Shown piece by piece: positions 1-64,000 of a DNA stretch of 64,000 nt. Source of the DNA: a virus (taxonomy: Duplodnaviria; Heunggongvirae; Uroviricota; Caudoviricetes); the IMG/VR virus record IMGVR_UViG_2671181027_000003; one strand, written 5' to 3'. Within the stretch, counting starts at the first letter, position 1. The number at the start of each line of letters is the position of its first letter. The notes beneath the pieces are model-generated. The model saw nothing but the letters and a program-made list of their open reading frames with translations. It did no database searches and had not been told where the DNA came from. Position numbers and translations under genes: made by a program.

Positions 1-87
1 CAATCAACGCTAAAATTAATCGGAAAAATCAAAGACAAACATGATCTTTTTACAGGAGTTAATGGCAAAAAATTTCCGTACTCTACG

Positions 88-804
88 ATGTCTCATGTAA
101 TTAATAAACCGTTTGTTCTGGCGCTTGCACCCTTTGACTCCGATTTATCATTGTCTCAAAATAACACAATCATCAATCGAGTGTTGTTTGGCATTGAGGA
201 ACCTACCACCAGAAATTTGGTGACTGGCAGCCAAACTAAAGTTACCTCAATCAAAAAGAATGAAGACGTTGAAATTCCATTAGGTATATTTACTAACGAC
301 TCATATAAAGAAATAAGTGCGGTTATTTTCTCCACCACCGGCACTTTTGGAAAAGCCGTGGTTCAAAGCGGTATCGGTAGATATGTAAGATCGACACGAT
401 ATCGAGCCATTGATGTGAATGATTTCATCGCCAATGAAGGGATGAAAAACGAGGGAAAGCACACACAAAGGATAGGACCTGATCATTTCATCACTACATA
501 TCGGCATTTTTTAAATAACGAAGTCACTGGTGCGGATATTGTAGTTTGCCATTCCACTGCTCATGAAGAGACGCACTTTGACGGTCTTCATATTTACTAC
601 AATCCTTTTGCGACAGTGCCACTGGACAGAAATATTTTCTTCCCCCCAGAGATAACTCATAATTTTTACGATATGGAAAAAGAACAGTCTGTTCAGAATC
701 ATCCTGATGGGGCGCTGGTATCTAGACAGGTTTTTGAACCAACTAGAGCACATTTTAGGTATATCATGAAACATTGGTTTCCAGGCTATCTAAAAGATGT
801 TTAA
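88..804 (+). CDS. hypothetical protein encoded by an AT-rich accessory gene
   Basis: 238-aa ORF with markedly lower GC than the core genes and no recognisable motif. It is followed by a strong terminator. Confidence 0.5.
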   Translation: MSHVINKPFVLALAPFDSDLSLSQNNTIINRVLFGIEEPTTRNLVTGSQTKVTSIKKNEDVEIPLGIFTNDSYKEISAVIFSTTGTFGKAVVQSGIGRYVRSTRYRAIDVNDFIANEGMKNEGKHTQRIGPDHFITTYRHFLNNEVTGADIVVCHSTAHEETHFDGLHIYYNPFATVPLDRNIFFPPEITHNFYDMEKEQSVQNHPDGALVSRQVFEPTRAHFRYIMKHWFPGYLKDV

Positions 805-825
805 GCATCCTGCTGGTTGAATTTG

Positions 826-888
826 GAACCTGCTTCTGTATATAAATACTAAGTATACTTATTATTTATACGGAAGCAGGTTTTTTTC
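826..888 (+). terminator. rho-independent terminator
   Basis: Stem aacctgcttctgtatataaata / tatttatacggaagcaggtt followed by a T7 run. The loop contains the ctaagta(c/t) motif. Confidence 0.6.
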
Positions 889-999
889 TATGCCAACTTC
901 CCAGACACATTCCCTTCCGTTTCCACTTCCAAAAACAGTCTCCAGTCGCTATGATTCGCCCATTATGATAAGTAAGTAGCTACCTATCAGGCGGAGCAC

Positions 1000-1725
1000 A
1001 TGAGCCAGATCTTCTTTAACACTATTAACAACGACCAGTACGACTTCATGACCGAGTGGGACACCACAGTCATGGACAAGTGGGTGGCCGAGAATATTGG
1101 GCTGTCACGCTGCAAGGATGAGGCGGAGCTGTTCGAGACAAAGTGGTTTGATTACCGCGACATGCACCCGCTTATGGCCACATGCCTCTTCACTGAGACA
1201 TACAAGCGCCAGTACTCATACATCATGCTGTCGCATGGCCGCGAACACTATGAGACGGCCCAGTTCACTACCGGTTTGAAACGTGTGCCGTATCAGGAGC
1301 TGTCGACGGCCAACAAAACGTCTCTCTGGAAAGCACGCCAATTTGCCGACCAGTACTGCTGCTCTTATGACTACTTCATTTCTACCGTTCTTTCCGCAGC
1401 TGCACGCCGTCTGTGGGACAAATTACCTCGCCCCCAGCATCTCTGGCAGCCCGAGCTGATTGAGATATTCGAAGAGAAGTTAGCCAAACGCGCTGTAACC
1501 CGTCTGGATGACTCTCTGGTGAGTTTTAAGCATCTGGGAGACATGCAGCACGACCCGATTCAAGAACGCTATTTTGAGTGGGTTCTGGAGCGTCTGCGTG
1601 GCATTACCCGAGACAAACGCGTCCGCATCATCTTCTCCGCTGTCTGGTTGATGGAAATCGTGCCTGAGCGTGTGATTTACGCGCACTTCCCGGAAGAACT
1701 GGAAGAAGCACGGCGATTCTGTTGA
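1000..1725 (+). CDS. hypothetical protein
   Basis: 241-aa ORF. The palindromic motif lies at 966-989 just upstream. Codon usage matches the core genes. Confidence 0.55.
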   Translation: MSQIFFNTINNDQYDFMTEWDTTVMDKWVAENIGLSRCKDEAELFETKWFDYRDMHPLMATCLFTETYKRQYSYIMLSHGREHYETAQFTTGLKRVPYQELSTANKTSLWKARQFADQYCCSYDYFISTVLSAAARRLWDKLPRPQHLWQPELIEIFEEKLAKRAVTRLDDSLVSFKHLGDMQHDPIQERYFEWVLERLRGITRDKRVRIIFSAVWLMEIVPERVIYAHFPEELEEARRFC

Positions 1726-1785
1726 TCCCCTATTTGGCTTTTTTAGTATTAGAAAACAAATTGTTTAAGCACCAAAGGAAAGCAC

Positions 1786-3126
1786 ATGACCGAACTTTGC
1801 CACACAGGACGAGGGTTGTCTGAAGAGTTCGACGACGACTTCCAGAATCGACTCGCAGCCTACTTCTGTCGCGACCATGAGTTTCTGACTCGCGCCGGTG
1901 ATCTGGTTGCGCCAAACCAGTTCTCCAATGCGGCCAACGCCATTCTTGTTAACATGGTGTCGGGCTACTACAGAATGTATAAGAGCGCACCATCATCGTC
2001 GGCCATCCTCGACATGCTCAAACGCGCCAAACGCGATAAGACGATCCGCGAAGAGCTGTTCCCCGACGTCGTTGAGGCGTTTAAGCGGATTCTCGCTGAG
2101 AAGCTGTCAGATACGGCGTACATGGTCGACCAGGTTGCGACGTTTGCCAAAAGCGTAGCGTTCGACGACGCGCTGATTAAAGCGGCTGAGATGAAAGAGA
2201 AGGGCGATTTCCAGGGCGCGATGGCAATCATGGCCAAAGTCCAGCAAATCGGCTCTAACGAAGCGACCGGCATCTACGATTACTTCTCTGAGTCAGCAGA
2301 GCGTTACAAGGCGCGTGAGTACGAAGCGTCCGACGATTACGTGCCAAACAGCATCACAACGGGCCTACCGCTGCTCGACAAGCTGCTTTACCAGAAAGGC
2401 TGGGCAAAGCGTGAAATGGTGCTGTTCATGGGCTTCGCGAAGTCTGGTAAATCGACGGCGATGGGTGAGTTCTCCATCAACGCCACGCTTGCCGGTTACA
2501 ACGTCCTGTATCTGTCGCTGGAAGTTCACACCTCCATTCTGTCAGATCGCTTTGACGCACGTCTGTCTGAGACCGAAATGTCCAAGCTGGTGGAGCGCCG
2601 CGACGACGTCCATCGCAAACTGGCAGAGCTGGGCGCGACGAAAGGCGTGGGGAGCTTGTGGATTGTTGAACGACCGTCCGGAAGCATGTCGCCTGCAGAT
2701 CTGGATCGTATGTTGGGCAGCATGAAAGCCAATGGCATGATCCCCGACATGGTCGTGGTCGACTACGCTGACCTGATGCGTGCCAGCTACGACCTCCGCG
2801 ACGACCGAGCCAACATTCGCAGCATCTACACTGACCTGCGTGCGCTGTACGACAAACACAACGTTGCCGGCATCACTGCATCGCAGACTAACAGAGAAGG
2901 TGGTGCTTCAGAGGTGGCCACAATGATGCACGCAGCGGACAACATCGAGAAGGTGCGTATCGCTGACCTCGTTATCACGATCAACAAAACGGAAGAGGAA
3001 GAAGCGAAAGGCGAAGCGCGTCTGTACTTCGCTGGTTCACGTAACCAGAAAGGCGGCGTAAGCATCCGCGTTAAGCAGAACCTCGAACAAATGCGATTCA
3101 TCGAACGCATTATGGACGTCCTCTAA
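1786..3126 (+). CDS. replicative DNA helicase, DnaB family
   Basis: Walker A GFAKSGKST, a DnaB-like RecA-fold C-terminal domain and the segment SQTNREG. RBS aaaggaaagcacATG. Confidence 0.8.
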   Translation: MTELCHTGRGLSEEFDDDFQNRLAAYFCRDHEFLTRAGDLVAPNQFSNAANAILVNMVSGYYRMYKSAPSSSAILDMLKRAKRDKTIREELFPDVVEAFKRILAEKLSDTAYMVDQVATFAKSVAFDDALIKAAEMKEKGDFQGAMAIMAKVQQIGSNEATGIYDYFSESAERYKAREYEASDDYVPNSITTGLPLLDKLLYQKGWAKREMVLFMGFAKSGKSTAMGEFSINATLAGYNVLYLSLEVHTSILSDRFDARLSETEMSKLVERRDDVHRKLAELGATKGVGSLWIVERPSGSMSPADLDRMLGSMKANGMIPDMVVVDYADLMRASYDLRDDRANIRSIYTDLRALYDKHNVAGITASQTNREGGASEVATMMHAADNIEKVRIADLVITINKTEEEEAKGEARLYFAGSRNQKGGVSIRVKQNLEQMRFIERIMDVL

Positions 3127-3214
3127 AAAAGAAGGCGTGGGGAAACGCTCTCCACGCCGATCTCCATAAGAGAACAAATTTTCTCTTTTGCCAAAGCCAC
3201 AAAAGAAAAAACAC

Positions 3215-4399
3215 ATGAGCCTTTATGGTATTCAAATACCGAGGCTTATCAAGATATTACCTGCAAAAAGTAGGGTTAAGAACGTGAGCGACTTGAAAGA
3301 ATTACTGACCGAGCTGGATTTTGAACAATGGCTCGATATGGAAGGAATCATCTACCGTCGTGGTGGCGTCAGTACTCGTGGACGTGAGGTGAATATCAAG
3401 GAGTGTCCGGTATGCGGCAGCTCAAACTGGAAGGTTTATTTCAACCTGACCAATGGCGTCGGCAAATGCTTTGCTGGCGATCATCCCGAAGAGATTCAGT
3501 TCAACAAGCTGGTCTTCCTCAAGCACTACAGCGGCAAATCCCGTCGCGATTTTGAAGAGTACGTCCAGAACGCGCTGATCTCACAAGGATGGGCGCCGAA
3601 GAAGGAAGAGGTCGTGCTGGCCAGCAAGGTTGAACTCGAAGGGCCAGTCGCTCTCCCGCGACATTACGAACTCCCCATTGACGGTCGTCTTCCTGATTAT
3701 CTGGTGGAGCGCCAGGTTTCCCCGGAGCTGGCCAAATACTTTGATCTGCGTTACTGCGTCGAAGGCAAGCACGCATACGTCGATCCGTACACAGACCAGG
3801 TCAAAGGGCAGGTGTTTGATATGCGCATCCTGATACCGGTTTACGATCTGGATGGCGTGATGAAGACCTTCCAGGGGCGTGACATTACCGGTGCAGCAGA
3901 ACGCCGTTATCTCTTCCCTATGCAGCTGCCGGCGTCGGGTAAGTTTCTCTACAACGGCCACAACGCAGTCGGGAAACAAACAGTCGTTGTGTGTGAAGGG
4001 GCATTTGACGTAATGGGCGTGAAGCGAGCCATCTTCGACGAAGAGACGCTGAGGGATTATGTAGAGCCAATTGGCACGTTCGGGATGCACTTGTCCGGAA
4101 ATATGAATGAGGACGCTGAAGATCAGTTGGGCGCGTTCCTGACGCTCAAGGCGCGTGGATTACGCAACGTCATCATGATGTGGGATAGCGAGAAGCAAGC
4201 GATCCGCAACACCATGTCGGCGGCCAAACGCCTCACCAGCATCGGACTAAATGTCAAAGTGGCCTGTCTGGGCGAAGAAGGTCTCGACCCGGGCGACGCG
4301 ACGTCAGAGCAGATCCTCAAAGCCTATTATCGTGCCAAGCCTTACTCCAAACAGCTGGAGTTAAAATGCAAAGTGCTCGGTATCAAGTCACTCGTGTAG
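3215..4399 (+). CDS. DNA primase (zinc-finger plus TOPRIM)
   Basis: Zinc-finger motif CPVCGSSNW...CFAGDH, TOPRIM-like VVVCEGAFDVMGV and MWDSE. Start chosen at the aaaaacacATG consensus, which is an internal Met of ORF 3188. Confidence 0.7.
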   Translation: MSLYGIQIPRLIKILPAKSRVKNVSDLKELLTELDFEQWLDMEGIIYRRGGVSTRGREVNIKECPVCGSSNWKVYFNLTNGVGKCFAGDHPEEIQFNKLVFLKHYSGKSRRDFEEYVQNALISQGWAPKKEEVVLASKVELEGPVALPRHYELPIDGRLPDYLVERQVSPELAKYFDLRYCVEGKHAYVDPYTDQVKGQVFDMRILIPVYDLDGVMKTFQGRDITGAAERRYLFPMQLPASGKFLYNGHNAVGKQTVVVCEGAFDVMGVKRAIFDEETLRDYVEPIGTFGMHLSGNMNEDAEDQLGAFLTLKARGLRNVIMMWDSEKQAIRNTMSAAKRLTSIGLNVKVACLGEEGLDPGDATSEQILKAYYRAKPYSKQLELKCKVLGIKSLV

Positions 4400-4400
4400 T

Positions 4401-5453
4401 TTAAGTTGTGGGAGACAGACGGTTCAGGACAAACGCAGCGATATTATTTAGTGCTATATTTAGCAAACTTGCATCGTATGTTTGGTCGTTATCCTTAGGT
4501 TTAAAATTGCTGATACTGACTGTCTCACTGTGCTCATTTTCATAGAAACGTTTACTGCTTGAATCTAGGCGTTTGAGGACGTAAATTTGCCCAAATTCAA
4601 TCCACTCACCTTCACCATTGAGTCCGCTCCCTGTCTTGACTGAGATGAAGTACTTTGCCAGCTTGGTTGTAATGCAGTCTTCATTTTTTTCTATGCAAAC
4701 CTTAATGCCGGCGGCTTTCAAACTACGATAAATGCTGTTTGGATATGCCCCACTATAGATTTCGCTGCTTTCAATGATAATGACGTCGTATTCTTCCTTT
4801 GGCTCAATAGATAAAGCTTCAGGCTCCAAATCATCCTTGTGAAAAATAAATCCTAAAAGACGCTCAAGTTCATCTGTTAATTTGAACATGGGGTTCGCTT
4901 GGATCTCGCCAGCCCTGTCTTCGTAGACGAGACCCGAGGTTATGAGCTTATTTAGCGATCTCAGAGCCATTCCACTTTTTTGTGATGTGAGACTAACTTG
5001 GGCTAATACAGTTGATTTATAGCCTTTTATTGGCGAGCTTGTTGTGATGTAAAGTTTGCGCGCATATTCAATATCAAAGCAGGTTAACCCACTCAGTATG
5101 TGGATAAAAAATAGTTTTTCATCGTCGTTAAGGCTGCTGCGGGCTAGGCTTACCGTCAAGCGAATGTAGTATTCTGTTTTCTTGTCTTCATCATCAAGCA
5201 CGAGCTTTTTGACTAACGCCGAAAAGTGTTCTCTTGAGATATCGACCTCATCGTCGCAAATTTCACCAATGCCCATAATGTAACGGTTGAATCGATCACG
5301 ACAAGTCGTCGCATTTATCTCTGAGAACAACGTGAACATTTTTTCCGCTGCCTCAATATGAGGTCCAACAAGCGGTATAGATTTGGCAAACGCCAAACCA
5401 GTTTCTTTCAATACCTTCCTGTGTTGCATCACGTTTTTGGACAACGTTGTCAT
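4401..5453 (-). CDS. hypothetical protein, AT-rich opposite-strand insertion
   Basis: 350-aa ORF on the minus strand, wedged between + strand core genes. It is AT-rich with no recognisable motif. Confidence 0.5.
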   Translation of the reverse strand: MTTLSKNVMQHRKVLKETGLAFAKSIPLVGPHIEAAEKMFTLFSEINATTCRDRFNRYIMGIGEICDDEVDISREHFSALVKKLVLDDEDKKTEYYIRLTVSLARSSLNDDEKLFFIHILSGLTCFDIEYARKLYITTSSPIKGYKSTVLAQVSLTSQKSGMALRSLNKLITSGLVYEDRAGEIQANPMFKLTDELERLLGFIFHKDDLEPEALSIEPKEEYDVIIIESSEIYSGAYPNSIYRSLKAAGIKVCIEKNEDCITTKLAKYFISVKTGSGLNGEGEWIEFGQIYVLKRLDSSSKRFYENEHSETVSISNFKPKDNDQTYDASLLNIALNNIAAFVLNRLSPTT

Positions 5454-5636
5454 AGACCTAAGCCTTGTGTGTTTAACGTATTAGTTAAGTGAAATCATAT
5501 AGAAGTGACCTGACAGCTACAACTGGACAAGATTAAGAGCATTTTTTATAAACGAAACTAAACGCCTACATTGATAAGTAGATACATACTTATTTTTCTG
5601 TAAGAATATGCGCGACGAAGGAATTGAGGAACCTTT

Positions 5637-6431
5637 ATGAAAGCAGATATTCAGAAGTCCGTTACCGAAATTATCGACAAATCAGGCGTAGAAATTGATA
5701 CAGAAGAGCGCCAGAAGATTATCGATGAGGCGATCCAAACTGCGCTGGAGCACATCGCCACGTCTGTGAGCACCGCACCTCTTGGGGAAGGCTCGAAATA
5801 CATGCGGGTATGGGTTCGTTTTGGAGAGTCCCCGGAGCTGCCTGGTGTTAAACAGAAACGCGCGGCACTCGTGGCGTTCACTCACAAAATGAAGGACGCA
5901 ACGGTCGAAGTACGCGCCGGTGCATGGTACGACGGTCGCGTTGTCTACACCAATCAGGCGGTGTGCGATGAAGGTGAACGGTTTGAGGAAATTGTCGACG
6001 CGACTCTTCGCGCGATCAAAGGCAGGGCTGGCGTAGAGGATGATCCGTCTATCGCGGCGTTCCTGAGCATTGTCGAACTGCCTGAAGTTACCGAACGCGT
6101 TACAGATCTGACAACCCCACCTGGTATGCTGGAGTTGGTGGTCAGTGGCGATACCAAAAAAGCCGTTGAGCGCATTCGTGAGGTGGAATACGGCATCATC
6201 TGCGATATGTGCCGCAGCGACTTAGACCTGGTGCGCATCATTGTCGACGCGGGTCAGGCATGTGACGGTGTGCTCGCCAGTTTTGCAGGGCAGGTGGCAC
6301 GCCTGGCCAACGAGCTGCCGATGATTAAACAGGAGGCAAAATCCTACGCCGTCCACCATGCCAACGATTTACTGGAACCATACCGGTTCGAAGCCGCTCA
6401 GGACAAAATGACTGGTTGGGCGACCTGGTAA
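5637..6431 (+). CDS. hypothetical protein
   Basis: 264-aa ORF. Palindrome variant at 5571-5593 upstream; terminator downstream. Confidence 0.55.
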   Translation: MKADIQKSVTEIIDKSGVEIDTEERQKIIDEAIQTALEHIATSVSTAPLGEGSKYMRVWVRFGESPELPGVKQKRAALVAFTHKMKDATVEVRAGAWYDGRVVYTNQAVCDEGERFEEIVDATLRAIKGRAGVEDDPSIAAFLSIVELPEVTERVTDLTTPPGMLELVVSGDTKKAVERIREVEYGIICDMCRSDLDLVRIIVDAGQACDGVLASFAGQVARLANELPMIKQEAKSYAVHHANDLLEPYRFEAAQDKMTGWATW

Positions 6432-6448
6432 ACCTCGATAAACCATTT

Positions 6449-6472
6449 AGCCCCCTGGTGGGGCTTTTTTAA
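6449..6472 (+). terminator. rho-independent terminator
   Basis: agccccctggtggggctttttt. Confidence 0.7.
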
Positions 6473-6512
6473 ACTGCGCTCAATAAGTAAGTACACGACT
6501 ACGGTTAGAAGC

Positions 6513-6989
6513 ATGTCCACAAAAACAGATTTGTCGAAAATCCCGTCTATCTCCGGAAACAACGGTTATTCGCTGCGCTGTCAGGAAGTGAAGATCAACG
6601 GCCATGAGGCCCATTGCAGCTATACAGTCTGCCAGCACACCATCCTCGCCTACAAAGAGAAGCGTCTCCCAGCGACATCGTTCCAGTCCTGCGTTGCGGC
6701 CATTGCTGCTGGAAAATGCCAGGCGCTGAAGATGATGGTCGAAGAGATCCGCAAAGGCGAACAGCTCTACTTCATCGATATGGCTGCGCTTATCAAAGAA
6801 GTGGAAGAGCAAAACGACCACGCCAGAACGCTTACCCGGAAGCGCAACACCATGACGATTAACAGTCTGGTTCAACGCACGAAGAAAACAGAACCAGCCA
6901 AACCCGAAACCACGTCCACCGATTCACTGGCGCCCGTCACTGACGTGTACGCGGCACTCATTGAAGAAGCAACCAAAGAAAACACATGA
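6513..6989 (+). CDS. hypothetical protein (Cys/His-containing)
   Basis: 158-aa ORF. Motif half-site at 6481-6497 upstream. Confidence 0.5.
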   Translation: MSTKTDLSKIPSISGNNGYSLRCQEVKINGHEAHCSYTVCQHTILAYKEKRLPATSFQSCVAAIAAGKCQALKMMVEEIRKGEQLYFIDMAALIKEVEEQNDHARTLTRKRNTMTINSLVQRTKKTEPAKPETTSTDSLAPVTDVYAALIEEATKENT

Positions 6990-7023
6990 AAACTCCCGAG
7001 CGACCGATGGAGGTTAAACACTA

Positions 7024-8346
7024 ATGGAAAAACTGATCGCCCTAAAGCACAAGCTGGATGCCATAAAAACGATGGGAACCAACGCCAAAAAAGAGGCGCT
7101 GGCCAACCTTGATGAATTTGAGCAGAGCATGGTCTCGCTAATGCTCAACCCATTCATTCGATTCGGTGTGAAGAAGTACAAAGTGGCCGAGCCACTGGAT
7201 ACTTCCGTACCCAGCGACCAGAAGGTAGTCGAGCTGCTGGAGAAGCTGGCGGCGCGCGAACTGACCGGGAACGCAGCCATTGCTGCTGTCGAATCACTCG
7301 TTGCCTCAATGTGCGCTGACGGGCAGGACGTGTTTCGTCGCTTCCTGCTGAAAGACCCGAAAGCCGGCGTCGGCATCAGCCTGTGCAACAAGGTGTTCGA
7401 AAACCCAATTCCGAAGTTTGAGGTACAGCTGGCGTCTCCGTACAAGGAGAAAGGCGACAAATACCCATTTAAACCAAATCCAAAGGCCAAGTGGCCAATG
7501 ATCGGCAGCCTCAAACTCGATGGTCTCCGGGTTATCTGCGAAGTCATCGTTGACGAGGAAGAGGTGAACTTCCTGACGCGTACCGGCAATCCGATTACGT
7601 CACTCGATCACCTTAAACCGGCCATGCTGGAGCGAGGCAGACTCTCCGGGTTCAAGCACATCTTCTTCGATGGTGAGGGTACTGCAGGTACGTTCAACCA
7701 GTCCGTATCGGCGCTTCGCAAGAAGAACGTGAAAGCCATTGGTGCCGTTTACCACATCTTCGATTTCTTCTTACCGGAGTGGCGTGCTCAGGCAAAAAGC
7801 AAAGAGTACCTGAAGACCGGCATGAAGCTGAAAGAGCGCCTGGCTATGCTGGTGGCGTTGTTCCGCAACACTTGCGGGGAAGATTACGCGCAAGATATCC
7901 ACCTGCATCCGTTCTACATCATCCATAGCCATGAAGACTTTATCGAACGCTTCATGAAGCGCCTGGACGAGAACGAAGAGGGGGAGATGGGCAAAGATCC
8001 GGATTCTGTTTACGAGTTCAAGCGTACCCGCAGCTGGTGGAAGTTGAAAGACGAGGATTCCGAAGACGGTGAAATCATCGACTTCGAGCCAGGCGACCCG
8101 GACTCTGGCTTTGCGCATACGCTGGGCAAGATAGTGATTCGTCTGGAGAACGGCGTCATCGTTCGTGCCAGCGGTATCAAGCATAAGTACCTGGATGAGA
8201 TCTGGAACAATCAGGAGAAGTATCGTGGACGCATCGTCGAGGTTCACTGCCATGAGAAAACGCCAGACGGTAGCTTACGCCACCCACGTCTGAAGTGGCC
8301 GAAATGTCTGCGAGATACCGAAGACCGTATTGGAGATAAAGACTGA
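7024..8346 (+). CDS. ATP-dependent DNA ligase
   Basis: Adenylation motif I, SLKLDGLRV (KxDGxR), with downstream nucleotidyltransferase and OB-like regions. 440 aa. Confidence 0.75.
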   Translation: MEKLIALKHKLDAIKTMGTNAKKEALANLDEFEQSMVSLMLNPFIRFGVKKYKVAEPLDTSVPSDQKVVELLEKLAARELTGNAAIAAVESLVASMCADGQDVFRRFLLKDPKAGVGISLCNKVFENPIPKFEVQLASPYKEKGDKYPFKPNPKAKWPMIGSLKLDGLRVICEVIVDEEEVNFLTRTGNPITSLDHLKPAMLERGRLSGFKHIFFDGEGTAGTFNQSVSALRKKNVKAIGAVYHIFDFFLPEWRAQAKSKEYLKTGMKLKERLAMLVALFRNTCGEDYAQDIHLHPFYIIHSHEDFIERFMKRLDENEEGEMGKDPDSVYEFKRTRSWWKLKDEDSEDGEIIDFEPGDPDSGFAHTLGKIVIRLENGVIVRASGIKHKYLDEIWNNQEKYRGRIVEVHCHEKTPDGSLRHPRLKWPKCLRDTEDRIGDKD

Positions 8347-8522
8347 TGCTCGGCTGGATGATTGTATTTTTGGTCGTCGGCATTGTTATCGGCAGTCTGG
8401 TTACGTCCAGCTGCATCAACGATTACGTAAAAGCCGGTGTCATGCAGAGGCGCGGCCGCATTTACCGCATTGTAGATATCACGTACACACTGAAGGAGAT
8501 TAAGGATGATCATGTTAAGTAA
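8346..8522 (+). CDS. small single-TM membrane protein
   Basis: 58-aa ORF MLGWMIVFLVVGIVIGSLV...RRGRIYRIVDITY. Its start overlaps the ligase stop (ATGA). Paralogous to the ORF at 8718. Confidence 0.4.
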   Translation: MLGWMIVFLVVGIVIGSLVTSSCINDYVKAGVMQRRGRIYRIVDITYTLKEIKDDHVK

Positions 8523-8718
8523 ACGGGAGAAGGAAACTCTGCGTGAAATCAGCCAATGGAAAGAGTTCTATTCCAACTGGAAGCCAAAGACCCGCGCCAA
8601 ACTGGAACGCATGAATCTTGTCGCTAACGTTTCGCCAAAGGGATGTGTGGAGAACTATCAACTCACTGAAAAAGGACACTCACTGTTGCAGCAATTGACT
8701 GAGGCGGGGGCGTTCTGA
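8506..8718 (+). CDS. hypothetical protein
   Basis: 70-aa ORF preceded by an aaggag RBS. Confidence 0.45.
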   Translation: MIMLSKREKETLREISQWKEFYSNWKPKTRAKLERMNLVANVSPKGCVENYQLTEKGHSLLQQLTEAGAF

Positions 8719-8870
8719 TGATTCCATACATCCTATTATCTTTTGCTGGGGGCGTGGCCCTCGGCTTCAGTATCTGTCGCGACCTGGTCAGGCAGGAACT
8801 GAAAACCAAAACGCTTCGCATCGGTAAGCGTCTGTATCGGGTTGTTCACGAGACGGGAGTGCAGAAATGA
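8718..8870 (+). CDS. small single-TM membrane protein (paralog of 8346)
   Basis: 50-aa ORF MIPYILLSFAGGVALGFSI...RIGKRLYRVVHETG. TGATG overlap with the preceding gene. Confidence 0.35.
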   Translation: MIPYILLSFAGGVALGFSICRDLVRQELKTKTLRIGKRLYRVVHETGVQK

Positions 8871-9172
8871 GCAATTTGACCTCTTTCGACTGGTGGCTGG
8901 CAACCTACCTTGTGGCGGCCGGCGTCGGATATGCCTTTTACATTGGTCAGTTAATCGTAAAGCTACTGCTGATCAGATTTGCCAGCCATAAACGCATAGA
9001 CGACGGTCTGTGGCGCCTGGGTTCTCTGCTGGAGACTCACTACGGCGAACTGAAGGAGAACGAAACTATCACTATTCAAGCGAAGCGTTTTACGGCCATC
9101 ATCACGAGAAAGCCGGAACAGAAGGTGAGTTTGATCAAAAAGATAGCAACTGAACGGGTTACAGAAAAATAA
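8867..9172 (+). CDS. membrane protein
   Basis: 101-aa ORF with an N-terminal hydrophobic helix. ATGA overlap with the preceding gene. Confidence 0.45.
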   Translation: MSNLTSFDWWLATYLVAAGVGYAFYIGQLIVKLLLIRFASHKRIDDGLWRLGSLLETHYGELKENETITIQAKRFTAIITRKPEQKVSLIKKIATERVTEK

Positions 9173-9921
9173 GTATTTACTTACTTATCTAATATGTATA
9201 AGATTCACTTGTTTTCGTTGAGACGCGACTGTTTGAACGTTAAATATAACTGCAAACGAAGATACATACCTGGCAGTAGCCTAAGAAGCCAAACACCAGC
9301 GAGGTCAGTTTCCAGCCTCGTCACCAAAGTGGGACACACTGAGCGAGTGTGATTGCAGAACGCAGGATAGGGCATGTTGCACCACCCATGCCCTATTCAA
9401 TGAAGTAACAGGATGGGCGGTTGGTTTTCCTCATTCCATTCCATCATCCCGGTTTCAGCCAGCTGACCGTCCATCCTGTTACGTCATTTCCATTACTTAT
9501 GTCGTTTAATCTTGGGTTAAAAGCGGCGACGTAACCCGGCTGGCTTGGTTAGCCAGCGCACAACGTTGAGGTCACTGTTTTTCTTTTAATCATACAGGTG
9601 ATTCCACAGAGCTGTAGTAACTGATCAATATGTTGGGTCGAACATAAATCGGTTCAGTGGCCTCAACGTTGTGAAAGCAGGATTCTTTAACCCTCTGGTG
9701 AAATCATTGTTGCCTATGTAGCCCCTGGTTTCACAACATGAATGATTCCATACATCCAATAAGATCGAAGAATCTGGCGGCCATCAACCGCCGAGAAGGA
9801 TTCCAGCTCTTTGCTCTATGTGAGCGAGCCACAAGCCTCGTCTGGCACTAACGTAAAGTGCAAGTTGCGGGAAAGTTCCTGGTTGCCTGGTTGTCCATCA
9901 ACAAGTACCGCCGCGAAATAT

Positions 9922-9996
9922 GATGGTGTAGCTCAGTGGTAGAGCGGTTGACTGTTAATCAACTGGTCGGTGGTTCGAGTCCACCCACCATCGCCA
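9922..9996 (+). tRNA. tRNA-Asn (anticodon GTT)
   Basis: Cloverleaf read by eye. Acceptor stem GATGGTG/CACCATC, D-arm GCTC..GAGC, anticodon stem GTTGA/TCAAC with loop CTGTTAA, T-arm GGTGG TTCGAGT CCACC, encoded CCA. Confidence 0.85.
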
Positions 9997-9997
9997 A

Positions 9998-10080
9998 CAC
10001 AGCGCTGAACGGTTTGGAGTTCGCCACCACCGTCCGAACGGAAAGACTCCGCAAATGTCGCCAAACCGTTCAGCGCTGTG
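9998..10080 (+). repeat. perfect 20-bp inverted repeat (stem-loop) immediately 3' of the tRNA
   Basis: cacagcgctgaacggtttgg ... ccaaaccgttcagcgctgtg with a loop of about 43 nt. Confidence 0.7.
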
Positions 10081-10140
10081 ATAGACACGGCAGACGTTCT
10101 TAACCATTGCTTCTTAGCATCGTAGCAACACTTTTTTAGC

Positions 10141-10178
10141 GCAAACCATAATCCAAAGGGGCTTCGGCCCCTTTTTTC
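10141..10178 (+). terminator. rho-independent terminator
   Basis: ccaaaggggcttcggcccctttttttcttt. Confidence 0.7.
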
Positions 10179-10744
10179 TTTGATAATCATAAACTTTTTT
10201 GTACGTAGTGGGGCAATTTCTGTCAGTCCTACATGCGTATATGGGTTGTGCTATCATATGCAAATTCTAAACAAGCTATTGGAAATGCTACAATCCGAGT
10301 TTTCATACAACGAGAGGGAAGTGCAATGGGGAAGTGAATACTACGCAAAAAAAAAAGAACCCCCGAACGGGAGTTCTTTCTGGTTTTTTTACGACGCCAT
10401 CGTTAAAAAACCTCATATCGCGTTACGAGAACGGATACGTCAATACAAGTTCATCTTACAACTAAGATGAATCTACGTCAATTTGGTCTCGTAGCGCATT
10501 TGATTAATCGAATAGAGGTATCTTTCGATGAGTGAAATGCTAACGACTTTTATTCAGGCTCCTTTGCTGAGCCAGGTCCTAACCGTACTTGCGCTTTACC
10601 TATTGTTTAGGTGCCAACAGAATAAATAGTTTTAATAAAAATGGGGCTTCGGCTCCATTTTGCTTTGCGGTCGTACATATGAATTCAGCAGCATTAGGTT
10701 GACGCTATTTGAGTCTTCTCAGAACATTCTAAGGAACAAAGAAG

Positions 10745-11473
10745 ATGGCAAAGATATTTTTCAGCTTACAACTTTGGGGAGCAAAGACATCAATTGCGGT
10801 CATGAATATGCTTGCCGAACAGGCTGAGGCAAACATTGTTCGCGCTCTCAGTGATGCCGATCTTCCGGGAGCAGTCTCGGAGGGCGAGTATGACGATTAT
10901 CACGAGGACGATGAGGGTAATATTTATCGGTACACGGTTCCGTACTTTACCTGCGGTTCATGTTCTGGACTCGATGCTGATGAAGTCAAAACTGAATACA
11001 AGCACTTGATTTCACAACTTACTCGTCGTTCGGCATTTCTGACGATGTTCGGGTTATTTGAACACCGCATGGTTGAATGCCTTGATGTCATGGATAGATT
11101 GTCGGGCGAGGTGACAGACAAAAGGTTCAAAACTGTCGAAGATTGCCATAAGCGACTTACAGGAACCATAGGAGGCAAAGGCATCAGGGACATTGATCAT
11201 CTAGCTGCCATCAGAAATATCATGGCTCACAACGATGGCGTTGCCGAAAACTATCATAACCTTTTAAAATCAAACGCAAAGAAGTCAGAAACACAGAAGC
11301 GAGATATCCGCGCAATCAATCGTGCAAAGAATGAAAACGCCGGTATAACAGTAAATTTCTTCAACGGCGTTCTCATGGACGATCAGTTTTTGGAGTATGT
11401 TGTGAGTGAGTTTAATCGATATGTTAGTGAGTTGGATGCGGCAGTTCGCCAGTATCAAAGCAGCATCGGTTAA
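10745..11473 (+). CDS. hypothetical protein
   Basis: 242-aa ORF with no recognisable motif and reduced GC. Confidence 0.5.
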   Translation: MAKIFFSLQLWGAKTSIAVMNMLAEQAEANIVRALSDADLPGAVSEGEYDDYHEDDEGNIYRYTVPYFTCGSCSGLDADEVKTEYKHLISQLTRRSAFLTMFGLFEHRMVECLDVMDRLSGEVTDKRFKTVEDCHKRLTGTIGGKGIRDIDHLAAIRNIMAHNDGVAENYHNLLKSNAKKSETQKRDIRAINRAKNENAGITVNFFNGVLMDDQFLEYVVSEFNRYVSELDAAVRQYQSSIG

Positions 11474-11551
11474 TATCGCCCAAGAGCTAAAATATTTATC
11501 TGAAGTGCCACCAGTAATAGGTGCGTGGCTGTTTGCATGGAGATAGCATAA

Positions 11552-12106
11552 ATGAAAAAGCGCAACCTCAATATTCTCGCCTCTCTGGTGATCGCGCTCG
11601 CTCTAACGGGATGTAACGAGTCTGAAGTAGATAAAATCACGCTGATAGGCCAAGACAAAAACTCCCTTGAGAGCCAGTACAAAACCCACTTTGAAAAACG
11701 AACCCCAAACATCGAAGCCTTCGTTCTGTTCGATAAAACTGCGGCTGAAGGCAAGGAACCGCATACCTCTGGTGGATTAATTGACGGCAAAGTTGAGTCG
11801 AGCATGACTACTAACGTCGGCAAATATACCTTCATGCAGCTCGACGAAATGCTTACTAAAGAATACGGTAAGCCGGTTGCCACTAAAGACCAGGTATTTG
11901 ATGAGACAGCCTTGAATGGACTGGAATGTGCCAAGACAATGTCTTGTGCAGCGGGAAAGTATTATGAGGTATTCCGCGGCAAAGAGCGCCTGATCATGAT
12001 GATAAACGGTGCCGGTTTCATGAATAAAGATGAGGGCGTAACGTTACTTACCTTTACCGACAAACACTTAAAAACGGCGCGTCTGGAAGAAGACAAACGC
12101 CACTAA
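11552..12106 (+). CDS. lipoprotein
   Basis: Signal peptide with lipobox, MKKRNLNILASLVIALALTGC. Confidence 0.6.
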   Translation: MKKRNLNILASLVIALALTGCNESEVDKITLIGQDKNSLESQYKTHFEKRTPNIEAFVLFDKTAAEGKEPHTSGGLIDGKVESSMTTNVGKYTFMQLDEMLTKEYGKPVATKDQVFDETALNGLECAKTMSCAAGKYYEVFRGKERLIMMINGAGFMNKDEGVTLLTFTDKHLKTARLEEDKRH

Positions 12107-12146
12107 CAAATAACCATAAGATTGTTTAAACACAGCGAGGTTAATC

Positions 12147-12938
12147 GTGAGTAACAGAGATGATTTTCCCCAATCGGTGAAGCGAACACTGGCCGAACGC
12201 GTAGGCTGGAAATGCTCTTTTCTTGGCTGCAACCAGACAACAGTAGGCCCGGATAGCGGTGATACAAACGGCAGGATTAATAATGGCATTGCGGCCCATA
12301 TTACAGCAGCAGCGCCAGGTGGGCCGAGATATGATCCTAGCTTGACCCCAGAACAGCGAAGCTCGATTGATAACGGTATATGGATGTGTCGTTCACATGG
12401 CGCACTCATTGACTCTGACCACACTATCTATTCCGTTGAGCAATTGAAAAACTGGAAGCAACTGGCCGAAACTCAGCAATCTTTACTGCTTCAAATGACG
12501 CACCAGGTGAGCCAGAACAATTACTCAGAAAGAGACGTCGGTGTTCTAAAAGCTATTACTGATATTTTTAATTACAACTACCTCCAAATACTGAAGAGCG
12601 AACAGTTTCGAGCAAAAGTTAGTACCAACATTACCGACCCTCTCTACGCTTTTGATAGCATTGCAAACAATCCTTTTTACAGCTTCAATGATGTTGTTTT
12701 AGAAGGACTTCGTATAGCGTTGATCGGCAAAGTTAACAACTTTTGTGCGCTGTTCAGACAGCGTTGCGCTGGAGGGTTTGGCGGGTATTATGACTATATA
12801 GACATACCCAAAATCAGACAGTTCAGCCCTGATGAGGTTGAACGCCATTACGATATAATTAACGAAACCCAAGATCTGGCGTATGACATCAGTGTCGCGG
12901 CCCATAAATTACTCGAAATTAGAGCAAAACTGCCGTGA
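12147..12938 (+). CDS. HNH (His-Me finger) nuclease-domain protein
   Basis: N-terminal CSFLGC...GIAAHITAAAPGGPRYDPS...NGIWMCRSHGALID pattern, i.e. Cys pair, AHI, Asn and a C-x-x-H region typical of HNH. GTG start. Confidence 0.55.
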   Translation: MSNRDDFPQSVKRTLAERVGWKCSFLGCNQTTVGPDSGDTNGRINNGIAAHITAAAPGGPRYDPSLTPEQRSSIDNGIWMCRSHGALIDSDHTIYSVEQLKNWKQLAETQQSLLLQMTHQVSQNNYSERDVGVLKAITDIFNYNYLQILKSEQFRAKVSTNITDPLYAFDSIANNPFYSFNDVVLEGLRIALIGKVNNFCALFRQRCAGGFGGYYDYIDIPKIRQFSPDEVERHYDIINETQDLAYDISVAAHKLLEIRAKLP

Positions 12939-13051
12939 GTCATGACGATATTCCTCTACATGGTAGAGGGATAACACATGCAAAATAGGTAATGACTTAC
13001 CTATTATTTGTCGGTATAGTTCTTTCAGTGACTCACTTGAAAGGACTCAAT

Positions 13052-13825
13052 ATGGGAAACAAACGTAAACAGGCGCGTCGCGCAGCTCGTCAGGCACTGA
13101 AGTCAAAACCACGCATCCACGGCTACGAAATTGACACAATCATCGTTGACGAGCTGGCCGCCGCCCCTGCTCTGCCACCAAAACCTAAACGCGACAACTC
13201 TCCCATCGAGGCGCGTAACGAGGCCCAGGCCCACTATCTCATCTCCCTCGATACCAAACCTCTGACGTTCGCCACTGGTGAAGCCGGTTGCGGCAAGACC
13301 TACCTGGCTGCTGCCGTCGCAGCGCAGCGTCTGTTGGATAAGGAAGTCGGGAAGATCATCGTGACGCGTCCGGTATTGCAAGCAGAAGAAGATCTGGGCT
13401 TCCTTCCGGGAGACATGAGCGAGAAGTTCGCTCCGTTCTTCCGGCCCGTCTATGACGTGCTACAGAAGCGTTTGGGTGGCTCGTTCCTTGAATATTGCTT
13501 AAAGCCAGAGGTGGCCAAAGTAGAGATTGCCCCCTTCGCTTACATGCGTGGACGCACGTTCGAGAACGCTGTAGTCATTCTGGATGAGGCACAAAACGTT
13601 ACGGCGTCACAAATGAAAATGTTCCTGACCCGTATGGGCGAGAACGTAACAGTCATTGTGAACGGAGACGTGACGCAATGCGACCTGCCTGGCAACGTTA
13701 AGTCTGGTCTGGAAGATGCACTGGAGCGTTTTAAACCTTCCTCCCATGTTGGCCTTATTGAGTTTTCGACCGAAGACTGCGTGCGTTCTGAGCTATGCAA
13801 AGTCGCACTGGAAGCCTATCAGTAA
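13052..13825 (+). CDS. PhoH-like ATPase
   Basis: Walker A GEAGCGKTYLAAAVA and a PhoH-like C-terminus. Start taken at the internal Met with an aaagga RBS. Confidence 0.7.
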   Translation: MGNKRKQARRAARQALKSKPRIHGYEIDTIIVDELAAAPALPPKPKRDNSPIEARNEAQAHYLISLDTKPLTFATGEAGCGKTYLAAAVAAQRLLDKEVGKIIVTRPVLQAEEDLGFLPGDMSEKFAPFFRPVYDVLQKRLGGSFLEYCLKPEVAKVEIAPFAYMRGRTFENAVVILDEAQNVTASQMKMFLTRMGENVTVIVNGDVTQCDLPGNVKSGLEDALERFKPSSHVGLIEFSTEDCVRSELCKVALEAYQ

Positions 13826-13835
13826 GGGAAAGCCA

Positions 13836-14039
13836 ATGACCAAAGAGTACCTGCCACACCAGAAACGTGTCATGGATGAACACGAAGCACTGTGTGGCCG
13901 CATCAAAGAACTGGAGGCGTACATTGCCGGCGACGAGTTTGCTCGCCTGCTGTATGTCGACCGCATCATCCTCATTAAGCAGCTGGACACGATGAAGGCG
14001 TATGACCTAATTCTTCGTGCCCGGATCGCTCGTTTTTAA
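13836..14039 (+). CDS. hypothetical small protein
   Basis: 68-aa ORF starting MTKEYLPHQ... with an RBS-like sequence upstream. Confidence 0.35.
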   Translation: MTKEYLPHQKRVMDEHEALCGRIKELEAYIAGDEFARLLYVDRIILIKQLDTMKAYDLILRARIARF

Positions 14040-14054
14040 TGTAAGGAAACCAAA

Positions 14055-14435
14055 ATGACCGATATGGATATCGAAAAAGAGATTATGGCCAAAGGCAAAA
14101 CGGCACCGCGTATTACTCCCCAGCACATTGAGGGCATTATTCAAAGCGAGCATTATTTTAGCGCGTATGATGGAGCTAAATCGGGCGGTGAAGAAGTTGA
14201 GCAAATCTGGCACAACAAAGACGATCTGGGAAAAGAATATGAGGTGCTATCTCTTCTAACTTTCTGCGTTCTGGTGCTGCGCAACGGCTTTGTCGTCACC
14301 GGCGAGTCTGCGTGCGCAAGCCCGGAGAACTTTGATCCGGAGATCGGGCGTAAAATTGCACGCCAGAACGCGATTGCCAAAATCTGGCCACTGGAAGGCT
14401 ATCTTCTCAAGCAGCAGCTGCACGAGGTGAAATGA
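14055..14435 (+). CDS. hypothetical protein
   Basis: 126-aa ORF. ATGA overlap with the next gene. Confidence 0.5.
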   Translation: MTDMDIEKEIMAKGKTAPRITPQHIEGIIQSEHYFSAYDGAKSGGEEVEQIWHNKDDLGKEYEVLSLLTFCVLVLRNGFVVTGESACASPENFDPEIGRKIARQNAIAKIWPLEGYLLKQQLHEVK

Positions 14436-14680
14436 TGAAGGTCGTTATCTATGGACGCGATAATTGCTCATACTGCAAACGTGCGGTCGAGCTGGCGAAG
14501 CAGCTGCACGGCCACGGCTTTGGCGATTACGAATACATCGACATTGTGTCTGCCGGGATCGGCAAAGAAAAGTTGAGCGACCTGGTTGGCAAGCCGGTGG
14601 ATACCATACCGCAGGTGTTCGTAAATGGTGAGCCTATCGGGGGTTATACGGAATTTGCGGCGTTGGTGAGTACGCTATAA
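14432..14680 (+). CDS. glutaredoxin (NrdH/Grx-like)
   Basis: VVIYGRDNCSYCKRA CxxC redox motif. 82 aa. Confidence 0.75.
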   Translation: MMKVVIYGRDNCSYCKRAVELAKQLHGHGFGDYEYIDIVSAGIGKEKLSDLVGKPVDTIPQVFVNGEPIGGYTEFAALVSTL

Positions 14681-14681
14681 A

Positions 14682-14711
14682 ACAAAAAAGGCCCATACGG
14701 GCCTTTTTTAT
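14682..14711 (+). terminator. rho-independent terminator (bidirectional context)
   Basis: aaaaaaggcccatacgggccttttttatt. Confidence 0.7.
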
Positions 14712-14935
14712 TGAGCGGGGATGTGCGCTTTACGCAACCGCGCTTTCAGCGTAGATGAGCGATTAACTTTCAGGCTTTCACCTACATATCTGCCGTTAAT
14801 CAGTTTGATCTCTCCTGATTCCAGCTTGTTCTTTAAATCCTTACCAGCAGCTTTCTGTAGTCTTTCGCCCATTTCAAGGCTCAGACGTTCGGCAGAGGTA
14901 GAATAATAATTAATAACTTTCAGTCGTGACGACAT
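14708..14935 (-). CDS. small basic protein
   Basis: 75 aa starting MSSRL, preceded by a perfect AGGAGG RBS. Lys/Arg-rich C-terminus. Confidence 0.4.
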   Translation of the reverse strand: MSSRLKVINYYSTSAERLSLEMGERLQKAAGKDLKNKLESGEIKLINGRYVGESLKVNRSSTLKARLRKAHIPAQ

Positions 14936-15446
14936 AACCTCTTCCTCCTGTTGGTACATCACAATATGCTTCCCATCCAGGAAAACCTTTGTCGAACAAC
15001 CGACTTTTACGTTCTCCATTTAGGCCGAGTAGCTTGCAGTAAATGTCTGCCAAGTCGGTTCTACGCAAATGCTGATGGTCGTCTGCGGCCGAGAAGACAT
15101 AAGCACCTGCGTTACAAACAGTATAATGGTCAAGAATTATACTTGCAACGTTCATGAGCACTTGCCCACCGGCTAGTCCTTGATGTTGAATATGCTGAAA
15201 TCCTTTGAAATCCATCAGTATTGGGTCAATTTCGTCGAAAATCACGCCCCATACACCGTTCTGTGGAAACCGGAATGCTGGATGCACATTCAGGATATCT
15301 ACCCCCTTACGGGTGAAATCATCCATCGTCAATATTTGTTCAAACCCAACGGCATAAAGCGTGCTTCCCACTGCAAATTGTCTGTATACCATCCCATTGC
15401 CGAATTCTTCTGAGAATGGGTCGTCCCAATGAATTAGATTGTTCAC
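14910..15446 (-). CDS. hypothetical protein
   Basis: 178-aa minus-strand ORF upstream of the small basic ORF. It lies between the glutaredoxin and the recombinase. Confidence 0.45.
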   Translation of the reverse strand: MNNLIHWDDPFSEEFGNGMVYRQFAVGSTLYAVGFEQILTMDDFTRKGVDILNVHPAFRFPQNGVWGVIFDEIDPILMDFKGFQHIQHQGLAGGQVLMNVASIILDHYTVCNAGAYVFSAADDHQHLRRTDLADIYCKLLGLNGERKSRLFDKGFPGWEAYCDVPTGGRGYVVTTESY

Positions 15447-15693
15447 TGATTTTCCATGTCTTCAAAACATGCGCCCATTCAAGCAAATACCAGTACGAAA
15501 CACAATTTTTTGTTTAGGCCAATCATCCTGAAAACAGGCGCAGATTTTTAAAAAACGGCTCAAAATGATTCCATACCTATTAAGTATGGAATCATTGTAC
15601 AAAACAGGCTATTTTATGGTTGATCATACAAAAACTTATGCCTAATATACTGTTTATGCATACAGTAAAAAGGCTTCACTCAGTGAGTGGACG

Positions 15694-16800
15694 ATGAAAA
15701 ACACCTTTGATAAAGCACGCGCAGCAGAAAACACCTCTCGGGAAGCCATCGAGTACCTCGAACGCGCTTCCAGTTTGTCGGCAATGTCGACCGCCAAATT
15801 CGACGGAGACATGTCGTTTTCTTCCGCCTTCATGTTATTCACTCGCTTATCTTTACTGATAACGAGGCGTCGACCTGAAATAGCTGTTCATTGTGTTTTG
15901 ATACATGTGATGCCGCATATCTCTGAAGTAAAGGTAAGTGATATAAGTAGGGTCTTGGTCAACCAGCTGGTGAACCCGCTGATACTGGAAGGCAAGATCG
16001 TCCAGGGCAGACGTGTGTTCTCCCTGATGAAACAGTTCCTGAGCTGGTGTGCCTTTCAGGGGCTGATTGATACATCACCGTTGAATGATATGTCGCTCAA
16101 CAGAGTTGCCGGTGGCGCAAAGCCAGTACCGCGCGAACGTAAGCTGACCGACGCCGAGGTCTGGGTATTCTGGAACGTCTGGGATTACTTCAATGTGTGC
16201 GAAGGTACAAAGTGGGCGGCCAGGCTCTGTCTTGTTGCTGCCAGACGACCCGATGAAGTGCTCCGGGCCAGAAAGGATGAGTTCAACCTTCAACGTGATG
16301 TATGGAATCAAGGTACGCGTAACAAATCGGCCAGACAGCACGCGCTGCCGTTAAGCCCATTAATGCGCAAATGCGTGGAAGAGTTGTTTGAGTACGGGAA
16401 AGGCAGCCAGTGGCTCGTTCCTTCGAATAAGAAGAAGGGCGTGGATACGCCAATGTCTAAGGTGGCCATCGCCCAGGCACTGAGAAGGATACTAGAACGA
16501 CCTGAGTTGATGGAGGTTGAGTCATTTACTCCACGCGACCTGAGACGTACAGCGCGTAGTTATTTCCCCGCGCTGGGGATCAATCAGGAAGTTGCTCGTA
16601 AGATTATGAACCACAGCCTTGAAGGGATAGATCGCGTCTATGATCGCCACGATTATATGGATGAGATGCGAGACGCCTTGAACAATTTCTCAGCGTACAT
16701 CGCATCTATCGTTAATCAAACAGACTTAGACGAGATAGACCACAAATTCAAGGGAGATCGTCTAGCCACCGAGCTTATTCGTGTAAATTTCTCACAGTGA
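15694..16800 (+). CDS. tyrosine recombinase (integrase or resolvase family)
   Basis: C-terminal catalytic signature: RRPDEV, TPRDLRRTARSYF (H/R-x-x-R box) and RVYDRHDY (catalytic Tyr region). Confidence 0.7.
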   Translation: MKNTFDKARAAENTSREAIEYLERASSLSAMSTAKFDGDMSFSSAFMLFTRLSLLITRRRPEIAVHCVLIHVMPHISEVKVSDISRVLVNQLVNPLILEGKIVQGRRVFSLMKQFLSWCAFQGLIDTSPLNDMSLNRVAGGAKPVPRERKLTDAEVWVFWNVWDYFNVCEGTKWAARLCLVAARRPDEVLRARKDEFNLQRDVWNQGTRNKSARQHALPLSPLMRKCVEELFEYGKGSQWLVPSNKKKGVDTPMSKVAIAQALRRILERPELMEVESFTPRDLRRTARSYFPALGINQEVARKIMNHSLEGIDRVYDRHDYMDEMRDALNNFSAYIASIVNQTDLDEIDHKFKGDRLATELIRVNFSQ

Positions 16801-17178
16801 CTTGATGGCCTCGACCACCTTTTCTGATGCGCCCTGCTGACCGTTAAAACGGTTACGGAACGCTTCTAGAACAAGTTTTTCATCAGCGGAGAGAGGCGCA
16901 GTTCCCTCTTCGCGAAAAAATTCGAGTAACTCAGGGTGGCGTTCCTCCAGAACCATCAGCATCAGTCGAACCGGGTCCGCATCCAGCGCTTTAGCTAAAG
17001 CTCGAACTTTATCTACCGGCAGAGGGATTTTGCCACTTTTAATGAGAGAGAGGTTGTTGGCGTTCTTGTACCCAACCTCTTTGGCAATGGTGGCCTGACT
17101 TTTAGGCGAGATTGTGATTAACGAGTCAATGTAAGCTGCGTAGCGACCTTGTTTGATCTCTGTTTCGTTGGTAGCCAT
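16792..17178 (-). CDS. HTH XRE-family transcriptional regulator (candidate repressor)
   Basis: SQATIAKEVGYKNANNLSLIKSGK helix-turn-helix. Transcribed divergently from the downstream cluster. Confidence 0.6.
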   Translation of the reverse strand: MATNETEIKQGRYAAYIDSLITISPKSQATIAKEVGYKNANNLSLIKSGKIPLPVDKVRALAKALDADPVRLMLMVLEERHPELLEFFREEGTAPLSADEKLVLEAFRNRFNGQQGASEKVVEAIKSL

Positions 17179-17442
17179 GTAGTGAACCTTGCGTGTTTTG
17201 TTTATCTCTGGTAAGTGCTTACTGATATTACAGCAAAGGCCAGGGTTGTAAAGACTTATCTATTTAATTTCGATAGGTACTAAGCCCCTGGAACACCGCT
17301 ATTATACTATGTTTTTTAGGCAATTTGTCACTATTAGCTTACAGGCAAAAGTAAGACGTATCTGATATAGACGCATTCCATATTGATACAATAGGTAGTA
17401 GTATTGCCAAACTTTCAAATGTGTTCAGTTGGATGATATGAA

Positions 17443-17655
17443 ATGAAAAATATAACTTCTAAATTGACCGCCCTTGAGGTTGGACACGCGTATGCGATTG
17501 GACTGGATGGCGTGGCGACGATCCTGACGGAATTGGAATCCGAAGAGCTTCCCGTGGAGATGGTTGATACGACGGTTTTCACTTTTGAGCTAAAAAATAA
17601 ACATTTCACTCTCATCAATACTGGTTGCGGCTCTCTAGCCGTGAGAACCATTTAA
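17443..17655 (+). CDS. hypothetical small protein
   Basis: 70-aa ORF in the intergenic space before the CobT-like gene. Confidence 0.3.
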   Translation: MKNITSKLTALEVGHAYAIGLDGVATILTELESEELPVEMVDTTVFTFELKNKHFTLINTGCGSLAVRTI

Positions 17656-17764
17656 AACACATTCCTGCCGATAGAAGCCTGTACGAACAGCTTAGTCGCC
17701 TGTTCGTACAGTGATAAATTACGCATATCAGAAAACAAATTGTTTTAATAACAAGGAAATTCTC

Positions 17765-20137
17765 ATGTCCAAAGCCATGACCAGATCTGTGCTGAAAGAG
17801 GTACAGGACTTCCGCGACTGCGTAAAACGAGTTGTAGCGATGCTTTCAGGTAAACAGATACCTGTTGCAGAGCGAGGCAATGAAGCATATGTCCGCTACA
17901 ACCGGCGCGGCGAACCAGTGCTGGTAAATATCCCATCTATACCTGACGACGCATCGCCAACCCTCATGAACGCAGTGCGTGGTTTTCTCGACCATGAGGT
18001 AGCCCATATCCTCTTTACTGATCCGAAAGTCGCAATGAAGATGCGCGAGAAAGGAAAGGCTCCGTCTACCGGGCTTTGGAACGCGCTGGAAGACGTTTTT
18101 ATTGAACGCAGAATGGGACAGGTATTCAACGGAACTCGTCGCAATTTGCTGGCCACACAGAACCTGGTGATCGACAAATACTTCAAGGGCAAAGTGTCAG
18201 AGGCGGTTTCAATCTGCCACGGCAACCAGCGTGAATTGTTCCTGAAATTCTTCCTTTGCCCGGTCGTCCGCGCCTGGGATGGCCAAAGCCCTTTCATCGA
18301 CTTTATGGAAGAACACTGGCACCTCATCGATAAGCCTGTAGCCTTGCTCAAAGAGCATGGGATCGACGTGGCCGTTCGCAATATGTCGAACACAGAAGAC
18401 TGTGTGAAGGTCGCAGCTGCTATCGCCCAAATCATGCAGGATATGAAAGACAAGCCAGAGGGCAAATTACCAGAGCTGAAATCGTCTGCTAGGAAGCCGT
18501 CGAAGAGTGAGGACGAGTCAGAGGAAACCCCAGAAGCCGGTGATGAACCGACTCATAGTGAATCAGCACCAAAGCGTACCAAAGGCGAAGACGACGACAA
18601 GGAAGAACAAGAAGATGATGCCTCAGAAGAGGAAGAGTCTGGGGATTCTGATTTGCCTGAATCAGTAGATAGGGACTTACCTACAGAAGATAAAGAAATT
18701 AGTGATACAGAAAGTAAATATACAGAAGCAGGCGAAGAGGAATCAGGAGACACCCCAGAATCCGATGATGCCGGCATGGAATCAGGTGATTCTGATGACG
18801 AAGGTGGTAGTGATGACACTGGCTCTCCAACGCTTGGTGATGGAATTCGCGAAGACGCCGATGACTCCGATGGTTATGGCTCTGGCGCCGCTGGCGATGG
18901 TGATAGTGATGACGGCGAAGACTCTGATGCTGGTCACGGGGAGTCCGAAGGAGAAGGAGAAGAGGAAGAGGAAGATGACGCAGCCGATCACACAGACGGC
19001 GAAGGCAAAGAAAATGAAGATGCCGCGGAAGCGCCTGAAGACAGTGAGTCAGGTTTTGTTCCCGCTCCGGATGAAATGACTCTGGAGGAAGCACTCAAGG
19101 CGCTCGACGAGATGGGAGACGGAACAGGCGAAATGACCGAAGACGCGCTGTCGGCCACCATCAGCAAAGAGCTTATGAGTACCTCACTTTCTGAGTATCG
19201 CCCATACGATCGTTCATACGACTTTATCGGGTTGATTGATGAGGCTGAAGAGCATGTAAAGCGCACCAGAAAGACGTTCGGCGCAATCCCAATGCACTCA
19301 CCGGTCGATCGCTACCGCATGGTTCCGGAAGGTAGAAAACTCTTTGAACTGAAAATCGAAAAACATCTGTCAGCAGGCGTTTCTTCGACTCTGGCCAAAG
19401 ACCTGGAGCGAGCTATCGCCAGCCGCAACCGAGTTCAGTTTATCCCAGGCCAGAGACGTGGGCGGATACATGGCGCGAACCTGTATCGTCTGGCAATGAA
19501 CGACGACCGCGTATTCCGCAAGAAAGAAGACCACAGAGCCGTGAACGCGTGCGTCCAGCAGGTGATCGACTTGTCCGGCTCAATGGGCGGCAGGAAGATT
19601 CAACTGGCACTCGCCAGCGCCTACACCATTGCGGATGCACTGGATCGTATCAATGTGCCTAACATCATCACCGGCTTTACCACGTTTGGTAGTCCGGATT
19701 ATGAAACCATGTCGAAGCGCGGGTTTACTCGTTTCGAGGCGCTAATGCTGCCCATTATCAAAAACTGGAATGAGAAAGCTAACTCTCCAGAGATCCGCGC
19801 CCGCATGGGCTGCGTGTGTGAGACGTTCCCCCTGCTCAATAACGTCGATGGTGAGAGCGTCGCGCAGCTGGCGACTCTGTTTGCAGGGCGAATGGAGGAC
19901 AAGAAGATCATGCTGGTTATGAGCGACGGGGCGCCATGTGCTGCAGGCGATGGGTTCCATCAGCATTTGCGAACCGTCACCAAAGAAATTGAGACGTTGA
20001 GTGACATCGATTTGATGGCTATCGGCGTTCTGACCGACGCACCACGGCGTTACTACAAAAATTACGCACTGGTAAACAGCGTAGAAGAGTTAGGGCCGTC
20101 AGTCGTCACAGAGTTATCTCGTATCATTCTTGGGTAA
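17765..20137 (+). CDS. CobT-like vWA-domain protein with a long acidic low-complexity linker
   Basis: C-terminal vWA MIDAS motif, VIDLSGSMGG. A D/E/S/G-rich acidic region spans about 18480-19100. Start at an internal Met with RBS aacaaggaaattctcATG. Confidence 0.65.
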   Translation: MSKAMTRSVLKEVQDFRDCVKRVVAMLSGKQIPVAERGNEAYVRYNRRGEPVLVNIPSIPDDASPTLMNAVRGFLDHEVAHILFTDPKVAMKMREKGKAPSTGLWNALEDVFIERRMGQVFNGTRRNLLATQNLVIDKYFKGKVSEAVSICHGNQRELFLKFFLCPVVRAWDGQSPFIDFMEEHWHLIDKPVALLKEHGIDVAVRNMSNTEDCVKVAAAIAQIMQDMKDKPEGKLPELKSSARKPSKSEDESEETPEAGDEPTHSESAPKRTKGEDDDKEEQEDDASEEEESGDSDLPESVDRDLPTEDKEISDTESKYTEAGEEESGDTPESDDAGMESGDSDDEGGSDDTGSPTLGDGIREDADDSDGYGSGAAGDGDSDDGEDSDAGHGESEGEGEEEEEDDAADHTDGEGKENEDAAEAPEDSESGFVPAPDEMTLEEALKALDEMGDGTGEMTEDALSATISKELMSTSLSEYRPYDRSYDFIGLIDEAEEHVKRTRKTFGAIPMHSPVDRYRMVPEGRKLFELKIEKHLSAGVSSTLAKDLERAIASRNRVQFIPGQRRGRIHGANLYRLAMNDDRVFRKKEDHRAVNACVQQVIDLSGSMGGRKIQLALASAYTIADALDRINVPNIITGFTTFGSPDYETMSKRGFTRFEALMLPIIKNWNEKANSPEIRARMGCVCETFPLLNNVDGESVAQLATLFAGRMEDKKIMLVMSDGAPCAAGDGFHQHLRTVTKEIETLSDIDLMAIGVLTDAPRRYYKNYALVNSVEELGPSVVTELSRIILG

Positions 20138-20233
20138 TAGCTTTACCCGTAAAAATAAGTAATCACTTACTATACAGCCTGATATATTTATATAAGATAT
20201 ACCCCACGAACGACAAACAGTAAGGAAAAACAC

Positions 20234-21469
20234 ATGACCGCTACTGCACTACAGCAAGAAGAACATTTGCCGGAAGCCATCGTCTGCAAGTGGTGTGGCA
20301 AATCCTTTCATTACCTGAAATCCCATATCTCTATGGGCCGCTGCGAGAACATTCCTGAGTCCGCGAAAGGTATGGACGTGGACGACGTGGTGAAAATGTA
20401 CACCTCTGCGTTTCCGGATGAACCAACGATCTCTCGCACGGCACTGGCCAAACTCAATGAGAAGCGTGCCGAAAAGCATTCAGGCGAAGGAAAAGTAGCG
20501 GAGATTAGCGCACATCCGGGCTACGCAGGAACGGTCGAATACAAGACCGAACTGGTGGCCGCGCACGAGCTGCTTGGCGTAACGATCAAAGAGCTGGGAA
20601 CGCCACGCGGAAAACCACTGCAGGTGACAGTCAACGTCAACACGCCATATCCGGAGTTCGTACCGGAAGCGAAGAAGAACTATGTGTATGGCGACTTCGA
20701 CCTGATTAAAGACATCTTCATGATGCTGGAAATCGGAATCCCAGGCTATCTCTGGGGTCATGCAGGAACCGGTAAATCTTCTCTTCCTACGCAGCTATGC
20801 GCCCTGCTGAATCGACCACTGATCCGCGCCCAGCATACGGCGTCTATGGAAGAAGCACACGTTACAGGCCAGATCCTCGCTCGCGATGGCTCCACCTACT
20901 TCGAGCCGGGTTTGCTGGCGCTGGCGATGAAAAATGGCTGGGTGTACCTCGCTGATGAATATGACTTCGCGTTCCCGCAGATTCTGGGTGTGTACCAGCC
21001 AGTTCTTGAAGGAGAGCCGCTGATCATCAAAGAGGCAACTCCGGACTGGCGCCGTATCACTCCGCATAAACGCTTTGCCTTCATTGGCACTGGCAACACT
21101 AACGGCTCTGGCGACGAAACGGGTCTCTATCAAGGGACGAACATCCAGAACGCGGCGAACTTCTCGCGCTTCGGCATTGTTTCGAACGTGAAGTACATGA
21201 GCACTAAGGCTGAAGTCAACATGCTGGCTGAGGCTGGCGTCATCCGCGAATACGCCGAGAAGATGGTGAAATTCGCGAACCTTGTCCGTGAAGGTTATGA
21301 ACAGCATCTGATCAGCCAGCCAATCGGCCCTCGCGAGCTGCTGCTGTCCGCAAAAATCGGAATGATGCGCGGTGATTTCTCTGCCGGCATCGAAAAGTCG
21401 TTTATCAATAAACTTCCATCCACGTCTGCACAGGCAGCGCGTGAAGTGGTTCAGAAGATCTTCGGTTAA
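20234..21469 (+). CDS. CobS/MoxR-like AAA+ ATPase
   Basis: Walker A GHAGTGKSS, Walker B VYLADEYD, and AAA+ sensor regions. Confidence 0.7.
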   Translation: MTATALQQEEHLPEAIVCKWCGKSFHYLKSHISMGRCENIPESAKGMDVDDVVKMYTSAFPDEPTISRTALAKLNEKRAEKHSGEGKVAEISAHPGYAGTVEYKTELVAAHELLGVTIKELGTPRGKPLQVTVNVNTPYPEFVPEAKKNYVYGDFDLIKDIFMMLEIGIPGYLWGHAGTGKSSLPTQLCALLNRPLIRAQHTASMEEAHVTGQILARDGSTYFEPGLLALAMKNGWVYLADEYDFAFPQILGVYQPVLEGEPLIIKEATPDWRRITPHKRFAFIGTGNTNGSGDETGLYQGTNIQNAANFSRFGIVSNVKYMSTKAEVNMLAEAGVIREYAEKMVKFANLVREGYEQHLISQPIGPRELLLSAKIGMMRGDFSAGIEKSFINKLPSTSAQAAREVVQKIFG

Positions 21470-21471
21470 TC

Positions 21472-21640
21472 GTGCGTAAAGGATGTTTCGGCTCTCTTAT
21501 CGCAGCGTCTGAAACTGGCCGGGCTTGTCTGGTGTGTCCGGATAGGCCCGAGTGCCACCAGTCAGCCAAAGAGGTTGCGATTTCGATGTATGGGAAGTTC
21601 GTTGGCTTCCCCAATGACAAAATCAAGAAAACCAGAAAGG
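21472..21640 (+). CDS. small Cys-rich protein (possible zinc ribbon)
   Basis: CLVCPDRPEC motif. The ORF runs into the DnaE start region; boundaries uncertain. Confidence 0.25.
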
Positions 21641-21649
21641 TAAAAACAC

Positions 21650-24600
21650 ATGAAGGCTCTGATGGTCAGAACTGACTTCTCCCTGGGAGAGTCGGCTCTA
21701 AAAGCAGAAAACGCGGTGAAAATCGCGAGAGAAGCTGGATACACCGCTGTCATTTCCGCTGACAGCATGAACATTGCCAGTGTGATCCCCCTGCAGCGTG
21801 CCGCTGGCGACGACATGGCGGTTATTTGTGGTGTTAAGCTGAATGTGGTCGACGATCCGACATACGAGCACCGCGCCCGCCTGGCGAAAGAGTCAGGTGG
21901 ATGTATGGAATCATTGGTACGTGATTCCAGCTACTGCTTCACGGCACTGATAAAGAATGAGCAAGGTTATCGCGACGTGTGCGAACTGATGACCTTAGCC
22001 AACAAGCGCGAGCAATTCTACTTTGTCCCGCGTCTGGCGCTTGACCAGCTGGCGGCCGCATATGCCAAAGGCAACATCATCCTGCTGACGTCTGACATTG
22101 GCAGTGTATTCCAGCGCCGGGACTTCGCAAAGATTATCGGGACGCTGGTGACAGCTGGAGGACGCGATAACTTCTACAGCGTGGTTTATCCGCACCCTAC
22201 CCCATTCTACGACCAGATTAACGTCCGGGCGATGAAAGTGGCGAGCGCACTGAAAATAGAGCCAGTGGCGTTCTATCCCGCTTATTACGAAGCGGTAGAC
22301 GACGCTGACATTAAAGACATTGCGCACATGGTTACGAACAACATCAAAATAGACCAGCCGCATCGTCTGCGTATTCCCCACCAGCGAGATAACGCCGTTA
22401 ATGGTCGCCGCCATCTCCTTGAAGCACTGAAAGCCTTCTCCGTTCGAATGGATGTGCCGGTAACAGCTGCAATGGCCTCAACAACGCAGGACACCATTAT
22501 TGAAGCCTGCACATGGCGCTGGCATGAATTGCCACCAGCACTACCCAAGATGGCAGACGACGAGCCTGCAACGCTGATGAAGCTGGCTGTCGCGGGGCTG
22601 CGCAAGCGTCTTACTACCAAAGAGTTTGGCTACACACCACCGGCTTCTGAGCACCGTGTGTATGTTGATCGCCTGAAGTACGAAATGGACACGCTGACCC
22701 GTCTGGGCTTCTGCGGCTACTTCCTGATGGTGCGCGACCTGATGAATCACAGCCGTGAAACTGGCATTCCTGTCGGGCCAGGTCGTGGTTCCTCTGCCGG
22801 TTCTCTGGTGGCGTGGTGCATCGGCATAACCAACGTCGATCCTATCCGTCACGGACTTCTGTTTGAGCGTTTCATCAACCCTGAACGTCTCGACTTGCCG
22901 GATGCGGATCTGGACTTCAGCCAGGCACGTCGTCATGAGGTGATCGAGTATCTGAATGAACGCTATGGCGAAGATTACGTTGCCGGTATTCCGAACTTCA
23001 CCTATCTGGGCGCCGCTTCTGCGCTGCGTGACACTGCGCGTATTTACGGTGTCGACGCTGCGGATATGGCGGTATCCAAAGAGTTCAAGAACCTGGAAGA
23101 CGATAGCCTATCTCTGGAAGAGCTGCGCGAACAACTGGCCAGCCTGGACAAATACGCCACGAAAAACCCGGAAGCGTTCAAAGCGGCGTGTAAGCTGCAA
23201 AGCCTGATGCGTGGCTTTGGCCGTCACGCTGCGGGGATGATCGTCGCTGGCGTTCCACTGGTAGAGCGCACGCCCGTCGAGCTGCGTGGCAACGCTCGCT
23301 GTATTGCGTTCGATAAACGTTACTGCGAGGCGATGGGGTTGATTAAGCTGGACGTTCTCGGTCTGGCAACGCTCGATCTACTGGATAGCGCGAAACGCTA
23401 CATCAAAGAGAGTACCGGGGAAGACATCAATCTCGATGCTATCCCACTGGACGATCGCAAGGTTCTGGATGGGTTCGCTGCAGGGTACACGCAGGGAGTA
23501 TTCCAGCTGGAGTCCGGCCCCATGCGCAAGCTGCTTAAAGATCTGGGCGGTGGCATTGAGCCAATGAGCTTCAAAACCGTTGTCGCCACGACCGCACTCT
23601 TCCGACCTGGCCCGATTCAATCAGGCATGTTGGACGACTATGTCTCCGTGGCCAAAGGCTTCATGGCTCCACAGTCGCTGCACCCGGTACTGGACGAACT
23701 TACCGCGGAAACCAACGGCGTGATTCTGTATCAGGAACAGACGATGAACGCGACACGATTGCTGGCCGGCTTCACGATGGCCGAAGCTGATGGTGTGCGT
23801 AAAGCGATCGGTAAAAAGGATATGGAAAAGATGAAGAGCATGGGCGAGAAGTTCGTCGTTCAGGCTCAAGCTGGTTGGATCGACGTTGAGATGGAAGACG
23901 ACACCACGCAGCGTATTCACCGCGCGGAACACTTCAAATGTGAGGACGGCGCACTGCGGACGGTCGAAGAAGCGCTGGAGACAGGTGTGAAATTGCCTAT
24001 GGCTGCCGTACGCGTTACAGGGTCACAACCGGGCTTATCAGAAACAAAAGCGAAGGAGATCTGGGATGCCTTCGAGAAGAACGGTGCGTATCAGTTCAAC
24101 AAATCACACTCCGTTGCCTACTCGCTGATCAGCTATCAGTCTATGTGGTTAAAGACACATTACCCTGCTGAGTTCTTCGCTGCTGCGCTCACCATTCTGG
24201 GCGAGGATAAGCACCAGGGGCTGGTTAAGGATGCGCTGACCTATGGCATTCGCGTACTGCCACCAGATGTTAACGTGTCATCTAACCGAATTGAGATCCG
24301 CACGCTGGAAGACGGCAGCCAGGTACTGTATGCGCCATTCTCTGCTGTGAAAGGCTGCTCTGAGAACGGATGCCAGGCCATCATGAGAGCGCGTGAGAAA
24401 GTTGGCGGGAAATTCGAGTCACTTGAGCAATTTGAGGAAGCGGTCGAGAAGCGTGCGTGTAACAGCCGGGTACGCGAGTCACTGCAAAAAGTAGGTGCGT
24501 TCGCATCGATTGAGCCTGGCAGTCTGCCAGCGACAGATCCGGAACGACTGCGCGACCAGGCAGAGTTGATGGGCAATCTGGTGATCGACGCTGTAAAAGC

Positions 24601-25168
24601 CTCTCGACCGTTCGAGATGAACCCTAAGCGCTCTGCTGAAGTGAATGTACTGATGACTCGCATGGCGGCCGAAATGGGTCTGGGAGACGACCTGATCCGC
24701 CCAAGCATTGGCATTAAGCCGAAAATCATGGTCATTCTGGACAACGCGAACGGCAATGATGGGCGTACCGGCTACTTCATGGAGAACGGCTACGACGACT
24801 TTAAGGCGAAGTTGCTTACTGCAGGCGATCTGCGCATGGGCGATCTCTACGTCACCGGCGTGTGCAAAAAGGTGAAGGACAAAGAGAAGGACTACACCAA
24901 AGACGAGATCGGCCAGTTCACCGACTTTATGCGTGAAGAGATCAATCTGGTGCGTCCGACCTATGTGCTGACGTGTGGCAGCCGGGCGACGTCACTCTTC
25001 AACAACAAGAGCAAACCATCCGACCTGGTTGGACGCAAAGAGTATCTGCCAGAGCTGGATGTGACCGTTTTCTACGGATTTAACCCGAACATTTTGTACT
25101 TTCGCCCAGAAGAAGGCGAAAAGCTGGAAGCAATTCTGGCAGAGGTAGCGGAGACTATTAGCAAATGA
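21650..25168 (+). CDS. DNA polymerase III alpha-like (DnaE, C-family) with a C-terminal degenerate UDG-like domain
   Basis: PHP-like N-terminus. Hallmark DnaE block GYFLMVRDLMNHSRETGIPVGPGRGSSAGSLVAWCIGITNVDPIRHGLLFERFINPERLDLPDADLDF. The C-terminal roughly 200 aa resemble the family-4 UDG fold but lack the GEGPG and HPS catalytic motifs. Confidence 0.8.
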   Translation: MKALMVRTDFSLGESALKAENAVKIAREAGYTAVISADSMNIASVIPLQRAAGDDMAVICGVKLNVVDDPTYEHRARLAKESGGCMESLVRDSSYCFTALIKNEQGYRDVCELMTLANKREQFYFVPRLALDQLAAAYAKGNIILLTSDIGSVFQRRDFAKIIGTLVTAGGRDNFYSVVYPHPTPFYDQINVRAMKVASALKIEPVAFYPAYYEAVDDADIKDIAHMVTNNIKIDQPHRLRIPHQRDNAVNGRRHLLEALKAFSVRMDVPVTAAMASTTQDTIIEACTWRWHELPPALPKMADDEPATLMKLAVAGLRKRLTTKEFGYTPPASEHRVYVDRLKYEMDTLTRLGFCGYFLMVRDLMNHSRETGIPVGPGRGSSAGSLVAWCIGITNVDPIRHGLLFERFINPERLDLPDADLDFSQARRHEVIEYLNERYGEDYVAGIPNFTYLGAASALRDTARIYGVDAADMAVSKEFKNLEDDSLSLEELREQLASLDKYATKNPEAFKAACKLQSLMRGFGRHAAGMIVAGVPLVERTPVELRGNARCIAFDKRYCEAMGLIKLDVLGLATLDLLDSAKRYIKESTGEDINLDAIPLDDRKVLDGFAAGYTQGVFQLESGPMRKLLKDLGGGIEPMSFKTVVATTALFRPGPIQSGMLDDYVSVAKGFMAPQSLHPVLDELTAETNGVILYQEQTMNATRLLAGFTMAEADGVRKAIGKKDMEKMKSMGEKFVVQAQAGWIDVEMEDDTTQRIHRAEHFKCEDGALRTVEEALETGVKLPMAAVRVTGSQPGLSETKAKEIWDAFEKNGAYQFNKSHSVAYSLISYQSMWLKTHYPAEFFAAALTILGEDKHQGLVKDALTYGIRVLPPDVNVSSNRIEIRTLEDGSQVLYAPFSAVKGCSENGCQAIMRAREKVGGKFESLEQFEEAVEKRACNSRVRESLQKVGAFASIEPGSLPATDPERLRDQAELMGNLVIDAVKASRPFEMNPKRSAEVNVLMTRMAAEMGLGDDLIRPSIGIKPKIMVILDNANGNDGRTGYFMENGYDDFKAKLLTAGDLRMGDLYVTGVCKKVKDKEKDYTKDEIGQFTDFMREEINLVRPTYVLTCGSRATSLFNNKSKPSDLVGRKEYLPELDVTVFYGFNPNILYFRPEEGEKLEAILAEVAETISK

Positions 25169-25608
25169 ATAAAGAGAACACCATGAACGAGGCACAGAAG
25201 ATTGCACAAGCGCTGGCGGCTATCCCAGCGGATTTTCAGGATAAAGCAGTTGCGGCCACCATGCGGTCGCAGTTCTGGGAAATCATCGACTGCCCGGTCA
25301 CGTTAGATCTGGCGCTGGCGTTCGCCGGGCTGGATGGTGCCGACAAAGTCAGTCGTTTGCGTAAATGTGCCAGAGCGCTGGCGCTTAAAACGCAAGATCC
25401 GAAGGCGTGCCAGTATCTGCTGGAGATTTACGAATCGGATAACCCAGAGGAACAGCTGGAGGCGTTCAAAGTGTTCCGCAATCGGCTGGTGCTGAAGGTG
25501 GCCAAAGAGTTTATGGAAGTGAACAAGATTGGCGATGTGAGACAGTACAGGCTGAAACGCCAGACCAGAGTCACGCTATCCAACATTTTTGGTAAGAAAG
25601 TCGCATAA
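25165..25608 (+). CDS. hypothetical protein
   Basis: 147-aa ORF. ATGA overlap with dnaE; terminator downstream. Confidence 0.5.
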   Translation: MNKENTMNEAQKIAQALAAIPADFQDKAVAATMRSQFWEIIDCPVTLDLALAFAGLDGADKVSRLRKCARALALKTQDPKACQYLLEIYESDNPEEQLEAFKVFRNRLVLKVAKEFMEVNKIGDVRQYRLKRQTRVTLSNIFGKKVA

Positions 25609-25609
25609 A

Positions 25610-25642
25610 GCAAAAACCCGCCGATTGGCGGGTTTTGTTTTG
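25610..25642 (+). terminator. rho-independent terminator
   Basis: aaaaacccgccgattggcgggttttgttttg. Confidence 0.7.
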
Positions 25643-25753
25643 CCGCTAGTCTAGTCGGGGTTGTCTTGTTTTTTTTGTGGGTTTTGGGAACATATAGTTC
25701 GCCAACGATGGCACTGAATTGAAAAATAAGCGTTTATACGGAGCCTTTGGGTT

Positions 25754-26179
25754 ATGAACTTAATTAAAAAAACACTTATCGCATCAATAAGCATCGGAAT
25801 GGTTGGTTGTGCAGGTATGAGAATGCCTGATTATGCCGAAGTCAAAACAAGCCCATATTACTCAGAGTGCAGGGAGTTCGCCGCCGACGTGTATAAAAAT
25901 GACGGCTACAGCAAGCTGGCCAACACGGTAATTCTGACCATGAACGACAGAAAAGCTCAGGCTATTGTGTCAGGGTGTGTAGTAACAATGGGCAAAAATA
26001 GTATTGAGGAAGCAAAGTCAGATCTGAACAAGAAGGCTGCGGGGTACGGGATACTCAGTGGAGCTTGTTACGACGCCTCATGTCGTGTTGATACCGAGCA
26101 GCAGTTGAAAGCCTACACGCTGGGAAGTTATTACGCGGCATACAAGAAGTTCCCAGATCAAATGAAACCTGAGTTTTAA
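25754..26179 (+). CDS. lipoprotein
   Basis: MNLIKKTLIASISIGMVGC lipobox. Confidence 0.55.
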   Translation: MNLIKKTLIASISIGMVGCAGMRMPDYAEVKTSPYYSECREFAADVYKNDGYSKLANTVILTMNDRKAQAIVSGCVVTMGKNSIEEAKSDLNKKAAGYGILSGACYDASCRVDTEQQLKAYTLGSYYAAYKKFPDQMKPEF

Positions 26180-26189
26180 GGATAAAACG

Positions 26190-26489
26190 ATGAAAAGCAT
26201 GATCAAAACTCTGACTCTGACCGCTACTATTCTCACACTGTCAGGTTGTGCTTTCCCGGATAAGGATGGAGATTACGGCGCTTACGTCTATAACTGCCAG
26301 CAGTATGCTTACGGCAAATCCTACGCATTTGAACACAGAGATTTCGCATATAAAGTTTGCAAAGACGCCGCCAAACTTTGGGGAGATGAAGTCCCAGCCT
26401 ATGTCATCAGGCAAATCAAACTTCACCCGGAGATCCCTGCTGATGAAATCAAATATGCAGCAATGGCCGGTTCATTGGGCAACAACTAA
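26190..26489 (+). CDS. lipoprotein
   Basis: MKSMIKTLTLTATILTLSGC lipobox. Confidence 0.55.
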   Translation: MKSMIKTLTLTATILTLSGCAFPDKDGDYGAYVYNCQQYAYGKSYAFEHRDFAYKVCKDAAKLWGDEVPAYVIRQIKLHPEIPADEIKYAAMAGSLGNN

Positions 26490-26530
26490 CAATAACCAGT
26501 TAACGGAGGCATTGCGGCCTCCGTTTATGT

Positions 26531-27205
26531 TTATTGAAAAAACTGTTCAAGGTCATTTTCTGGTTTTTTCGCTTTTAACGCCCCAGCCTGAACGAAAGTT
26601 TTGCATAACTTGGTCGGAATAATATAACCACCATCAGTTGCGCCGTTGTTTATTGCCAAACCAGCATTAACATAACCTACCAAGAGTGGGTCATCATTAG
26701 ATCTAGAGCTAAACCCTCCTCTTAGGCAAAATTCAGCCAATTGTTCAATATCGAAGGCAGGTACTCTTTCAAGAGCATAAAGCAAGCGTCTCAAAGTATT
26801 GAAATCAATATCTTCCCTGGCAAAAGCCTTGAGGAAAGATGCCACCAACTCTGGTTTTTTCTCACTTTCCATACGGTCAATTATTTCGATCAGACTGGCA
26901 CCTGCTTTACCGGCGAACTTGTCGTCATCATTCAGACGGTCAGTCATTTCAATACGCTCAGATTCAGTCATCTCCGACAAAGGGTTCAGAAAGTGAACTA
27001 ATTTATCCGTGAAGATTTGGTCGCGGATATGGCCTGCCGTTTTATATACACCGACCAGCGTATTCACGAAGGGGATGGATTCAAGAGCCTTAGATTCAAG
27101 CAAGGCATCAAGACCTAGTTCGACATATTCTTTTCCAAGTTCGACTACAGATTCGGATTTTATGGCGCTGATTAATGCGCGGCCGGGTTTCGTGTCCTTT
27201 GCCAT
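26531..27205 (-). CDS. hypothetical protein (convergent with the lipoprotein pair)
   Basis: 224-aa minus-strand ORF. A terminator hairpin at 26506-26530 separates it from the lipoprotein genes. Confidence 0.5.
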   Translation of the reverse strand: MAKDTKPGRALISAIKSESVVELGKEYVELGLDALLESKALESIPFVNTLVGVYKTAGHIRDQIFTDKLVHFLNPLSEMTESERIEMTDRLNDDDKFAGKAGASLIEIIDRMESEKKPELVASFLKAFAREDIDFNTLRRLLYALERVPAFDIEQLAEFCLRGGFSSRSNDDPLLVGYVNAGLAINNGATDGGYIIPTKLCKTFVQAGALKAKKPENDLEQFFQ

Positions 27206-27363
27206 TTGAGCCTCTTATTTGGGGACGGTATCCACCATTTTTGTATAGCGACAATAGTACCAAACAGGAGATCTGTATAACCTCCATTTTTTGCTCCAAC
27301 ATGCAACACCCTGCATTACTCATGATAAAATTAATACATCAATGTAAGTGGAAACTTAATATC

Positions 27364-27795
27364 ATGAGCACCGATATCTACGAAAAAATCATGTCCGATC
27401 TGGAGTTCGACCGCGACAATCTTGAGGAAGTCTGGCGTCAGCAACCGCGCCTGTTAATGGAGTACGGCTCTAAGCTGGCGCGGGCAGAACGCGAAGTCGC
27501 AGATGCAAAACTCTCCCTCGATGCGATTGAGGCGAAAATCTACGACAATGAGCGTAAGAACCTGAGTATGAACGGCATTAAGTTTAATGAGTCCGTACTG
27601 GAGGCGAAGGTAAGAACCAACCCGCAATACCTCGCAAAGCGCCAGAAACTCGACGATGCCCGGCACATTGCAGATCTGTACAAGCACGCTGTAGCCGCCT
27701 TCTCTCACCGCCGCGACATGATTGTCCAGGCGTCCAAAATGGCTATCGTGGAGATTGAACGTTTGGGCGCCGAACGTTTCCACTCCCCCCGTTAA
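27364..27795 (+). CDS. hypothetical coiled-coil protein
   Basis: Start at internal Met MSTDIYEK. 144 aa. Confidence 0.4.
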   Translation: MSTDIYEKIMSDLEFDRDNLEEVWRQQPRLLMEYGSKLARAEREVADAKLSLDAIEAKIYDNERKNLSMNGIKFNESVLEAKVRTNPQYLAKRQKLDDARHIADLYKHAVAAFSHRRDMIVQASKMAIVEIERLGAERFHSPR

Positions 27796-27914
27796 TTTAT
27801 GCTAGATCGTAAGTAAGTACTGATCTATTATTCTTCTCGCTCGAAAGAGCCACGAATAAACGAACGCCCAACGCGCATAGCGCCAATGGCCACAATCACA
27901 ACAAGGAGAAATAC

Positions 27915-28943
27915 ATGTCTAAGTCATTACTTGATCTGCTTAACAAGACCCGTGGCGATATTGCTTCTAAACGTGGCAATAACGTTGATTTGACCCGTCT
28001 GAAAGACGGCAATAACTATCTGCGCATTTTTCCGAACAAGGACGACCCGAATGGCGTGTTCTTCCAGACTTTCGGTATGCACTACGTTAAGCATCAGAAT
28101 GAGGAAGGCAAAGATGTAACCACCGCCTACATCTGCGAACAGCACACCCACGGCCACGCTTGCCAGCTGTGTGAGATGGTTATGGAAGGTCGTGCTCGCT
28201 TTAAGGGCAACAAAGCGATGGAAGAGCGCATTAACAGTATGCGTGCTACACCGCGTTATCTGGTCAACGGTGTTCTGTCTGCGCGTGAAGACTTTGCGGA
28301 CGCAGAGAAATGCCAGCTGATTGAGCTGCCGTCTACGGTCTTCGACGATATCTGCAAAGTGATGTCCGAAGATATTGCGGATGATATCGGCAACCCACTG
28401 AGCAAAGAAGAAGGCTATGCGTTCCTGATTAAGCGTACCGGTTCCGGTCGTGACACCAAGTACGACGTATCCCCGAAACGTAAAGTCTACAAAGGCGACA
28501 TTCCTGAGAAGCTCTGGACTACCCAACACGATCTGATCGCATACGCGAACCAGGCTGACGAAACCCGTCTGCTGTCTACGGCTCGCACTATGGGTCGTCT
28601 GATTGGTATCGCGGCTCCGGCAGCAACAATGTCCTCTCCGGCCATTTCTTCCGCTGCAAAATCAGCTGCTGCTGAACTGCCAGGCTTTGGCTCTATCACT
28701 GGCCATACGGAAGGCGCAGCTGCTGTCGCTACAGCACACACTCCGGCTCCAGAGTCCACCAGCCTGGTTGATGAAGAGATCCTGCGTGCCGCTGAAGCTG
28801 AGTTCAAACCGGAAGCTAAACCGGAAGAAGTTAAAGCTCCGGAAGCCGCCGCAGCTGCAAGTGCTTCAGCATCTGCCGCCGCTGCATCTGTACCAGCTGA
28901 CGAAGGTCTCGATGACCTGCTGGCTGAACTGGACGCTCTGTAA
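27915..28943 (+). CDS. single-stranded DNA-binding protein, T4 gp32-like
   Basis: LRIFPNKDD...TAYICEQHTHGHACQLCE (His/Cys3 zinc site as in gp32) and an acidic C-terminal tail DDLLAELDAL. RBS aaggagaaatacATG. Confidence 0.65.
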   Translation: MSKSLLDLLNKTRGDIASKRGNNVDLTRLKDGNNYLRIFPNKDDPNGVFFQTFGMHYVKHQNEEGKDVTTAYICEQHTHGHACQLCEMVMEGRARFKGNKAMEERINSMRATPRYLVNGVLSAREDFADAEKCQLIELPSTVFDDICKVMSEDIADDIGNPLSKEEGYAFLIKRTGSGRDTKYDVSPKRKVYKGDIPEKLWTTQHDLIAYANQADETRLLSTARTMGRLIGIAAPAATMSSPAISSAAKSAAAELPGFGSITGHTEGAAAVATAHTPAPESTSLVDEEILRAAEAEFKPEAKPEEVKAPEAAAAASASASAAAASVPADEGLDDLLAELDAL

Positions 28944-28957
28944 TCCCATAACGTGAC

Positions 28958-28990
28958 CAGTAAGGCGTCTACGGACGCCTTACTTTTTGG
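28958..28990 (+). terminator. rho-independent terminator
   Basis: agtaaggcgtctacggacgccttactttttgg. Confidence 0.7.
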
Positions 28991-29003
28991 AAGGAGTGTA
29001 CCG

Positions 29004-29948
29004 GTGAATTATCTCTTTGTGGACGGTAACAGCCTGGGCTATTACCACCAGCAATCCGACAAATTACACAACGGCGAGATGGAAGTTCAGGCGGCTTTTG
29101 GCTTCGTGAAGAACGTTCGTCGTTACGCCTCAATTCTCCATGCCCGCCCAATGATCTTGTGGGATGGATTCAGCGACAAACGTCGCGACTTCTACCCGGA
29201 GTACAAAGCGAATCGCGATGACGACCCGGATATGAAGAAGATGAAAGAAGGCTTTGCCATCCAGAAGCCGTACATCTTGAAAATGATGACCGCGCTGGGC
29301 GTTAACCAACTCATTGCAAAAGACGCAGAAGCGGACGACCTGGCTGGAATGCTGGTCTCTCGCCTGGCTCCGCAGCCGACCGTCGATCATATCTACCTGC
29401 TGACTGGCGATGGCGACTGGCTCCAGCTGGTTCGCGAGAATGTGAGCTGGGTAAGCCTGCGTGAAGATGCCAAGCACAAGCAGGTGAACTTCGAACAGTT
29501 CGCAGAGCTGACAGGTCTGCCAACACCACGCGCGTTTCTGGAAGCGAAAGCGTTGCAGGGCGATAACTCGGACAACATCAAAGGCGTCGGCGGCATTGGT
29601 GATGGTGGCGCGAAAGAGCTGCTTCATGAATGGGGAAGCGTGGCCGCAATGGTACGCGGCATTAACGACGGCTCCATTGTCATCAACAAAGGTCGCTATA
29701 AGACGGCATTCAACAAGCTGGCAAAGAACGCCTTCAACGAGAAGACGGGCTACCGGATGCTCGAAGCCTTTAAGCGCAACATGATGCTGATGAACCTTAT
29801 CGACACAAAATTCCCACCCAGCGAAATCGAGTCGATTAAAGGCGCACGCGACATGAATGCCTTCGAACAGATGTGTTACGAGCTGAACTTCCAGTCGTTT
29901 CTGGAAGATCTGGAAGTGTTTGTTCTGCCATTTGAGAGGTACTGCTGA
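29004..29948 (+). CDS. flap endonuclease / 5'-3' exonuclease (FEN, T5 D15-like)
   Basis: NYLFVDGNSLGYY N-terminal PIN-like motif, acidic clusters LTGDGDW, and H3TH region KGVGGIG. GTG start after a ggaagga RBS. Confidence 0.8.
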   Translation: MNYLFVDGNSLGYYHQQSDKLHNGEMEVQAAFGFVKNVRRYASILHARPMILWDGFSDKRRDFYPEYKANRDDDPDMKKMKEGFAIQKPYILKMMTALGVNQLIAKDAEADDLAGMLVSRLAPQPTVDHIYLLTGDGDWLQLVRENVSWVSLREDAKHKQVNFEQFAELTGLPTPRAFLEAKALQGDNSDNIKGVGGIGDGGAKELLHEWGSVAAMVRGINDGSIVINKGRYKTAFNKLAKNAFNEKTGYRMLEAFKRNMMLMNLIDTKFPPSEIESIKGARDMNAFEQMCYELNFQSFLEDLEVFVLPFERYC

Positions 29949-30214
29949 TGCTGAAATCCATCATTAATGGCGGGGCAACTACGCCAACCATGCTGGCTAA
30001 AGAGATTGTCTTCTGCCACGGCGAGCACGCTGTGGTGGCGCTGCCGAACATTCTGGGCGCTGCTGGCATTTCTGCTACTGAGCGTGAGTTCGCGCTGGTC
30101 AGCGAGCAGGTCGTGAAGATCATCGCTCGCGTCGCCAAACACCTGAACCACGACGCAATCAAGTTTGACGAAGCCGCTGCTTCGAAGCGAATCAACGAAT
30201 CAAAAGGAGCCTAA
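29948..30214 (+). CDS. hypothetical protein
   Basis: 88-aa ORF. Confidence 0.4.
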   Translation: MLKSIINGGATTPTMLAKEIVFCHGEHAVVALPNILGAAGISATEREFALVSEQVVKIIARVAKHLNHDAIKFDEAAASKRINESKGA

Positions 30215-30216
30215 TC

Positions 30217-31293
30217 ATGGCAAAAGGCAAATCCGCACTGGCACTGGCGCTGAAAAAGAAAATCGGCAGCAATGACGAGATCCAGAAGGTCTCCCACTGG
30301 ATTGACTCCGGTTTCCCTCCACTGAACAAAGCCATTTCCGGACGTTACAACGGTGGTTTTCCGTGTGGGCGTATCGTTGAAGTCTTCGGGCCACCAAGCG
30401 CCGGTAAAACCTTTTTGGCGACGGCTGCGATGGTGTCAGCACAGAAACAGGATGGTCTGGCCGTATTCCTTGACCACGAAAACAGTTTCGACGTTGGTCT
30501 GGCGGTAGCGAACGGACTGAACGCCGACGAAGATGACGGCCAGTGGGTTTACAAACAGCCGGATACCTTCGAAGACTCCGTCGAGCTGATCGGCACAATC
30601 CTCAAGCTGGTGCGCGACGAAGAGCTTATCCCGGAAACAGCCCCTATCTGCATCGTTGCCGACTCTCTGGCGTCGATGGTTCCGAACTCGAAGGCTGAGA
30701 AGTTCGACAAGATGGCAGAAGGCACTGCGAAGGACAAAGATCAGCTGAACATGAACGACAACACGGCGCTGGCGCGCGCGACGAGTGCGAACTTCCCTAC
30801 TCTGGCGCTTTGGGCGCGTAAGTACAACGCGTGCATCATCTTCTTGAACCAGGTGCGTACCAAAATTGGCGTGATGTTTGGCGATCCGACGACGTCTCCG
30901 GGTGGCGACTCTCCGAAGTTCTACGCGTCGGTGCGCATCCGTCTGGGTGCATCCGTCATGAAGGATGGCAAAGAGAAGATCGGACAGGACGTTGGCGCCG
31001 AGTGCATTAAAAACAAAGTCGCGCCTCCGTTTGGCAAATGCTCATGGAAATTCTACTTCGACCCGACTCGCGGGCTGGACGTCATCGAATCGCTAGTTGA
31101 GTACATGCTGGAGGAAGGATACCTGCCCAAGAACGCCAGCGGGCGTGTGGAAATTGGCGATAAGAAGTACACCAAATCGCAGATCGTCGAGATGTACCGC
31201 GAGAAGCCACTCCCGGAAATCATCGCAGCACTCCAGGCGATAGACGAACGGCGAGCGAAAGAGTCGTCCCCAGCAGAGACAGAAGAAGCGTAA
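30217..31293 (+). CDS. recA: RecA-family recombinase
   Basis: Walker A GPPSAGKT, and FLNQVRTKIGVMFGDPTTSPGGDSPKFYASVRIRLG, which closely matches the RecA L2/core. Confidence 0.85.
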   Translation: MAKGKSALALALKKKIGSNDEIQKVSHWIDSGFPPLNKAISGRYNGGFPCGRIVEVFGPPSAGKTFLATAAMVSAQKQDGLAVFLDHENSFDVGLAVANGLNADEDDGQWVYKQPDTFEDSVELIGTILKLVRDEELIPETAPICIVADSLASMVPNSKAEKFDKMAEGTAKDKDQLNMNDNTALARATSANFPTLALWARKYNACIIFLNQVRTKIGVMFGDPTTSPGGDSPKFYASVRIRLGASVMKDGKEKIGQDVGAECIKNKVAPPFGKCSWKFYFDPTRGLDVIESLVEYMLEEGYLPKNASGRVEIGDKKYTKSQIVEMYREKPLPEIIAALQAIDERRAKESSPAETEEA

Positions 31294-31384
31294 TCACAAG
31301 GCGTCCGTTGGACGCCTTTTTTATACTTGAAAATATATAAGTACTTACTTATCATTTCTGCACAAAAACGACAAAAGGAAACAC

Positions 31385-31585
31385 ATGATCAAGGGTTATC
31401 TCATGGCTGTTTCAGCGGTGATATCAGTCTGCTTTATCTACGGTTTACTGGTTCCATCGCTTATCTCAGCTAAAAGCGATCTGGCCTTATTTATCGGACT
31501 TGCCATCGCTGTAGTCTTCCCGGTTGCCTTGTTAAAAGCTGGCCGCAGGTATATCAACTCACTCAATAAAACTAAGGAGAAGTAA
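31385..31585 (+). CDS. small two-TM membrane protein (possible NfeD-like partner)
   Basis: 66 aa with two hydrophobic helices, immediately upstream of the SPFH gene. Confidence 0.4.
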   Translation: MIKGYLMAVSAVISVCFIYGLLVPSLISAKSDLALFIGLAIAVVFPVALLKAGRRYINSLNKTKEK

Positions 31586-31588
31586 GTA

Positions 31589-32419
31589 ATGAAGAAAGGT
31601 TTACTGGCGGTGGCTTTGGCTGCTATTTGCACAATGGGTCTGACCGGCTGCGATCGCGTGGAACCGGGATACGTTGGCATTAAGGTAAACAAATTGGGTG
31701 AAGACAAAGGTATCGGTGAAGTTGTCGGCGTTGGCCGTCAGTGGACTGGTCTGAATACCGAACTGTACACCTTCCCCACTTTCAAACAGATGAAAACCTA
31801 CGATGAGCCGTTCACATTCCAGATGAGCGACGGTACAGCCATCGGCCACAAAATTGGTGTGGCATATCTGGTTAATCGCGACAAAGTAACTACCGTATTC
31901 CAGACCTATCGCAAAGGTGTTGATGACATTACCGACACTGATCTGCGCCAGAAGATTGCGGACTCACTGAACCGTCTGGCCAGCCGCATGACTACCGACA
32001 CGTTCATCGACGGTGGCAAGGCGTCTCTGCTCGACAATGCGCTGAAAGACATTCAGGCAGAAATGTCACCGGTAGGTATTGAGGTTATTAGCCTGTCATG
32101 GGTGGGCAAACCAGACTACCCGGACACTGTCATCGAATCTATCAATGCCAAAGTGACCGCGAACCAGAAAACGCTCCAGCGCCAGCAGGAAGTTGAACAG
32201 CGCAAGGCAGAAGCGAACATGCTGCGTGAACAAGCCGAAGGTGAAGCCGACGCTATCCGCAAGCGTGCTCAAGCAGAAGCTGATGCCATCAAGTTGCGCG
32301 GTGAAGCATTACGTCAGAATCCGAACGTCATGGAGCTGGAAGCCATCAACAAATGGAATGGCCAGTTGCCTCAGTACATGACTGAAGGGGCCAATACTCC
32401 GTTTATCGCGTTGAAGTAA
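31589..32419 (+). CDS. SPFH/band-7 (HflK/prohibitin-like) domain lipoprotein
   Basis: Lipobox LTGC. SPFH-like core YVGIKVNKLGEDKG...TELYTFPTFKQMKTYDEP. Ala/Glu/Gln-rich coiled coil at the C-terminus. Confidence 0.6.
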   Translation: MKKGLLAVALAAICTMGLTGCDRVEPGYVGIKVNKLGEDKGIGEVVGVGRQWTGLNTELYTFPTFKQMKTYDEPFTFQMSDGTAIGHKIGVAYLVNRDKVTTVFQTYRKGVDDITDTDLRQKIADSLNRLASRMTTDTFIDGGKASLLDNALKDIQAEMSPVGIEVISLSWVGKPDYPDTVIESINAKVTANQKTLQRQQEVEQRKAEANMLREQAEGEADAIRKRAQAEADAIKLRGEALRQNPNVMELEAINKWNGQLPQYMTEGANTPFIALK

Positions 32420-32581
32420 CAGCCTTTTCAAAGATACGGCGTCCACTTGGACGCCTTTTTTATTTCCGTATTATCACCAATAAGAAAACAAATTGGTTAC
32501 TAATACGGAATTACCATCCGTAGAAGTACAAAGTGACAACGCCACATAGTTGTTCGGCAACGGATGAGAAGGAGATCGGGA

Positions 32582-32953
32582 ATGAAAAATTACAGCGAGA
32601 TGACAGACTTTGAGATTAACTGCCTGGTCGCGGAAGCCACCGGCCATCGACCGCTCATCTCACAATATGGCTGGAAAGGCTCACAGGAAGGCGATTACAC
32701 AGCAGTGGTCGCCATCGGCCCGAACGGAGCCGGAACCTTCGACTGGTGTAACGATCCGGAAGATGCGTGGGACATTATTTACCGACACAGAATCGGCGTA
32801 ATCCCTGCCAGACAGCCTGGCGAGTGGAGAGCGACCCACAGAACGGTGGATAGCTCAACGCCACAACATCTGATCCAGAACCCTAACCCTTTCAGAGCGG
32901 CAATGACCGTGTTCCTTTTAATGCAGGAGAAAAAGCGTGAAGAAACTGTATGA
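32582..32953 (+). CDS. hypothetical protein
   Basis: ORF with an aaggag RBS at an internal Met of ORF 32564. Confidence 0.45.
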   Translation: MKNYSEMTDFEINCLVAEATGHRPLISQYGWKGSQEGDYTAVVAIGPNGAGTFDWCNDPEDAWDIIYRHRIGVIPARQPGEWRATHRTVDSSTPQHLIQNPNPFRAAMTVFLLMQEKKREETV

Positions 32954-33347
32954 CGCGGCCAACGCTGCGCTGGATGTAGTGGATACCGAAATTGCCCAGG
33001 GCTTCCCGGAGCCAGAATGGGCGACGCAGCTGCGTGAGGCGATTGCAGAGATGAACGCACCGGAACCTTCAGAAGATGAAGCCGACTGGCAGCGTTTCAT
33101 CAGAATGTACGCGGAAGAGATTGGCCCGACGCCCACCGCTGAACAGGCCATGCTGCTCAAGTACTTCAAGGAGGCTGGAGAGAATCTGCCGGTTGATGAT
33201 ACACCGCACTGGTTTCACGCCGCCTGGCGTAAGTTCGACGTGATCTACACCCGCGGTCTGGGAAGCAAAGATATGGTCGTCTGGCATCTGATGCACATTG
33301 ATAAGGCTGTCGACCGCACGCTGGAGAAGTTCTTTCCACCAGCCTGA
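32937..33347 (+). CDS. hypothetical protein
   Basis: 136-aa ORF. Confidence 0.45.
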   Translation: MKKLYDAANAALDVVDTEIAQGFPEPEWATQLREAIAEMNAPEPSEDEADWQRFIRMYAEEIGPTPTAEQAMLLKYFKEAGENLPVDDTPHWFHAAWRKFDVIYTRGLGSKDMVVWHLMHIDKAVDRTLEKFFPPA

Positions 33348-33417
33348 ACACAATGATTGTGCGCCGCATGGCGCACATTAATATAAATAAGTACTTACCA
33401 ACAAGGAGAAAACACAT

Positions 33418-33691
33418 GAAGATTTTGGTTCGCATTTCAGCCAGCACCGACTATGACGTTTACCCGTTGTTCATGGTCAAGTGTGATGGGCTGAACGATG
33501 AAGAAATTCAAGCGGCAATTGAGCGCAATCTCGTTGAGTACACAGGCATGGATGCGGATTCTGTGTATGTCGATGATGACGGTGTTTGTTGGCACAACGG
33601 TAGTTGCTGGTACGTCGACGACACGATGCCGGTAAGCGATGAAGACGCGGCTCATCTTGAGCGTATCTTAGGCATCAGCACTTTTGAGTGA
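33418..33691 (+). CDS. hypothetical protein
   Basis: RBS acaaggagaaaacacATG. 91 aa. Confidence 0.45.
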
Positions 33692-33730
33692 TATTTACAG
33701 CAAAAAATATATAAGTTAGTATCTACCTAT

Positions 33731-33910
33731 CATGAAAACTGTATTAGACACTTTATTACTTATTGTCTCGATAGCTTTTGTGCTCGATTGCATCTTCACC
33801 GGAGCAATCCGTAAAGCGCTGGCGCCTGTTAATGGTGCGATGGTTAATGCGCTGGCCGTAGTGCTGGTATTCGACTCAGCATTCGGCGTTATCAAAGGAG
33901 TCGTGGCATG
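33731..33910 (+). CDS. small membrane protein
   Basis: 59-aa two-helix hydrophobic ORF below the ORF-track cutoff. ATGA overlap with the next gene. Confidence 0.3.
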
Positions 33911-34243
33911 AAGAAAATAGCCCTGGCTCTGGCGCTGCTCTCCCTCCCTGTCTACGCGGACACGCACGTCTATGAGTGTGAGATGTCAGTGGCCGAAGTG
34001 AAGAACGACGTGATCCGCAATGTCATCAAAGCCAGCTACGGCGCGATGGTTGTGGACAGCGGCGAACAGTTTTATGTTGTGCGCGATGATCGCGTCCTGT
34101 CTTCCCCCTATCTCACCAAACGTAACGGCAAACTGTCTGGCGTGGGTGAAGATAAGTTCGTTTACAACAAATCAGGTGATGTCTACGGCGTTCACGCGAA
34201 GAACGCCAGCTACCTTTTCGATGACTGCAAGGAGGTTGGTTGA
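33908..34243 (+). CDS. secreted or periplasmic protein
   Basis: Signal peptide MKKIALALALLSLPVYA. Confidence 0.5.
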   Translation: MKKIALALALLSLPVYADTHVYECEMSVAEVKNDVIRNVIKASYGAMVVDSGEQFYVVRDDRVLSSPYLTKRNGKLSGVGEDKFVYNKSGDVYGVHAKNASYLFDDCKEVG

Positions 34244-34455
34244 TGGCGGTTACACTGGCAGGTCTGGAAATCGAAAAAACAAGCGGCTACTGGCGTGCCA
34301 AAGGGTTTAAGCAACCCGGCGTGCTGGAGCGACTGGAACGTGAGGACGGTGTCATTGTCCACCAGCGTCGCGAATGGCGCATGTACGATCCGGAAACAGG
34401 TAAGCTCACGACGAAGGCCGGGACACTCTGGGGTCTGCTGAAGAAAATCCACTGA
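34240..34455 (+). CDS. hypothetical protein
   Basis: 71-aa ORF with ATGA coupling. Confidence 0.4.
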   Translation: MMAVTLAGLEIEKTSGYWRAKGFKQPGVLERLEREDGVIVHQRREWRMYDPETGKLTTKAGTLWGLLKKIH

Positions 34456-34462
34456 TAACCCT

Positions 34463-35022
34463 AACCACTGCGGTGAGTAGCCAGCTCACCGCGTGCGTAT
34501 CCGGTCCATAACCACTGTAGTGAGTAAAACGCCTGCCGTGACATCCGGTATCCACTGTAGTGAGTAAAGTGGCGATTATCGACGTCGCTATCCACTGTAG
34601 GGAGTAAACAGGCGTTCATCCGCAGCAAACAACCACTATAGAGAGTGATGGAATGCGTTCTCCAGCGGGTATCCACTATGGAGAGTAAACCTTCACTGTT
34701 TTCAGCGGATATCTACTCACTACAGTGGTTAGTAAATACGGCCAACCGATTCTGCTCTCCACAGTGGATAGCCAATAACGACGGGAACAACGATAACCAC
34801 TATAGAGAGTGGATTTAACAAGATACCCAGTGACCACTAACCTCGCAGCCCTTGTTTCATCTAGGTTTGTAACCACTAACATTTATTTCGTTATTTGAGC
34901 GCTACTGCCTACAGTGGTTACTCTTCGGTTGTTGTTACTCACTACAGTGGATAGCGGATTTCAGATAAACAAAAGGCTCACTACAGTGGATAGTGAGCCT
35001 TTCTACTCTCTACAGTGGTTGG
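34463..35022. repeat. iteron array downstream of repA (incA-like); at least 14 copies of the approximately 19-bp motif in both orientations
   Basis: Repeated (A/T)(A/T)CCACTGTAGTGAGTAA and its reverse complement TACTCACTACAGTGG(A/T)TAG, with small variants such as CCACTATAGAGAGTG. Confidence 0.8.
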
Positions 35023-35023
35023 G

Positions 35024-36088
35024 CTATTTGCGAGCTTTTGCCTTGCGTAGCTCTTCGAGAATCGCCAGTTCTTCCTTGCTCAACATGACCATCTCACCGT
35101 CTTTTTCTTCAGGAACAACATCGATGATGTCCTCCTGATCATCACCAAGCAAGCTATCTTCCTGCTCTTCTGGTTCTTCCGGCGCAGCTTTAGCTGGTGG
35201 CAATGCCGGGCGTAACTTCGGCCGCCTATAGTGGATGATGAAGTAGACCGAGCTGCCGCGCTTCACTTCGGTGTAATCGAGATAGCCGATCTCCCGAAGT
35301 TGCTCCATCGCCTTCCTGACTGTCGCGTTCTGGGTAATGGTGCGGCTGGTTAAGTTAAGTCTGGCGCGTAAGCGAGCCAACGAGATTGGTGCCGGGTCAG
35401 GTGGCAAACTTTCGATGAAGGTGTAGAGCGCCTGCGCGGATTCTTTTCTGGAGAGTTCGTTAATTGCCCGGAGTTGCAGAAGAACCTTTTTGTCGAACTG
35501 GTAGAGTTCGAAAATCTTAGGATCAGCCTGCAGCGAGACCGTGTCGTTCTTTGTGCTGTACTTTGCTGTCTGCACAAGGTGCGTCACGTAATACTCATCA
35601 GAGCCTTTACTGCGGAATGAGATAGTGTTTGTGGCAATACGAGTTAGAGAACTGTCCAGGCGCTTGCGTAACTTCGCGGACGATCTGGCCGTTGGTATGC
35701 CACAGAGCCTGACGAACTCGACGAACGGTAACGTGACGGTGTCGCCAACAACCTTGTGCTTGGCGAACGCGTGGATGATGCCTACCCACGTTTTGAAGTC
35801 GTTATCCATATCCAGACGAACGCCGGAGATCCTTATGTCCTCGTACCCTTCGGCTTTGGCCAGAGACAGCTGTTTGAGTTCAGCAGAGGCGTCCATAGAG
35901 ACCATTTGCCCCTTTCTGCCCCTGGCGGTCGATTTCAGCGTCGGAACGAAGAGACCAAGACGCATCAGAGCAACAGGCTGAACTGTGTTGTTGGTGTTAG
36001 GAACTAACGTAACAACTTCACCGGTCTTTTTGTCTGTTTCTGAGAATGCTTCAACGATCGCTATGTTTTTATTGCCGTTTTCACTCAT
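35024..36088 (-). CDS. repA: plasmid replication initiator RepA (iteron-binding, P1/pMT1-type organisation)
   Basis: 354-aa ORF flanked by iteron arrays on both sides and by a GATC-rich origin-like segment upstream. This matches the P1 oriR-repA-incA layout. Charged C-terminal tail. Confidence 0.7.
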
Positions 36089-36129
36089 TCCAAGTGTCTC
36101 TTTTTATTCGACCGCTTTGGTGGCCTTTG

Positions 36130-36252
36130 CTGATTACAGTGGATAGTAGCACTCATCACAGCGGTTATCCTACCGCCTATAGTGGTTTTTCTACTCTCTA
36201 CAGTGGTTGGTTTGCTCTTCATAGTGGCTGATCTTCTCTCTATAGTGGATAT
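36130..36252. repeat. iteron array upstream of repA (incC/ori-like)
   Basis: TACAGTGGATAG, CTACTCTCTACAGTGGTTGG, CATAGTGGCTG and CTATAGTGGATAT copies. Confidence 0.75.
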
Positions 36253-36289
36253 CGATCACCTCTAAGGCCCTGTGGGACAACGGTTTGCG

Positions 36290-36370
36290 GGGTGCGGGGA
36301 TCTTTTTGGGTCTTTGTGGGTCTCTTTGTTTCTCTTTGGGATCTGAATTACTGGATCGGGCCTGTGTATA
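36290..36370. promoter_or_regulatory. GATC-dense, pyrimidine-tract origin-like segment
   Basis: ggggatctttttgggtctttgtgggtctctttgtttctctttgggatctgaattactggatcggg. Multiple GATC sites as in P1 oriR. Confidence 0.5.
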
Positions 36371-36524
36371 AAAATCAGGTAATTGCAAAACCAGCCATCA
36401 CTCCCCTTCTGGGGATGATGTGTGGTCGAAACAAACACGCCTGAACGCAAAAATTCCAACATCTCTATGAATATCAGCCACCTGACGTAGAAATACAGGC
36501 ACTGGGTTATCCAGTTAAGACAAT

Positions 36525-36740
36525 GTCTCCTACTCACTACAGTGGATACCGACCACTCTCCAGAGAGGTTGTTTTGCTCTTCATAGCGGTTATTATGCTC
36601 TCTACAGAGGTTATTTTCCTCCCCATAGTGGATAGTAACCCCCTCTCAGGCCAGTAACCGCAACGGCTGGAGACGATCGGGGATCTCTTTTGATCTTCTG
36701 TAGGATCTCTCTGGGGATCTAATTATTGGATCGGTCCTGT
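36525..36740. repeat. second, diverged copy of the iteron plus GATC-rich block
   Basis: ctactcactacagtggatacc...catagtggatagtaacc, followed by cgatcggggatctcttttgatcttctgtaggatctctctggggatctaattattggatcgg (6 GATC). Confidence 0.6.
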
Positions 36741-36832
36741 GAATAATGGGTATAAGTAAAACAGGCATTTGCAAACATCGGTGCGCCTTGTCAGTTATCG
36801 TTGCCCAGGACAAAACTATTTGAATAAGAATT

Positions 36833-37477
36833 ATGGATCTCAAACGCACGCGCTGGGTTCGCCGTCTTGAAGATGGCTCCTACACCATTGAATCGAACAC
36901 TAGCCTGAACAAACAGAAGTTGCTCTGCGACCTGTGTGGCATTGCGTCGAAGTGCCCGATTAACGAAACCCGGCTCAAACTCCACGACGCCGGTGCGCAC
37001 TTCCACCTGAATAGTTGCATACGTTACGTGCCACTGATGGCATTTCGTAAACCGATCATCGGATTAGACGCTCCCTACTTCAACACACTCCGCTCTGGTG
37101 TAACATGGCGAGACCGGGTCGAACCTGGCAAGCTCGTTTGTCTGGTTGAGGCTGATACTGGAAATATCATCCGGTTCGGGAGAGTCGATAAGGTCTACTC
37201 AGGCCCGGTGGATGAGATGCTGCGGAAACACAGCCGGTTTAACCATCTCTGCATGGGTGGAGAGAAGATCGAGAAGGTTGGCGAAGTGATCCGCAAATCC
37301 TACGGACACTTCCTGAACGACGACAGCCTTCTCACGGCCATCTACATTCGCCATGTCGATCGGGAGTTCGATACGGAGTATCACAGTGCTGAAGAGTTGA
37401 ATCTTGTCGACCCTCGTCCAAAAGCTGGGGTAATAAACATCAGCGTAGCGCGTCAGAAGCCCCCTGAGACGTTTTAA
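36833..37477 (+). CDS. hypothetical protein
   Basis: 214-aa ORF. Confidence 0.5.
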   Translation: MDLKRTRWVRRLEDGSYTIESNTSLNKQKLLCDLCGIASKCPINETRLKLHDAGAHFHLNSCIRYVPLMAFRKPIIGLDAPYFNTLRSGVTWRDRVEPGKLVCLVEADTGNIIRFGRVDKVYSGPVDEMLRKHSRFNHLCMGGEKIEKVGEVIRKSYGHFLNDDSLLTAIYIRHVDREFDTEYHSAEELNLVDPRPKAGVINISVARQKPPETF

Positions 37478-37552
37478 ACGTAAACTCATGGTTTTACCGG
37501 GGCATAAAATATGGTGTCTTAGAAAGACACTGAGAGCTTTAGGGATTAATAC

Positions 37553-38047
37553 ATGAGTGAATTTTATTCAAGGGCAGCAACTGTGGCAGACATGCCATTT
37601 ATCATGGGTGAGTTTGAAGACGGCGCGCGTAAAGGTCACTTCTACGAAGAAATCCTCACGTCTAAGGGCTGTAAAACCTTTGAGAAGCAGACCAGGCTGG
37701 CAATCAAGACGAACGAGCAGGGTCAATACTCGGGGCATTTTATCTACATCCTGCTGCGCCGTTCTGATGACAAAAAAGCAGGGCTAATCTGGTTCTGTGC
37801 CGCACTCGATCCAACCGGTGCGCCACGACTTGAACTCCGTGCCATCAGTATCGTCAAAGATCTACGCGGGAAAGGCTATGGGTCAATGCTGCTGTCCGAC
37901 ATGATCGATTCAAACCCGAGCCAGCCGATGATGGCGAAGTGCTATGTCAAATCCTCGCAAATGGCCGACATGCTAAAACGCAGAGGTTTTCACCTTTTCG
38001 ACACGTCCCCCAAAGGCACGCAGATGCTGTTTCGCGATCCGAAGTAA
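37553..38047 (+). CDS. GNAT-family N-acetyltransferase
   Basis: Acetyl-CoA binding motif VKDLRGKGYGSMLL. Confidence 0.6.
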   Translation: MSEFYSRAATVADMPFIMGEFEDGARKGHFYEEILTSKGCKTFEKQTRLAIKTNEQGQYSGHFIYILLRRSDDKKAGLIWFCAALDPTGAPRLELRAISIVKDLRGKGYGSMLLSDMIDSNPSQPMMAKCYVKSSQMADMLKRRGFHLFDTSPKGTQMLFRDPK

Positions 38048-38223
38048 TAAGCCCCCCATACGGTTGAGATATTGTCACCACCATAAAAATAAGTAGGTAT
38101 TTACTTATATATTTTGTCATAATCATGTGCCTGTAGATTTTCTTCTGTGCCGTGTTGTCTGGGTTGTTCGCCTCTCAAACACGCTTAACATCTGTATCAA
38201 AATAACCACAAAGGAAAAGACAC

Positions 38224-39309
38224 ATGACATTGCCATACGGGGTGATATCAGATCCCCATTATCATCGTTGGGATGCTTTTGCGACAACAAACGCTGACGG
38301 GCTGAACTCTCGACTGGAGATCCAACTGGACGCCACGAAAGAAGCTGCCAAAGCCATGAAAGCTGCGGGCTGCAAGCACATGCTGGTGGCTGGTGATACT
38401 TTCCATGTTCGTGGTGCTATATCGCCTTCCGTCCTGCATTTCGTGACAGAAACTTACGAGTGGATCGTCAAAGAGTTGGGCCTCGAAGTGGTTATGCTGG
38501 CCGGCAACCACGACCTCGAAACCAACGATTCCGTATACAGCGCCAACGCAGCTGCCTCTCTGCGCTCAATCGGTGTGGAAATCGTCTGCGGCAAACGTCC
38601 TCACTCCATCAAAATGGGCGACGTAACCGTCCACCTGATTAGCTGGCGCAATAATCACGCAGAGCTTATCAGCGACCTCAAAACACTGCGTTCCGGGCTG
38701 GATGGCGACAATCACGATGTCGTTGTGCATACCTCGATCAACAAAGCGATCCCCACCATGCCAGATGTCGGCATCGACGCACAGGAACTGAAAGATATCG
38801 GCTTCCGTTTGTTGCTGTCCGGACACTACCACAACCACAAAGAAGTGCTGCCTGGAGTGGTTAGCATCGGGGCGCTGACGCACCAGAATTGGGGCGATGT
38901 TGGTTCGCTGGCTGGCTTCATGATCGTCAACCCTGACGGCACATTCACCCACCACGAAACCTCCGCACCCAAGTTCGTCAACCTTGAGGACGATGTGGAA
39001 GACGACCAAATTCGCGGTAACTACGTGCGCTTCCGTGCCGTTGTGGAGAGCGATGAAGAAGGCATCAAAATCCAGAACGTCCTGAAAACAATGGGCGCGA
39101 AGGGTGTCGTCTGCAACTTCATCCGCAAGGCATCGATGATGGAAGGCACTGCCAGTACTGCGGAGACCAGCAAAATAGACAGCCTGGGCGAGTCCGTCGC
39201 GGCGTACTGCAAGATTGTTCACGACACTGACGGCGGCTTCGACCTGAGCAAGCTGGACATGCTGTGTCAGGAGATCCTGACCGAAGCGGAGAGTGCGGAG
39301 GCAATGTGA
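38224..39309 (+). CDS. SbcD/Mre11-family nuclease
   Basis: Calcineurin-like phosphoesterase motifs DPHYH, VAGDTFH, LAGNHD, GHYH. RBS aaaggaaaagacacATG. Confidence 0.75.
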   Translation: MTLPYGVISDPHYHRWDAFATTNADGLNSRLEIQLDATKEAAKAMKAAGCKHMLVAGDTFHVRGAISPSVLHFVTETYEWIVKELGLEVVMLAGNHDLETNDSVYSANAAASLRSIGVEIVCGKRPHSIKMGDVTVHLISWRNNHAELISDLKTLRSGLDGDNHDVVVHTSINKAIPTMPDVGIDAQELKDIGFRLLLSGHYHNHKEVLPGVVSIGALTHQNWGDVGSLAGFMIVNPDGTFTHHETSAPKFVNLEDDVEDDQIRGNYVRFRAVVESDEEGIKIQNVLKTMGAKGVVCNFIRKASMMEGTASTAETSKIDSLGESVAAYCKIVHDTDGGFDLSKLDMLCQEILTEAESAEAM

Positions 39310-39542
39310 GTACGAGCCATTCTGGGAGCTTTCGGGACTTCATCTCCACGATGAAAAGACTTGAACGAGGCCAGACGGTGATGTTCCACAAGCCCTACCC
39401 ACCCAACGGAAACCCTGTGGCGTTTTATCTGGGAAGACTGAGCAAACAAGGCGTACTGAAACGCCGATCTTTCCCAGCCCACACGGAGTTTCAACTGCGA
39501 AAAGGCCAGCATTTGAATCAAAAAGTTAGAGGCATTGTATGA
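39306..39542 (+). CDS. small protein between sbcD and sbcC
   Basis: GTG start overlapping the sbcD stop. Its stop overlaps the sbcC ATG (ATGA). Confidence 0.3.
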   Translation: MSTSHSGSFRDFISTMKRLERGQTVMFHKPYPPNGNPVAFYLGRLSKQGVLKRRSFPAHTEFQLRKGQHLNQKVRGIV

Positions 39543-41455
39543 AATTTCTAAAGCTCCAGGTTGAGAACTTCATGGCGTTAGCCAGCGCCGAAGTTGAGTT
39601 AGACCAACGCGGTCTGGTGCTCATTCAGGGTGTTAACAGTGGCGACTCTTCCGCTGCCAGCAATGGCGCGGGCAAATCGACTTTGATGAACAGCCTGATG
39701 TGGTGTCTGTATGGCGAAACTGCGCATGGCGTCAAAGGTGACGACGTGCTCTCTACAGGCCACGAGAAAAACTGTCGCGTGATGGTGACTGTTGAGGATG
39801 AAGGAAAGCGTTACGCCATCATTCGCCACCGCAAACACAAAGAGTTCAAGAACCGGCTGATCGTCCGTGGCGAAGACGGTGATATGACCAAAGGCAAAGA
39901 CACACTGACGCAGGAGTTCGTTGAACGCCTGATTGGTGCATCGAAAGAGGTGTTCATGGCGTCCATCTACGCCAGTCAGGAAGCAATGCCAGATCTGCCG
40001 GGTATGTCCGACAAGAACCTCAAAACCATCGTTGAAGAAGCCGCTGGCGTCGACCGGTTAACGCGAGCCTATGCCATTGCTCGCGAGCGTGCTAATGCAG
40101 CTGCCGCACGCATGGATGTTACCAAATCCAAAATGGACGCCTGTCTCACGCTTATCGAGACCGCGCAGTCAGAGATTGAGGCGGCCAAAGCGTCCTCTGA
40201 TAGTTGGGAACGCGATCGCGGCGAACGTCTGGACAAGGCCCGCGTCGATTTGGCTGGCGCGGAGGTAACGCTGTCCGAAGTCGTGATGGAAATTCGCTCG
40301 CTGCCGGAACAGATCCGGGATACGGAAAACGCGATTGCTGGCGAACGCAGCAAGCTGGCCTCCAAAGAAGAGCATGACGCCAAACTGCTGAAGGTGCGCG
40401 GTGCGATTACGGAGATCCGCTCAAGCATCCGCACTTCAGAAGCGGCACAGAACGAGTCCATGAACCGTGCTCGCTCGTTTAAAAGCAAAGCAGAAGAGGT
40501 CAACACAAAGGTCGGAGCACCTTGTGTTACGTGCGGAAAGCCCTACTGCGAAGAAGATTTGTCCACCGTGAAGGAGAGTTTCATTGAACAAGCGCGTAAT
40601 GAGATCGGCCAGGCGCAGGCATCAGCAGCGGCAGTGGCTCAACACAAAGCTCGTCTTGAGAAAGCGCTCGGCATCGAGTCTGCACTGGTCGCGGCCACAC
40701 CCGACGTCTCAGAAATCATCGCCAGAATCGAACGCCTGACCAATGAGCTAAGTGCGCTGCGTCATCGCGAACGTGAAGTTGTGGCCGTCGAAGCGATGGT
40801 GGCGCGGGCGCGTACTGACGTGAATCGCATCATGGCAGAGGTAAACCCATTTCTGGCTGTCATTAAGCGCCATGAAGACAACCTGGCTGCCAATAAATCT
40901 AATCATGCAGTACTTAAAAAAGAGTTAAAAAGCATTCAGGAACAGGCTCTGTTGCTGGAGAAAGCTCGCCAGGTTTACTCCCCATCTGGCGTGCGTTCAC
41001 ACATCCTGACTTCTGTTACGCCTTTCCTGAACATCAGGACTGCGGAGTATCTCAACACGCTGTCGGACGGCAATATCGTTGCCGAATGGTCGACAATGGA
41101 GACAACGAAGAAAGGCGAGTATCGCGACAAATTCAATATCAGCGTAACCAAAACAGGCTCCAGCAAATCCTTCCAGACGTTGTCTGGTGGCGAGAAGCGT
41201 AAGGTACGCATTGCGTGCTCTCTTGCTTTGCAGGATCTGGTTGCCAGTCGCGCCAGTAAGAATATCGAGCTGTTTATCGGGGATGAAATTGACGACGCGC
41301 TCGACACTGCCGGTCTGGAGCGTCTCATGGGGATTCTGGAAGCCAAAGCGCGTGAACGCGGCACAGTGATGATCATTTCCCACAAAGAGATGAAATCGTG
41401 GTTCCGGGAAACCATCACAGTCGAAGTCAAAGAGGGTCGCAGCTATGTCGTTTAA
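39539..41455 (+). CDS. SbcC/Rad50-family ATPase
   Basis: Walker A NGAGKSTLMNSL, long coiled coil with a CxxC zinc hook (PCVTCGKPYC), signature motif LSGGEKRK, D-loop FIGDEIDDALD. Confidence 0.8.
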   Translation: MKFLKLQVENFMALASAEVELDQRGLVLIQGVNSGDSSAASNGAGKSTLMNSLMWCLYGETAHGVKGDDVLSTGHEKNCRVMVTVEDEGKRYAIIRHRKHKEFKNRLIVRGEDGDMTKGKDTLTQEFVERLIGASKEVFMASIYASQEAMPDLPGMSDKNLKTIVEEAAGVDRLTRAYAIARERANAAAARMDVTKSKMDACLTLIETAQSEIEAAKASSDSWERDRGERLDKARVDLAGAEVTLSEVVMEIRSLPEQIRDTENAIAGERSKLASKEEHDAKLLKVRGAITEIRSSIRTSEAAQNESMNRARSFKSKAEEVNTKVGAPCVTCGKPYCEEDLSTVKESFIEQARNEIGQAQASAAAVAQHKARLEKALGIESALVAATPDVSEIIARIERLTNELSALRHREREVVAVEAMVARARTDVNRIMAEVNPFLAVIKRHEDNLAANKSNHAVLKKELKSIQEQALLLEKARQVYSPSGVRSHILTSVTPFLNIRTAEYLNTLSDGNIVAEWSTMETTKKGEYRDKFNISVTKTGSSKSFQTLSGGEKRKVRIACSLALQDLVASRASKNIELFIGDEIDDALDTAGLERLMGILEAKARERGTVMIISHKEMKSWFRETITVEVKEGRSYVV

Positions 41456-42191
41456 CTTGAGCCGAACGCAGTTTTTGCAGATGTTTGCCGTGATGCAGTC
41501 TATAAAGCTGATAAACCACCATACGGCAAAAGCAGCTGCGCCTGCACTTTTGTGGAAAAACGAAAACATCAATGACGACCAGTTCTCGGTATTAACCAGT
41601 CTGTTGTCATCGACTCCGTTGATGCCGAGTTTGTCTATGCTGCCGTCAGGAAGCACTGCGCCGATCCTTATTAATCCATTTACGGAAGGTGGATATCTCC
41701 CACATTCTGGGCCGGGGTTCGTTGTGATTCCTGAAACCGGAACGCTGAACATCCAAGAAAATGCGCTCTTCAATGCGATGGAGACGCACATCAGCACCGC
41801 ATTCACTAATCTGATTCGACACGCTAACGCACGCGCGGATCACGTTGCAATGCCTGGTGCTGCTTTCGCCAGCTTCTCTGTTGACTATGACCGACACGCG
41901 CCAATTTCAAAGCGGGCGAAACTCTGCTTATACGAGGAGGGATGTGAAGTAGCGGTTATTGAAGTTCTTCTCCCCCATGTATTCAGCGCGAATGAAACGA
42001 CTGCACGCCATCTGATCGACATCATGCGGCATTTCATCGGCCAGAGCATGATTGATGCAGATATTGCTGCAGGCGTTCTAACCAACGATAGCATTCATGT
42101 TGTTAGCGACATTCCGAAGCCGCCAACTCGCGAGCCGGAGAAGACACTTGAACAGAAACTATTGGAATGCCCAACCTGGGCTACGTGGTAA
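41445..42191 (+). CDS. hypothetical protein
   Basis: 248-aa ORF. Confidence 0.5.
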   Translation: MSFNLSRTQFLQMFAVMQSIKLINHHTAKAAAPALLWKNENINDDQFSVLTSLLSSTPLMPSLSMLPSGSTAPILINPFTEGGYLPHSGPGFVVIPETGTLNIQENALFNAMETHISTAFTNLIRHANARADHVAMPGAAFASFSVDYDRHAPISKRAKLCLYEEGCEVAVIEVLLPHVFSANETTARHLIDIMRHFIGQSMIDADIAAGVLTNDSIHVVSDIPKPPTREPEKTLEQKLLECPTWATW

Positions 42192-42202
42192 GGAGACCAA
42201 AA

Positions 42203-42772
42203 ATGAGTAAAACCATTCGTGTGGTCGGCGTCGACCCTTCAATGAGCAATTTTGGCCTGGCGATTGGCACGCTGGATCTGGAAACGGATAAGCTGGACAT
42301 TCATGGCCTGACATTGGTGGAAACCAAAGCTGGTGGCAACAAGAAGACGGTTCGCGTAAACAGCGACGATCTGCGCCGCGCTAACGAAATCTGGCGTACC
42401 GCCAAGCCCATAATCGAGCAGGCTCATATGGTGTTTTGCGAGTTGCCGGTTGGTAGCCAGTCCAGTCGCGCACAAACCTCATACGGCATCTGCATTGGCG
42501 TACTGGCGTGCGTGGATAAGCCACTGATACAGGTCACGCCAAACGAGATTAAGCACTATGTCGGGAATAAGCTGACCACGTCGAAGGAAGAGATCATTCA
42601 GTGGGCTACGCAGAAGCAGCCAAACGCCCCGTGGTTGCGCCGGAAGCAATCTGGTAAGGAAGTGCTGGTGAATAAAAACGAGCACCTTGCGGACGCTGTC
42701 GCGTCGATTTACACCGGTATGCAAACTGATCAATTCCGTCAGGTTCGCGATGTTCTTGCAGGAATTTTATAA
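42203..42772 (+). CDS. RuvC-like Holliday junction resolvase
   Basis: IRVVGVDPSMSNFGLAI (first catalytic Asp), FCELPVGSQS (Glu) and NEHLADAVASIY (C-terminal Asp/His region). RBS aaggagacc. Confidence 0.6.
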   Translation: MSKTIRVVGVDPSMSNFGLAIGTLDLETDKLDIHGLTLVETKAGGNKKTVRVNSDDLRRANEIWRTAKPIIEQAHMVFCELPVGSQSSRAQTSYGICIGVLACVDKPLIQVTPNEIKHYVGNKLTTSKEEIIQWATQKQPNAPWLRRKQSGKEVLVNKNEHLADAVASIYTGMQTDQFRQVRDVLAGIL

Positions 42773-42849
42773 GTCGGTAATTGATAGGTAGGTGCTTATC
42801 TATTAACATGAGGCCACTATATTTAGTGGCCTTTTTTATTGGGTGATAC

Positions 42850-45165
42850 ATGATAAGCATCGTAAAACGTAACGGTTCCACAGAGCCGTTGTCAGAGGAA
42901 AAATACAACCGCGTTGTGATGTGGGGAGTCGAAAACATTCGCAACGTTAGCGCGTCTGCTGTCGCTATGGGCGCCGCTGCCAGCATTTTCGACGGAATGA
43001 CCACCTGCCAGCTGCATGAAGCGCTGGTGAAGTCCGCTGCCGATCTGATCTCTCCGGAAACCCCGAACTACTCGCAGGTTGCCGCGCGACTGAGCCTGTT
43101 CAAGATCCGCAAGGACGCCTTCGGCCAGTATGACTACCCGAATTTCTACAATCACATCGTCAGCAACGTCAGTCGTGGCGTTTACGATGAAGACCTTCTC
43201 AAGTACTACTCTCAGGAAGAAATTGCCGAGCTGGGCGTGTACATCAAGCCTAAGCGCGACGAATACTTCGGCTATGCCGCCACCGTGCAGCTGGCGAGCA
43301 AGTATCTCGTTCAAAACCGAGTAACTGGCGCTATCTACGAAGGGCCACAGCAACTCTACATGCTGGTCGGCATGTGCCTGTTCCAGAATTGGGAAGATGG
43401 CTGCGCCGGTAAGACGCGTCTGGAGATGGTCAAAGGCTTCTACGATGTGACCAGTACATTCAAGCTGTCTCTGCCAACGCCAATTATGGCCGGCGTGCGC
43501 ACCCCTACTCGCCAGTTCTCCAGCTGCGTGCTGATTGAAGCAGCTGATAGTCTGAAAGGGATTAGCGCTGCGTCTTCCGCAATCATTGACTACGTGTCAC
43601 GTCGCGCGGGCATTGGTATTGGCTTTGGGCGTCTGCGTGCGCTGGGAAGTGAGATCCGCAATGGCGAGGCCACCCACACTGGCGTTATTCCATTCCTGAA
43701 ACACTTCCAGACAGCTGTGAAATCCTGCTCTCAGGGCGGTGTTCGCGGCGGCGCTGCTACAGCGTTCTATCCGATCTGGCACTTGGAAGTTGAAAGTCTG
43801 CTGGTACTGAAAAACAACCGTGGCATTGAAGAGAACCGCGTTCGTCATCTCGACTATGGCGTGATGATTAACCGTCTGATGTATCGCCGCCTGGTGCGCA
43901 ACGAAAATATTACGCTGTTCAGCCCACACGATGTGCCGGGCCTGTACGACGCGTTCTTTGTTGATCAGGACAAGTTCGAAGAGCTGTACCTGAAGTACGA
44001 AGCCGACGAGAGCATTCGTAAGAAATCTATCCCGGCCGTCGACCTGTTCTCTACGCTGATGCAGGAGCGTGCCTCTACTGGTCGCGTTTACATTGCCAAC
44101 GTCGACCACATGAACGATCACGGCGCATTCGTTCCGGAAATTGCACCGGTACACCAGTCCAATCTCTGTATGGAGATCACGCTACCGACCAAGCCACTGG
44201 CGTTCACTGACGATCCGAACGGGGAAATCGCGCTTTGCACTCTGTCTGCGTTCAACCTGGGCGCGATCCGCACGCTGGACTCACTGAAAGACGTGGCGTT
44301 TTACGCTGTGGCGGCACTGGACTCTCTGCTCGACTATCAGGACTACCCGATGGCTGCTGCAGAAATCCCGGCTAAAGCTCGTCGTAGTCTGGGTATTGGC
44401 GTGACAAACTTTGCCTACTATCTGGCGAAGAACGGTTTTAACTACTCTGACGCTGCAGGCAACCAGCTGGTGCATGAGACCTTCGAAGCCATTCAGTACT
44501 ACTTGCTCGATGCGAGCTGCCGACTGGCCGAAGCGAAGGGTGCATGTGACTGGTTCTCCCACACCAAATACGCACAGAGCCAGCTGCCAGTCGACCACTA
44601 TCGCAAAACACTGGATACCAACCCGGAGACCTCTTTCGAGCTGAAAATGCCGTGGGAAGAGCTGCGTGGCCGTATCCGTGAGCATGGTCTGCGTAACTCC
44701 ACTCTGACCGCTCAAATGCCGTGTGAGACGTCCAGCCAGATCACCAACTCCACAAATGGTATTGAGCCGCCCCGCGGCCCGGTGTCCGTGAAGTCTTCCA
44801 AAGACGGCATCGTGAAGATGGTCGTTCCGGACTTCGCGCAACTGAAAGACCAGTACGAGTACCTGTGGGATATGCCGGATAACCGCGGCTATCTGACTAA
44901 GGTGGCCATCATTCAGAAGTTCTTCGATCAGGCCATCTCTGCGAACACCAACTACGACCCGACTCGCTTCCCTGGCGACAAGGTTCCAATGATGAAGCTG
45001 CTGGAAGATCTGCTGTTTGCGTATCAGCAAGGTGTGAAGACGCTTTATTACCACAACACGCGTGATGGCGCTGGTAAGCGTGACGACGACGATCAGGTGT
45101 CCGAACCTTCAGTTGCGGAGGTTGTTGAGCCAGAAGATGAGTGCGATGGCGCGTGCAAAATCTGA
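42850..45165 (+). CDS. nrdA: ribonucleoside-diphosphate reductase alpha subunit (class Ia)
   Basis: ATP-cone VKRNGSTEPL, active-site SNLCMEI, C-terminal Cys pair region. 771 aa. Confidence 0.85.
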   Translation: MISIVKRNGSTEPLSEEKYNRVVMWGVENIRNVSASAVAMGAAASIFDGMTTCQLHEALVKSAADLISPETPNYSQVAARLSLFKIRKDAFGQYDYPNFYNHIVSNVSRGVYDEDLLKYYSQEEIAELGVYIKPKRDEYFGYAATVQLASKYLVQNRVTGAIYEGPQQLYMLVGMCLFQNWEDGCAGKTRLEMVKGFYDVTSTFKLSLPTPIMAGVRTPTRQFSSCVLIEAADSLKGISAASSAIIDYVSRRAGIGIGFGRLRALGSEIRNGEATHTGVIPFLKHFQTAVKSCSQGGVRGGAATAFYPIWHLEVESLLVLKNNRGIEENRVRHLDYGVMINRLMYRRLVRNENITLFSPHDVPGLYDAFFVDQDKFEELYLKYEADESIRKKSIPAVDLFSTLMQERASTGRVYIANVDHMNDHGAFVPEIAPVHQSNLCMEITLPTKPLAFTDDPNGEIALCTLSAFNLGAIRTLDSLKDVAFYAVAALDSLLDYQDYPMAAAEIPAKARRSLGIGVTNFAYYLAKNGFNYSDAAGNQLVHETFEAIQYYLLDASCRLAEAKGACDWFSHTKYAQSQLPVDHYRKTLDTNPETSFELKMPWEELRGRIREHGLRNSTLTAQMPCETSSQITNSTNGIEPPRGPVSVKSSKDGIVKMVVPDFAQLKDQYEYLWDMPDNRGYLTKVAIIQKFFDQAISANTNYDPTRFPGDKVPMMKLLEDLLFAYQQGVKTLYYHNTRDGAGKRDDDDQVSEPSVAEVVEPEDECDGACKI

Positions 45166-45272
45166 TGAGTGTGGGGAGAAATCCCCACCTTTTCATTGAG
45201 TTGAGTACCTTGTTTAAACCAATAAGATAACAATTTGTTTAAAGCCACTCGATAACATTCAGAGGGAAATAC

Positions 45273-46415
45273 ATGACTTATTCTACTTTCCGTTTGGGCG
45301 CTAACGACGCAACGAAGGAACCTATGTTCCTCGGCCAGTCTGTCAACGTAGCACGCTACGATCAGCAAAAGTACCGTGACTTCGAAAAGCTGATTGAGAA
45401 ACAACTCTCGTTCTTCTGGCGCCCTGAAGAAGTCGACATTACCACTGACCGCATCGACTTCAATACCAAGCTGCAAGAGCACGAACGCCATATTTTTCTG
45501 AGCAACCTGCGTTACCAGACGCTGTTGGATTCCGTTCAGGGTCGCAGTCCAAACGCAACACTACTGCCGCTGATCTCCATTCCTGAGCTGGAGACATGGG
45601 TTGAGACCTGGTCGTTCTCTGAGACGATTCACAGCCGCAGCTATACCCACATTATCCGCGGTATGGTGGATGACCCGAGCATCGTTTTCGACGGCATCGT
45701 CACGGACGAAGAGATCATCAGCCGGGCTGTAAGCATCTCAAGCGAATATGACAGACTGTACGAAATGACCTGCGCTCGCCAGCATCTTGGCGAAGACGAA
45801 TTTGAACGGCTGTATGTCAGCGAGTTTGATGGCAAGCCCTACCCTCTCCAGCGCCAGCTGTTCCGAACACTGGTGTCGGTGAATGCACTGGAGGCGATTC
45901 GCTTCTACGTGAGCTTTGCGTGTACGTTCGCCTTTGGTGAGCGGAAGCTGCTGGAGGGCAACACAAAGATCATGCGCTTCATCGCGCGCGACGAGGCTCT
46001 GCATTGCGAAGGTACTGAACGCATGATCCGCTTTATGCGTACCGGTCGTGAAGGTCTGATGTGGAAGATGATTGCCGCAGAAGAAGAGAGCTTCATCTAT
46101 CAGACCATGATGGACGTGGCCGGGCAGGAAATGCGCTGGGCTGACTATCTGTTTAAAGACGGCTCAATGATTGGCTTGAATGCCGACATCCTCAAAAGCT
46201 ATGTGAAATACCGCACCAACCTGGCAATGCGTCGTCTTGGGCTGCGACCGCTGTTCCCGGAAATCAAAGACGATCCACTGGTATGGATGAACAAATGGCT
46301 GCTGTCAGACACCCTGCAGATCGCTCCGCAGGAAGCTGAACAAAGCAACTACCTCGTCGGCCAGATTGACTCCGCCGTCGATCGCACCGGCCTGAGCCAG
46401 TTCGCAGACCTTTAA
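45273..46415 (+). CDS. nrdB: ribonucleoside-diphosphate reductase beta subunit
   Basis: Iron ligands and tyrosyl radical region [14 protein letters not shown]. 380 aa. Confidence 0.85.
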
Positions 46416-46498
46416 GCCGATTTTAACCACTTTGTGACCTGGCGCTGCTGGGTCACAATTGACGCATCAAATGAAGTCCAAAGGAAAGAAAGAAGACA

Positions 46499-47367
46499 TG
46501 AAATTTACGAAACTGACCGATCATCTGAAACTTGCCGCAGACAAACTCGTGGGATTTAAGCCAGAGCCTTACGAGTTGAATCCTGGTTTTGGCAAGGCAA
46601 CGGAAAGCATCTACTTGATGGTTGACCAGTTCCACACACTGTTTCAGCACCCACGCCGTGCCATTCCAGATCCGGCATTACTGCGTCTGCGTGCCAAGCT
46701 GATCCACGAAGAAGCTGTTACCGAGGGCATCCCGGCAGCCAAAAATGGGGATATGACGGCGCTGCTGGACGCGATGGCGGACTTCCTTTACGTGGGCGTC
46801 GGCACAATGGTGGCCATCAAAGGCGGCATCTCTACGGGCATGAGTTACTACACCCAAGAGCAGAGTGTTGATCGCTTCATCCACACCATCATGGTTCCGG
46901 GCAACACGGTCTTTGACGATATGGCCATCCCGTTTGAAGAAGCAAAAGAAGCTGCATTAATGCTGAATGCGCTGGCTGACAAACTCGAAGCGAAGCCGAT
47001 AAGCGATTCCGAATTGGTGCAGGAGCTGCGCCGCGTGATGAACAAAATCTACGTTGCCTGCATGATGACCTACCGCCTGGCTGATTTTCTCGGTATCGAT
47101 ATTGTTGAGCTGGTGGCAGAAATCCACCGTTCCAACATGACCAAGCTGTGGCCGGCTGACGCCGAAGAGCGTCGTGTGGCGGTAGAGAATTGCAAATACG
47201 ACAAGGAAGACATGGGCTTCCGCCATGCTGAAGGGACTGACATGATGATTGGATTCAGAATTTCTGATGGCAAGATCCTCAAATCCCCAACCTACAGCGA
47301 TGTGGATCTGACTCGCTTTGTTGAGAAGGCGAAATCCTCATCTCTTTACGAGATGGTAAAAAAATAA
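46499..47367 (+). CDS. MazG-like all-alpha NTP pyrophosphohydrolase (putative)
   Basis: LIHEEAVTEGIPA...DMTALLDAMADFLYVGVG resembles the MazG EExxE...D..LGD motif. RBS aaaggaaagaaagaagacATG. Confidence 0.45.
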
Positions 47368-47545
47368 TTGTAAGTATCCACTTATCATTATATATTGCCT
47401 GGGCGTGTTTTTATTGTCCAAGTTCTTAATTGCTCATTGCAATGGTGGCCTAAGAGCCACCATTTTTTTTACTCCCCTCCTAGCCTTACACACTTCTGAT
47501 AGATAAACTTGTATAAAATAATATGTATGTACTTACCTATCTTGT

Positions 47546-48661
47546 GTGAGGTTGATTTTGTCTATCCTACTGAATCGAGACTTTACGAACGGTCAGTTTG
47601 CCAGTGGTTCGTATGCCAAAGTGGTTGAAACAGTGCTCAACACTGGCGTTCACGCGGGCGATCGCACCGGAACCGGCACAAAAAGTGTTTCTTATGTCCC
47701 TTCCTTCTACATGCTGACGGGCGGCTCTGTTCCACTTATCTCCGGAAAAGCCGTCAATCTGAAGCCGTTACTGGTTGAGCTGGAGTGGTATCTCAAAGGA
47801 ACGGGCAACATCCAGTTCCTGAAAGACAATGGCGTCAAAATCTGGGATGCCTGGGCTGATGAAAATGGCGATTTAGGCCCGGTCTATGGCAAGCAATGGC
47901 GTCGGTGGGAAGACACCCGCATCGTGAGCCATAGCGAGTATTTGAGCAAAATCGACACGTTCCGTGAGCGCGGGTACAAGGTCGAGGGGTATCTGGGCGT
48001 AAGCGAAGATCGCGTTGTGTTGTCCCGTGAAATCGACCAGCTACAGCGTATCGTTCACACGCTTCGCACCAACCCGACAGATCGTCGCATCCTGCTGAAT
48101 GCCTGGAATGTTGGCGAGCTGGAAGATATGAAGCTGCCGCCATGCCATTTCGTGTTCTCACTGTGGAGTCGTGAGCTGGACTTTGAGACCCGACTGACGA
48201 TGGCCACCGACATTGGCATCCAGCACAACCGCCACGGCCACGAGTCCATTTACACCCAGATGCTGTGTCTTCTGGAAAGAGATGGCGGCGTTACAGAGAA
48301 CCTGCTGGACGAGCTGGGCATCCCGAAACGAATCCTGAACTCATGCCTGGTGCAGCGCAGCGTCGATACCTTTGTTGGTATGCCGTTCAACATCGCCGGT
48401 TACGGCATTCTCTCCCACTTCCTAGCGAAGATCACCGGCCACATGGCTGGCGCATTCGTGCATTTTGGCTTTGACGTTCATCTCTACGACAACCACATGG
48501 AAGGCGTTGAGGAACTGATGAAGCGCGAGCCGCCCAAAGAGTCCGACCCTGTTGTCATCTTCCCGCATGAATGGGCCGAACTGGACGACTTCAAATGGGA
48601 AGGTGTGCAGGTGTGCGGCTACAGCCCTCTTCCGTGGATCAAGGTTCCAGTGGCGGTGTGA
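47546..48661 (+). CDS. thyA: thymidylate synthase (ThyA family) with two large insertions
   Basis: DRTGTGT, NIQFLKDNGVKIWDAWADENGDLGPVYGKQWRRW (near-identical to E. coli ThyA), catalytic PPCHF, and GMPFNIAGY. At 371 aa it is about 100 aa longer than canonical ThyA. Confidence 0.75.
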   Translation: MRLILSILLNRDFTNGQFASGSYAKVVETVLNTGVHAGDRTGTGTKSVSYVPSFYMLTGGSVPLISGKAVNLKPLLVELEWYLKGTGNIQFLKDNGVKIWDAWADENGDLGPVYGKQWRRWEDTRIVSHSEYLSKIDTFRERGYKVEGYLGVSEDRVVLSREIDQLQRIVHTLRTNPTDRRILLNAWNVGELEDMKLPPCHFVFSLWSRELDFETRLTMATDIGIQHNRHGHESIYTQMLCLLERDGGVTENLLDELGIPKRILNSCLVQRSVDTFVGMPFNIAGYGILSHFLAKITGHMAGAFVHFGFDVHLYDNHMEGVEELMKREPPKESDPVVIFPHEWAELDDFKWEGVQVCGYSPLPWIKVPVAV

Positions 48662-48662
48662 T

Positions 48663-49076
48663 ATGGCCAGAGGGATGTATGTGTTGTGTGAAATTGAAGG
48701 TGTGCTGGCGAGAGCCAGCCATCGCAAAGCAGTGTCTGATGCGGATGCAGGCGCTCTCATTGCCGGTGATGAACTCATCTTTCCCACCAGCCGCATGTTG
48801 CGTGGTTTTGCTCGCTCCGGTGCTGAAGTGGTGCTTATCAGTAGTCGTCAGGAAGCGCTTGAAGGCCCAACCAAACGCTGGCTGAAGGACTTCGGCATTG
48901 ATTATGACTGGCTCCACCTGGTTCCGCGCGGTGTCAGTTTTGAAACCCATATCAAGCGCACGCTGGCAGAGCACAAAGGCGACTTACTTATCGCCGCACT
49001 GGTTCATGATCCGCGTCTGCGTTCTGCGCTGGCAGATTCTCACCAGCGACCAACCATCTATGAGGTAAGCCAATGA
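48663..49076 (+). CDS. hypothetical protein (possible HAD-like phosphatase)
   Basis: Starts at an internal Met immediately after the thyA stop, MARGMYVLCEIEG. Weak resemblance to the HAD motif I. Confidence 0.3.
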   Translation: MARGMYVLCEIEGVLARASHRKAVSDADAGALIAGDELIFPTSRMLRGFARSGAEVVLISSRQEALEGPTKRWLKDFGIDYDWLHLVPRGVSFETHIKRTLAEHKGDLLIAALVHDPRLRSALADSHQRPTIYEVSQ

Positions 49077-49549
49077 AGATGATTGCAGCTGTCGGCCGCA
49101 ACTATGAAATCGGCATTGGCAACGAACTTCCCTGGCGTTGCCCGACCGATCTGAAACTGTTCAAACAACTCACCAAAAACGCCACTGTCGTGATGGGACG
49201 TAAGACGATGGAAAGTCTCAAGCGCCCGCTGCCAGAGCGCCATAACCTCGTTTTGACGCGCTCTCGTGGCTATACCCCCAATGGGTTCTACCCCGCTGGC
49301 ATCGATGACGTTTTGAGACTACCAGATCCGGTCTGGGTGATTGGTGGCGGGCAGGTTTACTCGCTCTTTATGCCACACGTAGAAGAGATTTGGCTGTCGC
49401 ATATTGGCGTGGATGTGCCGGGCGCGGATGCGTTCTTCCCGGCGCCAATGATGCGTTCTTTAGGGTTCGTACCAGTCGAAACGGCTTATACCCAACGTGC
49501 AAATGAGGATGAGCCTGGCTTTTTGCAGATCGTATACAGAAGGTCGTAA
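49073..49549 (+). CDS. folA: dihydrofolate reductase
   Basis: MKMIAAVGRNYEIGIGNELPWRCPTDLKLFK and VVMGRKTMESL, like FolA. 158 aa. Confidence 0.8.
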   Translation: MKMIAAVGRNYEIGIGNELPWRCPTDLKLFKQLTKNATVVMGRKTMESLKRPLPERHNLVLTRSRGYTPNGFYPAGIDDVLRLPDPVWVIGGGQVYSLFMPHVEEIWLSHIGVDVPGADAFFPAPMMRSLGFVPVETAYTQRANEDEPGFLQIVYRRS

Positions 49550-50193
49550 TGGATTACCGGATTGGAATCACTGGCGCACAGGGCAGTGGAAAAACAACCC
49601 TGGCAAGGTACATCGATGCGCATTATGGCATTCCGTATGTGGATGCCGGCGTTGGCAAGCTGATGAGCAGTCTGGGGGTGAAGGTTGGCGAGCGTTTCCC
49701 TCTTTACGAACGTCTTCAGGTTCAGATGGAGATTGCCAGACACATCGAGATGATCACCCGCGGCGTTGAAGGTTTTGTTATCGACCGCACGCCAGCCGAT
49801 GTCATGGCTTATACGCTTGACCTGGTCGGCCAGACCAACGAAGACCGCTGCATCGAGCTGGCTCTCGACATTGAGCAGTTTTGCCACAAAGCGGCCATTT
49901 CCAACTTCAATGCTATCGCGGGTCTTCGCCCGGGCGTTGAGCTTTCCAGCAAAGATCTCGCGCGTCCCCAGCGAGGATCGCTTGACCGTCTCTATGTTGC
50001 TCGCATCGATGCACTTATGTGCGGTGAGCTGACAAAAATCAACACGCTTCCCCAAACCGGCGATCTGCAGGTGTTCGTTATCTCTGAAAAGTGCCGCACG
50101 GTTGAAGCGCGAGCCAGATCGGTATTGCGAGTGCTGGACAGAGCCGCTGAAAACATCGAGCGCCGTATAACAGGACGAGTGACCTTCCACTGA
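49549..50193 (+). CDS. P-loop (deoxy)nucleotide kinase-like protein
   Basis: GITGAQGSGKTTLA Walker A. Size and location within the nucleotide-metabolism cluster. Confidence 0.5.
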   Translation: MDYRIGITGAQGSGKTTLARYIDAHYGIPYVDAGVGKLMSSLGVKVGERFPLYERLQVQMEIARHIEMITRGVEGFVIDRTPADVMAYTLDLVGQTNEDRCIELALDIEQFCHKAAISNFNAIAGLRPGVELSSKDLARPQRGSLDRLYVARIDALMCGELTKINTLPQTGDLQVFVISEKCRTVEARARSVLRVLDRAAENIERRITGRVTFH

Positions 50194-50256
50194 ATGTTGC
50201 TCCCCTGTTGGGCAGTGTGACAATAAGACACGCGAAATGAATCGAGGAAAAACAGA

Positions 50257-50676
50257 ATGATAGACGAACTTCCCCTCTCGGATGAATTAGATCGTAAAGC
50301 GATTGAAGCACTGATCCGCATTGCTGACGAACAATCCCGCTCTTTGATGAGTGAACGTGAAGCACGTCTGGCTATCCGCGCAGTGTTTGAGTCCGTTCAA
50401 GGGCTTGTTGGGGAAGAGGTTGGCGAAGCCATCAATGTGGCGATGTCGCAGTTCAATGGCGGCACCAAGCGCCCTCTGTTTCCTATGCACCTCAAACTCT
50501 CAGGCGGTACGGTTCTGTTCGTATCCGTTTGCCTGGAGACCAATCAAATCCAGATCCTCAACACATCAACGGGCGAATGGCACGAGCCGGTCGTCTGCGA
50601 AAGTGGCGAGGACGCACTGAAAAAGGCTGCTCAGTTTGTGCGTGGCGCACTGCTGAAAGGCGCGAAGAAGCTGTAA
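50257..50676 (+). CDS. hypothetical protein
   Basis: 139-aa ORF. Confidence 0.45.
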   Translation: MIDELPLSDELDRKAIEALIRIADEQSRSLMSEREARLAIRAVFESVQGLVGEEVGEAINVAMSQFNGGTKRPLFPMHLKLSGGTVLFVSVCLETNQIQILNTSTGEWHEPVVCESGEDALKKAAQFVRGALLKGAKKL

Positions 50677-50685
50677 GGAGTACCA

Positions 50686-51228
50686 ATGACCACGATTGTC
50701 GGTGGCGTCGATATTGAGTCCACAGGGCTGGACTTCACATCCGGCCACAAAATTATCGAAATCGCGATAACCCGTTATGAACTGGAAACCCAGAAGCACA
50801 TCGACAGCCTTGAGATGCGCTTCAACCCGCGTCGCAGTATCGATCCGAAGGCGCAGGCGGTGCATGGCATTTCACTGGAAGATCTGGCGACGGAACCGCT
50901 ACTGGCTGACCACGCAGGCAAGATTGCTGCGTACATGGGCGCATGTAGCGCGTTAGTCGCCCATAACGGAGAGGCTTTTGACCTTCCGTTCATTCGCCAC
51001 GAGTTCGGCAGTTATGGGGTGAAATTGCCAGATATCCCCCTCGTAGACACTATGTTAGATGGGTTGTGGGCTACCGAAGATGGGAAGCGTCCACGCCTAG
51101 AAGAACTGGCGTTCTCATTAGGGTTCACATACGACTTGGAGAAAGCCCACAGTGCTCTCTACGATACTGAGCTGATGATGCAATGTTTTTTCAAAGCTCG
51201 GGAAAAATATGGTTTTTTCGATTTTTAA
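50686..51228 (+). CDS. DnaQ-like 3'-5' proofreading exonuclease (DEDDh)
   Basis: Exo I GGVDIESTGLD, Exo II HNGEAFDLPF, Exo III HSALYDTEL. Confidence 0.75.
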   Translation: MTTIVGGVDIESTGLDFTSGHKIIEIAITRYELETQKHIDSLEMRFNPRRSIDPKAQAVHGISLEDLATEPLLADHAGKIAAYMGACSALVAHNGEAFDLPFIRHEFGSYGVKLPDIPLVDTMLDGLWATEDGKRPRLEELAFSLGFTYDLEKAHSALYDTELMMQCFFKAREKYGFFDF

Positions 51229-51229
51229 T

Positions 51230-51265
51230 TTAATGAACGGTGCAATAAATTGCACCGTTTAACTT
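51230..51265. terminator. bidirectional terminator hairpin between convergent genes
   Basis: aacggtgcaataaattgcaccgtt flanked by T- and A-runs. Confidence 0.6.
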
Positions 51266-51266
51266 T

Positions 51267-52382
51267 TTAGAATGAAACTTTTGCCTTCAGTAACTTGGCT
51301 GCCATTTCAAAATCAATTTCTCCGGTTTTAGACTCTGTTGCGAGCTTGTACAGAACCAGAACGTATGTATCGCCTAGAACTTTTGTGATTGCACTTGCCG
51401 TTGTTGCAGATATTGCCCCTCCAACGAGGCTTCCTACACCAGGTATCATCTTTAATAGCCCTGTGACAATTGTTCGTCCTACAAAAACTGCACCACCAGC
51501 ACCTATTAAAGACGTTACCATTGTTGTTAATGCCGCTTTAGATACATCCATTCCAAAGGTGTAACTGATTTTTGCAATCATTGCGACTTGAATTGGCACT
51601 AAGGTAAATGCATCTGAAAATGGGACTGGGGTTGCTGCGGCCGCAGCTGCGAGGGCTGTTGCGGCAATAACTTCTTTACTGGCTTGTTCTTTTTTTATAT
51701 CCAATGCTTTCTTATTTTTAATTGAAAGAGCATTGGAAAATGCCTTTTTTTGTGCTTCTGGAATAACCTCATACGATGTTTGGATTAAATCATCTATGCC
51801 TCTAACCTTTCTTTTCCCTATGATCTCATCTGGTTCATCTTCATCATAAATCGTTTCTTCAATCGCACGAGTCAGACATACGGAATGGCTATAGTTTTTA
51901 AATGCACCCTCAACCTCTTTCGCAAATTCATTATTTGTGAAATTGTTTGTTTTTGTTAGTACTACTATGACTGGTATTCCTTTATTTATCAGGAACTTAG
52001 CAATATCTAATTCAGCGTTTTCATAACGTTGACCAGTGTCATTAATACATAGCCAAGCGAGATGGACATAATTCTCTGATTTTTCACTATTGTTATTTTC
52101 ATTTATATAGTTTTCAATTTTTAATCTTGTTTTATCATAATCAGCAACTTCAAGTCCCTGAGTATCAATGATTTGTAATGGGACGCCTTCTTTCTTAATT
52201 ACTTTTATATTTTCTGTTACAGGGCGCCCTACTCCAGTTCTCGCAAAGTCTCCACGAAATACACTATTAATGAGAGAACTTTTCCCTACACCAGTCTTTC
52301 CTATCACGATGATGTTAGCAACGGGCATATCTTTGACTGCATCGTTCAAAATGGCATTTACATCAATGTTCACATTAATCAC
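51267..52382 (-). CDS. membrane-associated small GTPase (G-domain plus C-terminal Gly/Ala-rich hydrophobic region)
   Basis: G1 GKTGVGKSS, G3 DTQG, G4-like LTKTN. The C-terminal roughly 120 aa are Ala/Gly-rich amphipathic or TM segments. AT-rich and on the minus strand. Confidence 0.6.
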   Translation of the reverse strand: MINVNIDVNAILNDAVKDMPVANIIVIGKTGVGKSSLINSVFRGDFARTGVGRPVTENIKVIKKEGVPLQIIDTQGLEVADYDKTRLKIENYINENNNSEKSENYVHLAWLCINDTGQRYENAELDIAKFLINKGIPVIVVLTKTNNFTNNEFAKEVEGAFKNYSHSVCLTRAIEETIYDEDEPDEIIGKRKVRGIDDLIQTSYEVIPEAQKKAFSNALSIKNKKALDIKKEQASKEVIAATALAAAAAATPVPFSDAFTLVPIQVAMIAKISYTFGMDVSKAALTTMVTSLIGAGGAVFVGRTIVTGLLKMIPGVGSLVGGAISATTASAITKVLGDTYVLVLYKLATESKTGEIDFEMAAKLLKAKVSF

Positions 52383-52584
52383 TCCTTTAGCAGAAGCCTC
52401 TTATCATAGCTGCTGCTTTTACATTTGGAAAAACATATGAGATTTGTATGAAAAAAATCTTCAAAAGCGTGAGCTAAATCTCCTGTAATGACCTGAATTT
52501 ATTTGTTTTTTGCCTGATAGGTTTTGCCAGAATACGCTCAACCAAAACGCGGAAACGCACCAACGAAAACATAAGGAGTTAAAA

Positions 52585-53427
52585 ATGAGTGCAGTTACCA
52601 ACACTGTTAAAAACGATGACCTGGATGAACTGACTGCAATGCTGCAATCTCTCGACGAACCAGTTCAGAAAGCTGCGAAAATGAGCGGTGTCGACGAGAT
52701 CGACGATCTTCTCTCTGGTCTGGATGATGCAATCTCAAAACCAGTCGAGGCGGTGGCGGATGAAGTCATGAATGCCAGCTCTACCGGAGATCTGAGTAGC
52801 GTTCTGGAAGCGCTTGAGATTGAGCACGAATCAGTGAAGATTGAGGAACCAGAGCGTGATCTTATTGCGGAGATAGTGAACGAGCCAACGCCTGAACTTG
52901 ACGCTCAAAGTACTGAGACTACCGATACAGATCCAACTCCTTTACCTTCAGTGGCGTCAGAGACTAAACCTGAAGAAGAGCAGCCAAAACGCCAGAAGGC
53001 AAAATCAGAGCGTGCTCCGGCCAAACCTCGCTTCACGCTGGAAGGTAAGGACGAATCGTTCTATGCGACAGCCGGTCTGGAAAGTGAGAGCTTTACTGCC
53101 GCATTTGAAGGGGCGCCAGTCAAAGCGAAAGACAAGATCTTAAACCTGCTGAACTGGTTTAGTGGTGGCCCTGAAATCAGCGTCTACACGGTAATCGCAA
53201 TGCGCCATATCCTTGACGCGAACACGGCGACCAGCAATAGCATTAAACTGGCGCTAATGAGCAACCCGGAGAAACCATACCCACTCAACACGGCTTCGAC
53301 TCAGGCTGGCCAGATGATGGCTGTGTTTCCGGCCACTGGCATTGCCACCAGGGAAGGTGGAAATCTAACCCTTAATAAAGAGTCGCCGATCGTCAAAAAA
53401 TTCATAGCGGAGTATTCCATTGGATGA
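52585..53427 (+). CDS. acidic hypothetical protein
   Basis: Starts at internal Met MSAVTNTV with RBS ataaggag. The N-terminal half is very acidic. Confidence 0.45.
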   Translation: MSAVTNTVKNDDLDELTAMLQSLDEPVQKAAKMSGVDEIDDLLSGLDDAISKPVEAVADEVMNASSTGDLSSVLEALEIEHESVKIEEPERDLIAEIVNEPTPELDAQSTETTDTDPTPLPSVASETKPEEEQPKRQKAKSERAPAKPRFTLEGKDESFYATAGLESESFTAAFEGAPVKAKDKILNLLNWFSGGPEISVYTVIAMRHILDANTATSNSIKLALMSNPEKPYPLNTASTQAGQMMAVFPATGIATREGGNLTLNKESPIVKKFIAEYSIG

Positions 53428-53612
53428 TGTTCCCCAACCCGATCTAAAGCCCCCTGAGAGATTTAGGATGCTGGGTAAGCTAATTGCATACCCAGCATCG
53501 ATAAAACGCGCCAGAGAGCTTCCCGTTTGCGAATCTGGCGCGTTCTTCTTTGTTTGCTATCCGTTGGATTAAATGAAAAAATAGGTAAGTATTTACCTAT
53601 CAGGGCAGAGTA

Positions 53613-54206
53613 ATGATCGCAGCCGAAAAAATCAAAAAGCGAGAGCGTGATGCCTCTCTTCGCGACCTTTGGCGCACACCGCAGTGGTTGTTTGTCGCCA
53701 TCCAACGTTACATAGGCGTAAAGTTCGATGTGGACGTCGCCTGCAACAAAGATAATGCTCTCCTGCCGAACTTTATCGGTGTTGAGCGTGATGCGCTCAA
53801 GTGCAGTTGGGGAGAACCTGGCACTGTGGCGTTCCTTAACCCGCCCTACTCCAAAATCACCCCCTGGATAGACGCAGCCATTCGCGAACAGGCGCATGGA
53901 GTGACGACGGTCATGCTGATACCACAATCCCTCGATACGCAGTGGTACGAGCGTGCGACTGAATGCGCCAACGAAACCGTCATCTTGTCTGGCGGCCGCG
54001 TGGCGTTCGTTGAGCCGGATGTTGAACTTGGGCTGGTGGAGGTGAACATCAACCCTGGTGGCAGCATGTTGCTTATCTTCCGTGGCTACTGTCAGGAAGC
54101 TGGGCACACCATCAGCAAGATACCGCTGGCGGTGATGAAAAAGCTGGGTGGTTATGATCCTGCCAATGTTGTCAGGAAGAAGAGACCACGTAAAAAGGCA
54201 GCGTAA
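53613..54206 (+). CDS. phage-type DNA N6-adenine methyltransferase (Dam family)
   Basis: WRTPQWLF, FDVDVAC, FLNPPYS (motif IV), TTVMLIP, DTQWY. This is the typical phage Dam-family pattern. Confidence 0.7.
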   Translation: MIAAEKIKKRERDASLRDLWRTPQWLFVAIQRYIGVKFDVDVACNKDNALLPNFIGVERDALKCSWGEPGTVAFLNPPYSKITPWIDAAIREQAHGVTTVMLIPQSLDTQWYERATECANETVILSGGRVAFVEPDVELGLVEVNINPGGSMLLIFRGYCQEAGHTISKIPLAVMKKLGGYDPANVVRKKRPRKKAA

Positions 54207-54227
54207 ACACCAGCCTGGGAGTTAGTT

Positions 54228-54292
54228 TGAGAACCTGCTTCCGTATATATAAATAACTAAGTACTAATTATTAATATATACAGACGCAGGCT
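54228..54292 (+). terminator. rho-independent terminator (same architecture as 826-888)
   Basis: cctgcttccgtatatataaataactaagtactaattattaatatatacagacgcaggcttttt. Confidence 0.6.
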
Positions 54293-54409
54293 TTTTAAGA
54301 CGTGATTTCCAAACAACTCCCAGACCGTTTTACACCTCCAGAACCCACTGGAACCCCCTCTTCAGACGCTCTAGAATCGATTTTATGAACCACAGTAAGG
54401 AAAACTATC

Positions 54410-54640
54410 ATGGTATACCCGACGAACGTCGTAGCGCTCGTTGAGAGCGATTTTCTGACCAAAGTGCGCGACATGATGAAAGATCGCGATAAGGCTTTCA
54501 GTCTCTACGAATGGTCGCTCAAATGTCTTCATTCAGGCGAGCACAAAGAGCTGGTGGAGCAGCTGTTAGGGGAACTCATCAATGAGGTGTTTGCCCTGAA
54601 CGTCCAGCTTCATGGTCGAGAAAATAATCAATCGGAATAA
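54410..54640 (+). CDS. hypothetical small protein
   Basis: 76-aa ORF with the consensus RBS context taaggaaaactatcATG. Confidence 0.45.
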   Translation: MVYPTNVVALVESDFLTKVRDMMKDRDKAFSLYEWSLKCLHSGEHKELVEQLLGELINEVFALNVQLHGRENNQSE

Positions 54641-55304
54641 TAGGTAAGTACTTACCATTTAAAACGCAGATCGCCAGTGATAAAATCTACCCGCTTTCCG
54701 GATTGGTTCCGGCAGCTCGACCTGATGGGTGGGGGATAGCGTCACTGGCGTCAGGTTTAAAAAAGCTTACTACCAGCGTAGAACCGGCACCGTTTAGGGG
54801 TTGGGGAAGGGGGAACCAAAGTGGGCAGAGAGAAGGGTCACTTTATGATTGTCGAGTCTGGAGTGTTTCGAGAGGTTGAATCCAGAACTCCCCTTCATAA
54901 AGTGTGGGAAGATCTCGGTTCTGGGGTGCTGTCATCCATAACTTCCCAAGCCTAAGCTGGCAGTAGACTTAGGTCATAACTTTTCAGGTTATGTAACGAC
55001 CAGGTTGGTGAGGAAATTTTGTACTCACCTCCCTGGGAGAGTATTACCTGAAAAGACAACCTCTCACTTCGTTCGAGGTGAACTTCACTCACTTCGTTCG
55101 TTCAGTTCAGGTTTTATTAAACCTGTTCTGGGAAGTAAGTTTCTCTTTTCTAAAAAAATTTTAATATTTACACGCACGCGTGCGCACACGCGCGAGGGGA
55201 AAAATCGCCCATCGTAATGTCTTCAATGTGCCAGGAGCGGACGTTTAATAATTATGCAAGGATATGCTAAAAACAGGCTGTCACAGTTAAACTAACCAAT
55301 AAAT

Positions 55305-55340
55305 GATTTGTATCATCGTTGAGTAACGATGATACAAATC
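55305..55340 (-). terminator. likely terminator of the minus-strand operon
   Basis: 14-bp perfect stem gatttgtatcatcg / cgatgatacaaatc with loop ttgagtaa, about 90 nt downstream of the 55431 stop. A U-rich tract follows on the minus strand. Confidence 0.45.
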
Positions 55341-55430
55341 ACGAAGGGTATTGATATTCCGTATATTCAGGGGTGGAAAACCTGATGTTTTTTCGTTTCC
55401 TGCAGTTTCTATATATGGATTTGACATTAT

Positions 55431-56261
55431 TTAAATGGGTTGAACAGAATTAGCAAGACGCTTTTCTTGTCCAAATGGTGTTGTATAAAAACGTTGTTCA
55501 ATACCGTAAAGAAGCAACTTCAATTCATCATCACTATTTATAGAAAAAGTTCCAGATAGTGGATTAAAAATCACATTCGCCTGACAGTAATTATTAATAT
55601 ATAGAAGCATTCCGGCCTTATCTGCAGGAGTCAATGTCGCTAGCGTATCCATTGCAAGAGCAACTCGCTTCCTATTTGGCTTGGATACTTTGTTTACGTT
55701 ATACTCTTCGGAAAGATTGATGAAGGATTCGGAAAGGAATTGAGTTACCTCTTCTTCCGTAGCCTCTTTAAATAGTATATCAATCCCTTTGAATATACTG
55801 CTTATTGTGGCTAAGTCTTTGAAAATCAACCTATTAGTTTCTTTAAAGAACACTGCGTCAGGAAATTCATTAATTACAAGGCGATTTTCATCATTTTCAA
55901 CAACTGCTGCATCACCAAATGAAATGGTTTTTTTTCTTATCATTTGCGAAGGGGTAACCTTTTGAAAATAAAAATCACCATCCTGTTCAGCCATGATGTA
56001 AGAAATATTGGAGAACTGAGATTTTGTCAAACTCAGAAACTCCTTAGAGTCAAAGTCAATTTTCAGTATCGGCAAACAATAGTCTTGCTCGCTAAAACTG
56101 TCAATCTTGAACCATACCTCTTCATCCAAATTATGGTCAGGATTATAAACTACACAATTTCCATTAGTAACAACGACTGGTGAATAAAGAGTACAATCTG
56201 ATAGTAATTTGAAATAAGGGTTTTTTCGTAATCTTTTTATTTTCGCAAACACATTGTTCAT
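55431..56261 (-). CDS. hypothetical cytoplasmic protein, second gene of an AT-rich two-gene cassette
   Basis: 276-aa ORF, AT-rich. Its start is 3 bp from the stop of the upstream membrane-protein gene. Confidence 0.55.
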   Translation of the reverse strand: MNNVFAKIKRLRKNPYFKLLSDCTLYSPVVVTNGNCVVYNPDHNLDEEVWFKIDSFSEQDYCLPILKIDFDSKEFLSLTKSQFSNISYIMAEQDGDFYFQKVTPSQMIRKKTISFGDAAVVENDENRLVINEFPDAVFFKETNRLIFKDLATISSIFKGIDILFKEATEEEVTQFLSESFINLSEEYNVNKVSKPNRKRVALAMDTLATLTPADKAGMLLYINNYCQANVIFNPLSGTFSINSDDELKLLLYGIEQRFYTTPFGQEKRLANSVQPI

Positions 56262-56263
56262 TA

Positions 56264-56854
56264 CTATTTCCTTTCGATAAATGTGTAGTCATTGATTCTG
56301 AATGCCTTGGAGATGACAATCTCTTTAGGTGTTTTATATTTGCATTTGCTTATAAGAAAGATAGAGGCGCCACCTTTAGTTTGTATACTATAAAACTCGT
56401 AACGGAAGACTAGAAACAATGGGTTGAAGTATAGAGCTTGTGACAAAAAGGTAAAAATAAACAAAACGCCATAAACAAAAAACAAAGCACTCCAACTTGA
56501 AATGCTTAGTGCTACAAAAAAATACCCCAAATAACTGGGTAAGAAACTATTATTTGCATGTTCAATGTTTACTGCGTCGCCTTCTTTAAAATCATCCGCG
56601 CTTAGACCACGACTGAGTAAGATACTTAAACCGGTGAGCAGTACAGGAATCAGCAGATACAGGAAATATGAATTGAATGGATGCCAATCACTTAAAAAGC
56701 TAAACTGTGGGTAGAATTGCAGGAAATATCCCAGAGTGTACTTTTTCTGAACGAGAAAAACTATAACTAACAAAGATGTAGCATTGAATGTTAGCAGCAG
56801 TCTGAAGAGTATGTTAATTATGGCGCACCCCCTGTGAGTGAGAACAAGGTACAT
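56264..56854 (-). CDS. integral membrane protein (about 4 TM), first gene of the cassette
   Basis: 196 aa with four long hydrophobic segments. AT-rich. Confidence 0.55.
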   Translation of the reverse strand: MYLVLTHRGCAIINILFRLLLTFNATSLLVIVFLVQKKYTLGYFLQFYPQFSFLSDWHPFNSYFLYLLIPVLLTGLSILLSRGLSADDFKEGDAVNIEHANNSFLPSYLGYFFVALSISSWSALFFVYGVLFIFTFLSQALYFNPLFLVFRYEFYSIQTKGGASIFLISKCKYKTPKEIVISKAFRINDYTFIERK

Positions 56855-57272
56855 TAACTACCTTATGTACCGAGCTTCTCATTTTATTTTTGTGAAGTAG
56901 GTACTAACGGCTAAAAAGAGCGAAGTAAAAAGTTACTAGTAGTCAGACCAGCATAATGCAAAAAATCACTGTATATCAATTATTATTTTTCGGATAGATA
57001 AAGCTTATCCAAACTCCAGTAACTCAATGGGTTTAAAATTCTGGTCTATCGGGTAGCCTGAAAGGTAGCCACTTTAGATCATTTTCACGAGTTTTAACGC
57101 ATCTTTCTCAACTCTGAATGGCCGCTTTGAGTGTCTGAGCGTTGATTAACAAAGGTTATGTTAGTAACACATCTGCAGTGATAACAATTACGAACTTCCG
57201 CTTCACGCTCAGAGCGGACCTTCTGCCCAATGAGCTAGTCCGCTACGCGCCATAAGCGGACAGGCTGTAGTA

Positions 57273-57875
57273 CTAACTGCATTGTAGCTGCGAGATTTCA
57301 CCATCGATGGCTTCTATAACCTGTTTATAGCGCAGCATGACCTCTTCATGAATCATCATTAATCCGCGGCCGTACTCTGTGGCTAGGATTGTGTATCTTT
57401 TCAGGTGTGCAAGATGCTCTTTGTTGCCAGTAATGTCACTGGCAACCTGCGTGGAGTCCAGCCTTTCGATAAGGGCATTATTGCCGCGATAGGAATCAAT
57501 TAGGCTTCTTGCGCTTGTATAAAAAGCCACAATTTTTGATAGTGTTTCTCTATGAACTTCAGGTAGAGATGCCGAGTTAGCTTCATAGAAAGTGAAGTAG
57601 TTTTGAGTAATGGGGAAAATGTTATCGAACGGTGAGTTCCGGTCGTATTTTTCGATTTCCTCTTCCATTCTGGCCTTATACAACTTAATCAGTGAGTCTA
57701 TTTCCTCTCTGACACCCAAGAGCGTTGTTATACGCTTCTCTCTGGCCGCTGTTGCCTGCTGTTTTGCCTGCTGTTTCACCTGAGCTGTCACTCCTTTCAT
57801 CGTGAAACAGCCACCTAAAAGAGCCGCTAAAAATGCGGAGATGAGATCTGAATATTCGTGCCAGAAGGTTAGCAT
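57273..57875 (-). CDS. hypothetical N-terminally anchored coiled-coil protein
   Basis: 200 aa with an N-terminal hydrophobic helix LISAFLAALLGGCF. Confidence 0.45.
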   Translation of the reverse strand: MLTFWHEYSDLISAFLAALLGGCFTMKGVTAQVKQQAKQQATAAREKRITTLLGVREEIDSLIKLYKARMEEEIEKYDRNSPFDNIFPITQNYFTFYEANSASLPEVHRETLSKIVAFYTSARSLIDSYRGNNALIERLDSTQVASDITGNKEHLAHLKRYTILATEYGRGLMMIHEEVMLRYKQVIEAIDGEISQLQCS

Positions 57876-58269
57876 GGCTAAAATTCCATTGGGTTAAATT
57901 GTGTCTATTTAACCACATCATGATACGAAGATACCTTCCAAAATGTTGCCATGAACTCGTCTGTTGTCGTCTTGGGTATTAGCACCGTGCTCTCTCGTTA
58001 TCTAGGGCTTGGTCCAATCCTCTCTCAAAGCAGATCTATTAAACGGCCTGCTCTGATCGCCGCCTACTCCGCAGCCGATATGCCTCACAAGCGTGACATT
58101 GGATTTTTGTCACAAAATGATAGGTAAGTATTTACCTATCATTTTAAATCAGGTATCTTACCGTTCGTCAGGATGACGAAGTACCGGTTAGGTACTGTTC
58201 CAGGATGGAACGCCAAAAGGCGGCTGGCTTGGCCAGCCGCAACTCTTTCTGACACTGAATGGAATCCAA

Positions 58270-58764
58270 ATGGCACGTCAAACGCCTTTCACTTCTTTCA
58301 ATAAACGTCCCCGTTCAATTCGCCTGGTTCTGGCCGAGCTGTTTAGCGGTCGTGTTTCTGCACGCCTTGCGGAACTGGAAGAACGAGTGTTTGAGCTGGA
58401 GAAGCGCATTGATGCGCAAGCTACCGCCATAGCAAATCTGGGCGCGACAGTAGGCATGGAGAAGGTGCGTGATTCCGTCGCCTCTCGTGTGTTGCGTGAA
58501 TCCAAGGCACACAAGGACAGTTCTCATGGAAAATTTTCAACGAAATCGACTGAAGCCAATGGCCTATGGAGTAATTTTAGCAACCCTGGCAGCGGTAGCC
58601 GTGCCAGCCGGTCAGAGTCTGTTGATACCGGACACAACTACTTCCACCACAACCTTGCAGACGACACCCCTGCCAGAACGACCTCCTGTCTCTCTGGATG
58701 GGATGCTGCTGGACACGATTCCAGCTCGACCTGCAACTCCGGATCTTCCTTCTGCTGTGACTGA
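58270..58764 (+). CDS. hypothetical protein (coiled-coil N-terminus; distal part doubtful)
   Basis: The first roughly 85 codons look protein-like. The remainder is Ser-rich and overlaps a better ORF in another frame. Confidence 0.3.
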   Translation: MARQTPFTSFNKRPRSIRLVLAELFSGRVSARLAELEERVFELEKRIDAQATAIANLGATVGMEKVRDSVASRVLRESKAHKDSSHGKFSTKSTEANGLWSNFSNPGSGSRASRSESVDTGHNYFHHNLADDTPARTTSCLSGWDAAGHDSSSTCNSGSSFCCD

Positions 58765-58777
58765 GGCTATTGCATGA
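58526..58777 (+). CDS. small secreted or membrane protein
   Basis: Internal Met of ORF 58469 with RBS aaggacag. Hydrophobic N-terminus, Thr/Pro-rich C-terminus. ATGA-coupled to the next gene. Confidence 0.35.
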   Translation: MENFQRNRLKPMAYGVILATLAAVAVPAGQSLLIPDTTTSTTTLQTTPLPERPPVSLDGMLLDTIPARPATPDLPSAVTEAIA

Positions 58778-58962
58778 AATGGAGCTTCCAGAAAGTCACC
58801 GCGATGATTGTTGGCCTCACCATTTTTCTGCTTGGTGGCTGGATCATGAATCTGGTGAAACTCGTGAACGGTGGCGATCTTCAGTTTGATGCCGGAATGA
58901 CGCTTGCGCGTGTCGTGGGCATTTTCGTTGTTCCGGTGGGCAGCATTCTCGGGTTCTTTTGA
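58774..58962 (+). CDS. small two-TM membrane protein
   Basis: 62 aa with two hydrophobic helices. Confidence 0.4.
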   Translation: MKWSFQKVTAMIVGLTIFLLGGWIMNLVKLVNGGDLQFDAGMTLARVVGIFVVPVGSILGFF

Positions 58963-59070
58963 TGCTGAATCCCTTTTCGGCACTGTTAAAACAAATTGTT
59001 TAGCCAATTAACCAATGAGAGTTAACAACAAGGGCCACTGACGGCCCTTTTTACACTGAATGGAGAATGT

Positions 59071-59886
59071 ATGTTTGAGGCAACCGCACACACTCCCACC
59101 ACTACAGGCTTACACGCCAAACCATCGATGACCAGTCAGGAGATCGCCGAAATGGTCGGCAGTCGCCATGACAGCGTAAAACGCACCATTAAAAGACTCG
59201 CTAAATCCGGCGTTATTACTTTTCCACCAATGGTGGAAAAGCCCACTGCCGGGCGTCCGGCTACGTTTTACTTGTTCGAAGCCGAACAGGGTAAACGCGA
59301 CAGCATCGTTGTCGTGGCGCAGCTTTCTCCTGAATTTACCGCACGCCTTGTTGATCGGTGGAGAGAGCTTGAGTCCATGTTTGCCGACCGCGGAACGCCT
59401 GCTATTCCACGTACCTATAAAGAAGCTCTGGTTCATTTGTTACACCAGGTCGAGGAAAACGAGCGTCTGGAGAAAGAGAACGAGGCGTTAGGCGTTGCAC
59501 TATCTAACGCAAAACCAAAAGCCATTCTCATGGACACCATTTGCGGCACTGCTGATGAGCTTTATGGGCTGAATGAAGCTGGTCGCATTCTCGGAACGTC
59601 CGGGGCTGTTCTGGGTGCGCTGATGGACTCGCTGGGTGATGTGTACGTTAAGCGCAAATACATCACTGTTAACCGCCAGTTCCTCAAGATCTTCATTGAC
59701 CGCGGATATGGCAAAAACGTTGTCATCGGAAACGGACGCAACCAGGCCAAGTTCACCTTTAAAGGACTTTGCTTTGCTGCCGTGAAGCTAATTGCTGCCG
59801 GGAAAATTACCGCCAGCGCCATTGAGTATGAGCCGTGTCGTGAGCATGTCGAACGTGAAATGAAGGAATCCAAACGTCTTCATTAA
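59071..59886 (+). CDS. Rha-family regulatory protein / antirepressor (KilA-C/ANT C-terminal domain)
   Basis: N-terminal MTSQEIAEMVGSRHDSVKRTIKRL (Rha motif). C-terminal GLNEAGRILG...YITVNRQFLKIFIDRGY (antirepressor-like). Confidence 0.6.
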   Translation: MFEATAHTPTTTGLHAKPSMTSQEIAEMVGSRHDSVKRTIKRLAKSGVITFPPMVEKPTAGRPATFYLFEAEQGKRDSIVVVAQLSPEFTARLVDRWRELESMFADRGTPAIPRTYKEALVHLLHQVEENERLEKENEALGVALSNAKPKAILMDTICGTADELYGLNEAGRILGTSGAVLGALMDSLGDVYVKRKYITVNRQFLKIFIDRGYGKNVVIGNGRNQAKFTFKGLCFAAVKLIAAGKITASAIEYEPCREHVEREMKESKRLH

Positions 59887-59994
59887 CCGTCAGTGTGGGC
59901 GTCCGCCTTTACGTAGCGTTTGCCCACCTTTTCAGTCACGCCACAATAACGCAATCGAGAAAACAACTTGTTTAAAAACATAAGGAAAAAACAC

Positions 59995-60567
59995 ATGTGC
60001 GAAAAATGCAAAAAAACTAATGCCAAAGTTGAAAGCGTGATTAAAAAAGTTGGTGCGGCCGAACTGGTTGAGATCATGGGTCTTGTGGTTGGTCACGAAG
60101 ACGACGCCTCCCCTATCGACCGCCTTTTCAGCGTTCTCAAGTTCTCAAGCATGATTGATGATCCGATTGAAATTGTGATGCTGGCGCGTCATTTCGGCGA
60201 AGCGTATCTGGAAGAGAAAGAACGCGCCGACAAACTTCAGGCAACGCTGGAAATGGTAAGCAAGCCGAAGTGCTCACCGGATTCAGTCAAGGCAGATGAA
60301 ACCAACGCCAGCAAAGATCGTGAAATCGCCGGGCTGAAGTCTTCTCTGGCGATGTTGCTGGCCGCCTTCAAACTGATGTCTTCCCAGGCTGGGTTCAAAA
60401 TGCCTGAGCTGAACAGCGACGATCCGATGGCCGTTCGCCAGATGCTGGGGGCAATGGCCGACCAGCTTGACGACACCAAGAGCCGTCTTGAAGACATGAT
60501 GCGCGAGCTGACCCATCGCCACGACCTGAACAAACAGCCGCACAAAACGCAGCACGTACACCACTAA
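59995..60567 (+). CDS. hypothetical coiled-coil protein
   Basis: RBS ataaggaaaaaacacATG. N-terminal CEKCKK. Confidence 0.45.
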   Translation: MCEKCKKTNAKVESVIKKVGAAELVEIMGLVVGHEDDASPIDRLFSVLKFSSMIDDPIEIVMLARHFGEAYLEEKERADKLQATLEMVSKPKCSPDSVKADETNASKDREIAGLKSSLAMLLAAFKLMSSQAGFKMPELNSDDPMAVRQMLGAMADQLDDTKSRLEDMMRELTHRHDLNKQPHKTQHVHH

Positions 60568-60582
60568 TATCTCACCTGCCGA

Positions 60583-60612
60583 CAGGGGGCGAAAGCCCCC
60601 TTTTTTACGCCT
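60583..60612 (+). terminator. rho-independent terminator
   Basis: gacagggggcgaaagcccccttttttacgcc. Confidence 0.7.
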
Positions 60613-60708
60613 TAAATCAGCTGCAACGCCTGTGAATGCTGCTTTTACGCCTTTTCAACTTTGGGAAAATAACACCAACAAGAAAACAATTTATTTAATG
60701 GTGCAATC

Positions 60709-62394
60709 ATGAATACAGCCCTTTCCATCATTGACGCTATCACCCCAAACACTGATATCGACTACCGGCAGGAAATGAACGTCATCCACGAAATTGTGGC
60801 CGAGTGCGAGAAAGAGATCGCATTCATGCATCAGGTTCACGACTTCGTTTATGGCGACGAACGCCACAACATGATTAACCGCCTGCTGCGACTCAACCAC
60901 CGGCCGGATGACGAGCGCACACGCTTTAACAGAGCCTGGCTGGATAAGGTCGACCTTGAATGGGTGAAACAGAATATCTGGGCCGAGTACTGGAAGAAGG
61001 TCACGGATATGACAAACGTTCTGCTGATCATGCCAGCTTCCCGCCGCGACGAGTGGCGGGAGCAGTTCATCGAGGGCAAGCAGGAGACCATCAGGACTGA
61101 CAGAACCGGCTACCAGATGAAGGTTAAGGAGTTCGTTGGTGTGCCGGAGTTCAAAGCAGAAACGGTCATCCCCACGATGCTCAATCTGCTGAATGACAGG
61201 CACAAATATCTCTCTGAGCGCGTGTATGGCTTGTTTAAAGCGCTGAGTCCTGCCCACAAGACCAATAAGACGAACGGCTTTAGCGAGCGTCTGATCATCG
61301 CCAACTGCATTTCCGAGTTCTGGCGGGACAGCGTCAGCGTGAACTACCGAAAAGAGGACTACATCGACGACCTGCGCGTCATGCTTCATTTCTTCGCGCA
61401 CAAAGAGTTCATCACCATCAACCGCACAACTGAGATGCTATCTGCTGCGTACCGGGCAAACGACTGCCAGACCGGTGACTGGATGAATGTCGACGGAAAC
61501 CTGATGCGCGTGAAGATGTTCAAGAACGGCAACGTTCACTTTGAAATACATCCTGACGTGGCCTGGAAGCTGAATGAGGTGCTGGCTTACAGTATGCCTG
61601 CAGCAATCCCGGCGCCATGCCGTACTGCACCCAAAACACGGGCACCAAAAGAGTTCGGGTTAATCCAGAAGACGATCTCCGAGCCGGTTCGTACCGCGCT
61701 GCGCGACGGGCGATTCAGCAAAGACAAAGGCGTCTGGTACTTCTCTGATTCCAACCTACAGAAGTCACAGGTGGAAGAGCTTGAGCGCACAATGAACTTC
61801 ATTGGCGGCGTGCAGGAGAAAAAGCACTGGCAGTTCCCGTATGAGATCGGCCATACGCTCAATACGATTGTGGCCACCGGCTTAATACCGGATACAAAAT
61901 CACACCAGTTCTACCCTACCCCACGTTTGATAGCGGAGTACGTTGCCAGAGCCATCGAGCTGAAGCCAGGTGAGAAGCTGCTGGAGCCTGAAGCCGGGCG
62001 CGGAGATCTGTTGGCCTGCATCGACGCCAATCCGGAAGACGTTACCTGCATAGAAGTCGCACCTCTCTTCGCTGATATCCTGCTTGGCAAGGGGTACACA
62101 AATACGGTCTGCTGTGACTTCATGAAGTGGTCTGAGGACAACGCAGGCTATCAGTTCGACAAAATCGTCATGAACCCGCCCTACTCTCTTGGCCGTCACA
62201 GAGAGCATACGCTGGCCGCGCTGGAGCATCTTAAAGTCGGCGGGCGACTGGTGGCTGTACTGCCGGGTGATGCGCCAGTTCTGAACTGGATGTCGCTGGA
62301 TAATTACGTTTATGCCAAAGGGAAGTCGTTTACTGACGAGTTTGAAGACACCGGAATCACTGTCAGCGTATACGTTTTCAAGCGTGCAAAATGA
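60709..62394 (+). CDS. DNA methyltransferase (N6-adenine/N4-cytosine class) with a roughly 380-aa N-terminal domain of unknown function
   Basis: FYPTP (motif X), LEPEAGRGDL (motif I, SAM binding), NPPYS (motif IV) in the C-terminal third. Confidence 0.6.
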   Translation: MNTALSIIDAITPNTDIDYRQEMNVIHEIVAECEKEIAFMHQVHDFVYGDERHNMINRLLRLNHRPDDERTRFNRAWLDKVDLEWVKQNIWAEYWKKVTDMTNVLLIMPASRRDEWREQFIEGKQETIRTDRTGYQMKVKEFVGVPEFKAETVIPTMLNLLNDRHKYLSERVYGLFKALSPAHKTNKTNGFSERLIIANCISEFWRDSVSVNYRKEDYIDDLRVMLHFFAHKEFITINRTTEMLSAAYRANDCQTGDWMNVDGNLMRVKMFKNGNVHFEIHPDVAWKLNEVLAYSMPAAIPAPCRTAPKTRAPKEFGLIQKTISEPVRTALRDGRFSKDKGVWYFSDSNLQKSQVEELERTMNFIGGVQEKKHWQFPYEIGHTLNTIVATGLIPDTKSHQFYPTPRLIAEYVARAIELKPGEKLLEPEAGRGDLLACIDANPEDVTCIEVAPLFADILLGKGYTNTVCCDFMKWSEDNAGYQFDKIVMNPPYSLGRHREHTLAALEHLKVGGRLVAVLPGDAPVLNWMSLDNYVYAKGKSFTDEFEDTGITVSVYVFKRAK

Positions 62395-62452
62395 TAGGTA
62401 AATACTTACCTAATTTGTGTAAGAATAGAGCCACTTTATCAGAGGTAAACAC

Positions 62453-63142
62453 ATGAGCGAAAAATCGAGAATTACATTCGCCAGCGTTAATCAGGCGAAG
62501 CTGCCATTTAATTTAGTGCTACAGGGGAACGAAGGAACGCCTGCCGGAACCATCAAAATCGACAAGGAGCTTGTGACGTTCGAAGGTAACTTTGATGAAT
62601 CGGCGCAGGTTTTTATCGAACATCTGGCACGCCGTTGGAGCCAGCAGTGGAGAGACCTTGAGAAACGCGCCAATGAGTTCGACCGGTTCATGGACGCAAT
62701 GGACACAGCAAAAGAGGCTCTGTCTGCCGGCACTCCGTTAGATCTGGAGTCGCTTTTCAAAGGAGAAATGGCCTCTGCGATGTTTGCCACCATGTTCGCA
62801 GGTGAGTTCGTCCGCAGCGGCGCTAGAAGCTACCTGGAGCTGGGGTACAACGTTCCTGAAATGGGCGAGTTTACCGTCACCATCCAGCGCAAAGAAGGCA
62901 AGACGCCAGGCGAACGTATCGCTGAACTTGAGGCCGTTGTTTATCAGCGTAACGGCGAGTGTGTTCGTTTGATCAACGAACGTGATGCGCTGCGCGAAGA
63001 GCAGCTAAACAAAGGCTCGAACACACGCGCGGCCGCAGACATCTACTTCCAGTTAGTTGAGGAATGCCAGATCCCACCAGGCGGCTCTTTGGTCGAGTAT
63101 GTCCGCGAATTGCAAGAGAAAGCAGAGAGGTGCTCGGCATGA
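62453..63142 (+). CDS. hypothetical protein
   Basis: 229-aa ORF with RBS gaggtaaacacATG. Confidence 0.5.
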   Translation: MSEKSRITFASVNQAKLPFNLVLQGNEGTPAGTIKIDKELVTFEGNFDESAQVFIEHLARRWSQQWRDLEKRANEFDRFMDAMDTAKEALSAGTPLDLESLFKGEMASAMFATMFAGEFVRSGARSYLELGYNVPEMGEFTVTIQRKEGKTPGERIAELEAVVYQRNGECVRLINERDALREEQLNKGSNTRAAADIYFQLVEECQIPPGGSLVEYVRELQEKAERCSA

Positions 63143-63420
63143 ATGATCTGCTTGTCGAGCGCGTCTCTGCTTTTGTTAAGTCCCCGCTGGATAATCCCCT
63201 CACCCGCGGTGAGCAGATGGAGCTGGCAAGGTGGTTTCTGCATATCCATGAGCAGATGGAAGTTTTTAAACAGTTGCCGGATCTGCCCATTACAGACGGC
63301 CATGTTCAGCAGGTGATTAACAGCCACGAAAAAGGCTGGGCGATGATTGTGCCGTGCAAAATTACCTACGAGCTGGCTAAGGAAGTGCAGGCTAACAGAG
63401 CAAGGAGTAAGGAAGAGTAA
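63139..63420 (+). CDS. hypothetical protein
   Basis: ATGA-coupled internal Met start. 93 aa. Confidence 0.4.
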   Translation: MNDLLVERVSAFVKSPLDNPLTRGEQMELARWFLHIHEQMEVFKQLPDLPITDGHVQQVINSHEKGWAMIVPCKITYELAKEVQANRARSKEE

Positions 63421-63422
63421 CT

Positions 63423-63794
63423 ATGAAGTTGGGTAATGCCGTTTCGCTGTTTTTTACAGCATTACTGGAAGGTTTCAATTATCGCTTTTGTCCGGTCTGG
63501 GATAAGGCGCTGGATAAGCTTATTGAGGAAGGAACGCTGCTTGAGGTGCGAAATGGGATAGCTCTGTTTGAGCGCGACGCCCAGCTATATGAAGTGTTCG
63601 TCGGGGCTGGCTTCAACCACTTCGGGCATCTTATTAGCTTGAATACCAAAGCCATCGACGAGAGCGTCATGCGCCGTCCGTCGTTCCGTGTAATGGATAA
63701 GCTGCAACGTCATGTAAATGCCGAATTACTCCGCGTAGCCAAAGAAAAAGAACGAGAGCTACAGGCGATGATTGGATCGCTTATCGCTGAGTAA
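63423..63794 (+). CDS. hypothetical protein
   Basis: 123-aa ORF; terminator hairpin at about 63798-63830. Confidence 0.45.
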   Translation: MKLGNAVSLFFTALLEGFNYRFCPVWDKALDKLIEEGTLLEVRNGIALFERDAQLYEVFVGAGFNHFGHLISLNTKAIDESVMRRPSFRVMDKLQRHVNAELLRVAKEKERELQAMIGSLIAE

Positions 63795-63886
63795 ATGAAG
63801 GCCACTATTGTGGCCTTTAATAATTTGTTTTCTACCTTTTCTTATCTGTGAAAATAACCACATCCAGAAAACAACGGAGTTAAGAA

Positions 63887-63999
63887 TGTCCCGTATTTCC
63901 AAAGCCCATATGTTTGCCGCTGGCGCTCATGGCGGCGTTGGCCAGAAAAGAAAATATACCGGTGAAGACTACATCAACCACCCGGTTGCTGTCCGCGAG
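63887..63999 (+). CDS. HD-domain (p)ppGpp hydrolase-like protein, 5' fragment truncated by the window edge
   Basis: MSRISKAHMFAAGAHGGVGQKRKYTGEDYINHPVAV matches the N-terminal HD motif of SpoT/Mesh1-type hydrolases. Continues past the window. Confidence 0.45.
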
Positions 64000-64000
64000 A

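Follow-up and report, generated by a model that had tools for sequence, protein, structure and literature searches.

A palindrome shared by many intergenic regions

What does a palindrome that recurs ahead of many genes of a phage-plasmid do, and which protein would read it? The window, i.e., the whole stretch of 64,000 nucleotides analysed here, represents an SSU5-like phage-plasmid and is 99.9% identical to Citrobacter freundii pCAV1741-110. A palindromic 22-bp matrix for the motif consensus AATARGTAAGTACTTACYTATT, whose GTA-N6-TAC core is invariant, was built iteratively from the window, its training set. Strong copies (at least 18 bits) number 17 in the window and 0 in 100 dinucleotide shuffles, and applied to intergenic DNA alone the matrix finds 21 matches against 0.015 expected. 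Applied to the parent plasmid beyond the window (46.9 kb), the same window-trained matrix yields 9 matches scoring 15 bits or more, where 0.01 are expected, and phage Cyrano, which is 81% identical, has 21 scoring 18 bits or more. Over the whole plasmid, 22 of the 24 matches are intergenic, intergenic DNA making up 14.4% of the sequence (binomial P = 6e-17), and 24 of 89 intergenic gaps bear a site. The recurrent palindrome is thus real, and the intergenic enrichment over coding DNA, on which an earlier note had made its claim depend, extends to the genome as a whole; the entire element carries about 25 copies between genes.

Several details of the earlier note need revision. The 22-mer proposed there as a consensus, GATAGGTAAGTACTTACCTATC, has zero exact occurrences, while copies with up to three mismatches to it number 5 against 0 expected, the best (58119-58140) differing at one position. 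Among its 16 sites, 14 stand at 18-31 bits (starting at 967, 5573, 9168, 20154, 27808, 31332, 33382, 33710, 38088, 47520, 53580, 54639, 58119 and 62393), one at 47365-47386 is weak (15.2 bits), and 6481-6497 reduces to a left half-site of 6.6 bits. For some of the upheld sites the register moves by a few bases. Five sites had been overlooked: 12984-13005, 42783-42804, 18664-18685 and the weak 17206-17227 and 17243-17264. The supposed copies in terminator loops belong to another element; the candidates at 834-870 (2.9 bits at best) and 54248 (17 bits) fall within two long hairpin terminators, in the AT-rich upper part of the stem. The distance to the start codon, given as usually 20-150 bp, is actually 0-170 bp, and several copies overlap the preceding stop codon.

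A search of 185,579 species genomes with the strict consensus returned multi-copy matches only in three SSU5-like contigs (two from Kluyvera, one from Buttiauxella); the remaining 22 matches were solitary, roughly as many as chance would produce. Conservation in related phage-plasmids, a check suggested earlier, is borne out: the motif lies at orthologous junctions in Cyrano, in Y. pestis pFra/pMT1 and in phage SSU5, and recurs in diverged Serratia and Photorhabdus elements. Among close relatives, the palindromes are just modestly better conserved than their flanks.

Placement relative to promoters, genes and terminators

Three placements recur: copies cover the -35 region belonging to a conserved -10 element, stand just past a likely start site, or lie within an operon near a stop codon or terminator. 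Seven plasmid sites, six of them in the window, are followed after 6-9 bp by a conserved -10 block (TGTAAGAAT, TGTCATAAT, TGTATAAGAT, TATAGT), and the DNA between palindrome and block is variable. Where 4401-5453(-) and 5637(+) diverge, the copy at 5573..5594 (25.7 bits) is followed 7 bp downstream by a TGT-AAGAAT -10-like element, so that the palindrome covers the -35 region. This arrangement is kept in Cyrano, as is that of 62393..62414 (28.2 bits), which overlaps the stop codon of 60709-62394, lies 38 bp before 62453 and is followed by TGT-AAGAAT after 6 bp. The copy at 9168..9189 (27.2 bits) overlaps the stop codon of 8867-9172 and precedes a conserved TGTATAAGAT -10 block; in a footprint of about 20 relatives, palindrome and block are conserved and the flanks variable. 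The same copy heads a tRNA-Asn and plastic cargo region. TATAGT stands 9 bp downstream of 12984..13005 (27.5 bits), itself 46 bp before phoH (13052), and TGT-CATAAT 8 bp downstream of 38088..38109 (27.4 bits), upstream of sbcD (38224). Between the stop codon of a CobT-like gene (20137) and the start of an AAA ATPase gene (20234), the copy at 20154..20175 (18.1 bits) is followed after 15 bp by a conserved TATAAGAT.

For at least six copies a start codon is 0-16 bp away, the Shine-Dalgarno sequence lying between the two. The copy at 967..988 (GATAAGTAAGTAGCTACCTATC, 27.1 bits) is a likely operator at about +5 to +26: a conserved promoter-like element, TTCCAA-17-TATGAT (927-955), precedes it, and the ATG at 1000 follows after 11 bp. 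The one at 53580..53601 (31.4 bits) follows a terminator and precedes the adenine methyltransferase ATG (53613) by 11 bp; 33382..33403 (23.2 bits) follows a hairpin, 12 bp before the ATG at 33416; 47520..47541 (28.0 bits) is 16 bp from the thymidylate synthase start codon; and 33710..33731 (23.2 bits), of the intra-operon class and identical in Cyrano, abuts the ATG at 33732. The copy at 31332..31353 (27.8 bits) follows the terminator of a recombinase gene, 31 bp before 31385. Four copies are found between a stop codon and a terminator. At 42783..42804 (25.9 bits) the order is stop codon, palindrome, terminator-like hairpin and nrdA (42850), while 54639..54660 (27.3 bits) and the weak 47365..47386 overlap the stop codons of 54410-54640 and 46498-47367, respectively, and 27808..27829 (19.9 bits) lies between a stop at 27795 and a gp32-like SSB gene (27915). 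The best copy, 58119..58140 (31.4 bits), occupies the divergent region 57273-57875(-) / 58270(+) and heads the operon containing the Rha gene. Coding DNA of the window holds a single copy that reaches 18 bits, 18664..18685 (18.8 bits); it lies within the CobT-like gene and is conserved in pFra and SSU5.

Taken over all sites, -10-like hexamers show no excess downstream of the palindrome when compared with the mirror-image interval upstream (13 vs 14 sites), and sigma-70 promoters with a -35 in the window are not enriched (19 vs 22.5 expected). The suggestion of a dedicated promoter element is unsupported: the motif is symmetric, its distance to a -10 element is not fixed, and it is often found next to terminators or within 0-16 bp of a start codon.

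Alternative readings of the palindrome

The motif is a symmetric protein site in double-stranded DNA rather than a hairpin of the RNA. Across 176 distinct sites, picked with the matrix, positions 7/16 are T/A in all, and positions 6/17 are G-C in 119, A.C in 30, G.T in 23 and A-T in only 3, so mirrored positions show no compensation; on the transcribed strand, G.T and A.C are equally frequent (19 each). Many copies do lie within polycistronic transcripts, 0-16 nt before start codons, as would suit a hairpin 5' of the ribosome-binding site acting in processing or stability or recognised by an RNA-binding regulator. The element also encodes a strong Flag1_repress (FljA) family protein (1e-95), and Salmonella FljA acts post-transcriptionally on the fliC 5' UTR. 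However, besides the absence of compensation and of any sense-strand preference for G.U over A.C, folding predictions give weak hairpins (0 to -8 kcal/mol in 15 of 16 sites) and leave two sites unfolded. The stem sequence is conserved and the loop variable, the opposite of usual protein-read RNA hairpins; no Rfam family matches the motif, the E. coli fliC 5' UTR does not resemble it, and copies occur in divergent promoter regions as well, all of which makes action in mRNA very unlikely. The same weak, AT-rich stems, with no consistent U/T tract, argue against weak bidirectional intrinsic terminators, an idea to which, as to sites of a host nucleoid or regulatory protein, the A-rich upstream and T-rich downstream flanks of some copies and their frequent position right after stop codons lend some support. 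Several copies, however, adjoin separate GC-rich terminators, and the strict consensus is multi-copy nowhere beyond SSU5-like contigs among the species genomes searched. From one SSU5-like lineage to another, among Enterobacterales isolates and unassigned metagenome contigs, the motif also changes, which an element-encoded binder fits better than one conserved host protein, and we regard both host-protein sites and terminators as highly improbable.

If the binder is encoded by the element, it could be a lytic-cycle activator, e.g., the FljA-like or a small unannotated protein, with the palindrome replacing the -35 of middle or late promoters like a T4 MotA box or a P1 Lpa site. The seven sites 6-9 bp upstream of a -10-like element have no recognisable -35, and this spacing puts the site centre near -31, close to the position of the MotA box. 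Sigma-70 promoters with a -35 are, as noted, not enriched, and silence of palindrome-headed genes in a lysogen is equally expected from an absent activator. Against this stand the symmetry of the motif, a -10 spacing that is not fixed at most sites, and the copies next to start codons or between stop codon and terminator. In addition, the promoter predicted for the repressor gene itself has copies over its -35 and +1, three annotated records name no MotA, AsiA, Lpa or sigma homologue, and it is the XRE helix with which co-variation was observed (see below). Phage SSU5 (host in its record: S. Typhimurium LT2) is missing the segment that corresponds to window 10037-17676, with the integrase, XRE and 70-aa ORF, yet keeps the palindromes, which argues for repression, not activation; an activator site is unlikely. 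Finally, the arm-spacer-arm architecture, with inverted arms around a variable 6-bp centre as in lox or dif, brings to mind core-type sites of the element's tyrosine recombinase, or hotspots of module exchange. A conserved tyrosine integrase gene adjoins the XRE gene, and the copies at 53580 and 58119, identical over 21 bp, flank a variable region. Nevertheless, pCAV-Cyrano alignment blocks do not end preferentially at site-bearing gaps (7 of 24 block ends, with 24 of 89 gaps bearing sites), the replaced segment 55246-57192 is not bounded by palindromes, and gene order is colinear family-wide despite some 25 sites. Arms of 7-8 bp are moreover short for a recombinase core and the motif is built into promoters, leaving recombination sites barely credible.

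A candidate repressor and dispersed silencing

We consider the palindrome to be, probably, a double-stranded DNA operator for an element-encoded dimeric helix-turn-helix repressor, most likely the XRE/CI-like protein of 128 aa encoded at 16792..17178 (- strand). The earlier idea of an operator of an element-encoded regulator is consistent with a symmetric, DNA-level, SSU5-like-specific site conserved at orthologous junctions, and the XRE protein named there remains the best candidate binder on circumstantial grounds: promoter copies, fold, lysogen expression and helix co-variation. Its structure model is a five-helix Cro/CI domain, with C.AhdI, 434 Cro and P22 c2 as nearest folds (rmsd 1.5-1.9 A over 61-63 residues). 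At 27 and 64-69 bp from its start codon, motif copies overlap a predicted TTTACA-16-TAATAT promoter. The nearer, CTCTGGTAAGTGCTTACTGATA with core GGTAAGTGCTTAC (17206..17227, 13.2 bits), covers the -10/+1 and keeps its position in Cyrano and an E. fergusonii plasmid; the farther, GGGTTGTAAAGACTTATCTATT (17243..17264, 14.3 bits), contains the -35 (TTTACA, - strand). Both are weak in the window (13-14 bits), but copies stand at the corresponding positions even in Serratia and Photorhabdus, and there they are strong, the ortholog of 17243..17264 reaching 23.8 and 18.6 bits, respectively. No motif copy was found in the window just upstream of the neighbouring 70-aa early gene, and the Photorhabdus element keeps XRE (52% identity) without this ORF.

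The recognition helix NNLSLIKSGK is nearly invariant wherever the motif occurs. The lineage with NNLSNIKTGR carries a dispersed palindrome ATAGGTAG-N4-CTACCTAT (7 vs 0.21 expected), that with NMISMFKRGE has AGTCA-N4-TGACT (9 vs 0.48 expected), and that with NNITMIKQGK ATAAGTAAGCGCTTACTTAT-like sites. The helix therefore co-varies with the dispersed palindrome over four lineages, in which all other proteins have diverged too. A second regulator, the FljA-like protein, is conserved in close SSU5-like relatives (82-99% identical), and a weak motif copy lies 44 bp upstream of its operon. The proposed role of Rha as antagonist of XRE is unsupported: at the corresponding position the Cyrano record lists TciA/TciB-like proteins and no gene annotated as Rha, yet Cyrano is ciprofloxacin-inducible. 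A more promising lead to induction is a conserved LexA box that precedes the integrase gene; this gene and the XRE gene are convergent.

In a Cyrano lysogen, the XRE ortholog is expressed about 10-fold above background (96 vs 9.8), while nearly all + strand genes are at background, a pattern that favours repression over activation. Expression falls from 55 to 6 across the terminator and palindrome orthologous to 967..988 and from 31.5 to 7.5 across the ortholog of 38088..38109. It should be noted that CYRAN_34, downstream of the ortholog of 5573..5594, reaches 44, 4.5 times background, with neighbours at 9-11; this fits a promoter at the site, but a palindrome-associated promoter that is not silent counts against a repressor. 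By a tally from the expression and site tables, only 2 of about 7 junctions between expressed and silent genes bear a palindrome, so a roadblock role draws little weight from these data.

From the observed motif, its statistics, placement, conservation, DNA-level symmetry and co-variation with the XRE helix, we infer binding by XRE, repression upon binding and an elongation block at intra-operon copies. In the plasmid-prophage state, repressor on some 25 operators across a genome of about 100-110 kb would keep the virus silent. Around one third of the copies cover the -35/spacer of promoters having only a (TG-)extended -10, and a protein bound there, centred near -31, would block RNA polymerase binding. 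Copies just downstream of a likely start site, before the ribosome-binding site, may block initiation or early elongation. The remaining copies, which are intra-operon and placed after a stop codon ahead of the following gene or by an intrinsic terminator, would hold a dimer acting as a roadblock to read-through, e.g., from expressed partition genes. The two weaker copies over the repressor's own predicted promoter would provide negative autoregulation.

Such an arrangement has precedents. In P1, 22 C1 operators are dispersed over the genome (PMC8546580). Like the element studied here, P1 is an enterobacterial plasmid prophage in which one repressor serves many operators scattered over ~100 kb, with copies at the repressor's own gene as well. 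P1 operators, however, are asymmetric 17-mers (ATTGCTCTAATAAATTT), not a 20-22 bp palindrome, and no relation to C1 was detected for the small Cro/CI-type HTH candidate described here. The C1 operators are bound by a monomer, and P1 late genes have a separate activator, Lpa, whereas the palindrome here is also found throughout the structural module. Cluster A mycobacteriophages (L5 gp71 type) carry more than 20 repressor sites genome-wide, at promoters and in short intra-operon intergenic spaces, where these stoperators are proposed to stop elongation (PMC9283540). Each is a 13-mer without symmetry, is recognised by a monomer that has two DNA-binding domains, and works in only one orientation relative to transcription (PMC9283540). 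The intra-operon copies here likewise adjoin stop codons, ribosome-binding sites and terminators, but the motif is symmetric and without orientation, and the elongation block is proposed from placement.

The closest match in kind may be Streptomyces phage phiC31, for which Ingham et al. in 1994 reportedly described an inverted repeat of ~17 bp (CIR) linked to autoregulation of the repressor gene c, with well-conserved copies recurring intergenically across the genome. These sites are said to be, as here, palindromic, intergenic and present at the repressor gene; host phylum, sequence and repressor family differ, and phiC31 reportedly integrates and forms no plasmid prophage. The five-helix HTH domain of the XRE model resembles CI and Cro of lambda, 434 and P22 and the controller (C) proteins of restriction-modification systems, which act as dimers on palindromic operators; as in lambda, 434 and P22, operators lie between the repressor gene and a divergently oriented early gene. 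Those systems, however, use few operators at one or two loci, in contrast to ~25 genome-wide, and the protein here lacks an S24 autocleavage domain, so induction must work in another way. If the repressor reading holds, the element is a further case of the silencing by dispersed operators already known from the C1 operators of P1 and the stoperators of L5.

A dispersed palindrome in an SSU5-type phage-plasmid

Apart from a replaced segment at 55246-57192, the entire window aligns at 99.9% identity with the Citrobacter freundii plasmid pCAV1741-110 (NZ_CP011655.1, 109,688 bp), the stretch 20000-32000 being 100% identical to this plasmid and 97.7% identical to Salmonella phage SSU5, and 824 plasmid records from Klebsiella, Escherichia, Enterobacter, Yersinia, Salmonella and Citrobacter match it. 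These alignments identify the window, at the level of sequence, as an SSU5-type phage-plasmid, a kind of element common in Enterobacterales. Yersinia pestis pFra/pMT1 belongs to the same family, as does the S. Typhi plasmid pHCM2. Carriers of resistance genes also occur among SSU5-like elements (PMC9600943). The replaced segment holds two minus-strand ORFs (55431-56261 and 56264-56854) and stands in place of a 737-bp segment of pCAV1741-110.

The palindrome can be written as the 22-mer GATAGGTAAGTACTTACCTATC, with G6, T7 and A8 and their mirror positions as presumed key positions. The exact 22-mer of the earlier note does not occur, the closest copy having one mismatch; up to three mismatches give five copies against none expected. 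Refinement on the window brings a palindromic 22-bp weight matrix to AATARGTAAGTACTTACYTATT, and this matrix yields 17 window matches of at least 18 bits, compared with none in 100 dinucleotide shuffles. Genome-wide motif work relied on the full sequence and annotation of pCAV1741-110, where 24 matches of at least 18 bits (0.03 expected) are spread through all modules of the 109.7 kb. Intergenic DNA, which makes up 14.4% of the plasmid, holds 22 of the 24 (P = 6e-17); sites are carried by 24 of 89 intergenic gaps, and concatenated intergenic DNA alone gives 21 matches versus 0.015 expected. Training bias is avoided in the 46.9 kb of plasmid outside the window, in which the window-trained matrix finds nine sites (0.01 expected), some of them at junctions of the terminase, capsid, tail and lysis modules. 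The recurrence of a palindrome near genes, as claimed earlier, is thereby confirmed and extended. Fourteen of the 16 sites originally proposed hold up, the one at 47365 being weak and that at 6481 a half-site only; the list lacked the copies at 12984 and 42783, one at 18664 within coding DNA, and two weak ones in the promoter region of the candidate repressor gene. The two supposed copies in terminator loops are not the motif; each belongs to the AT-rich upper stem of a long hairpin (-32 and -23 kcal/mol) with a T run after it. These related hairpins, at 825-884 and 54226-54299, have a GC clamp, CCTGCTTC...GAAGCAGG, and an AT-rich upper stem of about 12 bp containing TATAAATA. Both are distinct from the palindrome, are conserved in the 81%-identical E. 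coli phage Cyrano, and probably act as strong terminators that insulate the partition operon and the methyltransferase gene.

Conservation in related phage-plasmids, suggested in the earlier note as a check, is borne out: the motif is kept at orthologous junctions of phage SSU5, of Cyrano, where 21 copies score 18 bits or more, and of Y. pestis pFra/pMT1, where 34 kb hold 10 copies of 13 bits or more; the diverged elements of Serratia and Photorhabdus have it as well. When 185,579 species genomes were scanned once with a strict 18-base consensus, 25 hits were obtained, of which three, all SSU5-like contigs (two Kluyvera, one Buttiauxella), are multi-copy and the other 22 are single, about the chance expectation. 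As multiple copies are confined to SSU5-like contigs, the motif belongs to the element, and a host regulon is ruled out. In a scan of viral contigs with a 14-base core pattern, single chance matches predominate among the matches listed. The searchable literature mentions neither the motif nor any SSU5 operator, a prior description elsewhere keeping some small chance, and it does not describe the lysis-lysogeny control of SSU5-like phage-plasmids.

Nature and setting of the sites

The substitution pattern of the palindrome speaks for a site that a protein reads on double-stranded DNA. Its arms are conserved in sequence and its centre is most variable, an arrangement characteristic of a symmetric dimer on DNA, protein-read RNA hairpins usually showing the opposite; the site is symmetric and has no strand bias. 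Among 176 distinct family sites, positions 7/16 are T/A throughout (the sites having been selected with the matrix), and positions 6/17 are G-C in 119, A.C in 30, G.T in 23 and A-T in 3, a change on one side not being mirrored on the other. Mirrored mismatches in the plasmid comprise 19 G.T and 19 A.C, and because nearly all genes lie on one strand, this equality does not favour G.U pairing in a transcript. Predicted RNA hairpins reach 0 to -8 kcal/mol at 15 of the 16 window sites, two being unfolded, the U tract is not consistent (0-6 T in the 9-nt tail of window sites), and Rfam matched tRNA alone, with no family for the palindrome. An RNA hairpin or translational operator is thus ruled out by pairing statistics, weak folds and the lack of an Rfam match, and an intrinsic terminator by the lack of a stable GC-rich hairpin followed by a U tract. 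Covariation at positions 5/18 looks significant within one plasmid (2x2 table with rows 11, 0 and 4, 7; about 0.002 by estimate); it is only partial in the 176 sites, 36% of which are non-Watson-Crick there, a tally in Cyrano finds it not kept, and it is attributed to shared ancestry of the sites. Both the RNA-element and the terminator readings are rejected.

Seven of the 24 plasmid sites, six of them in the window, occupy a -35 region, with a -10-like hexamer 6-9 bp downstream (TGT-AAGAAT twice, TGT-CATAAT, TGA-TATATT, TATAGT, TATTAT and TAAGAT), four of the seven hexamers having an upstream TG; this spacing puts the site centre near -31. At 5573, 9168, 38088 and 62393 both palindrome and -10 block are conserved in relatives of about 81% identity, and the DNA between and around them varies. 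Measured against its flanks in close relatives, the palindrome is better conserved at three of four sites, by small margins. In the Cyrano lysogen (LF82), the gene behind one -35-covering site reads 44 versus 9-11 for its neighbours, which suggests a real promoter there. Other copies precede a ribosome-binding site, 11-16 bp from the start codon; at 967 a conserved upstream TTCCAA-17-TATGAT, as read from the sequence, would place the start of transcription a few bases ahead of the palindrome. Among the copies within operons, some overlap a stop codon, others directly adjoin a start codon and others lie between a stop codon and a GC-rich terminator, as at the terminase-portal junction, after the capsid gene, before nrdA and at 33710, and also in tail and other operons. 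The motif itself is not the dedicated promoter element that had been considered, since -10-like hexamers show no downstream excess overall (13 sites downstream, 14 on the mirrored upstream side). Likely -10 elements at 5601-5609, 9197-9206, 20191-20198 and 62420-62428 read TAAGAAT or TATAAGAT, often after TG, and this unusual form is similar to the TAAGTA core of the palindrome.

The stretch 9190-10745, which follows the palindrome and promoter at 9168, holds a tRNA-Asn gene (9922-9996) and no annotated CDS. At the matching place Y. pestis pFra carries the F1 capsule operon (caf1R/M/A/caf1; L221 8296-14700). Resistance genes of SSU5-like elements all insert in one locus, with PhoH and DNA ligase among the neighbours in a figure legend (PMC9600943), and the same two genes flank 9190-10745 in the window. 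Taken with the pFra capsule operon, this gene order locates a cargo hotspot directly behind one of the best-conserved putative operator-promoter pairs.

An activator site is disfavoured by the symmetry of the motif, its variable spacing and the presence of copies at ribosome-binding sites, at terminators and over the predicted promoter of the candidate repressor; elements such as the T4 MotA box or P1 Lpa type are further opposed by the lack of a constant distance to the -10, which is 6-9 bp for only 7 of the 24 copies. A recombination or module-boundary site is disfavoured as well: block ends between pCAV1741-110 and Cyrano fall in site-bearing gaps in 7 of 24 cases, against 24 of 89 among gaps at large and so with no enrichment, and the replaced segment of the window is not bounded by copies. 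The interpretation of the palindrome as an operator is best supported and seems probable.

The XRE protein as candidate binder

Two conserved regulators remain after Pfam and PHROGs annotation, namely the XRE protein (16792-17178, minus strand; 128 aa, WP_000224608.1), with a weak HTH_31 match and a phrog_8 match, and an FljA-like Flag1_repress protein encoded outside the window (NZ_CP011655.1 6586-7113, minus strand), with a full-length Pfam match at 1e-95. Binding of the palindrome by the XRE protein has, in our estimate, a slightly better than even chance; because all proteins differ between the lineages compared, this is an assignment that we infer. Six lines of evidence speak for XRE. Two copies of the motif, weak in the window (13-14 bits), are found 27 and 64-69 bp away from the XRE start codon. 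In the predicted XRE promoter, TTTACA-16-TAATAT, the -35 would fall within the second of these copies and the transcription start within the first. Copies at the position of the second score 23.8 bits in Serratia and 18.6 bits in Photorhabdus, in surroundings that cannot be aligned. In the Photorhabdus element another copy, of 24 bits, precedes the divergent early gene by 19 bp, and this element keeps XRE (52% identity) but not the adjacent 70-aa ORF.

In homologues of 48% to 100% identity that accompany the motif, the recognition helix NNLSLIKSGK is nearly invariant. Searches of viral contigs with the single XRE and FljA-like proteins gave close SSU5-like elements only and so could not discriminate, and distant XRE homologues with altered helices were found by profile search. 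The helix NNLSNIKTGR goes with the palindrome ATAGGTAG-N4-CTACCTAT (7 hits versus 0.21 expected, at one locus), position 9 being G in 83% of the half-sites that accompany it versus A in 70% here, and NNITMIKQGK goes with ATAAGTAAGCGCTTACTTAT-like sites. A GC-rich metagenomic relative of 34% identity combines NMISMFKRGE with AGTCA-N4-TGACT (9 hits versus 0.48 expected), mostly at gene junctions and once 137 bp upstream of its XRE gene, and a chromosomal homologue of 39% identity has GATAAGTAAGCG upstream of its gene. Recognition helix and motif thus co-vary in four lineages.

The AlphaFold model of XRE (mean pLDDT 79) comprises a five-helix Cro/CI domain and three short helices, the latter forming the C-terminal part, in which Pfam matches no S24 peptidase domain. 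Its helices (residues 12-80) superpose on those of C.AhdI, 434 Cro and P22 c2 with rmsd of 1.5-1.9 A over 61-63 residues, and these proteins bind palindromes as dimers. Neither XRE nor the FljA-like protein has a match among solved structures by sequence search. The XRE ortholog reads 96 in the Cyrano lysogen, compared with a background of 9.8, and the FljA-like gene 18. The Rha protein, proposed earlier as the antagonist of the repressor, finds no support in this role: it is not conserved, and Cyrano has no Rha-annotated gene at that position, where TciA/TciB-like proteins are listed. FljA is known as the repressor of phase-1 flagellin in Salmonella. The FljA-like gene is the last of a minus-strand UvsW-helicase operon, and its product could be another regulator of the element, or else a moron product directed at host flagellin. 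As to the known target of FljA, the E. coli fliC 5' UTR bears no likeness to the palindrome.

The tyrosine integrase gene (15694-16800, plus strand) converges on the XRE gene with a 9-bp overlap and is preceded, 27 bp upstream, by a near-consensus LexA (SOS) box, TACTGTTTATGCATACAGTA, at 15648-15667. The position of this box is conserved in Y. pestis pFra, in Cyrano and in the relatives from E. fergusonii and Serratia. Mitomycin C or ciprofloxacin induces SSU5-like elements (PMC9600943, PMC9928086), and the LF82 integrase reads 5.6 in LB and 10.3 in macrophages (log2). As the repressor lacks a cleavage domain, SOS-driven antisense transcription into the XRE gene might serve as its route of induction. 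Cyrano has a second consensus LexA box, TACTGTATGTGTATACAGTA, at L005 39277-39296 (record 89277), 15 bp upstream of CYRAN_98, a 129-aa S24 'LexA-like peptidase' that reads 148 in the lysogen versus the 9.8 background. Between the 70-aa early ORF and a CobT-like gene lies a perfect 12-bp inverted repeat, CTGTACGAACAG-N9-CTGTTCGTACAG (17679-17711), with no T run after it; in the Cyrano lysogen, expression drops from 20 to 8 between the orthologs of these two genes, and the repeat may be a regulated terminator or another protein site.

The type phage SSU5 (NC_018843.1) lacks 7.6 kb matching window 10037-17676, that is phoH, glutaredoxin, two minus-strand genes, the integrase, the XRE repressor and the 70-aa early ORF. 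At its right end this deletion borders directly on the inverted repeat at 17679-17711, which SSU5 retains at the junction. With this segment gone, SSU5 looks like a natural repressor-less derivative of a phage-plasmid.

Proposed silencing of the element and its relation to known systems

The Cyrano lysogen keeps nearly all plus-strand genes at background, the expressed genes being minus-strand and maintenance genes with no copy or a weak copy of the motif. SSU5, whose record gives S. Typhimurium LT2 as host, has no XRE yet keeps the palindromes, so that XRE, if it is the binder, would be dispensable for lytic growth, which fits a repressor and not an activator of about 25 junctions. Site centres near -31 or just past the start site are typical positions of repression. 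For the copies inside operons a roadblock role is plausible: in the Cyrano lysogen, expression drops from 55 to 6 across the palindrome that follows the partition operon, a place that also has a terminator, and from 31.5 to 7.5 across the one before sbcD. A tally of the other junctions between expressed and silent genes finds no copy there, which leaves this role weakly supported.

The candidate system shares with Cro/CI switches the modelled five-helix HTH domain of the repressor and the placement of palindromes between repressor gene and divergent early gene, overlapping a predicted promoter; the RecA-stimulated self-cleavage of the lambda type, through a C-terminal S24 domain, has no counterpart in XRE. 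Conserved inverted repeats of phiC31 are the closest match in kind. Like P1, which has 22 dispersed asymmetric C1 operators (PMC8546580), the element carries at least 20 dispersed sites, with 24 copies of at least 18 bits over 109.7 kb, but here the site is a palindrome and the candidate repressor matches XRE/HTH families only. The operator and stoperator network of cluster A mycobacteriophages (PMC9283540) is similar in having sites within operons as well as at promoters; stoperators, however, are asymmetric 13-mers whose orientation follows transcription and which are bound by a monomeric two-domain repressor, whereas the present site is symmetric, and no mycobacteriophage immunity repressor appears among the best 50 fold matches listed for the XRE model. 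Since neither an asymmetric site nor monomer binding nor, for L5, orientation dependence is found, the system falls outside the P1 and L5 families.

It is tempting to hypothesize, tentatively and with the whole being rather unlikely to hold in full, that SSU5-type phage-plasmids are silenced by a symmetric counterpart of the mycobacteriophage stoperators, with immunity groups and induction by LexA-controlled antisense transcription from the integrase. One 128-aa CI-like dimer would occupy about 25 palindromes, blocking initiation at promoters and, at intra-operon junctions, stopping the elongating polymerase or occluding the ribosome-binding region. Repressor helix and operator would co-evolve, giving rise to separate immunity groups across the supergroup, and induction would proceed through the LexA-controlled integrase transcript running antisense into the repressor gene instead of through repressor cleavage.

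The analysis defines a putative operator and names a candidate repressor; it also maps about 25 presumably controlled junctions and brings out apparent immunity groups, in which helix and operator change together. P1, L5 and phiC31 already provide systems of this kind, so that the principle is not new; it is extended here to a further family, one that is widespread and of medical relevance. If true, the operator-repressor reading would predict which elements are homo-immune, provide a compact repressor-operator pair for engineering and show how a lytic programme of about 100 kb stays silent in a multicopy plasmid.

Follow-up and report, generated by a model that had tools for sequence, protein, structure and literature searches.

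The region surrounding repA is, with a probability of about 0.9, the plasmid-prophage replicon of a phage-plasmid of the SSU5/pHCM2/pMT1 type, belonging to the P1/RepFIB branch of Rep_3 iteron replicons. The window, that is, the whole 64-kb stretch of DNA analysed, was collinear over its entire length with the Citrobacter freundii plasmid pCAV1741-110, at 99.9% identity. This is a closed 110-kb circular plasmid, typed IncFIB, whose gene content includes terminase, capsid, tape-measure and tail genes. Salmonella phage SSU5, which forms virions, was 97% identical to the replicon region with the same flanking genes, and 341 plasmid records were matched, including 63 from Yersinia. The replicon was called IncFIB by MOB-suite, and IncFIB is also the type under which the replication gene of SSU5 is included in typing tools (bioRxiv 10.1101/2025.09.12.675607). 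A phage-plasmid supercommunity of SSU5, pHCM2 and pMT1 has been described, with pHCM2 in the same published group (PMC7969092). For the relative Cyrano, 5.5 plasmid copies per cell were measured and virion production was induced by ciprofloxacin (PMC9928086). Together, the phage and plasmid matches and the behaviour of Cyrano bear out the original prediction that a temperate phage is maintained here as a plasmid. Its comparison with pMT1-type plasmids was literally true, as Yersinia pestis pMT1 has the same replicon (95% nucleotide identity upstream of repA).

The replicon is of an ordinary type, already known and annotated in hundreds of records, and only the doubling of its origin into two tandem copies is less familiar. 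Its confirmation mainly validates a first reading made from sequence, IncFIB typing already making use of the replicon. The inheritance of SSU5-type phage-plasmids, among them Y. pestis pMT1, S. Typhi pHCM2 and carriers of resistance genes, depends on it. SSU5 and pMT1 share the double origin and the flanking genes, with RepA 99% identical to both and an origin region 95-98% identical. A co-integrated foreign plasmid was rejected as an explanation, the same slot holding a rep allele in all SSU5-type relatives examined.

The repA gene lies on the minus strand at 35024-36088 and encodes a Rep_3-type replication initiator of 354 aa, probably with the WH1-WH2 architecture and homologous to P1 RepA, with coordinates and length exactly as first described. 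In the HMM search that had been proposed as a check, the protein passed the Pfam Rep3_N cut-off (43.1 bits against 22.4), and Rep3_C stood at threshold (21.0 bits, 0.1 below the cut-off of 21.1). Identity to P1 RepA was 49% over 267 aa (BLASTP, E 4e-92), which settles the family; tblastn against P1 and P7 gave E 1e-68, and phrog_775 was matched with E 1e-147. An NCBIfam scan gave no match, and no chain was matched in a PDB sequence search. A single-sequence AlphaFold2 model (pLDDT 41.8, pTM 0.35) was too poor for a fold search. Compared with P1 RepA, the protein is longer by 27 residues at the N-terminus and by about 65 at the C-terminus. Neither a tool scan nor a relaxed scan found a sigma-70 consensus from 36300 to 36080 on the strand of repA; the P1 repA promoter is itself weak relative to consensus (TTGCTA/TATAGG). 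An Rfam scan of 34000-37200 returned nothing relevant and no sign of antisense-RNA control. Just past the repA stop codon, on the same strand, is a terminator-like hairpin (34971-35003) with a 14-pair stem followed by a T-rich tail. One iteron falls inside its stem and loop.

Iterons were located by scanning the 64 kb, alongside 100 shuffles, with the pattern TACTCWCTAYAGTGGWTA, allowing at most three mismatches. This gave 19 matches against 0.13 expected (0/100 shuffles), all within 34462-36634. A position weight matrix built from these matches found 24 copies scoring at least 14 bits in the same interval and one elsewhere in the window. The repeat has an 18-bp core, TACTCACTACAGTGGWTA, and its 24 copies are divided into 13 downstream of repA, six directly upstream and five in a second upstream set. 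Chance repeats were rejected as a reading of the arrays, as was a CRISPR-like or transcription-factor operator array.

The downstream copies, found by pattern and weight-matrix scans against shuffles, make up an incA-like control array at 34462-35021. Six of them (35004, 34975, 34936, 34903, 34753 and 34714) have the orientation of the origin iterons, and the other seven (34794, 34670, 34630, 34589, 34549, 34509 and 34462) are inverted, with a spacing of about 40 bp. An array of at least 14 copies in both orientations had been predicted here; its existence and the two orientations stood, but the count fell to 13 full copies. Two half-site-like AACCACTAAC sequences also occur in the array. The number of downstream iterons differs by units of about 40 bp among relatives, with one more in SSU5 and several fewer in Cyrano. 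Otherwise SSU5, the pHCM2 group and pMT1 differ by point substitutions only, mainly in the inter-origin spacer. A quasi-palindrome, CCCAGTGACCACTAACC, lies in the middle of the array at 34826-34842 and occurs once in the window. It was invariant in SSU5, pMT1, pBL12EC-1 and Cyrano, save for one base in pBL12EC-1.

Upstream of repA are two modules in which the same elements follow the iterons in the same order: a GC-rich spacer, a block of AGATCC-type heptamers and an exact DnaA box. Exact matches to TTATNCACA number three in the window, two of which are the DnaA boxes of the inner and outer modules. Across SSU5, pMT1, pBL12EC-1 and Cyrano, the heptamer, DnaA-box and iteron blocks of both modules had 75-85% invariant columns and the GC spacers 56-75%, compared with 50% for the central part of the spacer between the modules (36390-36530, 141 bp).

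The inner module (36128-36371) begins with six plus-strand iterons at 36128-36251, in agreement with the predicted upstream array of four to six copies. They are phased at 21-22 bp, occupy the position of P1 incC and are presumed to form both the RepA operator and the origin-binding array. Three are near consensus and three diverged, and 82% of columns were invariant across five relatives; by the weight matrix, the set is closer to consensus than its outer counterpart. The pyrimidine- and GATC-rich segment that had been noticed further upstream corresponds to the inner heptamer block (36296-36360, minus strand), which on the repA-sense strand reads GATCC, AGATCC, AGAAAC, AGACCC, AGACCC and AGATCC. 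Three GATC sites are left (36299, 36340 and 36354) and three heptamers are degenerate. Within the SSU5/pMT1/Cyrano lineage, the degenerate heptamers had 85% invariant columns. Beyond the block is an exact DnaA box, TTATACACA, at 36363-36371 on the minus strand, 283 bp from the repA ATG; the corresponding distance in P1 is 277 bp. This P1-equivalent distance, together with the conservation of the degenerate heptamers, argues that the inner module is not merely vestigial.

The outer module spans 36507-36755. Its five plus-strand iterons (36531-36634), spaced at 21-23 bp, comprise one perfect and four diverged copies; 84% of columns were invariant across five relatives, the diverged forms being themselves conserved. 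The heptamer block (36672-36735, minus strand) contains six AGATCC-type GATC (Dam) sites between 36675 and 36732, the densest GATC cluster of the window; six within 62 bp were reached in 2 of 2000 random placements. This block is the part of the region closest to P1 oriR and to IncFIB origins, and alone it matched more than 3000 plasmid records, with IncFIB-type origins. Tandem DnaA boxes follow on the minus strand, one exact (TTATTCACA, 36738-36746) and one degenerate (TTATACCCA, 36747-36755). A second, diverged copy of iterons and GATC sites had been predicted to end at 36740; the copy is present, but extends to about 36755. On the other side, a partial DnaA box, TTATCCAGT, adjoins the outer iterons at 36507-36515 on the plus strand, with TGGATAA invariant. 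It lies within the inter-origin spacer (36372-36530), which is otherwise poorly conserved. The spacer aligns with 36776-36860 and probably arose as a copy, since decayed, of the neighbouring gene's leader and 5′ end.

Each of the two modules could be aligned with P1 oriR base by base, and the heptamer and DnaA-box core of the outer module is alignable with P1 at 74%. The experimentally annotated oriR, incC, repA and incA features of P1 correspond one for one to those found here, in keeping with the ori-repA-inc layout originally proposed. The two replicons share the order of DnaA box(es), AGATCC/GATC heptamers, GC-rich spacer, 21-bp iterons, repA and downstream array, and P1 has tandem DnaA boxes at the position equivalent to the outer boxes. 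In both, the downstream array runs from direct to inverted copies, with the first iteron abutting the repA stop codon. P1 incC has five iterons at 21 bp, compared with six at 21-22 bp here, and P1 incA has nine (three direct, six inverted), compared with 13 (six direct, seven inverted). The iteron sequence also differs from that of P1 (TATCCACTGTAGTGAGTA versus GATGTGTGCTGGAGGGAAA), and this implies that the two replicons are unlike in specificity and in incompatibility group. Two further differences are the tandem duplication of the origin module and the lack of parAB-parS after the array, where P1 carries it after incA. A look for parAB elsewhere in the genome had been proposed as a check; tblastn with P1 ParA, P1 ParB and the ParA-like protein of pCAV1741-110 found none in the 64-kb window. 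On pCAV1741-110, the closest plasmid, positions 40602-41626 hold a ParA/MipZ-type ATPase of 221 aa together with an ORF of 117 aa, some 1.2 kb ahead of the point where the window begins.

No experiments on this replicon were found in the literature searched, and every mechanistic step is therefore transferred from P1. Homology, anatomy and patterns of conservation are what the analysis shows; we infer that RepA binds, that methylation is required, that handcuffing takes place and which of the modules fires. By homology with P1, RepA monomers would bind the phased iterons upstream of repA while DnaA from the host occupies one or more DnaA boxes at the flank, and the two proteins together would open the adjacent AGATCC heptamer block. 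The GATC sites of the heptamers would have to be Dam-methylated, placing the origin under hemimethylation control. On the repA-proximal iterons, RepA would repress repA. The downstream array of 13 iterons would titrate RepA and pair with the origin (handcuffing), giving a low copy number. The element encodes a Dam-family N6-adenine methyltransferase of its own (53613-54206, plus strand; Pfam PF05869, E 1.3e-37), which may keep the origin GATC sites methylated.

We judge the outer module, which is flanked by DnaA boxes on either side and contains five iterons and six intact GATC heptamers, to be the principal origin. The inner module, in our judgement, would serve mainly as the repA operator and an additional RepA-binding array, its origin features partly decayed. 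Relatives bear on this division. Pantoea vagans pPant3, with a RepA 70% identical and a conserved RepA C-terminal extension, and IMG/VR relatives (RepA 69-87%) have the same iteron type and the same tandem double module. In these relatives, pPant3 included, the outer block always holds four to six GATC sites and the inner block four, three, two or none, with four in pPant3, L039 and L043, two in L044 and none in L047. Pairwise identities between the window and pPant3 did not separate inner from outer orthology. A further reading, somewhat less likely than not, is that the tandem duplication has led to divided labour throughout a clade of P1/RepFIB-type replicons defined by a RepA at least 69% identical, in which the phage-plasmids SSU5, pMT1 and Cyrano stand beside plasmids of Pantoea. 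The outer copy would open and fire, with the inner copy keeping high-affinity iterons as repA operator and handcuffing partner and losing its GATC sites; or both copies may fire, under different methylation regimes. No description of such a double origin was found in the literature searched, P1 and pMT1 papers of the 1990s lying outside its scope. The tandem origin could be a natural subfunctionalisation of a replication origin, and it bears on how iteron plasmids part initiation from autoregulation.

It is also possible, if somewhat doubtful, that both modules are working origins, either redundant or condition-specific; for instance, hemimethylation might tightly control the outer origin, which is rich in Dam sites, while the inner one, poor in them, escapes. 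The same set of parts (DnaA box, heptamers, GC spacer, phased iterons) is found in each, each aligns to P1 oriR, both are conserved well above the spacer, and the degenerate inner heptamers are nearly invariant out to Cyrano. However, in distant relatives the inner heptamers decay to two or no GATC sites while the iterons stay, which suggests that origin function there is dispensable. We consider it unlikely that the inner module is the real oriR and the outer one an added negative-control (inc) locus, or a duplication relic adding RepA sites. The near-P1 distance between the inner DnaA box and the repA ATG and the closer fit of the inner iterons to consensus are consistent with such an arrangement, but the outer block is kept in all relatives, the outer module has intact and conserved GATC heptamers and DnaA boxes that come closest to P1/IncFIB origins, and a pure titration locus would need neither of these elements. 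A role in lytic-phase replication of phage DNA, rather than in plasmid maintenance, is very improbable despite neighbouring genes for a DnaB-like helicase, primase, Pol III alpha, ligase, recombinase, SbcCD and NrdAB, given that the region is strictly homologous to the plasmid replicon of P1 and not to P1 oriL/repL, that IncFIB replicon homologues also occur in plasmids that are not phages, Pantoea pPant3 and Klebsiella IncFIB(K) among them, and that a large control array of iterons is what low-copy replicons typically have.

Of these, pPant3 has the typing of an ordinary plasmid that can be mobilized, and the stretch of it that was examined showed no phage genes. More broadly, Rep_3 iteron replicons combine iterons at the origin with autoregulation and with a control locus of further iterons set apart from it, and GATC heptamers characterise the P1/RepFIB branch. 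Mini-F (ori2-repE-incC), pSC101, R6K and pPS10 belong to the same Rep3_N/Rep3_C superfamily (PMC4980987), the likeness to mini-F and other Rep_3 replicons being at the domain level only. A closer comparison is offered by phage-plasmids of the pKpn/pKPHS1 type, such as Klebsiella pneumoniae pKA2-4 and Cronobacter pFS2, in which the same slot, from a Cra-like ORF to a 645-bp ORF, holds a homologous initiator (51% identity over aa 40-288). Their iteron is different (TACCGCTGACAGCATA) and their origin is a single module, with which the origin cores described here align; they share the block of heptamers and DnaA box, and the conserved GTGACCACTGG palindrome is also found inside their downstream array.

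The gene at 35024-36088 (minus strand) was present as originally predicted, and a Pfam search confirmed its 354-aa product, RepA, as a Rep_3-family initiator (Rep3_N, E = 7e-11, 43.1 bits against a cut-off of 22.4). The score against Rep3_C was 21.0 bits (cut-off 21.1), and phrog_775 was matched with E = 1e-147. RepA shared 49% identity with P1 RepA over 267 residues (E = 4e-92), and tblastn against phage records matched P1, P7, SJ46, RCS47 and Klebsiella SSU5-like phages. Identity was 99% to the proteins of SSU5 and pMT1, 94% to pBL12EC-1, 91% to Cyrano and 70% to Pantoea pPant3. RefSeq and PHROG (phrog_775) call both this RepA and P1 RepA a 'replication helicase'. Since RepA has no helicase domain, that label is a propagated misannotation, and the protein is probably a winged-helix initiator. 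Plasmid Rep proteins are built of two winged-helix domains, and RepE was the template on which P1 RepA was modelled (PMC4980987). A PDB sequence search with RepA gave no match, and a single-sequence AlphaFold model reached a pLDDT of 41.8. Relative to P1 RepA, the protein has ~27 extra N-terminal residues and a C-terminal extension of ~65 aa (residues ~290-354; 35024-35221), in which an acidic linker is followed by a conserved 22-residue helix. This extension, kept as far as the 70% identical Pantoea pPant3 protein, could be a partner-binding tail.

An 18-bp pattern, TACTCWCTAYAGTGGWTA, occurred 19 times in the window with up to three mismatches, against 0.13 expected, and all 19 matches were confined to 34462-36634. 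A weight matrix built from them scored 24 sites in this interval at 14 bits or more, and a single site in the rest of the window. The scan placed 13 of these iterons, presumed RepA sites, in an incA-like array downstream of repA (34462-35021), six directly upstream of the gene with 21-22 bp phasing (36128-36251, the inner set), and five in a second, outer set (36531-36634). The upstream count agreed with the four to six originally predicted; the downstream count of full copies fell one short of the predicted minimum of 14, a number that SSU5 does have. The array begins 3 nt past the repA stop codon, with proximal copies in the origin orientation and distal copies inverted. Its length differs by ~40-bp units among close relatives (the window compared with loci L002 and L011), SSU5 having one copy more than the window and Cyrano several fewer. 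Unequal recombination among iterons could account for such changes, which may tune copy number. A terminator-like hairpin after repA (34971-35003, minus strand) holds an iteron within its stem-loop, so an interplay is conceivable between RepA binding and the termination of transcripts or their read-through into the control array. On the repA-sense strand (36128-36634) the iterons start with TATCCAC or TAACCAC, like the DnaA-box core TTATCCACA, a resemblance that may be coincidence.

GATC sites occurred on average once per 230 bp across the window. The densest cluster, six sites in 58 bp (36675-36732), lay in the outer block of AGATCC-type heptamers (36672-36735) and was equalled in 2 of 2000 random placements; the inner block (36296-36360) held three sites, at 36299, 36340 and 36354. 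The exact DnaA box TTATNCACA was found three times in 64 kb, twice just outside the two heptamer blocks on the repA strand (36363-36371 and 36738-36746). The predicted second copy of iterons and GATC sites was recovered, as five iterons and six GATC sites; it is the origin duplicated in tandem. Between the inner (36128-36371) and outer (36507-36755) modules the repeat period is 375-386 bp (repeat families D1, D10, D13 and D18). The outer module aligned with the origin of K. pneumoniae pKA2-4 and Cronobacter pFS2, which occupies the same genomic slot but is single and uses a different iteron, TACCGCTGACAGCATA. This alignment continued through the outer flank into the first part of the adjacent 645-bp ORF, and a decayed version of that flank seems to follow the inner DnaA box. 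The duplicated unit therefore comprised iterons, heptamers, DnaA box and ~100 bp of flank; pairwise identities of the modules were compatible with one or several duplication events. The two copies have diverged in complementary ways. The outer module retains GATC in all six heptamers, as well as tandem DnaA boxes and, on its repA-proximal side, a partial DnaA box (TTATCCAGT, 36507-36515), with a perfect match in only one of its five iterons. The inner module has the better iterons, and three of its six heptamers are degenerate (AGAAAC, AGACCC and AGACCC).

The arrangement was compared with the feature annotation of the P1 RefSeq record. In P1, tandem DnaA boxes are followed by five Dam sites in AGATCC heptamers, a GC-rich spacer, five incC iterons (21-bp spacing, with PrepA inside), repA, nine incA iterons and parA-parB-parS. 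The minus strand of the window presents the same order of DnaA box, heptamers, GC spacer, phased iterons, repA and array. The first incA iteron of P1 abuts the repA stop codon; in the P1 sequence the repA-proximal copies 9, 8 and 7 are oriented like incC, and the other six, distal copies are inverted. The P1 core TTATCCACTGGATAGATCCAATAATCAGGTCC...AGATCC...AGATCCCTGATCG could be aligned with TTATTCACAGGACCGATCCAATAATTAGATCCCC...AGATCCCCGATCG of the outer module, whose heptamer and DnaA-box block was 74% identical to that of P1. The iteron sequences are unrelated, as expected of different specificity.

Conservation was examined in an alignment of the window, SSU5, pMT1, pBL12EC-1 and Cyrano. 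Invariant columns made up 84% of the outer iterons, 75% of the outer heptamers, 85% of the inner heptamers and 82% of the inner iterons, against 50% of the 141-bp inter-origin spacer (36390-36530). Essentially no variation was seen among the five in the six GATC sites of the outer module, its 'diverged' iterons or the degenerate heptamers of the inner one, so neither module drifts freely within the SSU5 lineage; both are under purifying selection. Taken alone, the outer heptamer block matched >3000 plasmid records with 77-81% identity, Klebsiella IncFIB(K) and E. coli IncFIB plasmids among them; only 335 records had the full double structure. An IMG/VR scan with the RepA alignment gave 80 loci, and those with RepA at least 90% identical all share the window's pattern. 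Two iteron sets upstream of rep were also found in loci L039, L043, L044, L047 and L048 (RepA 69-87%) and in Pantoea pPant3, always with 4-6 GATC in the outer heptamer block. The inner block held four GATC in L039, L043 and pPant3, three in L048 and the window, two in L044 and none in L047, where four iterons directly follow a P1-like AAAACTATCCACACA box. In P1-like loci (~49% RepA identity) there is a single cluster, located at the P1 distance. The gradient in inner-block GATC among relatives leads us to infer an obligatory origin in the outer module and, for the inner set, a primary role as RepA operator and control array. Counter-evidence comes from two observations: the inner heptamers are strongly conserved within the SSU5 lineage, and the inner module lies at the P1-equivalent distance from repA. 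The proposed division of labour between outer origin and inner operator offers one modestly novel, testable angle.

Homology to P1 is established for the initiator and origin core. Also established are how many RepA-type sites there are and how they are phased and oriented, together with the DnaA boxes and the Dam-site clusters. By analogy with P1, RepA monomers and DnaA would open the heptamer region, Dam methylation would be required, RepA would repress its own gene, and the downstream array would restrain copy number via titration and pairing. These steps follow general knowledge of P1 biology. Further basis is found in references listed in PMC5043065 and PMC4980987 (e.g. Abeles 1984, 1990; Brendler 1991, 1997; Park & Chattoraj 2001). 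A Dam-family N6-adenine methyltransferase is encoded at 53613-54206 (plus strand; Pfam PF05869, E = 1e-37) and could, speculatively, secure methylation of the origin GATC sites. Promoter scans of the repA upstream region found no consensus promoter, and an RNA-family search around the replicon gave no match pointing to antisense control.

The region 34400-36850 (2.45 kb) was 99.9% identical to Citrobacter freundii pCAV1741-110, a 109.7-kb circular plasmid typed by MOB-suite as non-mobilizable with an IncFIB replicon, and 97.2% identical to Salmonella phage SSU5. It matched 341 PLSDB plasmid records (Escherichia 111, Enterobacter 90, Yersinia 63, Salmonella 44, and others). The entire window is collinear with pCAV1741-110 at ~99.9%, except at 55246-57192 (~1.9 kb against ~0.7 kb in the plasmid), a variable or accessory spot. 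Window genes encode a DnaB-like helicase, primase, ligase, Pol III alpha, recombinase, SbcCD, NrdAB, thymidylate synthase and the Dam-family methylase; terminase, capsid, tape-measure and tail genes lie in pCAV1741-110 outside the window. The element belongs to the SSU5 'supercommunity' of phage-plasmids, which takes in pHCM2 and pMT1 (PMC7969092). For Cyrano, a member of the group, measurement gave 5.5 plasmid copies per cell, and ciprofloxacin induced the production of its virions (PMC9928086). Since it lies in a published phage-plasmid group, the replicon as originally predicted is already known; hundreds of records list it as repA, MOB-suite assigns it to IncFIB, and SSU5 replication genes are reported to be counted as IncFIB by typing tools (bioRxiv 10.1101/2025.09.12.675607). 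In the literature read, iterons of related elements are treated only cursorily, as for the four downstream of repA in pKPHS1-type plasmids (PMC6735626). No description of the tandem origin was found in the literature that was read.

In P1 parAB follows incA, whereas in the window it does not follow the array, and the parAB search proposed originally detected none in the window. In the pCAV1741-110 record (L006), ~1.2-2.2 kb before the window start (40602-41626), a gene for a 221-aa ParA/MipZ/VirC1-type ATPase precedes a 117-aa ORF without Pfam match. The two are likely a type-Ib partition pair, far from the replicon, unlike the P1 rep-par cassette. A ParB_N-domain protein adjoining the terminase (10206-10874 of that record) is probably not a partition protein. 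The replicon is flanked by genes at 34240-34455 and 36833-37477 (both plus strand), labelled 'P1 Cra / Cre-associated protein' and 'ASCH RNA-binding domain protein' in relatives; neither had a Pfam match, and in every SSU5-type element examined the two border the rep slot, irrespective of rep allele.

In the middle of the incA-like array lies a 17-bp quasi-palindrome, CCCAGTGACCACTAACC (34826-34842), conserved in SSU5, pMT1, pBL12EC-1 and Cyrano with one substitution, in pBL12EC-1. It also occurs at loci L009 (~1365-1385) and L010 (~1500-1520), and in pKpn-type and Cronobacter replicons; as these replicons use another iteron, it is not an iteron derivative. A related sequence, AATGTTAGTGGTTAC, lies at about 34866-34880.

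Follow-up and report, generated by a model that had tools for sequence, protein, structure and literature searches.

By its profile matches, an accessory gene of an SSU5-like phage-plasmid encodes a 368-residue protein in which a P-loop GTPase domain of the septin/AIG1/Toc/IRG class is joined to a C-terminal DUF697 domain. This gene moves between mobile elements as a single-gene module. What does it do for the elements that carry it? We favour the view, at a probability of roughly 0.4, that it is a stand-alone membrane-acting switch GTPase used by the element for exclusion or abortive infection.

The question matters because DUF697 is a widespread family without known function that includes E. 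coli YcjF. If it has a defence role, bacterial immunity may gain a new class of membrane GTPases, linked to immune GTPases of the septin/IRG/GIMAP type. If the gene protects membranes instead, it would offer a first handle on YcjF-type proteins and envelope-stress responses. We found no study of function in a search of the literature on DUF697, YcjF/YcjX, PDC-S29, the protein accessions and defence by GIMAP/paraseptin.

An accessory gene of a phage-plasmid

The 64,000-nucleotide stretch of DNA analysed here is called the window. It is an SSU5-like phage-plasmid and, in the gene region, shares 99.9% identity with Citrobacter freundii pCAV1741-110. The first-pass annotation, made from sequence alone, placed an open reading frame on the minus strand at 51267-52382. 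The ORF list confirms it. The likely start, however, is the GTG at 52373 and not the alternative in-frame GTG at 52382 (minus strand), which would give 371 residues: a Shine-Dalgarno sequence read from the sequence, AAGGAG (52382-52387, minus), lies 8 nt upstream of the former, and RefSeq WP_047722250.1, on a near-identical plasmid, has 368 residues. The coding sequence is therefore taken as 51267-52373 (minus). Its dN/dS is 0.03-0.10, and values of about 0.1 or lower indicate a protein under purifying selection. A promoter scan gave a sigma-70-like candidate, TTTCCA-17-TATGAT (52403-52431, minus), in a region where six promoter-like sites were observed against 4.3 expected, that is, at chance level. 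Between the convergent exonuclease and GTPase genes, a terminator scan found a terminator-like hairpin with a 12-bp stem and a T-run on the plus strand (51234-51261).

The gene is AT-rich, as first described, with a GC content of 0.379 (GC3 0.276) against 0.497 for the window and 0.53 and 0.49 for its flanks. It had also been called a lone minus-strand gene. This is true locally, since it is the sole real minus-strand gene from about 37 kb to 55 kb, but not window-wide, as further low-GC minus-strand ORFs occur elsewhere.

Comparison with SSU5 by BLASTN, the empty site, boundary alignments and GC delimit a cassette of 1272 bp and 37% GC (51220-52491). It stands in place of about 60 bp in 'empty' relatives, as boundary alignments with C. 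freundii pCF5125-1 show, and of an unrelated 352 bp in phage SSU5. Neither SSU5 nor any of the 12 related phage records has the gene, and most SSU5-like plasmids lack the cassette; 33 of 530 related plasmid records cover at least 80% of a 2.9-kb query that spans it. A separate protein search found 41 plasmids encoding the protein at 95% identity or more. The slot is not a diverse hotspot: it has three states only, empty, filled by the 352 bp of SSU5, or occupied by the GTPase gene. In Cronobacter, a copy in this slot has 86% protein identity and saturated dS, and in some plasmids copies are truncated or flanked by IS elements. No transposon hallmarks are visible at the cassette ends in the boundary alignments, and a search of the cassette for a hidden RNA or small ORF gave nothing credible, a single sub-threshold snoRNA match being noise.

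Could this be a core phage GTPase that serves replication, packaging or morphogenesis? The gene does lie in a nucleotide-metabolism/replication block, near nrdAB, thyA, DHFR and exonuclease genes, and it has a PHROG match to a small terminase (E 0.059, not significant). Its other PHROG matches, to two families of unknown function at 5e-5 and 6e-4, include nothing functional. Yet SSU5 is a viable phage without it, its orientation is opposite and its GC foreign, and the same gene turns up in P2-like and lambda-like prophages and ColE1 plasmids, at positions that are not homologous. Because SSU5 and most relatives do without the cassette, we regard the gene as accessory, and a core role is effectively refuted. 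The first-pass annotation had argued that this was no replication gene, and that clear kinship to a conserved morphogenesis or packaging GTPase would overturn its reading; absence from SSU5 and most SSU5-like plasmids, as a discrete AT-rich cassette, bears out the former and speaks against the latter.

The cassette is an accessory ('moron') gene that stands by itself on a temperate phage-plasmid. It has empty, SSU5-filler and occupied alleles, a GC of 0.37 against about 0.5, the opposite orientation, expression signals of its own (Shine-Dalgarno sequence, promoter-like site and hairpin) and, as SSU5 lacks it, dispensability.

A G domain joined to DUF697

The N-terminal part of the protein is a P-loop GTPase domain. 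The Pfam families suggested at the outset were the right ones: MMR_HSR1 (1.2e-11), AIG1 (2.3e-7) and DUF697 (2.1e-8) all exceed their gathering scores. In an alignment of 44 homologues, the G1 or P-loop motif GKTGVGKS (residues 25-32; 52278-52301, minus) has G25, G28, G30, K31 and S32 invariant. The G3 motif DTQG (residues 70-73; 52155-52166, minus) has D70 and G73 invariant and is followed by the conserved L74 and E75. G1 GxxxxGK[ST], a G2 Thr and G3 DxxG thus occur in order, with a profile score above the curated cut-off, as in TRAFAC-class P-loop GTPases (Pfam MMR_HSR1). The G4 sequence [NT]KxD of that class is not found in the family alignment. In its place is a degenerate TKTN (residues 140-143; 51945-51956, minus), of which T140 and K141 alone are conserved. 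Across the family, N, R, A or S stands where the Asp would be, so guanine specificity is not readable from the sequence.

The motifs reported in the first pass, GKTGVGKSS, DTQG and TKTN, are therefore all present in the ORF. Its G4 assignment holds for the letters TKTN but not for the guanine-specifying Asp of NKxD, which is not conserved. Its Asn/Glu-rich linker ahead of the tail was misplaced: NENNNSEKSEN (residues 90-100) is part of the G domain itself and lies between its G3 and G4 motifs.

The nearest solved relatives of the G domain are septins, EngB, IRG, Toc and GIMAP, with septin-3 the best match in a profile search of the PDB (6.7e-12). Scores for the septin-like superclass lie at or around the family thresholds: AIG1 at 30.8 bits against 27, Septin just below at 26.0 against 26.2, and IIGP under its cut-off at 14.3 against 24. 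An AlphaFold2 (AF2) model of the protein (pLDDT 83, pTM 0.83) gives a whole-chain TM-score to IRG of about 0.44. The eukaryotic septin, AIG1-GIMAP, Toc34 and IRG GTPases are nonetheless the best sequence and fold matches of the G domain. They share with it the GKTGxGKS P-loop, a hydrophobic residue after the G3 Gly (here Leu, where a catalytic Gln could have been), an invariant Arg within a conserved block that separates G3 from G4, and the joining of the G domain to a membrane-binding helical or hydrophobic element, which in our protein is predicted. Unlike them, it does not conserve the G4 Asp, and its DUF697 tail has no counterpart there. Der, Era, EngB, HydF and MnmE were rejected as identities, all NCBIfam matches being far under the equivalog cut-offs.

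Between G3 and G4, R116-x-E118 is invariant in the family alignment. Paralogue pairs and tandem fusions occur among the homologues, and the N-terminal extensions of longer homologues contain no Pfam domains except a second G domain. The pairs, the fusions and the invariant R116-x-E118 are suggestive only, a hint that G domains may dimerise in a nucleotide-dependent way, with an arginine finger.

The DUF697 (PF05128) helical domain covers residues ~222-345 (51339-51710, minus), as judged from Pfam, the AF2 helices and a motif-level match to YcjF. It scores 34.5 bits against a cut-off of 27.7 over residues 225-348 in the 371-residue numbering, and homologues match as well. A motif, P-x-P-F-S-D ... 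Q..M...I....FG, is conserved within it. In this C-terminal half of the protein, a stretch of about 105 residues is almost without charged residues: the charge map shows just six conserved charges in residues 236-339, where Kyte-Doolittle hydropathy ranges over 1.0-1.7 and is highest, at 1.71, at residue 289. Hydropathy, charge map, AF2 and a free-energy scale together delimit a Gly/Ala/Ser/Thr-rich hydrophobic helical hairpin at residues 280-330 (51384-51536, minus), in which R300, K308 and an IPG turn are conserved. AF2 confidence is low at residues 293-308. The free-energy sum of the hairpin is +2.0. The best 19-mer is marginally hydrophobic, comparable to segments of E. coli YcjF that we take to be transmembrane. 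We regard the hairpin as a candidate membrane-inserting element; most likely it sits in or on the cytoplasmic membrane, its marginal hydrophobicity notwithstanding. The first pass called the protein membrane-anchored, which we consider likely.

A single-gene module on other mobile elements

Close alleles of the gene occupy the slot between the tail completion and baseplate genes of P2-like prophages. There the alignment covers the gene alone, with or without its hairpin; where the terminator-like hairpin moves along with the gene, the alignment reaches 51238. Another close allele lies in a genomic island of Raoultella, with Fic, IS21 and Abi_C genes in its vicinity. A copy with 53% identity is found in the accessory region of a lambda-like prophage, and ~5-kb ColE1-type plasmids of four genera carry one with 36% identity and no other cargo. 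Among complete E. coli genomes, 5 of 5426 have the gene, on plasmids only. It is clear from these contexts that the gene moves as a single-gene module, and the recurrence in accessory regions proposed earlier is what we see, in unrelated temperate phages and small plasmids alike. One enterobacterial branch of the family is thus a portable module under strong purifying selection. The elements that have captured it are phage-plasmids that occur frequently in clinical Klebsiella, Enterobacter and Citrobacter, prophages of the P2-like and lambda-like kinds, and 5-kb plasmids with no other cargo.

Prophages are known to harbour anti-phage genes in slots flanked by conserved genes (PMC9122126). Like the moron and hotspot defence genes of P2 (old/tin) and of the P2/P4 hotspots, ours is a short AT-rich insertion with a conserved phage gene on either side, polymorphic for presence and absence. 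The P2 slot that it uses, between tail completion and baseplate genes, is not among the hotspots analysed in that study. In Enterobacter phage ENT4, the same slot is occupied by a lone AT-rich PIN-domain gene.

The wider family comprises 978 clusters at E<=1e-30, in Proteobacteria, Cyanobacteria, Firmicutes, Bacteroidota and Chloroflexi; at 50% identity, the GTPase-fused form of DUF697 makes up ~1000 clusters. When 147 neighbours of ~40 diverse chromosomal homologues were scanned together with Pfam and PADLOC, a handful matched defence models, and the rest are mainly ordinary genes such as EAL/GGDEF, peptidase and transporter genes. The Bordetella avium copy lies amid metabolic genes. A Pseudomonas homologue lies downstream of a WYL-WCX regulator and upstream of a patatin-dynamin cluster, and dynamin-like genes are among the neighbours of some homologues, though phmmer with the Pseudomonas dynamins found no further ones. 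Clustering of the ±4 neighbours at ~70 loci gave no universal partner gene; synteny is lineage-specific only, as with cyanobacterial Uma2 and DUF3326.

Possible roles: exclusion, maintenance or service to the element

How might such a protein act? In the scheme that we favour, nucleotide hydrolysis would probably occur only after head-to-head pairing of G domains. We propose pairing-dependent hydrolysis because a Leu, not the catalytic Gln, follows the G3 Gly, as in other GTPases of the class, and the invariant R116 is a candidate arginine finger. Pairing would make the way in which the membrane-embedded hairpins are arranged depend on the nucleotide state. The most likely benefit would lie in conflicts between mobile elements: expressed in the lysogen from its own promoter, the protein may exclude a superinfecting phage at the membrane or bring about abortive infection by perturbing it. 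We propose a role in conflict because selection maintains the gene on several kinds of carrier: phage-plasmids, prophages of the P2-like and lambda-like kinds, and 5-kb plasmids whose sole cargo it is.

A stronger version of this proposal, which we consider rather unlikely, is that GTPase-DUF697 is an immune or exclusion system of mobile elements that consists of one gene and has so far been overlooked: membrane-inserted, activated by dimerisation, sensing infection and gating or disrupting the cytoplasmic membrane. If true, it would be a bacterial, phage-borne counterpart of the GTPases of eukaryotic cell-autonomous immunity (septin/IRG/GIMAP-like) and would supply a first mechanism for DUF697, a large orphan family to which YcjF belongs.

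As points for a conflict-type context, we counted the PIN-domain gene of ENT4 in the same P2 slot, the Pseudomonas WYL-WCX/patatin-dynamin setting and the prophage reservoirs of PMC9122126. Counted against a defence reading were the lack of a whole-protein PADLOC model, PHROG matches of unknown function only, the few defence neighbours, the SSU5 slot without diversity of cargo and the marginal hydrophobicity.

Membership of a known defence family was rejected. PADLOC on the protein and 44 homologues gave partial, domain-level matches only, and no model spans the whole protein. The LeoBC, LeoA and mad8 matches are restricted to the G domain. Eleos was rejected as well: LeoBC matches at E 2.7e-6 over profile positions 78-148 of 601 and LeoA at E 0.0033, and the cassette holds a single gene. 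Compared with bacterial dynamin-like proteins (Eleos LeoA/LeoBC, BDLP, IniA, DynA), the protein matches ~70 of 601 profile positions, is at most half the size, lacks the dynamin middle or GED architecture and is encoded by one gene instead of two or three. PDC-S29, a PADLOC candidate model of 220 positions, gives a weak, partial match in the tail (E 0.0027 over 142-207); 17 of the 44 family members match it, the best at 6.9e-5, again partially and in the tail alone.

Nor does the likeness to YfjP suggested at first extend far. YfjP, YeeP and YkfA, from the CP4 cryptic prophages of E. coli, are likewise small P-loop GTPases on prophage-derived islands, with the P-loop string GKTG(A/V)GKSSL.N. 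By BLASTP, however, similarity to YfjP covers only 20 residues around the P-loop. Kinship across the G domain was therefore rejected, and YfjP, at 287 residues, has neither DUF697 nor a hydrophobic tail.

An SSU5-like plasmid, p2 of K. pneumoniae Kp1604, lowers phage plating (PMC8969562). This phenotype cannot be credited to the GTPase gene, since p2 lacks the cassette (12% of the region is covered).

The gene might instead serve the element itself, through post-segregational killing or addiction, lysis timing, superinfection control of its own kin, or maintenance of the plasmid state at the membrane. Its position as the only cargo of small multicopy plasmids would fit such a role, as would the fact that SSU5-like backbones have kept it in one slot while they diverged, of which the Cronobacter copy is an example; the truncated and IS-flanked copies are what one expects of a costly gene. 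The cassette, however, contains no antitoxin-like partner, ORF or RNA, most SSU5-like plasmids are stable without the gene, and the P2-like copies are surrounded by late genes, at a distance from the modules for replication and immunity. We consider this explanation improbable.

The main rival to exclusion or abortive infection is a membrane-maintenance or stress factor, which would stabilise or repair the cytoplasmic membrane as bacterial dynamin-like proteins or the YcjX and YcjF pair may do, making lysogens fitter or more tolerant of pore-formers and envelope stress without killing or excluding anything. As the wider family lies chiefly among ordinary chromosomal genes, its contexts allow this role equally. 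The family is ancient and widespread, some of its neighbours are dynamin-like, and the tail resembles dynamin stalks. DUF697 is also common to YcjF, which is encoded beside the NTPase gene ycjX; ycjXF lies near psp operons in many species, with a sigma-32 promoter (PMC3041696). What fits poorly with a housekeeping benefit is the gene's place as sole cargo on 5-kb plasmids, its repeated capture by temperate phages and its presence in so few E. coli genomes. On balance we find membrane maintenance doubtful and still prefer exclusion or abortive infection.

The relation to YcjF is one of family only. Both proteins belong to PF05128 and share a core motif, P-x-(P/A)-x-x-D ... YG. NTPase and DUF697 are coupled by fusion here and, in a mirrored arrangement, by operon in E. 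coli, where YcjX is a DUF463 NTPase and YcjF a DUF697 inner-membrane protein. Orthology to YcjF/UPF0283 was rejected: BLASTP finds no significant similarity, and hhalign aligns the motif only, 52 columns at E 0.068. The N-terminal hydrophobic pair of YcjF at residues ~66-117, presumably a transmembrane hairpin, has no counterpart in our protein. The G domain is septin-like instead of DUF463, and neither the part of the window that was read nor the annotated contexts of homologues that were inspected showed a DUF463 (ycjX) neighbour. The psp and tyrR neighbourhood is likewise missing here, and ycjF is a core chromosomal gene whereas ours is on mobile elements. RefSeq names some copies of the GTPase-DUF697 protein 'YcjF family protein'.

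A single-gene cassette in SSU5-like elements

The GTPase-DUF697 gene of the window lies in a minus-strand open reading frame at 51267-52382, which offers two in-frame GTG codons as possible starts. The first-pass annotation described this reading frame well overall and needed five corrections, among them the start codon: the GTG at 52373 has AAGGAG 8 bases upstream, and RefSeq uses the same start on a near-identical plasmid, giving a protein of 368 aa (WP_047722250.1). Residues are numbered throughout in this 368-aa form. The gene is AT-rich and runs against its surroundings, as had been claimed: its GC content is 37.9% (GC3 27.6%) against 49.7% for the window and 53% and 49% for the flanks, and all annotated neighbours lie on the opposite strand.

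Salmonella phage SSU5 is 97% identical to the window on either side of the gene and lacks the gene itself. No full-length copy of the protein turned up in a search of 50,697 phage records. Among plasmids, Citrobacter freundii pCAV1741-110 matches best (99.9% across 50600-53500). Homology to SSU5 and to the 'empty' C. freundii plasmid pCF5125-1 ends at 51219/51220 and restarts at 52492, which makes the inserted unit a cassette of 1272 bp. The site has three observed alleles: an empty one of about 60 bp with its own hairpin, the unrelated 352 bp of SSU5, and the occupied allele of the window, in which the cassette also rewrites the final few codons (51205-51228) of the neighbouring DnaQ-like 3'-5' exonuclease gene (50686-51228). 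The exonuclease has 180 aa in the window and ends in GFFDF; its counterparts in SSU5 and in plasmids with the empty site are 185 aa long and end in GFFKLPFE and further residues.

The cassette is a single gene, with no second open reading frame of note and no Rfam family within it. It contains a Shine-Dalgarno sequence and a promoter-like site, such sites being no more numerous than expected by chance. A hairpin with a 12-bp stem (51234-51261) separates the convergent genes.

How widely is the cassette carried? Among 530 related plasmids, 33 have at least 80% of a 2.9-kb query, and a separate protein search found the protein at 95% identity or more encoded by 41 plasmids, mostly from Klebsiella. 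In Cronobacter pCsaCS931a the corresponding slot is occupied by an allele of 86% identity. The gene occurs in 5 of 5426 complete E. coli genomes, each time on a plasmid. It is by definition an accessory gene. The first-pass annotation held that it was not a replication gene, and this stands: we looked for a syntenic core phage GTPase and found no such synteny. A core phage function is effectively excluded.

The G domain and the DUF697 tail

The protein belongs to Pfam DUF697 and to the TRAFAC GTPases. The HMM search proposed earlier matched all three of its candidate families above their curated cut-offs (MMR_HSR1, 1.2e-11; AIG1, 2.3e-7; DUF697, 2.1e-8); Septin fell slightly below its own. Invariant in the homologues are G25, G28, G30, K31 and S32 of G1, T53 of G2 and D70, G73 and E75 of G3, as well as A106, W107, C109, R116, E118, T140 and R169, with K141 nearly so. 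The P-loop, GKTGVGKS, is as in GIMAP and Toc GTPases, without the Asn found in potassium-activated GTPases. Directly after the G3 Gly stands Leu, not the catalytic Gln. The G4 Asp is not conserved across the family, so guanine specificity cannot be assumed.

An AF2 model (pLDDT 83, pTM 0.83, low confidence at 293-308) places the G domain at residues 1-215, followed by five helices. In a Foldseek search of the PDB, IRG proteins rank first (IIGP1, Irgb6, Irgb10 and GM4951) over about 390-410 columns, at a low TM-score of about 0.44; YsxC, septin-2, Toc34 and GIMAP7 come next. Septins lead in a profile search of PDB sequences (septin-3, 6.7e-12). Residues 236-339 have a hydropathy of 1.0-1.7 and six conserved charged positions in all (D254, K268, D276, R300, K308 and K331). 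The best 19-mer (280-298) sums to +2.0, against +2.2 for YcjF 99-117, on a simple translocon free-energy scale. A conserved IPG-x-G turn between R300 and K308 suggests a helical hairpin in the tail.

E. coli YcjF has DUF697 at 183-341, and its gene comes immediately after ycjX, which encodes an NTPase. YcjF aligns with the protein only at the P-x-P-x-x-D ... YG motif region (hhalign, E 0.068). Pairwise similarity is nil, and we reject orthology. The earlier likening to YfjP fails as well, since the BLASTP alignment covers only 20 residues round the P-loop. The protein likewise falls outside Eleos and all other PADLOC systems.

Distribution and possible role

In IMG/VR, 12 contigs carry alleles at 84-98% protein identity. 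In 7 of these 12, and likewise in a Raoultella chromosome and a JGI contig, alignment with the window is limited to the gene (nucleotide identity about 76%), apart from two alignments that extend through the hairpin. P2-like prophages (loci L100, L105 and L106; 86-87% identity) hold the gene between the tail-completion gene and baseplate V/W/J, a slot nearly always empty among 225 related phage records. An 83%-identical copy lies in a chromosomal island of Raoultella terrigena, near DUF2280, Fic, IS21 and Abi_C genes and adjoining fis, and a 53% copy in a lambda-like prophage is flanked by terminase GpA/portal and a serine recombinase. Mobilisable ColE1-type plasmids of about 5 kb, from Klebsiella, E. 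coli, Leclercia and Raoultella, carry the gene as sole cargo besides Rop and Mob genes (36% over 333 residues, E 5e-63), and small Acinetobacter plasmids have copies at about 27-35%. In Enterobacter phage ENT4 (PV844615.1; locus L127, 1280-2344) the P2 slot is occupied instead by a single AT-rich gene on the minus strand, whose 354-aa product has a PIN domain; homologues of it are carried by conjugative plasmids from Yersinia, E. coli, Salmonella and Proteus.

dN/dS is 0.10 and 0.08 in two close pairs and at most 0.06 in distant pairs, where synonymous sites are saturated. Such low values argue that the protein has been kept functional on all these elements. RefSeq labels ('GTPase', 'YcjF family protein', 'GTP-binding DUF697 domain-containing protein') exist, so the sequence family is already catalogued; we found no functional study of the protein or family in the literature. 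What is new here is the demonstration of a portable single-gene module common to several mobile-element classes. The cassette is under selection and horizontally mobile, and its one product joins a septin-like P-loop NTPase to DUF697.

Against 1.84 billion representatives, a profile from 44 homologues matched 978 clusters (50% identity) at E<=1e-30; relaxing the threshold to E<=1e-10 raised this to 4002. Members come from Proteobacteria, Cyanobacteria, Firmicutes, Bacteroidota and Chloroflexi. Most are 360-400 aa long and share the two-domain layout. Others are duplicated in tandem or contain an additional G domain (homologues P0121 and P0126), and others again are extended at the N-terminus by sequence that Pfam does not match. 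When neighbouring genes were clustered, none emerged as a universal partner. An aggregated scan of 147 flanking proteins at about 40 loci gave ordinary genes, among them EAL/GGDEF, M3 peptidases and transporters, and only scattered defence matches (LeoA/LeoBC, 3; DolB, PDC-S05, mad3, DrmC, WYL and AriA, 1 each). The Bordetella avium copy sits among metabolic genes. Because ordinary neighbours dominate, the family overall is not confined to defence islands; its mobile-element-borne part is the enterobacterial AT-rich branch.

The breadth of the family and its mostly ordinary chromosomal context favour a membrane-protective role akin to that of YcjXF or dynamin-like proteins, as does the finding that ycjXF repeatedly lies close to psp operons and has a sigma-32 promoter (PMC3041696). 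We consider this main rival explanation rather unlikely. Our preferred reading is that the protein may be a membrane-associated GTPase of mobile-element conflict. The hydrophobic hairpin would put it in or on the cytoplasmic membrane. Hydrolysis would require G-domain pairing, as it does in other GTPases where the G3 Gly is followed by a hydrophobic residue, and R116 is a candidate finger. Such pairing agrees with the occurrence of paralogue pairs and of tandem fusions among family members. Nucleotide state would thus set the arrangement of the DUF697 hairpins in the membrane. The benefit to mobile elements would be exclusion of, or an abortive response to, competing phages, to which we give a probability of about 0.4. 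This pay-off is suggested by the pattern of carriage: the gene is all that the 5-kb plasmids have as cargo, it sits in slots of the moron type in three kinds of temperate phage that are unrelated to each other, a PIN-domain gene can take its place in the P2 slot, and WYL and dynamin genes are its neighbours in Pseudomonas. It is also suggested by the abundance of anti-phage genes in comparable prophage slots (PMC9122126). A benefit selfish to the element, through addiction or lysis timing for example, seems improbable.

In Pseudomonas plecoglossicida (locus L007, 6901-17107) the gene starts 48 bp after a WYL-WCX regulator and is followed by a 1236-aa patatin-dynamin fusion and two dynamin-like genes. 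The locus looks like a single island, perhaps an extended system of the Eleos kind. In Acinetobacter johnsonii pXBB1-4, the sole Acinetobacter plasmid inspected (27.5% copy; locus L125, 166-1966), and at locus L071 (4250-6647), a second GTPase-domain gene comes directly after GTPase-DUF697. In pXBB1-4 its annotation goes no further than GTPase-domain protein, and at L071 it has no DUF697 match. These gene pairs suggest that the system also occurs in heterodimeric form.

Disrupted copies and other variable sites

ISKpn26 lies inside the 2.9-kb region around the gene in two SSU5-like plasmid matches, H17 (Klebsiella grimontii NZ_CP056704.1) and H19 (Raoultella planticola NZ_CP082171.1), and two products (P0013 and P0014) are truncated, one of 247 aa that keeps just the DUF697 part and one of 225 aa that keeps just the G domain. 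Loss or disruption of the gene is thus under way in some lineages.

A second AT-rich island of the window (55204-58055; GC 0.35-0.37) has three minus-strand open reading frames (55431-56261, 56264-56854 and 57273-57875), none with a Pfam match. Megablast, which reaches down to roughly 85% identity, found no match covering the two-gene unit 55431-56854 in 72,556 PLSDB plasmids. These include pCAV1741-110, so the window differs from it there, at a second variable slot that carries this two-gene cassette. Other minus-strand open reading frames of at least 150 aa, at 4401-5453, 14910-15446, 26531-27205 and 35024-36088, coincide with local GC dips in an otherwise plus-strand genome and may be further accessory inserts.
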